The notes under the pieces are model-generated. The model did no database searches, was not told where the DNA came from, and saw only the letters and a program-made list of their open reading frames with translations. Positions 1 through 22,469 of a DNA stretch of 22,469 nucleotides are shown piece by piece. A program made the translations under genes and the position numbers. Source of the DNA: Candidatus Melainabacteria bacterium 17Bon1m (lineage in GTDB: Bacteria; Cyanobacteriota; Vampirovibrionia; Obscuribacterales; Obscuribacteraceae); contig JAVLKG010000024.1 in assembly GCA_032128875.1 (NCBI GenBank), forward strand, positions 1 through 22,469, written 5' to 3'. Numbering within the stretch: the first letter of the stretch is position 1; every line of letters starts with the position of its first letter.

Positions 1-3000
1 TTCGACACACCCGTTCCGACAGCTCTCAATATCACCAACACCAATGGCACCGTTTCAGCTTTGAATGGTGCCATTAATATTCGCGACCAAAAATTCAATG
101 CTGCGTTTGACTCGAATGTGAATGGTGGCGACTTCTTGTCGAATCAGTTCAACATCAATGCGGGCGGTGGCACCGTAAATGTCAACGTGGATAACCTGAC
201 AGGCGTCGTGAGCGGTGCAGGTTATGGTACGCACGTCACTGTCAATAGTGCCGACACCCTCAAACTGGGCGATCTCGATTTCATCGATCCGACTTTCTAT
301 AACTCTGTCGGCAACATAGATATCACTGGCAACATCACCGTTGCCGAAGCGCTGACTATCATTGCGAGCGGAAATATCACCAGTGCTAACGGCGTCACGA
401 TCACTGCTGAAGGCGGTGCCGGTGGTTTCCCAATTACTTTGATCGCTGGTGCGAATGTTTCGGGAGGAACTGATCAATCAACAGTCCCACCGATCAGTGC
501 TGGTTCTATTGGTACGATCAACGGCACATTGATTAACTCGGCAACCGGCGGTAACGTAGCACTTGGTACAGGCGTGACAATTAACGCTACTCAAGTGACA
601 GGTCCGCTTCCAGCTGACTTCAGTGGTGCGGATGTAAACATAATTGCTCTTGAAGGGACTGGCCTGACGAATGGTAACGTGTCTCTCGGTGGAGTCACCA
701 TCAATACTGGTGGTGGCGGAACTGGAGCCAACGGGAATGTCAATATTTTTGCTGGCGGAGACGGTGCAAAAACTATTGGCGCCATCAATACGGCCGGCGG
801 TTCTGGAACGGCTGGGAATGTAAATATCGTGATGGCTCAGGCCGTCAACTCATCACCCGGCGTGGATATCGTATATAACGCTAACGGTAGTCTCGGGGCC
901 GGCGGAAGCCTGGTTGCCGGTACTATTTTTGGCACTGGCACGACCACACTCGCCGGCACTATTACAGCCGGTAGTGGTTCTGTGGTCGCTAGTGCAGCTG
1001 ATGATATCAACGTCACAGGTGCTATAGCTGGCAACAGCATTCAAGTCACCACCACCACCGGTAGTGGTGGCGATATCCAGTTGAACAACACTCTGACCAG
1101 CAGTGGTGCTAGCAATCAAGTCGTGCTGCTGGCTGATGGGTCGATCACTGGGACTTCAACAGTTACGGGTACAACAGTCTCTCTGACAGCGACCAATGGA
1201 AATATTGGTACGAGCTCAGTGTCGCGTGTCAGCACGAATGCGGGTTCTCTTAGTGCAACAGCCAACGCAGCGACAGTCGGAAATGGCAATGTCTGGATCA
1301 ACGAAGCCGATGCAGTAAACCTCAACGCAAGTTCGGCCGACAAGCAATTCCTTTTGAATACGCTTGCTGCTGGTGATTTAGATGTTCAAGGAGCTGTCAC
1401 CGGCAACGACATTCAATTGACGACATTTGCTACAGGCGGCGGCAATATTCTTTTGAGCAACACCGTGACCAGCAGCGGCGGCAGCGACCAGGTCGTGCTA
1501 ACTGCTGATGGTTCGATCACTGGATCATCGACGGTTTCGGGAACAACAGTTTCTCTGACAGCGACCAATGGCAATATTGGTACGAGCGCAGCTTCACGTA
1601 TCAGCACGAATGCGACAAACCTTGACGCAACAGCTACTGCTGCGACAGCTGGAAATGGCAGCGTTTGGATCAACGAGGCAGATGGTGTAACGCTCACTGG
1701 AGGTTCTGCCAACAAGCAATTCCGTTTGAACACGCTTGCTGCTGGTGATTTAGATGTCCAAGGAGCTGTCACTGGCAACGACATTCGATTGACGACTTTT
1801 GCCACAGGCGCTGGCAATATTCTTTTGAACAACACCGTGACCAGCAGTGGTGCCGGCAATCAAGTTGTGCTTTCTGCCGATGGTTCTATCACTGGAGCAT
1901 CGACGGTTTCGGGAACAACAGTTTCTCTGACTGCTACTAGTGGAAATATTGGTTCGGGCGCAGGAGCAAGAATAAGCACGAATGCAACTAATCTGAGTGC
2001 AACAGCCAATGCAGCGACAGTCAGCAACGGCAATGTCTGGATCAACGAAGCCGATGGTGTAGTACTCAATGCAAGTTCGGCCAACAAGCAATTCCTTTTG
2101 AATACGCTTGCTGCCGGTGATGTTGATGTGCAAGGAGCTGTGACAGGCAACGACATTCAATTGACGACGTTTGCCACAGGCGCTGGCAATATTCTTTTGA
2201 ACAACACGATCACGGGCACCGGCACAGGCGATCAGGTCGTGCTTTCTGCAGACGGTTCGATCACAGGAACTTCAACAGTCACCGGTACGACAGTTTCGCT
2301 GACAGCGACCAATGGAAATATTGGTACAAGCGCAGCATCACGTGTTAGTACCAATGCGACAAACCTCGACGCAACAGCCAATGCAGCGACAGTCGGTAAT
2401 GGCAATGTCTGGATCAACGAAGCCAACGGAGTAAGCCTCAACGCAAGTTCGGCCAACAAGCAATTCCTTTTGAATACGCTTGCTGCAGGTGATGTCGATG
2501 TGCAAGGAGCTGTCACTGGCAACGACATTCGATTGACGACGTTTGCTACAGGCGGCGGCAATATTCTTTTGAACAACACCCTGACTGGAACTGGCGTCGG
2601 CAATCAGGTTGTGCTTTCTGCAGATGGTTCGATCACAGGTGCATCGACTGTTTCGGGAACTACAGTTTCGCTGACAGCGACCAATGGAAATATTGGTACG
2701 AGCGCAGCAGCACGTGTCAACACGAATGCGACTAATCTTAATGCAACAGCTAATGCAGCGACAGTCGGCAACGGCAATGTCTGGATCAACGAAGCCGATG
2801 GAGTAAACCTCAACGCAAGTTCGGCCAACAAGCAATTCCTTTTGAATACGCTTGCTTCAGGTGATGTAGATGTGCAAGGAGCTGTCACAGGCAACGATAT
2901 TCGATTGACGACGTTTGCTACAGGCGGCGGCAATATTCTTTTGAACAACACGCTCACGGGCACAGGCACAGGCGATCAAGTCGTGCTTTCTGCGGACGGT

Positions 3001-6000
3001 TCGATCACAGGAACTTCAACAGTCACCGGTACGACAGTTTCGCTGACAGCGACCAACGGAAACATTGGTACGAGCGCAGCTAGCCGCGTTTCCACTGCTG
3101 CAGGCTCATTGGCACTCACCGCCAATTCCGCGCTTGTCGGACAAGGTAATGCCTGGGTTAATGAAGCAAATGCTGTTTCGATTCTTGCTTCATCGGTCGA
3201 CAAAGAATTGAGAATTGACACTACCGCCAACGGCACAATGAGTGTAGACGGCGCAGTGAGCGGCAACGTAATTCAATTGACTACAGCCGGCGGCAGCACG
3301 AACCATATAGACGTCAATGCAACCATCACCGGAACAGGCACCAGCACGGTCGGACTCTCGGCCGGAGGCACTGGAAGAATTAGGGGCAGTGCTGTTGTCA
3401 GCGGAACAACTGTCAATGCAGTCGGCGGCGGCGGAATTGATGGCGGCACTTCATTCAGCGGTACGACAGTTTCACTCACTGCTACCACTGGTAATGTCGG
3501 CACAAGCGCTGCTTCGCGCGTCAACACGACTGCAACAAATCTCGATGTCACAGCTAATGATGTGACAGTCGGCAATGGAAACGCTTGGATCAACGAAGCC
3601 AACGGCGTAAGCGTCAACGCGAGTTCCGTCAACAAGCAATTCCTTTTGAACACGCTTGCTGCCGGCAGTATTGATATAGACGGTGCAGTCTCGGCCAACG
3701 ATGTTCAGTTGACCACATTTGGTGCAGGCCAGGCGATTAACGTGAATTCCACGCTCTCCGCTCCGTCCGTCACTCTCAATTCTGATGTTTTCAATATGAC
3801 CGGCTCTATCAATGCCGGAAGCGGTACCGTCACTATCCGTCCGATCACGAACGGCACAACTATTAGTGTTGCAGGTGGTGCTGCCACCCTAGATATATCT
3901 TCCACGGAATTGGCAAATATAACCGCCGGAACTTTGGTAGTTGGAGATAGAACTCTCAATGGTGGCATTACAGTAGGTGGCAACATTGATGTGTCCGGCG
4001 TAGGTGCTGGCGCATACAACCTGACTTTCCTCAACAACGGCAATTTCACTAGTGCCGGACAAACGATCACTCTGGGTGACAAGAATCTAGTAATAGATGT
4101 TGGCGGTTCAATCACAACCGGGACAGTCAACTCGACTAGTGGCAATGTTGACCTGGATGCCGTTGTAAACATCACTACCGGCACGACTACAACAACTAGC
4201 GGCAACGTCACGTTCAACGCAAACAACAATATCAACGCAGGCACGACATCGACCGACAGCGGCAACATCACGATGGATGCCGGCAATAACATCGTCACTG
4301 GTGCGACCTCAACCAACACAGGCACTATTAGTCTCGATGCTGGTGGAACAGTTTCCGTCGGCGACATCGTGAGCAATGAAGATGTGATTCTCATCACAGT
4401 CGGAACACTCAACGTAGCTAACATCACAACCACAGGCGATATCTACCTCAAGTCAACTGCTGGCGGCATCAACACCACCGGTGACTTGCTCGCAGATCCA
4501 ATCGTTATGATCAGCGCGTTGACCATCAGCTTGGGTGGTGACGTGACTGCCAATGACGGCATCTTGATGGTCAGCGGACAGAACATCATCACTTCGGCTG
4601 TCGGTGCTATCAATATAAATGGTTCCAGCACCGTCGGTGACGCCGGAGCTGTTACTCTCGTGGCAGGTGCGAACTTCACCGACCTAGGTATCGGCAACAC
4701 CGTTGTAATCAACGGCGCATCCGCTACAGGCGGCAACATCGACTTTACCCAAGCCGGTGGCCTCAATAGCATTACTTCCGATAGTTCTTTCGCCGGCGGA
4801 AGCGCCGGGAATATGAATCTGATCGCATACGGCACTGGAGCCGGCCTAAATGGTCGTGTCCTACTGCCGACTTCGTCGACCATTGTCACCACAGGTAATG
4901 GCGCCGGAACGAATGGAAATCTTACGGTTGTAGCCGGTGGCAACAATGCTGGCAACGGCGTTCAGCTTGGTACGATCGTCACAGCGCTTGCTGGCACCGG
5001 CGGCGATGTGGACATCTTCACGGCTGCTCCTGGAACAGGCGTCACCATCAGTCAGAACGTAGCTGATACAGGCGCGGTTACCGCAGGAACCTTCCTGGGC
5101 GGTGCAGCTCGCACCGCTAACATCACCACTGCCGACATAACTTCCGTCGGTGCTGATGTAACTGCAACAGCTGGACGCAACGCAACTTTTGGAAGCGTTA
5201 CGTCGGACACCATGGCACTCACTGCTACCACAGGCAGTCTGGCTTCGACTGGAATCATTTCAGCTACAACCAGTGTTTCACTCACAGCGAGAAACAGCAT
5301 CACTAATGCTCAATTTGCTGGTGGAATCAGCGCGCCGTCGCTCTCACTTACTTCAACCATCGGCAGCATCGGCGCTAGCGGCGATGCCCTTGTCGTGGAC
5401 GCTGCAACTTTGAGTGCCAATTCAACCATTGGCTCAGTATTCATTGCCAATCTGGCGCAAAACATACTTCTTAATGCGTCTAGCGGCAGCACATTCGAAT
5501 TGACTAGAACCAGTGCTCTGGCTGGTGACATAACTGTCAACGGACCATTGCAAGGCAACAATGTCAGCTTGATCAACGCAGCCGGCAACGGCGGAGTTGT
5601 CGTTAACGACACAATCAGCGCAATCGGTGGCGGCAATGCCACATCGGTTACTTTGACGGCAACCGGCAGCGGCGCAATCAGCACAGATGGTGCCGCGATC
5701 TCGACAAATGCCCTCAACCTCACTTCAGGTAGCGGCGACATTGGCGCCGGCACGGCAATCAATACAAGTGCCAACTCGCTTACTTTCAACACGACCGGTG
5801 ACGTATCGATCACGGATACGCGCAGCGGTACCGTAACGCTCAATGCTTCATCAGCCAACGACGCAACAGTCAACCTGACGACCAACAACTCAAGTTTGGT
5901 AATTGCCGGCAATATCGATGCTGCAAACAACTTGACCTTAACCACAGCAGCAGCAGGCACTGGAAACATCTCCCGCACTGGTGCCAGCGTCTTGAGCGCA

Positions 6001-9000
6001 GGCAACTTGCTTACATTGGCTGCCGGTGGAAACATCGGAAGTCTGGCGACTCCGATTCTTACTTCAGCCGCTTTGCTCGACGCTCAAGCGGGTGCCGGAC
6101 GCAGCATCTTCATTTCTGAAAGCGATAGCGTTTTCATCCAAAATCTCTCCGCAGGCAATGCAATCAACGTAGCTGCCGGCGGCACGATGACAATCAATGG
6201 CATGTCTGCCAACAACGTCACCTTGAGCACCACCAATGGTGGCGATATCGTGCGCGCGTCGGGAACCATAACAGCGACAACTCTGGCTCTTTCTTCCGAT
6301 TTCGGCAATATTGGTCAGACTCCGGCGGCCTTCATCACCACCACCGCCAGCAGCATCTCAGCCAACACGGCTGGCACGGTGCTCATTAGTTCTTCTAATG
6401 CAGGTACGACAAGTTTCGGAACAATCAGCGGCAGTGCAGTTGCTCTTCTCACCGCTGGCAACATGAACCTTTCGCAAGACGTGACCGGTACCACCAGCGT
6501 TTTCTTGCAAACCTCCGGCGCCGGTAACATCTCTCAGACACCGGGAACCAGCATCAATACATCCAGCCTGTCACTTAATTCGACGACCGGCAGTTTTGGT
6601 TCGCAAACCAGCTTCATCAATACAAATGCGTCCCAGGTGCGCGTGACCACGACGGGTGCTGGTGATGCGTTTGTTCACTCCACCAATTCCGTATTATTGC
6701 TCGGCAGCTCCGCTGATACATTCACTCTCGTCAGCGACGGCAGCATCGTTCAGGAGTCTGCCTCGACGACTTCGTCTAACAACCTGACTTTGCAGACGAC
6801 AAATAACGGAAGCATCACGCTTGACGGAACCATTCAGGCTCTTGCTGTAGGAGCTATGTCGGTCAACCTTCTTGCAAATGGAAGCGGCAACATTGTTCGC
6901 AATAGCGGAGCAATTACAAATGTCGGCCAAGACGTAACTCTGGTAGCTACTTCCGGCAGCGGCAACATCGGCAGTGGGGCAAATCGCCTGACTGTTGTAG
7001 GTGCCAATAGCAGCATTGCCGCAAACACATCAGGCAACGTATACCTCGATGTGACCGGAGATGCTCAGGTCTCCGGATCTGCTTCGGCTGCGCCAAGCAC
7101 CTTCAATGTGCTCGGTAGCGCAACTCTGGATTTCGGCGCTGTTAATGCGGGCAGCATCGTTGCTGTATCAACTGGCGGTCCAATCCTTGTACAGGGTTCC
7201 ATGACCAGCGCATCAACGACTGCTTTGACGGCTGGGGCGGGAAGTGACATTAGCTTCTTGGCTTCTGGAAGTATTACAGCTCCTACCTCCATCACTTTGA
7301 CTGTTTCCGGTGCGGGCGGAGAAATCATCAACGGTGTGGGTGCATCAGCATTCCTCAGCACTAATACATTGAATGCCAGCTCAGGAGCCGGTTCGATTGG
7401 CGTGACCAACAACCTGTTCACCAATGCAGCCAACATCAATGTGTCGACGACTGGCGGCAATATTGCCATCACAGATAATCTCGCGGGTGTAATTTCGCTC
7501 AATACACTCAATGCTGGTGCCGGCAATGCAACATTCGTTGCCACTGGTGTCGGCAACACGATCGACGTCGTCGGTACGGTTTCTGCTAATAACCTCAGTC
7601 TCTCAACCAATGGCGGCACTAACGGCAATATCACACTGACCAACGGTGTTACTGGAACGACTTCCGTTACCTTGTCGGCAAATGGCTCAGGAAGCATTTC
7701 CGGCAGCGGTCTGATCAACGCTCCAACTGTTACTCTCACTTCTGGTACGGGCAACATCGGTACGTTCTCCACCCGCGTTCAAACAAACGCAGCAAACCTG
7801 ACGGCTAACACAGCTGGGCAGGTTTGGATTAACGACATCAACGGAGCGGGAATCAACCTTGGTCTCTCCTCTGGTTCCAGTTTCAACCTGAGCTTTGATT
7901 CCGATCTGAACGTCAATGGTGCCATCACCGGCGCTACCATCGCCTTGACTGCCAATGGCGGGTCTGGTGCGGGTGTCAATCTCAGTGCTCCTATCACAGG
8001 CACTACTTCCGTCACTATCGCTGCGGACGGTGCTGGTGAAATTCAAAACCTTATTGGCGCCGCTGCGGTGATTACTGCTCCTACCGTCGCCCTCAGTTCC
8101 GGAAGTGGCGACATTGGCGCTCCCAATCCGCCAGGACCGAATTTCCCGATTTTCGTCAACGCTACAAACATCAGCGCAACGACAACCGGATCTATCTATA
8201 TCAACAACATCAACACCGGCACGGTGAATATCGGACCGCTCAGCGGCGATAACTTGTTCTTCACCAATGGTGGCACCATCAACGTCGTCGGCATTCTCGA
8301 TTTCATCACTGATGTCAGTTTGATCACGACGAATAACGGTTCGATCAATGTCGGGTTCAACATTCTCGCCGGCAACTCCATCACTCTTACTGCCGGTGGC
8401 AACGGTTCGGTCACACAAGCGGCCGGAACTATTTTGCAAACACCGACGCTCACCGTTAGTTCTTCAACCGGCAACCTTGGCTCGTCCACCAATCAAATCA
8501 ACACCAATGCTTCCACCCTCACCGCCTTCACTGGCGGCAGCGGCAACGCATGGATTACTGATATCAATACCGGCAATATCTTGTTAGCCGGCACCAGCGG
8601 TGCAGGCGGCACGTTTACTTTGACGGCAACAAACGCCGCTGGTACGTCAGTGACGACCGACGTCGGTGGTGTGGTGCAAGGTAATACTGCAGTTATCACT
8701 TCGCTCAACGGCAGCGTTGGAACCTTGGGTGCCAATCTGGCTACCGATTTGGTCAATTTGCAGGTGACCGCTCCAGTCAACGTATTCGTCAACGATGCAG
8801 GAAGCTTGAATTTGCTTGCCTCTTCTGCGGGCAACGGAGCTGGTAACACATTCTTCGTCAACACCAACGGCAACCTCACCAGCACCGGTGTAATCAGCGG
8901 TAACGCAGTTACACTCCGAAACTCATTCACATCAGGCGGTTCGATAACATTGGGCGCGGCTGTCAATGCAGTCACAAACATTGCTCTTATTTCGGATGCG

Positions 9001-12000
9001 TCGCTTGTTGACGGTGCCTTCACCGTACTCAACGCTCCGAATGTTGCCCTTGCTTCGCTTAGCGGCGACGTCGGCACCGCCGGTAATGCATTGGATCTCA
9101 CTTCTACAAACGTGCCTTCTACAACGACCTTTGCTTTCTCGGCACTGGGCGGAGATGTAAATGTAAGCAGCACGCTTGCTTCGGCTGTTAGCCTCAATTC
9201 AATTGTGGCAGCAGGCTTCGGCGGTGTAGATAACGAGGCTGCAGGCAATTACAGCTTCTCGAGCGCCGGCAATGTAAGCGTCGACGGAACAGTGACCTCT
9301 ACAGGTGGCGACATTGCTGTCACCTCTACCGGTGGTGACCTTACAACCAACGCCGTTGTGTCCAACACTAGCCTTGGATCGATCAGCCTTAACGGCGTTA
9401 ACGTAACAACCAACGCTGGAGTGACCGGCAATGGTGCAGTCACTTTGACTGGTACCACCAACGTCACGACCAATTCGCTGGTCTCCGGCGATATCGTCAC
9501 TCTCAATGCAGTTGGCGGTGCGCTTGACGTCAACAGCAATGTTGATGGAACCACGTCCATTAACCTCAGCTCCGCAGCTGACATAACCAACACCACTATT
9601 ACTGGTGCGGTTCTCACGACCCCTCAATTGAATTTGACCTCAACGGCTGGCAGCATTGGTTCGGTAGGAAGCCGTCTGGCGCTTACTGACGGTGTCAATG
9701 TGACCGACCCTCTGAGCATGACGCTCAACGCTACTGGTAATGCATATGTCAGCTACACCGGCGCGGATCTGACCATTGGCGGTGGAAAATCCACTGTTGC
9801 CGGCGTCTTCGACGTAAGCTCGACTGGCGATTTGACCACCACTGGCGACATCGATCCGACGGATGTGGTTCTGCATTCCGACGGCGACATGCTGCTCAAC
9901 TCAGTAATCTCGGCGACCAACTCGATCACCTTGACCGCAGTTGGCAATATCGACAACCCATTGGGTTCTCTGCAAACACCTGGAATCTTGACTGCAACTT
10001 CCGATACCGGCTGGATCGGTACGAATGCGGTGCGCCTCAACACCCAGGTCGGAACAATCGCACTGCACGCCACTCTTGACGGTGCTTATGCGACTAACAC
10101 CGGCGGAGACTTGATCGTCAATCAGTCGAATGCAGCGAATGATCTCTGCATCGACACCGAAGGCACGATGACTGTTGCCGGTGCACTCACCGGAAACGGC
10201 GTCAGCTTGTTGGCTACGACTGCCGGTTCTTTGAATGGCGATGTCTTGCTCAATGCAAGCGTCACAGCCTCCGGTCCTAACTCTCTGGTTGATATCGATG
10301 CTGACCGTGACGTGATAAGCACGGCTCCTGGCACAATCAGCGGCAACACCATCCTTGTATCTGCAGGACGTGATTTGACTGTCGGCGGTGCAATCACTGG
10401 AACCATGGAAGTTGGCGATGCCAGCGATTCCAGTCTGGTGCTCACTGCAACCGGCGCTTTCAGCAACACCGCAGGTATCTCGGGCAATTCAATCTCGGTA
10501 AATGCTGACACGATTCAGCTCAACGCTCTCGTGCAAGGCGTCAATGCCAACAACGTGGTTGATCTCACCGCAAATCAAAGCATCACCGGAGCTAACATTA
10601 ATGGCAACATTTCTGCTGAGACACTGAACCTGACTTCAGTTACCGGCGACATTGGTGGTCCTTTGGTAGCAGAACTTGTTCAGACGTCTGTAAACTTCCT
10701 CAGCCTCAATGCTGCAGGAGATGCATTCGTACTCAACAGCGGTAACGTCGCTCTCAATGCTTCCACCGTTGGTGGCATCCTCAGTCTCCAGACTGAGGCA
10801 ACTCCTGGTGATGGCGGTGATATCACAATCAGCGGCGCAATAAATGCCTCGTTTGTGGATATCAGCGCGAACGCAGGCGGCGTCAATGCCGGTAATCTGG
10901 CAATCAACGCAGCAGTTAATGGAACCAGTGACGTGTTCCTTACCGGAGCCAACAACGTAACCAGCACCGCGTCCGGTGTGGTTACCTCGCTCAACATCAA
11001 CATCACCGCTATAGCCGGCGATATGACTCTGGCCGGTAACGTAGGAACCGCTGGAGTTGGCACAGTCACGCTTACTGCCGGCAACGATGTGACGACCACT
11101 ACCGCTACCGTTGAAGGCAATGTCATCGACATAACGGCCACCGGCGGAGCTATCGCTCTGGGCAGTGCGGTCACTTCTTCTGGAGCAGGCAATTCCACGT
11201 CACTCACTTCGAATGACGACATCAATGCCGCTGCCGTTTCGCAAGTGACAGCGACAACTCTCAATCTCACTTCTACTGCCGGAAACATCGGCGTTGTCGG
11301 AACGCCAGTTTCCACAAGCGCTTCGTTTATTTCGCTCAACTCGTTTGGTGACGCGGTCATCGAACAAGATGGTGCTGTTTCCGTTCTTTCCTCCAATATT
11401 GGTGGCGATTTGAGCTTCACTACGGTAGGAACCGGCGGAGGTATCACCTTCTCCGGCGTCGTTACCGTTGCTGATGATGCAACCATCGCGACCGGTGGAA
11501 CCAATGGCGGCGACATTACGTTTGACGCTCAGTTCAATGCCAATGGTTTGAACGCCAGCACCCTCACCGGCGACATCAATGTCAACGCAGCTCTGGTAGG
11601 CACCGGTGTAAGCCCGACCATCACTCTCAATTCCGATCAAGCTCTGACGTCCACTGCAGGTGGAACCATTGCAGCCAACCTCATCAGCTTGACGGCTGCG
11701 ACAACCCTCACTCTTGGCGCAGCAGTAACAGCAAGCGGCATAGGCAACAGCATCTCGCTAACGTCTGGCAACGATATTGTTGCTGCCACTGTTGGCTTTG
11801 TCTCAACCAACGATCTGTTTATGCAATCGACCGGCGGCAGCATCGGTTCTAGCGGCAGTCACGTAGTGACCGCTGCAGACGTCCTGCGCGCGATTGCCGC
11901 AAACAACGTCTACATCGACTCTACAGTTCCGGTCATCCTGGGCAACTCGTCCGCGGGTGCAACTTCGACGTTCAGTCTGGAAACGGTAGACGCTGGCGAA

Positions 12001-15000
12001 TCCATCACTATCTCGGGCACACTTTCCGGCAACGATATTCAGATCAACTCTGCCGGTGACTTGTTCGTCAACAACTCGGTCACAGGAACCGGTGTCGGTT
12101 CTGTCGTCAATCTCGTTGGCGCCGACAATTTCACTTCCAACGCGACCGGCACCGTAAGTGGTCATACGATCTCGATTGAAGCGACCGCAGGCGCAATTTC
12201 TCTTGGCGCAGGAGTAGACAGCACCGCTGGTGGCGCTGGAAACAGCGTTTCACTTACATCGTCCGCTGACATCACGCAGGCTGCCGTTTCGCAGATCGTT
12301 TCCAGCCCGGAAACGTTGAACTTGACGTCGACATCCGGAAGCATTGGTGTTCTGGGCACTGAAATTCTGCTCAATAACCCAAATAACGTTTCGCTCAATG
12401 CAGCTACAAACGCCTTTGTCATCTCGACTGGCAGTTTGAACCTGTTGGCTTCAAGTGCTGGTGGTTTGATGCTCATCGACACCACCTCGACAACGGGCGG
12501 CAGCATTCAAGTGCTTGGAGCCGTCACTGCTGGTGATGTTTCCTTCAGTGCCGGTGGTACAAACGGTGGCAACATCACTGTCAATGGCACGATTAACGTA
12601 AGCAATGTTCTTAGCTTGAGCTCGAATCAAGGAGCTTTAGCTAACGGCGATATCGTTATCAACTCGGCAATCGGTGGCGCAGACATCAGTCTCACTGCTA
12701 CCGGCACTCTGGGTAATGGCAACATTACAGTCGACGCCGCAGTTACCGGTGGTAATAACCCCGGCGACCTCGTCTTGCTGTCAGCCAGCAATGACATCAC
12801 GACGACTGCAACCGGCACAATCTCCGGATATGACGTCTCGCTCATCGCTGGCAATACAGCCACTCTGGCTGCCAGCGTGACTGGCGGCAATCAGGTGTCG
12901 TTGCAAACCGGTGCGTCTATAACCGATGCACAGGTTGGTTTCATCTCGGCACCGTCTGTGGTGCTTACCTCCGTTTCGGGTGACATCGGCTCGATTGGCA
13001 ACTTCGTAGATACGACGGCCAGCTCGCTGACATTGAGCGCAGCTAGTGGATCTGTCTTTGTCAATAACAGTGGCAATGTCGCTCTGCAAGCAAGCAGCGC
13101 TCTTAATGACTTCCGTCTCTCAACTGGCGGAGCCAACGGTGGCAGCATCACCGTCGCTGGCGCGCTGTCGGGCAACACCATTGTTCTCGATGCCAACACG
13201 GTTGTTCAGACCGGCGATGTAATCGTCGATGCAGCTATCACTGGTACCGGTGCTGGAAATTCGCTTGGAATTACTGCGGATAACGACATCACCACCAACG
13301 CTGGCGGCACAGTTGACGTTGACAACCTTGGATTCATCGCTGGAGGCGATATCTCTGTCGGCGCTAACGTGCATGGAACCGCTTCTGCTTCCACCTTCAG
13401 TTTCACGTCCACAGGCGGATTCTCGAGCGGTGTTGGCACTCTCATCGATGCCTTCTCGGTATCGGTCAGTGGCGGCACCATTTCACTGGGTGGCACAATT
13501 GACACCACTGCGTTCGGTGCAGGAAATAACGCCAGCTTGACCGTAACCACGGGCAACCTGGACGCAACCACTGTTTCGAGTGTTGCTACAGAAACTTTGT
13601 CCTTGACGGCTTCGGCTGGAGGCATCGGTGCTCTCGGCTCTGAAGTATTGATCACGGTCGCCAATCTGTCCTTGAATGCCAGCAGTGATGCATACGTAAT
13701 CAACAATGGCGATCTCAATCTGTTGGGAGCTACTATCGGAGGCATACTCAATTTGTCCACGGATGCCGGCGGCGACGGCGGAGACATTGTCGTAAACGGC
13801 GCCGTCAGTGCGTTTGATGTGATCATCAATGCCAACGCCGGTGGTGTTTCCAGTGGTGTGCTCACCGTTAACGACACGGTCACCGGTACGGCGTCTGTTC
13901 AGTTAATCGCGGACGATAATCTCGTCACCTCGGGCCCGGCAACTATATCCGGACCATCCATTCAGCTGACTTCGACAGGTGGTGATGTTGACTTGTCCGG
14001 TGATCTGACCGGCACAGGTCTGACCAGCACGATCGTTGTGACTGCAGACGGTTCTGTGACAACTAATGCCGGTGCTCAGGTGACTGGCAATCAGATCTCC
14101 TTCGTCGCCACGACAGGATCGATCTCACTTGGTGATACGGTCACCGCCTCCAATGCGGGCAACTCCATATCTCTCACTTCCTTCAGCGACATCACTGCAG
14201 CGAACGTAGCAGCAGTGTCCGGCGAAACCATCAACCTGACGTCAACCAATGGCAACATCGGCACGCTCGGCAGTGAAGTGGCGTTCGTCAACCCGACTTT
14301 CGTCTCGATGAATGCTAACGGCGACGTGTACGCAATTTCAGATGGAGGCCTCACGCTCAATAATTCGAGCGCTGGTGGAACCTTCAGCATCGATACAACC
14401 GCCAGTTCCACCGATGGTTCTGTAACCGTCGCCGGAACCCTGACGGCAACCGACGTTTCGCTCAATCTCGGTGGCGTTGACGGAGCCGACCTGGCAGTCG
14501 CATCCGCAGCGTCGATTTCGGCAACGACTGTGTCCGCAAGCACTCAGTCTGGCGGAATTCTGGCCGGCGAGATGGACATCAGCGGTTCGGTATCTGGCAG
14601 CACGAGCATTGTACTGAACGCCGCCGGTGACATAGACAATGTCTCCGGTACAGGTACAGTGGGCGGAAACTCGGTTTCCCTTACATCGGGCGCGGACATT
14701 GGCGTGACTAACTCGCTGTTGACCAATACGCCTTCGCTTACAGTTTCTGCAACCGGCAATGCCGATATACAGAACGCAGGCTCGCTCAATCTGCAAGCAT
14801 CGACAGTAGGAGGCACTTTTGATCTGGTCGCCGGCTTCGTTGCTGGTGGAGATCTCACAGTAGCCGGTGCTGTCACCGCAGACGTTCTCAACCTGTCAGC
14901 TACTTCGGGTCTGGGAATAAATGGCGACATCACTCTCGATGCCGCTATCACTGGAAGCACATCTGTCAGCCTGACTGCTGACGGCTCCATCTTGGATAAC

Positions 15001-18000
15001 GTCAACACGATCACAGGTTCTTCCATCACCTTGGATGCAGGCTCCAACATCGACGCGACAGTAACTAACGGTGCTACTGCCCTCGACTTGACTGTCACTG
15101 CCGGTGGCAATGCCAATATCGAGTACGTAGGCACAAACACACTGACACTGAACTCTTCCTCTGCTGTTGACTTCACTTTTGTGTCGACCCAGAACAACGG
15201 CTTCTTTGCAACCGGTGGCGATTCCACATTTACCGGAGTCTTGGACATCACTGCCAACGACGTCACTAACAACAACGACATCGTTGCCACGCAAGTTAAT
15301 GTCCAAAGTCTTGCTGGAAGCGGTCTGACATTTGACGGCGGCGCCGGACCAGGCGGCACGTGGGATGCCACGACTGGAAACGTGACCGTAAGAGCGACTG
15401 CAAACGATCTGACCATCGAAGGCATCACCACTTACCTCGCGGAAGCCAGGCTCTTTGCGAATCAAACAACACAGTCCGTCATTTTGACTGCTGGTTCTGA
15501 CTCTATTGCCACAGTGCAATCCTATGTATTCACTTCAAACCTGACTGGAACCGGCACATTGACTGGTCCATGGACTGTCACCAACGCAGGCACCTTCGCC
15601 AACAATCCCGGTGATGTCACATTGTCCGGTGCACTCACTTTCGCTGGCGACGTAGCGATTATTGCTACCGGCAATATCGACCTCACCGGCGCAACCATCG
15701 ACATGAGCGGAGCATCTGGCTTCGACCTGACAATGATGGCTGGTTATGACTTCACGCCTGGTACTGGTGGAACCCAAGTAATTGATGTGACGACGCCGTA
15801 CACCAACTTCACTGCCAATGCAACCGGCGGTTCGATTATCGGCGGAGCCACAATCAATACGAGTGGAACTGCAGGCGCAGGCGGCGATATCGTTGCCATC
15901 GCCAACGGTGGCAGCAATGTCGGCAGCGGCACGATCGATCTGGGCAGCATTACTGCAACAGGCACAACTACGGGCGGCAGTGTCACTGTGATTGCAGAAA
16001 ACGGCATCACTCTGACGGGTACGGTTGATACAACCGGAACCACTGCAGGAGGTAATGTCACTCTGGCTATTGCTGATGCAGTGGTACCGGGCGCATTCCA
16101 GATCCTTAACGGAACTGCCAGCGGCGGACCAATCACTGTTGGAACTGCTACTTCAGGAAATCTCTCATTCGGATCTATCAATGCAGGCACTGGCGACGTT
16201 ACTTTGAGCGGCGCAACCCTGGTTGGTGACACGATAAGCAAGTCAGGTACGTTGACCGCTGATGAACTCACCGTTAACACTGGCGCAGGAACGGCGAACC
16301 TCGGCGCGACCGTGGTCAACACCTTGAGCGGCGCCGGTAATGGTGATGTCACCGTCAACAACACAGGTGCCCTGGCTCTGGGAACATTCTCAGGCAATCA
16401 GGACGTCGTTGCGACCTCGACAGGTGCCATCACTGGTGGTGCTGGATCTGTGGGCAGCTTGACCTTGACCGGTGATGCAACTGCAGGCAACGCAGCAATT
16501 GACCTGAACGGAACATTGACTGCGACCAACTCCGCAGACCTCACCAGTACTGGTGGCGGCGACATCCGTGGCGGCATCGATACCGCTGATCTGAGTCTTA
16601 ACTCATCCGGCGACATCGGTGTCAGCAATGCCACTAGATTCTCGTCCAATGCATCAACCATGACCGCTAACGCTATAGGCAGCGCGTTCATCAATGCGAC
16701 CAACGCAACCGGCGTGACCTTCGATGGCGCTTCCGGCGCAGGAATTACCTTCGACGTGGCATCCACTGCAAACTTGAACAGCACTGCAGCGATCAGCGCT
16801 ACCAATGTTGTACTCAACAGCGGTGCTTCATTCGACCTCGACGGCTCCGTAACCGGCACAGTCATCGATCTAACTTCCGTGAATTCGATGAACAATGCAT
16901 CGTTCAGCGGCGGTCTCAGTACTGGCGACTTGCGCTTGACCGTAACCGGCGGTGATATTGGTGCCACTGGAGCAGGTAACGAGTTTGATGTAACCAACGG
17001 AGCAAACCCGCTCAGCTTGACCATCAATACTGGTACAGGTGATAGCTTCATCGACTACACCGGCACCAACGTCTTGACTCTCCAAGGTTCTTCCGGTGAC
17101 GACTTCACTCTCCGCACCAGCGGTGTGGGCTCCAGCCTTGTTCTCGGCGCTAACTCCACCTTCAACGGTGATGTGAGCCTGACGACCAACGATCTGACCA
17201 ACGCATTCGTGTTGACCTCCAACACAGGAAACATCGACATCCAAAGCCTGGCAGGCAGTGGCTTGATCCTTGATGGCGGCGCCGGTGGTACTCTCACCGC
17301 TACGTTTGGAATTATCAATGTCACAGCCACTGCAATGGATCTGACATTGCAAGGCGTGATGACCTACACCACAGTGGCCAACTTGTTTGCCAATACCCCA
17401 GGTCAGAACGTAGTTCTGGATGTCGGCTCCAACTCGATAGCGACGGTGCCTTCGTTCATCTTCACATCGAGCTTGACCGGTACCGGTACCCTCACAGGTC
17501 CATGGAATGTTGTCAGCTCAAGCACTTACGCTAACGATCCGGGCAATCTGATCATCAATGCGAACCTGACATTCTTCGGTTCTGATATTGCTTTGATAGC
17601 TTCCGGCGATATCGACCTTACGGGAGCCAATATCGACCTGAGCGGAACCACTGGCGGCAACCTCACCATGATTGCCGGATACAACTTCCAGCCGACTACC
17701 GGTGGCACGCAAGTCAATCAAAATGTCACCACGACATACGATAACTTCACACCTACAGGTGCAGGCTCGATCATCGGTGGCTCTTCAAATATCACTTTGA
17801 ACGGTTCCAACGGTAATGGCGGCAATCTCGTTGCTGTCGCTAACGACGGATCTGTGACTCTGGGCAATATCTCCGCAACAGGCTCTGTCGGCTTCAACGG
17901 CGGAAGCGTTCTCATTATCGGTGAAACCGGCATCACAACCGGAACAATCAATACGACAGGCGATGTTGTCAGCGGCAACGTAACTCTTGCAGTCGCTCAA

Positions 18001-21000
18001 CCTGACGTACCGACCGGAACCAATTTCCAAATCCTGGCCGGTACTGTTGTTAACGGAGCCGTTTCGGTTGGTGCAGCGACTAGCGGAAATATCACTGCCG
18101 GCGCCATTACCGCAGGCGGAGCGACCGTTACTGTCACCGGTGCAAATGGTGCCTTAGACAGCATTGATCTGACCGCCGGCGTTACCGCCGATACGCTCTC
18201 GATCAATACCGGCAGCGGAACGGTAGATGCCAACACCACCATCAACACACTCAACAGCGCCGGCAACGGTTCTGTCACGGTGAATAACACTGGAGCGCTG
18301 GCACTCAATACCATCTCCGGTGCCAACCAAGACCTCACGGCAACCGCAACCGGAGCAATCACCAATAACTCCGCGTTCACTATTGAGAATTTGACATTGA
18401 CAGGTAATGCTGCCAGCGGCAACGCTGCCGTAACTCTCGCTGGTGTCACCGCGACCGTATCTGCCAACCTGGCAAGTACTGGTGGTGGAGACATCTTGGG
18501 CGGAATTAGCACTGGCGATCTCATCCTCAGCTCCTCTGGAAACATTGGAGTGGATGCTTCGACACGCTTCACCACTGACGCCTCGACTATGACGGCAAAT
18601 GCAACCGGCAGCGCTTTCATCAGTGCCACCAATGCAGGCGGCGTTACGATCGACGGTGCTTCGAGTGCAGGCAACACGTTTGATATGACTGCTACCGGCA
18701 ATCTGAGCAGTCTGGTTGCAGGAACTGTCGGTGCCACAGACGTAATTCTCAACACTGGCGGATCGCTCGATCTTGATGGCGCTGTGACAGGCACCACCAT
18801 CGATCTCACTTCTGTCAATTCGATGAACAATGCATCGTTCACTGGCGGACTCAATACTGGTGACCTCTCGTTGACTGTCACTGCTGGCGACATCGGTGCA
18901 ACCGGCGTCGGCAATGCGCTCAATGTGACTAATGGCGCAAACCCACTCAGCCTGACCGTCAACACAGGCACCGGCGATAGTTTCATTAACTACACCGGAA
19001 CCAACCTATTGACCTTGATGGGCTCCAGTGGTGATGACTTCACCGCCACTACCAGTGGCGTGGGCTCTAGTTTCGCAACAGGCGCCAACTCCACGTTCAA
19101 CGGAAACGTCAGTATCACTACAAATGACATGACTAATGCGTTTGTTCTGACTTCCGACAATGGCAACATTTCAATTCAAAGCTTGGCCGGAAGTGGCTTG
19201 ACCATCGATGGTGGAGCCGGCGGAACCTATACCGCTACGAACGGCTCGATCAACATCACGGCTACTGCCAACGATCTGAGCATCTTTGGAGTAACGACCT
19301 ACACGACAGCTGCAAGTTTGTCGGCAAGCGGAACCGGTCAATCGGTCATCCTCAATGCAGGTTCTAACTCGATCGCCAATGCGCCATCGTTCATCTTTAC
19401 GTCGAACGTGCAGTTCAACGGCGGAGTTTTGACGGATGCGCCAGGACCCTGGAGTATCGTCAATTCAGGAACGTATGCCAACGATCCGGGTGACGTGACT
19501 ATTTCAGGTGCGATCAATATTTCTGGCGGCAATCTTGCGATTATCGCTGGCGGCAATATCGACTTGACTACTGCTTCGTTTAACCTCAGTGGTACTGACG
19601 GCGGAAGTTTGACGATGTTGGCTGGATTTGATTTCGAACCTCAAACAGGCGGAACTCAAGTCAACAACGATGTTTCCACCATCTACGATACCTTCACCAA
19701 CTCAGCCGGCGGCGGTAACATCATCGGTGGAGCAAACATCAACTTGAGCGGCAGCGCTGGCAATGGTGGCAGTTTGATCGCACTAGCCAGTGGCGGTACC
19801 ACAAATGCTGGAACTGTCACCCTCGGCAATATCACCACCAGTGGTACCAATAATGGTGGTGCTGTGCGGATTATCGCTAGCAGCGACATTACAACCGGTA
19901 CGATTACAACAACGGCAGGAACAGGCACTAGCGGTGCAGTTGATCTCACTGTCGGTACGCCGACAGTCGGAACTGGCACTAACTTCCAGATCCAAGGCGG
20001 CGTCATCATTACCGGTGCCAACACAATAGCGAATTCCGACCTGACAACAGGCACCATTACTGTGGGTACTGTTGACGCTGGATTCTCGAGCTTCTCTGCA
20101 CAGACCGGTGCAAGTGGCGCGATTGTGATCGGTGGTGGTTTGTCCGTCAAAGACATCACTCTGAATACAGGAGCGTTAACCTTCTCATCGCTCACCACGC
20201 TTTCATCTTCGTCAGATTCCAATGGCGATGCGGGAACGATTGACGTTACTGCATCTTCAGTGACCGTCACGGGTGGTCATTTGATTCTGCAAGCTCAAGG
20301 CACAGGTGCTGGTGATGGCGGAGTCATTGACTTCACCTATAACAATGCCGGAGGTGTAACTCTCGGCACCAGTGGTTTGTTCGAGTTCCAAATTGGAGCG
20401 TCCGGTACTGGAGACAGCGGAAGCGCGACCTTCACTTCGCTCGGTAATGTGACTCTTGACTCCAACTCATTCGTTGGCACTTCCGGCGGAAACGGCGGTG
20501 GTGCTGTGGTCAACACGACACAAGGCATCCAAGTTCTGAGTGGAGCATTCGACCTGACTGGAGCACTTAACGGTGCAACCATTTCGTTGACTGCTGGTGG
20601 TGGAATGGATCTCTCTTCCGGAGTTGGATTCTTCGATCAAGCAAATGCTGTGGGAGCCAACTCAGACGGTGGAACCTTGATTCTGCGTGCTGCAAGCTAC
20701 ACGCTCCCGACCGGCGTCGGCTCTGCATCGGACAACGCACTCGAGCTGACAGCAACGGCCAATGGAACCGGCAACAACGGAACCATCGTCTTCGAAACTA
20801 ACTCGACGACGCAAATGTTTGTCGGCGCTCCGGCGAAAGCACCGAAAGGCGCAGTGTTCTTCGTGACTGCTAATGCTTCTGGCGGTGGCGGAGATGCAGG
20901 TTCGATCACACTGGCAACAGGTGGCAACTTGACCGTCAACGACATTACTGACCTCAGTGCAAGCAGCTCGTTCTCGGCGGGCGGTGACCTGGATGGTGCA

Positions 21001-22469
21001 AGCTACAGCTTGACTGCAGGTCGCAACGGAGCAGCAGGCAACTTGGTGGTTAATGGAGCTCTTAACGGTTCCAGTAACAACAATGGAGCCGGTGGAGACA
21101 TCACACTGGCGTCTCGCTCGACACAAGCATTCGTTGTCAACTCAACGAATGTGCCGAAGAATGGAACGTTTGGAGCCGTAACGACTGACGATGGTGGTGT
21201 GGTGACAATCTCCAACCTTAATGGTGGAGTGACTCTCACAACCGCTACTTCAGTCAATGCTGATGACCAGAGATACAGCCTCGGCGGCAAGGGTAAATTT
21301 ACGGCTAAGGGCTTCACCGTGAGTGCTCTCGACAATCTGTCGATTAACTCGACTGGCGCCTCTGCACTCACCAACCTTTCAGTCAACACTGCCAATCTCA
21401 GTGTCACGACTGTAGGCGGAACGGTGTCGCTGACCAACGTATTCAACGGCAGCTGGAATTTGGAGGAGGCAACCGGTAAGACGCTGACCATCACGAGCAC
21501 GAGCGGTTCTGTAACTCTGAATGACATGTCAGCAAGCGCTGGAAACATCCTCGTCGTCAACAACGCAGGTAACCTGGTTGTAGCGGCAGATGCAGAAATC
21601 ACAGCAACCAACGGAGCACTAACGCTGCAGAATACAAACCTCAGCGGACAAATCCTCGTTGGAACAAACGCTGTAGTTGAAACCGCTGGAACCAAGGGCA
21701 AAAACACTACTCTCACGGTATCGACAACGATTCCGAAGACTGGAACCAACCCAACCACAACAACCGTTGGCAATATCAACGTGACAGTGGCAGGCGATGG
21801 AGTTGTGTTCTTGGGACCAACGGGCGCCGTCGTCGCTGCCTCGCCTGTGAACGTAAACGCTCTGAACAAGAACGTGATCTTCAACGGTCCAGTTGGCTCG
21901 ATCGTTCTGGGCGCAGGTTCTACAGTCACAGCTGATCCGCCGTCAACAGCGTCGGCAGCAGTGGCAAGTGCTCCAGCGGTAGCAGCAGCTCTGCCAGCTC
22001 AACCTGCAAGCACGAGCGGATTGTTCGGATACGTATCTGAAAACGCAACGGTCACATCAGACCTCAGCGTACTCAGCTTGAATGCTGCACCGCAAATGCA
22101 AGTAGCCAACAACGCTGCGTTGATGACTGCAACCAACACCGCAACATTGGCTGCTCAAGCCGGATTGCCTGTCTCCAACGGAGTGGTCAATATCGGTGCG
22201 ATCAACACCGGAGTGAGCGGATTGGCTAGCGTTGTACGCACGACATCGGTGGACACCGCTGAAGAAGACAATTCATATGTAGTTGGCTTCTGCAGCACGA
22301 CCGGCGAAACTCAAGCCGCAATCTGCACTGATGCAGAAATCGGCATGAACGCTGGAATGCAAGGTGTCCAAACGGTTCAACACGGCGAGCGTGTCGTAAT
22401 CAAGAAAGGCAACGTACTCTTCGTTCCATTCAAGGCTACGACAGTGGAAACACCGAACGGAATCGTCCA
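1..22469 (+). CDS. Giant (>7,489 aa, partial at both ends) filamentous haemagglutinin-like beta-helix repeat surface protein / putative adhesin with C-terminal FecR-like domain
   Basis: Frame 1 reads FDTPVPTALNITNTNGTVSALNGAINIRDQKFNAAFDSNVNGGDFLSNQFNINAGGG... at base 1 and ...ERVVIKKGNVLFVPFKATTVETPNGIV at the end. I found no stop while translating. The ORF track has no frame-1 + ORF, as expected if the frame never closes. The sequence is G/T/N/A/S/V/I/L-rich with alternating hydrophobic beta-strands and GN/GD/GG turns, typical of beta-helical exoproteins. The coding call is near certain; the product name is an inference. Confidence 0.95.
1003..3720 (+). repeat. In-frame 372-bp (124-aa) tandem repeat: 5 near-identical full copies plus 2 diverged copies
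   Basis: QVV(L) codons start at 1117, 1489, 1861, 2233, 2605 and 2977, an exact 372-bp spacing. The unit is approximately QVVLSADGSITGxSTVxGTTVSLTATNGNIGTSAASRVSTNATNLxATANAATVGNGNVWINEADGVxLNASSANKQFLLNTLAAGDxDVQGAVTGNDIxLTTFATGxGNILLNNT. A 42-nt identical run occurs at 2071, 2443 and 2815. Copy 6 diverges after ~3090; copy 7 (~3349-3720) has an extra ~20-aa segment. Confidence 0.97.
4081..4380 (+). repeat. 60-bp (20-aa) tandem repeat, about 5 copies; probable single beta-helix rungs
   Basis: GNVDLDAVVNITTGTTTTTS (4141), GNVTFNANNNINAGTTSTDS (4201), GNITMDAGNNIVTGATSTNT (4261), GTISLDAGGTVSVGDIVSNE (4321), preceded by KNLVIDVGGSITTGTVNSTS (4081). Confidence 0.85.
10618..11450 (+). repeat. 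Dispersed ~280-aa duplication, copy 1 (copy 2 at 13591-14440)
   Basis: ETLNLTSVTGDIG...LSLNAAGDAFVLNSGNVALNASTVGGILSLQTEATPGDGGDI...ISANAGGVNAG...GAIALGSAVTSSGAGNSTSLTS...LNLTSTAGNIG is colinear with copy 2. Confidence 0.75.
13591..14440 (+). repeat. Dispersed ~280-aa duplication, copy 2
   Basis: ETLSLTASAGGIG...LSLNASSDAYVINNGDLNLLGATIGGILNLSTDAGGDGGDI...INANAGGVSSG...GSISLGDTVTASNAGNSISLTS...INLTSTNGNIG; starts 2,973 bp after copy 1. Confidence 0.75.
15118..20090 (+). repeat. In-frame ~1,935-bp (~645-aa) tandem super-repeat, about 2.6 copies (A ~15118-17049, B ~17050-18984, C ~18985-20090 partial)
   Basis: xYxGTN starts at 15121/17053/18988 and QSLAGSGL at 15304/17242/19177. GPW...(F/Y)AN(N/D)PG and LTM(M/I/L)AG(Y/F)xFxPxTGGTQV occur in all three copies. 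NSMNNASF occurs at 16882/18817 (1,935 bp apart), and VTNGANPLSLT.NTGTGDSFI in A and B. Confidence 0.95.
21931..22260 (+). other. End of beta-helix (ADPP) and Ala/Pro/Ser-rich low-complexity linker within the giant CDS
   Basis: ADPPSTASAAVASAPAVAAALPAQPASTSG...; the G-N/D-I turn periodicity is lost after 21940. Confidence 0.75.
22261..22469 (+). other. Start of C-terminal globular domain: Cys-x10-Cys followed by FecR-like beta segment (truncated)
   Basis: EEDNSYVVGFCSTTGETQAAICTD (Cys codons at 22291 and 22324), then ERVVIKKGNVLFVPFKATTVETPNGIV. This resembles the FecR-family pattern v.L..G...F.V.....f.V.Tp.g.v. Only about 28 residues of the FecR-like segment are visible. Confidence 0.5.

Follow-up and report, generated by a model that had tools for sequence, protein, structure and literature searches.

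Giant proteins with predicted beta-solenoid bodies and a portable FecR-like C-terminal domain form an apparently undescribed family in Obscuribacterales

The DNA analyzed here (hereafter, the window) comprises all 22,469 nucleotides of contig JAVLKG010000024.1 (C24) from Candidatus Melainabacteria bacterium 17Bon1m, and is the middle of one real giant gene of ~8,000 codons. Its product belongs to a family of order-specific giants of non-photosynthetic cyanobacterial relatives that seems to be undescribed, and is probably exported via Sec to act as a surface fibre. Members of its order, the Obscuribacterales, occur commonly in soil and aquifers as well as in drinking water and sludge, but have hardly been brought into culture.

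A single open frame spans the entire contig

Translation of the window revealed frame +1 to be free of stop codons from base 1 to base 22467, i.e. over 7,489 codons, as the original prediction had claimed. At a GC content of ~53%, a frame of this length cannot be due to chance. The encoded fragment alone amounts to 719 kDa (pI 4.05; 440 D+E vs. 80 K+R), in agreement with the expected ~700 kDa or more. It was also expected to exceed Bordetella FhaB more than twofold, which turned out to be about twofold, given the ~370 kDa stated for FhaB in the abstract of PMC13232309. While the frame had been described as hidden and is indeed missing from default ORF lists, this merely reflects a convention, since such lists drop frames extending beyond the sequence on both sides; with open ends allowed, frame +1 was the first entry. 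As a practical warning, genes of this kind fragment assemblies and escape any ORF list from which open-ended frames are omitted.

The window represents the whole of contig C24 in a genome assembly of 35 contigs (7.55 Mb, 93% complete), and hence offers no extension within that assembly. Both contig ends cut inside domains common to the paralogues, and the stretch 1..22467 on the + strand is thus an internal gene fragment, open at either end. Using the complete paralogue C25a as the reference, the window begins at its residue 372 and ends ~146 residues short of its C-terminus, such that 371 + 7,489 + ~146 residues predict a full protein of ~8,006 aa by alignment. The gene's own N- and C-termini lie outside the contig, and its architecture is read from the paralogues.

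Separate contig sets from four public sequencing runs (X1, X2, X3 and X5) were compared with bases 1-20000 of the window. In the three runs derived from one sample (X1, X2, X3), one contig of 19,075 bases matched positions 3027-20000 with zero differences and, by its length, would reach to about base 22101. Run X5, which stems from another study, contributed eight listed pieces identical to the window (814-2,958 bases each), and other X5 contigs that departed from it at ~14 places, mostly within 5264-5418. Bases 1212-3027, harboring 372-base repeats, were fragmented in the short-read contigs and covered there two to three times as deeply, and the repeat copy number consequently lacks independent confirmation. 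The gene was present in three RNA-library runs, although presence there is no proof of transcription. Taken together, the sequence is no artefact of a single assembly. A contig broken at both ends, with repeats left unresolved in short-read contigs, might suggest that the frame arose in assembly or is a dead repeat tract that is never translated. This is scarcely credible in view of 7,489 codons without a stop, 17 kb without a difference in separate contig sets from the three single-sample runs, identical pieces in run X5 of the second study, and an architecture common to intact paralogues and relatives.

Layout and predicted fold of the repeat body

Along the + strand, the window opens with a conserved 'neck' (1..600) that follows the family-specific N-terminal domain (N-domain) and is similar to contigs C26 and C25, paralogue C25a and relatives. 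Specifically, bases 1-369 share 72% identity with the start of C26 and 70-73% with two places in C25, while aa 1-49 align with residues 372-420 of C25a, a stretch likewise found in relatives. The N-domain and signal peptide of the window gene itself lie upstream of the contig and are unassembled. Tandem 372-base (124-aa) repeats with 80-90% identity occupy 1081..3080 (TRF period 372, 5.4 copies, 83% matches) and comprise six tryptophan-anchored copies at aa 432-1052, plus a seventh, diverged copy at aa 1196, counted on the assembled contig. The diverged ~200-aa units at aa ~3401-4800 (10201..14400) belong to the same repeat class and are 33-49% identical among themselves. A composition-corrected BLAST graph of the window protein joined aa 401-1400, 1801-2000, 2401-2800 and 3401-4800, with 15 of 38 chunks lacking any link under strict statistics. 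Three super-repeats of ~645-680 aa follow (aa 5004-5647, 5648-6292 and 6293-6972; 15010..20916), each matched over its full length by the unit HMM (E 1e-195 to 1e-212); together (aa 5004-6972), they make up 26% of the fragment. A common strand motif may relate this class to the 124-aa class (hhalign P 7e-4, probability 26%).

The repeat body ends in a conserved cap reaching from 'LTLQNTN' to 'ADPP' (aa 7207-7314; 21619..21942), the same block being present in relatives. Next comes a low-complexity, A/S/T/N-rich linker of ~105 aa (aa 7315-7420; 21943..22260), which varies in length and sequence among aligned family members, and finally the first 69 aa of the family's C-terminal domain (C-domain; 22261..22467), cut by the contig end. 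This partial copy contains the lead-in 'DNSY.VG...C.D' as well as the initial strands of a predicted FecR-like sandwich, and C-domain queries matched C24:22201-22467 (E 5.6e-22) and 22228-22467 (E 1.1e-21).

An AF2 model of one 648-aa unit (aa 5003-5650) was all-beta, with a mean pLDDT of 91.4 and a pTM of 0.75. Its structural neighbours in VIA included EtpA (Z 18.4), HxuA (Z 16.8, rmsd 4.7, 347 residues aligned) and the secretion domains of EtpA (Z 16.7) and FHA (Z 13.6). Foldseek's best rows were EtpA, Ag43, Pet, FHA and HMW1, and tailspikes were among the neighbours as well. Going by their titles rather than coordinates, all 50 listed neighbours appear to be beta-solenoids or beta-helices. 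The super-repeat class is thus modelled with high confidence as a right-handed beta-solenoid, in line with the original prediction for the part tested, and the remainder of the window protein would be solenoid too, judging by composition. Counting rungs on the DSSP string of the first 250 model residues gave ~25 aa per rung; at this pitch, 7,300 residues would span ~140 nm if continuous and straight, which is somewhat below the 150-180 nm initially estimated. Curli, tailspikes and lyases score like the adhesins in these comparisons, marking the beta-helix likeness as generic.

At the level of sequence, a Pfam scan of the window protein yielded no match at cut-off (neither RTX nor Fil_haemagg), NCBIfam was likewise silent for the two pieces searched against it, and the best PDB sequence match had an E-value of only 1.5. 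Membership in the type I-secreted RTX/LapA-like adhesins was rejected based on this lack of an RTX match and on the Sec-type signal peptides of complete paralogues.

An order-specific family with a portable C-terminal module

Beyond the original prediction, the window protein is not unique but one of a large, order-specific family, with related ORFs of up to 14,400 aa. The 17Bon1m genome encodes at least eight paralogues, and eight family genes account for ~1.4% of its DNA (sum of lengths). The family plan consists of a Sec-type signal peptide plus N-domain, an acidic T/G/A/S/N-rich repeat body, the conserved cap, a low-complexity linker and a C-domain of ~225 aa. Within this genome, signal peptide and N-domain were found at six complete N-termini, and the C-domain or pieces thereof at 11 places. 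Neither the N-domain nor the C-domain was found outside the order Obscuribacterales, some of whose genomes harbor at least 23 family genes each. Named relatives are annotated as 'hypothetical protein', just as had been anticipated. We found no publication on the family in the literature searched, including the accessible portion of a preprint on giant genes.

The C-domain query retrieved 1,158 representatives (E<=1e-3). Among 150 listed C-domain proteins, the domain mostly stops no more than a few residues short of the C-terminus, and host lengths range from 99 to 7,943 aa, the shortest probably being fragments; short members consist of signal peptide, linker and C-domain. Conversely, all six of the ~1,000-aa N-domain proteins examined stop shortly after the cap and lack a C-domain. 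The C-domain is therefore a portable, optional module, found on bodies from ~100 aa to >14,000 aa. It is also much more strongly conserved among paralogues than are the bodies: the genome's three other complete copies are 61-92% identical to the reference copy, as opposed to 27-57% identity between body units. Such conservation alongside variable bodies would fit a conserved cellular partner of the C-domain better than variable targets.

The C-terminal domain adopts a predicted FecR-like fold

The modelled C-terminal 240 aa of a complete paralogue (pLDDT 87, pTM 0.83) form a beta-sandwich followed by helices. The best two of 48,161 chains were the FecR-type anti-sigma periplasmic domains 4m0h_A (Z 9.7, rmsd 2.6, 103 residues aligned) and PupR 6ovm_R (Z 8.0, rmsd 3.1, 101 aligned), the next row scoring Z 4.1; Foldseek likewise ranked 4m0h and 6ovm first (probabilities 1.00 and 0.96). 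When aligned by hhalign to 16 true FecR domains (PF04773), the C-domain matched over 75 columns in the expected register with P 0.0068, at a probability of only 5.6%. PF04773 itself, a model that matched in 5 of 14 control genomes, was without a match in the complete paralogues, ten diverse members and the genome. While the predicted sandwich fold is the same as in the periplasmic domains of FecR and PupR, the family's C-domain lacks, at the aligned position, the Gly-Thr (G94-T95) that is invariant in the 16 true domains, and adds a family-specific helical hairpin and a 'YQHYFKPRMTA' tail. Furthermore, the domain in FecR proteins follows an anti-sigma domain and a membrane helix; here, it forms the C-terminus of a secreted giant. 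Membership in the FecR anti-sigma proteins was rejected, as the N-termini consist of the signal peptide and family N-domain, without a cytoplasmic anti-sigma domain or membrane helix.

A classical type Va autotransporter barrel was equally rejected, since the C-terminal 240 aa are predicted as sandwich plus helices and their neighbours are not barrels. This sets the family apart from the giant type Va adhesin Fap2, despite the very long beta-helical passenger that the two have in common (Fap2 is a neighbour of the modelled unit, with Z 10.3 over 544 aligned residues).

A model for export and anchoring

We favor the interpretation of the window protein as a Sec-exported surface fibre or adhesin, mostly folded as a right-handed beta-helix and probably held at the cell by its C-domain. 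The chain would cross the inner membrane by Sec and stay unfolded in the periplasm, before passing the outer membrane N-terminus first; once outside, it would fold into a rod some 120-170 nm long. The ~105-aa linker would then thread the outer membrane, with the folded C-domain in the periplasm as a putative stopper or docking module. Members with a C-domain would be cell-bound fibres and those without it shed, and the likely role is adhesion, aggregation or cell-cell contact. Genes for periplasmic chaperones lie just upstream of four giant genes in relatives (OmpH/Skp-like in three cases, LTXXQ/Spy-like in one), in three genomes from two genera; three of the four come from one genus, i.e. these are few events. 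No outer-membrane translocator or docking partner was identified, and no conserved pore was found among 30 flanking ORFs scanned; these derive from two loci in the 17Bon1m genome and from 12 of the 14 flanks retrieved for giant genes in relatives.

How a rod of ~770 kDa would pass the outer membrane without a recognised translocator is the question this raises, and one answer could be two-partner secretion (TPS). EtpA, FhaB/FHA, HxuA and HMW1 resemble the family in their N-terminal signal peptide, long right-handed beta-helix and acidic T/S/N/G-rich body. The family could then be very divergent type Vb exoproteins, its N-domain being an unrecognised TPS domain that uses an unrecognised TpsB/Omp85-type pore, and its C-domain a periplasmic, possibly removed counterpart of the FhaB prodomain. 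In FhaB, the C-terminal part lies outside the rod. The body's nearest solved folds are indeed the TPS adhesins EtpA, HxuA and FHA, and a signal peptide precedes a conserved N-terminal module. Just after the N-domain, three of five paralogues gave sub-threshold Fil_haemagg (PF05594) matches (20.7, 16.9 and 15.6 bits vs. a cut-off of 21.5), DUF5649 scored 23.6 bits (cut-off 25), and an Atlas feature search pointed weakly (0.80) toward Fil_haemagg clusters. However, the resemblance of the body is of the generic kind noted above, and there was no family-level sequence match at curated cut-off. PF05860 had no match at E<=10 in eight N-terminal regions and none in complete paralogues; it was also absent from the genome, a negative that is unvalidated as the control genomes were silent, too. 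PF03865 (ShlB/TpsB) was found neither in the 93%-complete genome, where its sensitivity is unproven given a single, below-cut-off match in controls, nor among the 30 flanking ORFs. With no TPS domain or TpsB partner detected, a body two to four times longer than those of the TPS adhesins, and, to our knowledge, no FecR-like C-terminal domain in EtpA, FhaB, HxuA or HMW1, we regard this route as unlikely, though worth keeping in mind.

Less probable still is that the family supplies shed matrix, sheath or S-layer-like material, from which the C-domain, as an intramolecular chaperone or export tag, is cut off. The many members without a C-domain, including all six of ~1,000 aa, would suit such a role; the 'ADPP' of the cap together with the disordered linker makes a plausible processing region, and an exosortase gene lies upstream of paralogue C9. 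Yet, there is no linked protease gene, very short proteins that have no body to chaperone carry the C-domain as well, and the exosortase link is confined to one locus, the C-terminus not being a PEP-CTERM tail. An ECF sigma-factor gene immediately precedes the same paralogue, an arrangement that, along with the FecR/PupR-type periplasmic fold of the C-domain, might hint at a surface signalling sensor controlling such a factor. We consider this very improbable: the N-terminus carries only a cleavable-looking signal peptide in place of a cytoplasmic anti-sigma domain or membrane anchor, the Gly-Thr of FecR is not kept, and a sigma factor adjoins just one of the six assembled gene starts of the genome.

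Returning to the tethered surface fibre, its most far-reaching version would be a new mode of export and anchoring, which we put forward as a speculative proposal. Following Sec export, the protein would cross the outer membrane without TpsB or an autotransporter barrel, and the portable FecR-like C-domain would tether it from the periplasm by docking to a conserved envelope partner, with members devoid of the domain as the shed form. Such a tether would mirror the LapA plug and put the FecR fold to a new use. Adhesins of the LapA/MpIBP type are secreted by type I systems without a Sec signal, and carry an N-terminal plug and Ig-like plus RTX repeats. In contrast, the present family has a Sec signal, a predicted beta-helix body and its candidate plug at the C-terminus, and no pore was found; common to both is only the proposed principle of a giant fibre held by a small folded domain unable to get through the outer-membrane pore. 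If the giants truly form surface structures of at least 100 nm, these fibres probably dominate attachment, aggregation and cell contact. None of the family is covered by Pfam, and it offers two conserved modules, the N-domain and the FecR-like C-domain.

An open frame across the whole contig

Frame 1 of the plus strand runs through 7,489 codons without a stop (bases 1 to 22467), as originally noted, in sequence of 51-55% GC throughout. The encoded fragment has a mass of 719 kDa and a pI of 4.05; T+G+A+S+N account for 63% of its residues, D+E for 5.9% and K+R for 1.1%. The giant ORF had been described as missing from the ORF track. It is indeed omitted from the default list, but solely because frames running off the source go unlisted there, and it occupies the first row once open ends are allowed. 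On the opposite strand we found by-product ORFs, the longest of about 329 aa; six large ones, scanned at 249-328 aa and including the four longest, had no Pfam match. Rfam had no match anywhere in the window.

Contig C24 of a 7.55 Mb genome in 35 contigs (completeness 93%, contamination 4.5%) consists of the window alone, so it cannot be extended within the present assembly. Judged by sequence comparison, both window ends fall in stretches common to paralogues: the initial 369 bases share 72% identity with the beginning of the ORF on contig C26, and the final 401 bases share 97% with the opposite end of that contig. In an alignment to C25a, a complete paralogue of about 3,330 aa on contig C25, the window starts at residue 372 and ends about 146 residues before the C-terminus. 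The full protein would thus comprise about 8,006 aa and, scaled from the fragment by proportion, have a mass of about 770 kDa.

We compared window bases 1-20000 with the contig sets of four public sequencing runs. Each of three runs from one sample (X1, X2 and X3) contains a 19,075-base contig that covers 3027-20000 with zero differences, and whose length would carry it to about base 22101. In the fourth run (X5), which stems from another study, eight listed pieces of 814-2,958 bases match the window without a difference, and other contigs show about 14 differences from it, mostly between 5264 and 5418. The 372-base tandem repeats at bases 1212-3027 are fragmented in the run contigs and have 2-3 times the depth; being broken up there, their copy number is that of the C24 assembly only. 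An 8-kb stretch of the window is present, at least in part, in 20 runs from 8 studies.

The 19-kb contig that carries the gene in the DNA run recurs in three libraries of that sample labelled as RNA-seq, where its depth is a quarter to two-fifths of the DNA value. In these libraries it could stem from a full-length transcript or from carried-over DNA, and the gene's presence there is no proof of transcription. In each of two RNA-library runs, window positions 83 and 15089 are joined in one contig that skips 15 kb and has a short side of 21 bases, probably a repeat-induced misjoin.

Repeat classes and predicted fold of the body

The fragment begins with a conserved neck (aa 1-200), followed by 124-aa tandem repeats of 80-90% identity (aa ~360-1200), diverged units of about 200 aa (aa 3401-4800), three super-repeats of about 645-680 aa (aa 5004-6972), a cap (aa 7207-7314), a linker of about 105 aa (aa 7315-7420) and the first 69 residues of the C-terminal domain (C-domain; aa 7421-7489). 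Composition-corrected BLAST among 38 chunks of 200 aa distinguished two repeat classes, class A with 15 of the 38 chunks and class B at aa 5001-6600; another 15 chunks had no link to any other. Pfam had no match in either half of the window protein, nor NCBIfam in the first half, and a PDB sequence search with aa 1-1200 and 3401-4400 found nothing. A protein Atlas search with aa 1-1000 gave weak leads, namely unnamed clusters and, at rank 26, DUF5649.

Predicted from an alignment of 16 paralogous units, the model of aa 5003-5650 is all-beta with short strands (mean pLDDT 91.4, pTM 0.75). Foldseek returned nothing below E 1e-3 for this model, its best rows being EtpA (E 0.016, probability 0.84), Ag43, Pet, the FHA and HMW1 secretion domains, Hap and HxuA. 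Among the 48,161 chains searched with VIA-align, curli CsgA scored Z 18.8, EtpA Z 18.4 (544 aligned), HxuA Z 16.8 (347 aligned, rmsd 4.7), the EtpA secretion domain Z 16.7 and FHA Z 13.6; the rmsd of 18 to EtpA indicates that it is bent differently from the window model. Going by their titles, we take the best 50 VIA-align rows listed to be solenoid or beta-helix proteins without exception. The fold predicted for aa 5003-5650 is therefore a beta-solenoid, as had been proposed, and a non-solenoid fold can be set aside for this piece. The broader proposal of a giant single-chain beta-solenoid holds for the folded class, 26% of the fragment, whereas class A is tied to that class by one common strand motif only (hhalign P 7e-4, 64 columns, probability 26%) and the rest would be solenoid on the strength of composition. 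An apparent resemblance of the folded unit to most of the protein in uncorrected BLAST was dropped, as neither HMM nor composition-corrected BLAST bore it out.

Beta-helices rise 4.8 A per rung. Counted on the model, its first 250 residues form about ten three-strand rungs, i.e. about 25 aa per rung; hydrophobic autocorrelation showed no single rung period. Applied to 7,300 residues, this spacing gives about 140 nm, against the 150-180 nm first proposed. We would put the length at 120-170 nm if the rod is continuous and straight.

N-glycosylation sequons are not enriched in the window protein (205 observed vs 191.6 +/- 11.2 in shuffles). In relatives, two giants have sugar-nucleotide and PMT_2-type glycosyltransferase genes immediately upstream (flanks L034:12862-15578 and L032:12800-13828).

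A family confined to one order

A six-frame scan of this genome recovered eight related giant frames. Four are complete, two on C21 (4,995 and 3,060 aa), C25a (about 3,331 aa) and one on C9 (2,872 aa); the second frame on C25 (3,470 aa) and that on C30 (2,347 aa) are open at the 3' end, and those on C24 (7,489 aa) and C26 (5,934 aa) at both ends. The starts of C21, C25 and C30 encode the last 120, 32 and 56 residues, respectively, of further family members, indicating that family genes occur in tandem arrays and that the assembly breaks inside conserved end domains. Complete members share one plan. Their signal peptide combines a basic n-region, a hydrophobic core and an 'AALA' site, and the N-domain after it, about 370 aa long, has the invariant core 'ITLG...GG...G..V.A.Y.A'. 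Next come the repeat body, a conserved cap with 'ADPP' at its end and about 100 aa of low-complexity linker. The lead-in 'DD.SY.VG...C.D' is then followed by the C-domain, which ends in 'YQHYFKPRMTA'.

Searching 1.84 billion cluster representatives with the C-domain gave 1,158 at E<=1e-3, 703 of them at E<=1e-10. In most of the best 150 of these 1,158, the domain stops at most a few residues short of the C-terminus; their lengths range from 99 to 7,943 aa, the shortest probably being fragments. Short complete members consist of signal peptide, linker and C-domain, and none of ten diverse C-domain members had a Pfam match. Conversely, the six examined N-domain proteins with lengths around 1,000 aa all end right after the cap, without a C-domain. 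The C-domain is a portable and optional module. Loci L082-L085 of two relatives (G190 and G151) show a numerous subclass of ~1,000 aa with signal peptide, N-domain, helix and cap, and without linker and C-domain.

Surveying 201 genomes of the class, we found the C-domain in 33 of the 47 genomes from one family of the order Obscuribacterales, in both genomes from its other family, and in none of 151 from nine other families; a search of another 200 genomes of the phylum with its profile was negative. The N-domain core is distributed likewise (25/47, 2/2 and 0/151); seven genomes have at least 23 matches each, and the frames that contain it are up to 14,113 aa long. Frames bearing the C-domain reach 14,400 and 10,978 aa in G112, 9,534 and 9,475 aa in G190, 8,273 aa in G151 and 8,270 aa in G100. 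A single-protein query of a species-genome collection returned eight loci, all from Obscuribacterales or Melainabacteria MAGs. The family is thus restricted to one order. Named relatives are 'hypothetical protein' entries of Candidatus Obscuribacterales, in keeping with the annotation expected at the outset. The two G112 frames converge tail to tail (G112:C12:~174000-251000), and another relative, G062, has family frames of 14,113 and 10,226 aa (C1, C52).

A FecR-like fold at the C-terminus

For the C-terminal 240 aa of C25a, prediction with an alignment of 50 sequences gave a model (pLDDT 87, pTM 0.83) in which a beta-sandwich (residues 63-180) precedes helices (182-221). FecR-type anti-sigma periplasmic domains ranked first in both structure searches: Foldseek listed 4m0n/4m0h (E 5e-3, probability 1.0) and PupR 6ovk (probability 0.96), and VIA 4m0h_A (Z 9.7, rmsd 2.6, 103 aligned) and 6ovm_R (Z 8.0), the next row being at Z 4.1. 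The Pfam FecR model (PF04773) had no match in the genome and detected the C-domain neither in complete paralogues nor in ten diverse members. In hhalign against 16 true FecR domains from cyanobacterial genomes, the C-domain aligned in the register expected from the fold (P 0.0068), and the invariant Gly-Thr of these 16 domains has no counterpart in it. With no Pfam match, a weak hhalign result and the Gly-Thr missing, the C-domain is FecR-like in fold and not a demonstrable family member. In PDB sequence searches, the best hits had E 1.5 for the C-domain profile and E 1.7 for the N-domain profile.

The three other complete copies of the C-domain in this genome are 61-92% identical to the reference copy, and body units 27-57% identical to the folded unit. 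It is chiefly this better conservation of the C-domain that speaks for a partner belonging to the cell and against an external one.

Search for a translocator and a proposed export route

Giant beta-helical surface proteins are a kind already known, and a very divergent type Vb system is one rival reading of the present family. Regions just after the N-domain gave Fil_haemagg and DUF5649 matches below threshold, and the N-domain itself a weak Atlas lead (0.80) to Fil_haemagg clusters. PF05860 (TPS) had no match in the genome, with control genomes silent too; neither had PF03865 (TpsB), a model that rang once in control genomes, below the cut-off. In a search for a conserved translocator, we clustered ORFs from 14 flanks of giants in four relatives and from two loci of this genome together. 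The only recurring neighbours were Ser/Thr kinases, ABC-type pairs and an OmpH/Skp-like gene of about 190 aa, and Pfam recognized no pore protein among 30 ORFs from 12 of the 14 flanks and the two own loci. In G190 and G151, two genomes of the same genus, three giants have the OmpH/Skp-like gene upstream in divergent orientation (L039:1896-2456, L041:692-1267 and L042:5460-6041); these giant-adjoining copies make up two of three and one of three OmpH genes, respectively. An LTXXQ/Spy-like gene (L045:114-806) directly precedes the 8,270-aa gene of G100. The three OmpH-like genes of this genome sit away from giant family genes.

Rather than a type Vb system, we favour a route in which the chain would be exported by Sec and chaperoned in the periplasm. 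Its N-terminus would cross the outer membrane first, the chain folding outside to a long acidic rod, and the linker of about 105 aa would span the membrane. The folded C-domain would remain inside, either as a stopper or docked to a conserved partner, so that members with it would be tethered and members without it released. By analogy, this principle would resemble the periplasmic C-terminal part of FhaB, and the plug of LapA would be its mirrored version. Other rivals are shed matrix fibres, from which the C-domain would be cleaved rather than retained as in the proposed route; a signalling role; and an artefact.

What is new is a hitherto undescribed family, specific to this order, whose two end domains are unclassified, together with the FecR-like fold as a portable C-terminal module, the lack of a recognisable translocator for the family and the scale of its expansion. 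The accessible portions of the literature on Obscuribacter giant genes, genome and secretion contained no paper on the family, and the available passages of a giant-gene preprint (10.1101/2023.11.21.568195) do not mention the lineage.

Other genes adjoining family members

Ser/Thr kinase genes with TPR or LRR tails occur in five of the 14 flanks (L035, L036, L039, L041 and L043), three of them in tandem in L039; their recurrence near giants may reflect only their abundance in these genomes. The second C21 paralogue is followed on the same strand by a pair of ORFs, 391 and 377 aa long, that overlap by 1 base (L016:9440-11742); they have no Pfam match and no counterpart in the other flanks examined. 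The C9 paralogue is directly preceded, in the same orientation, by exosortase (EpsH) and ECF sigma-factor genes (positions 1213-3718 of L019, i.e. G000:C9:110000-126000), the only family gene start of this genome with such neighbours.
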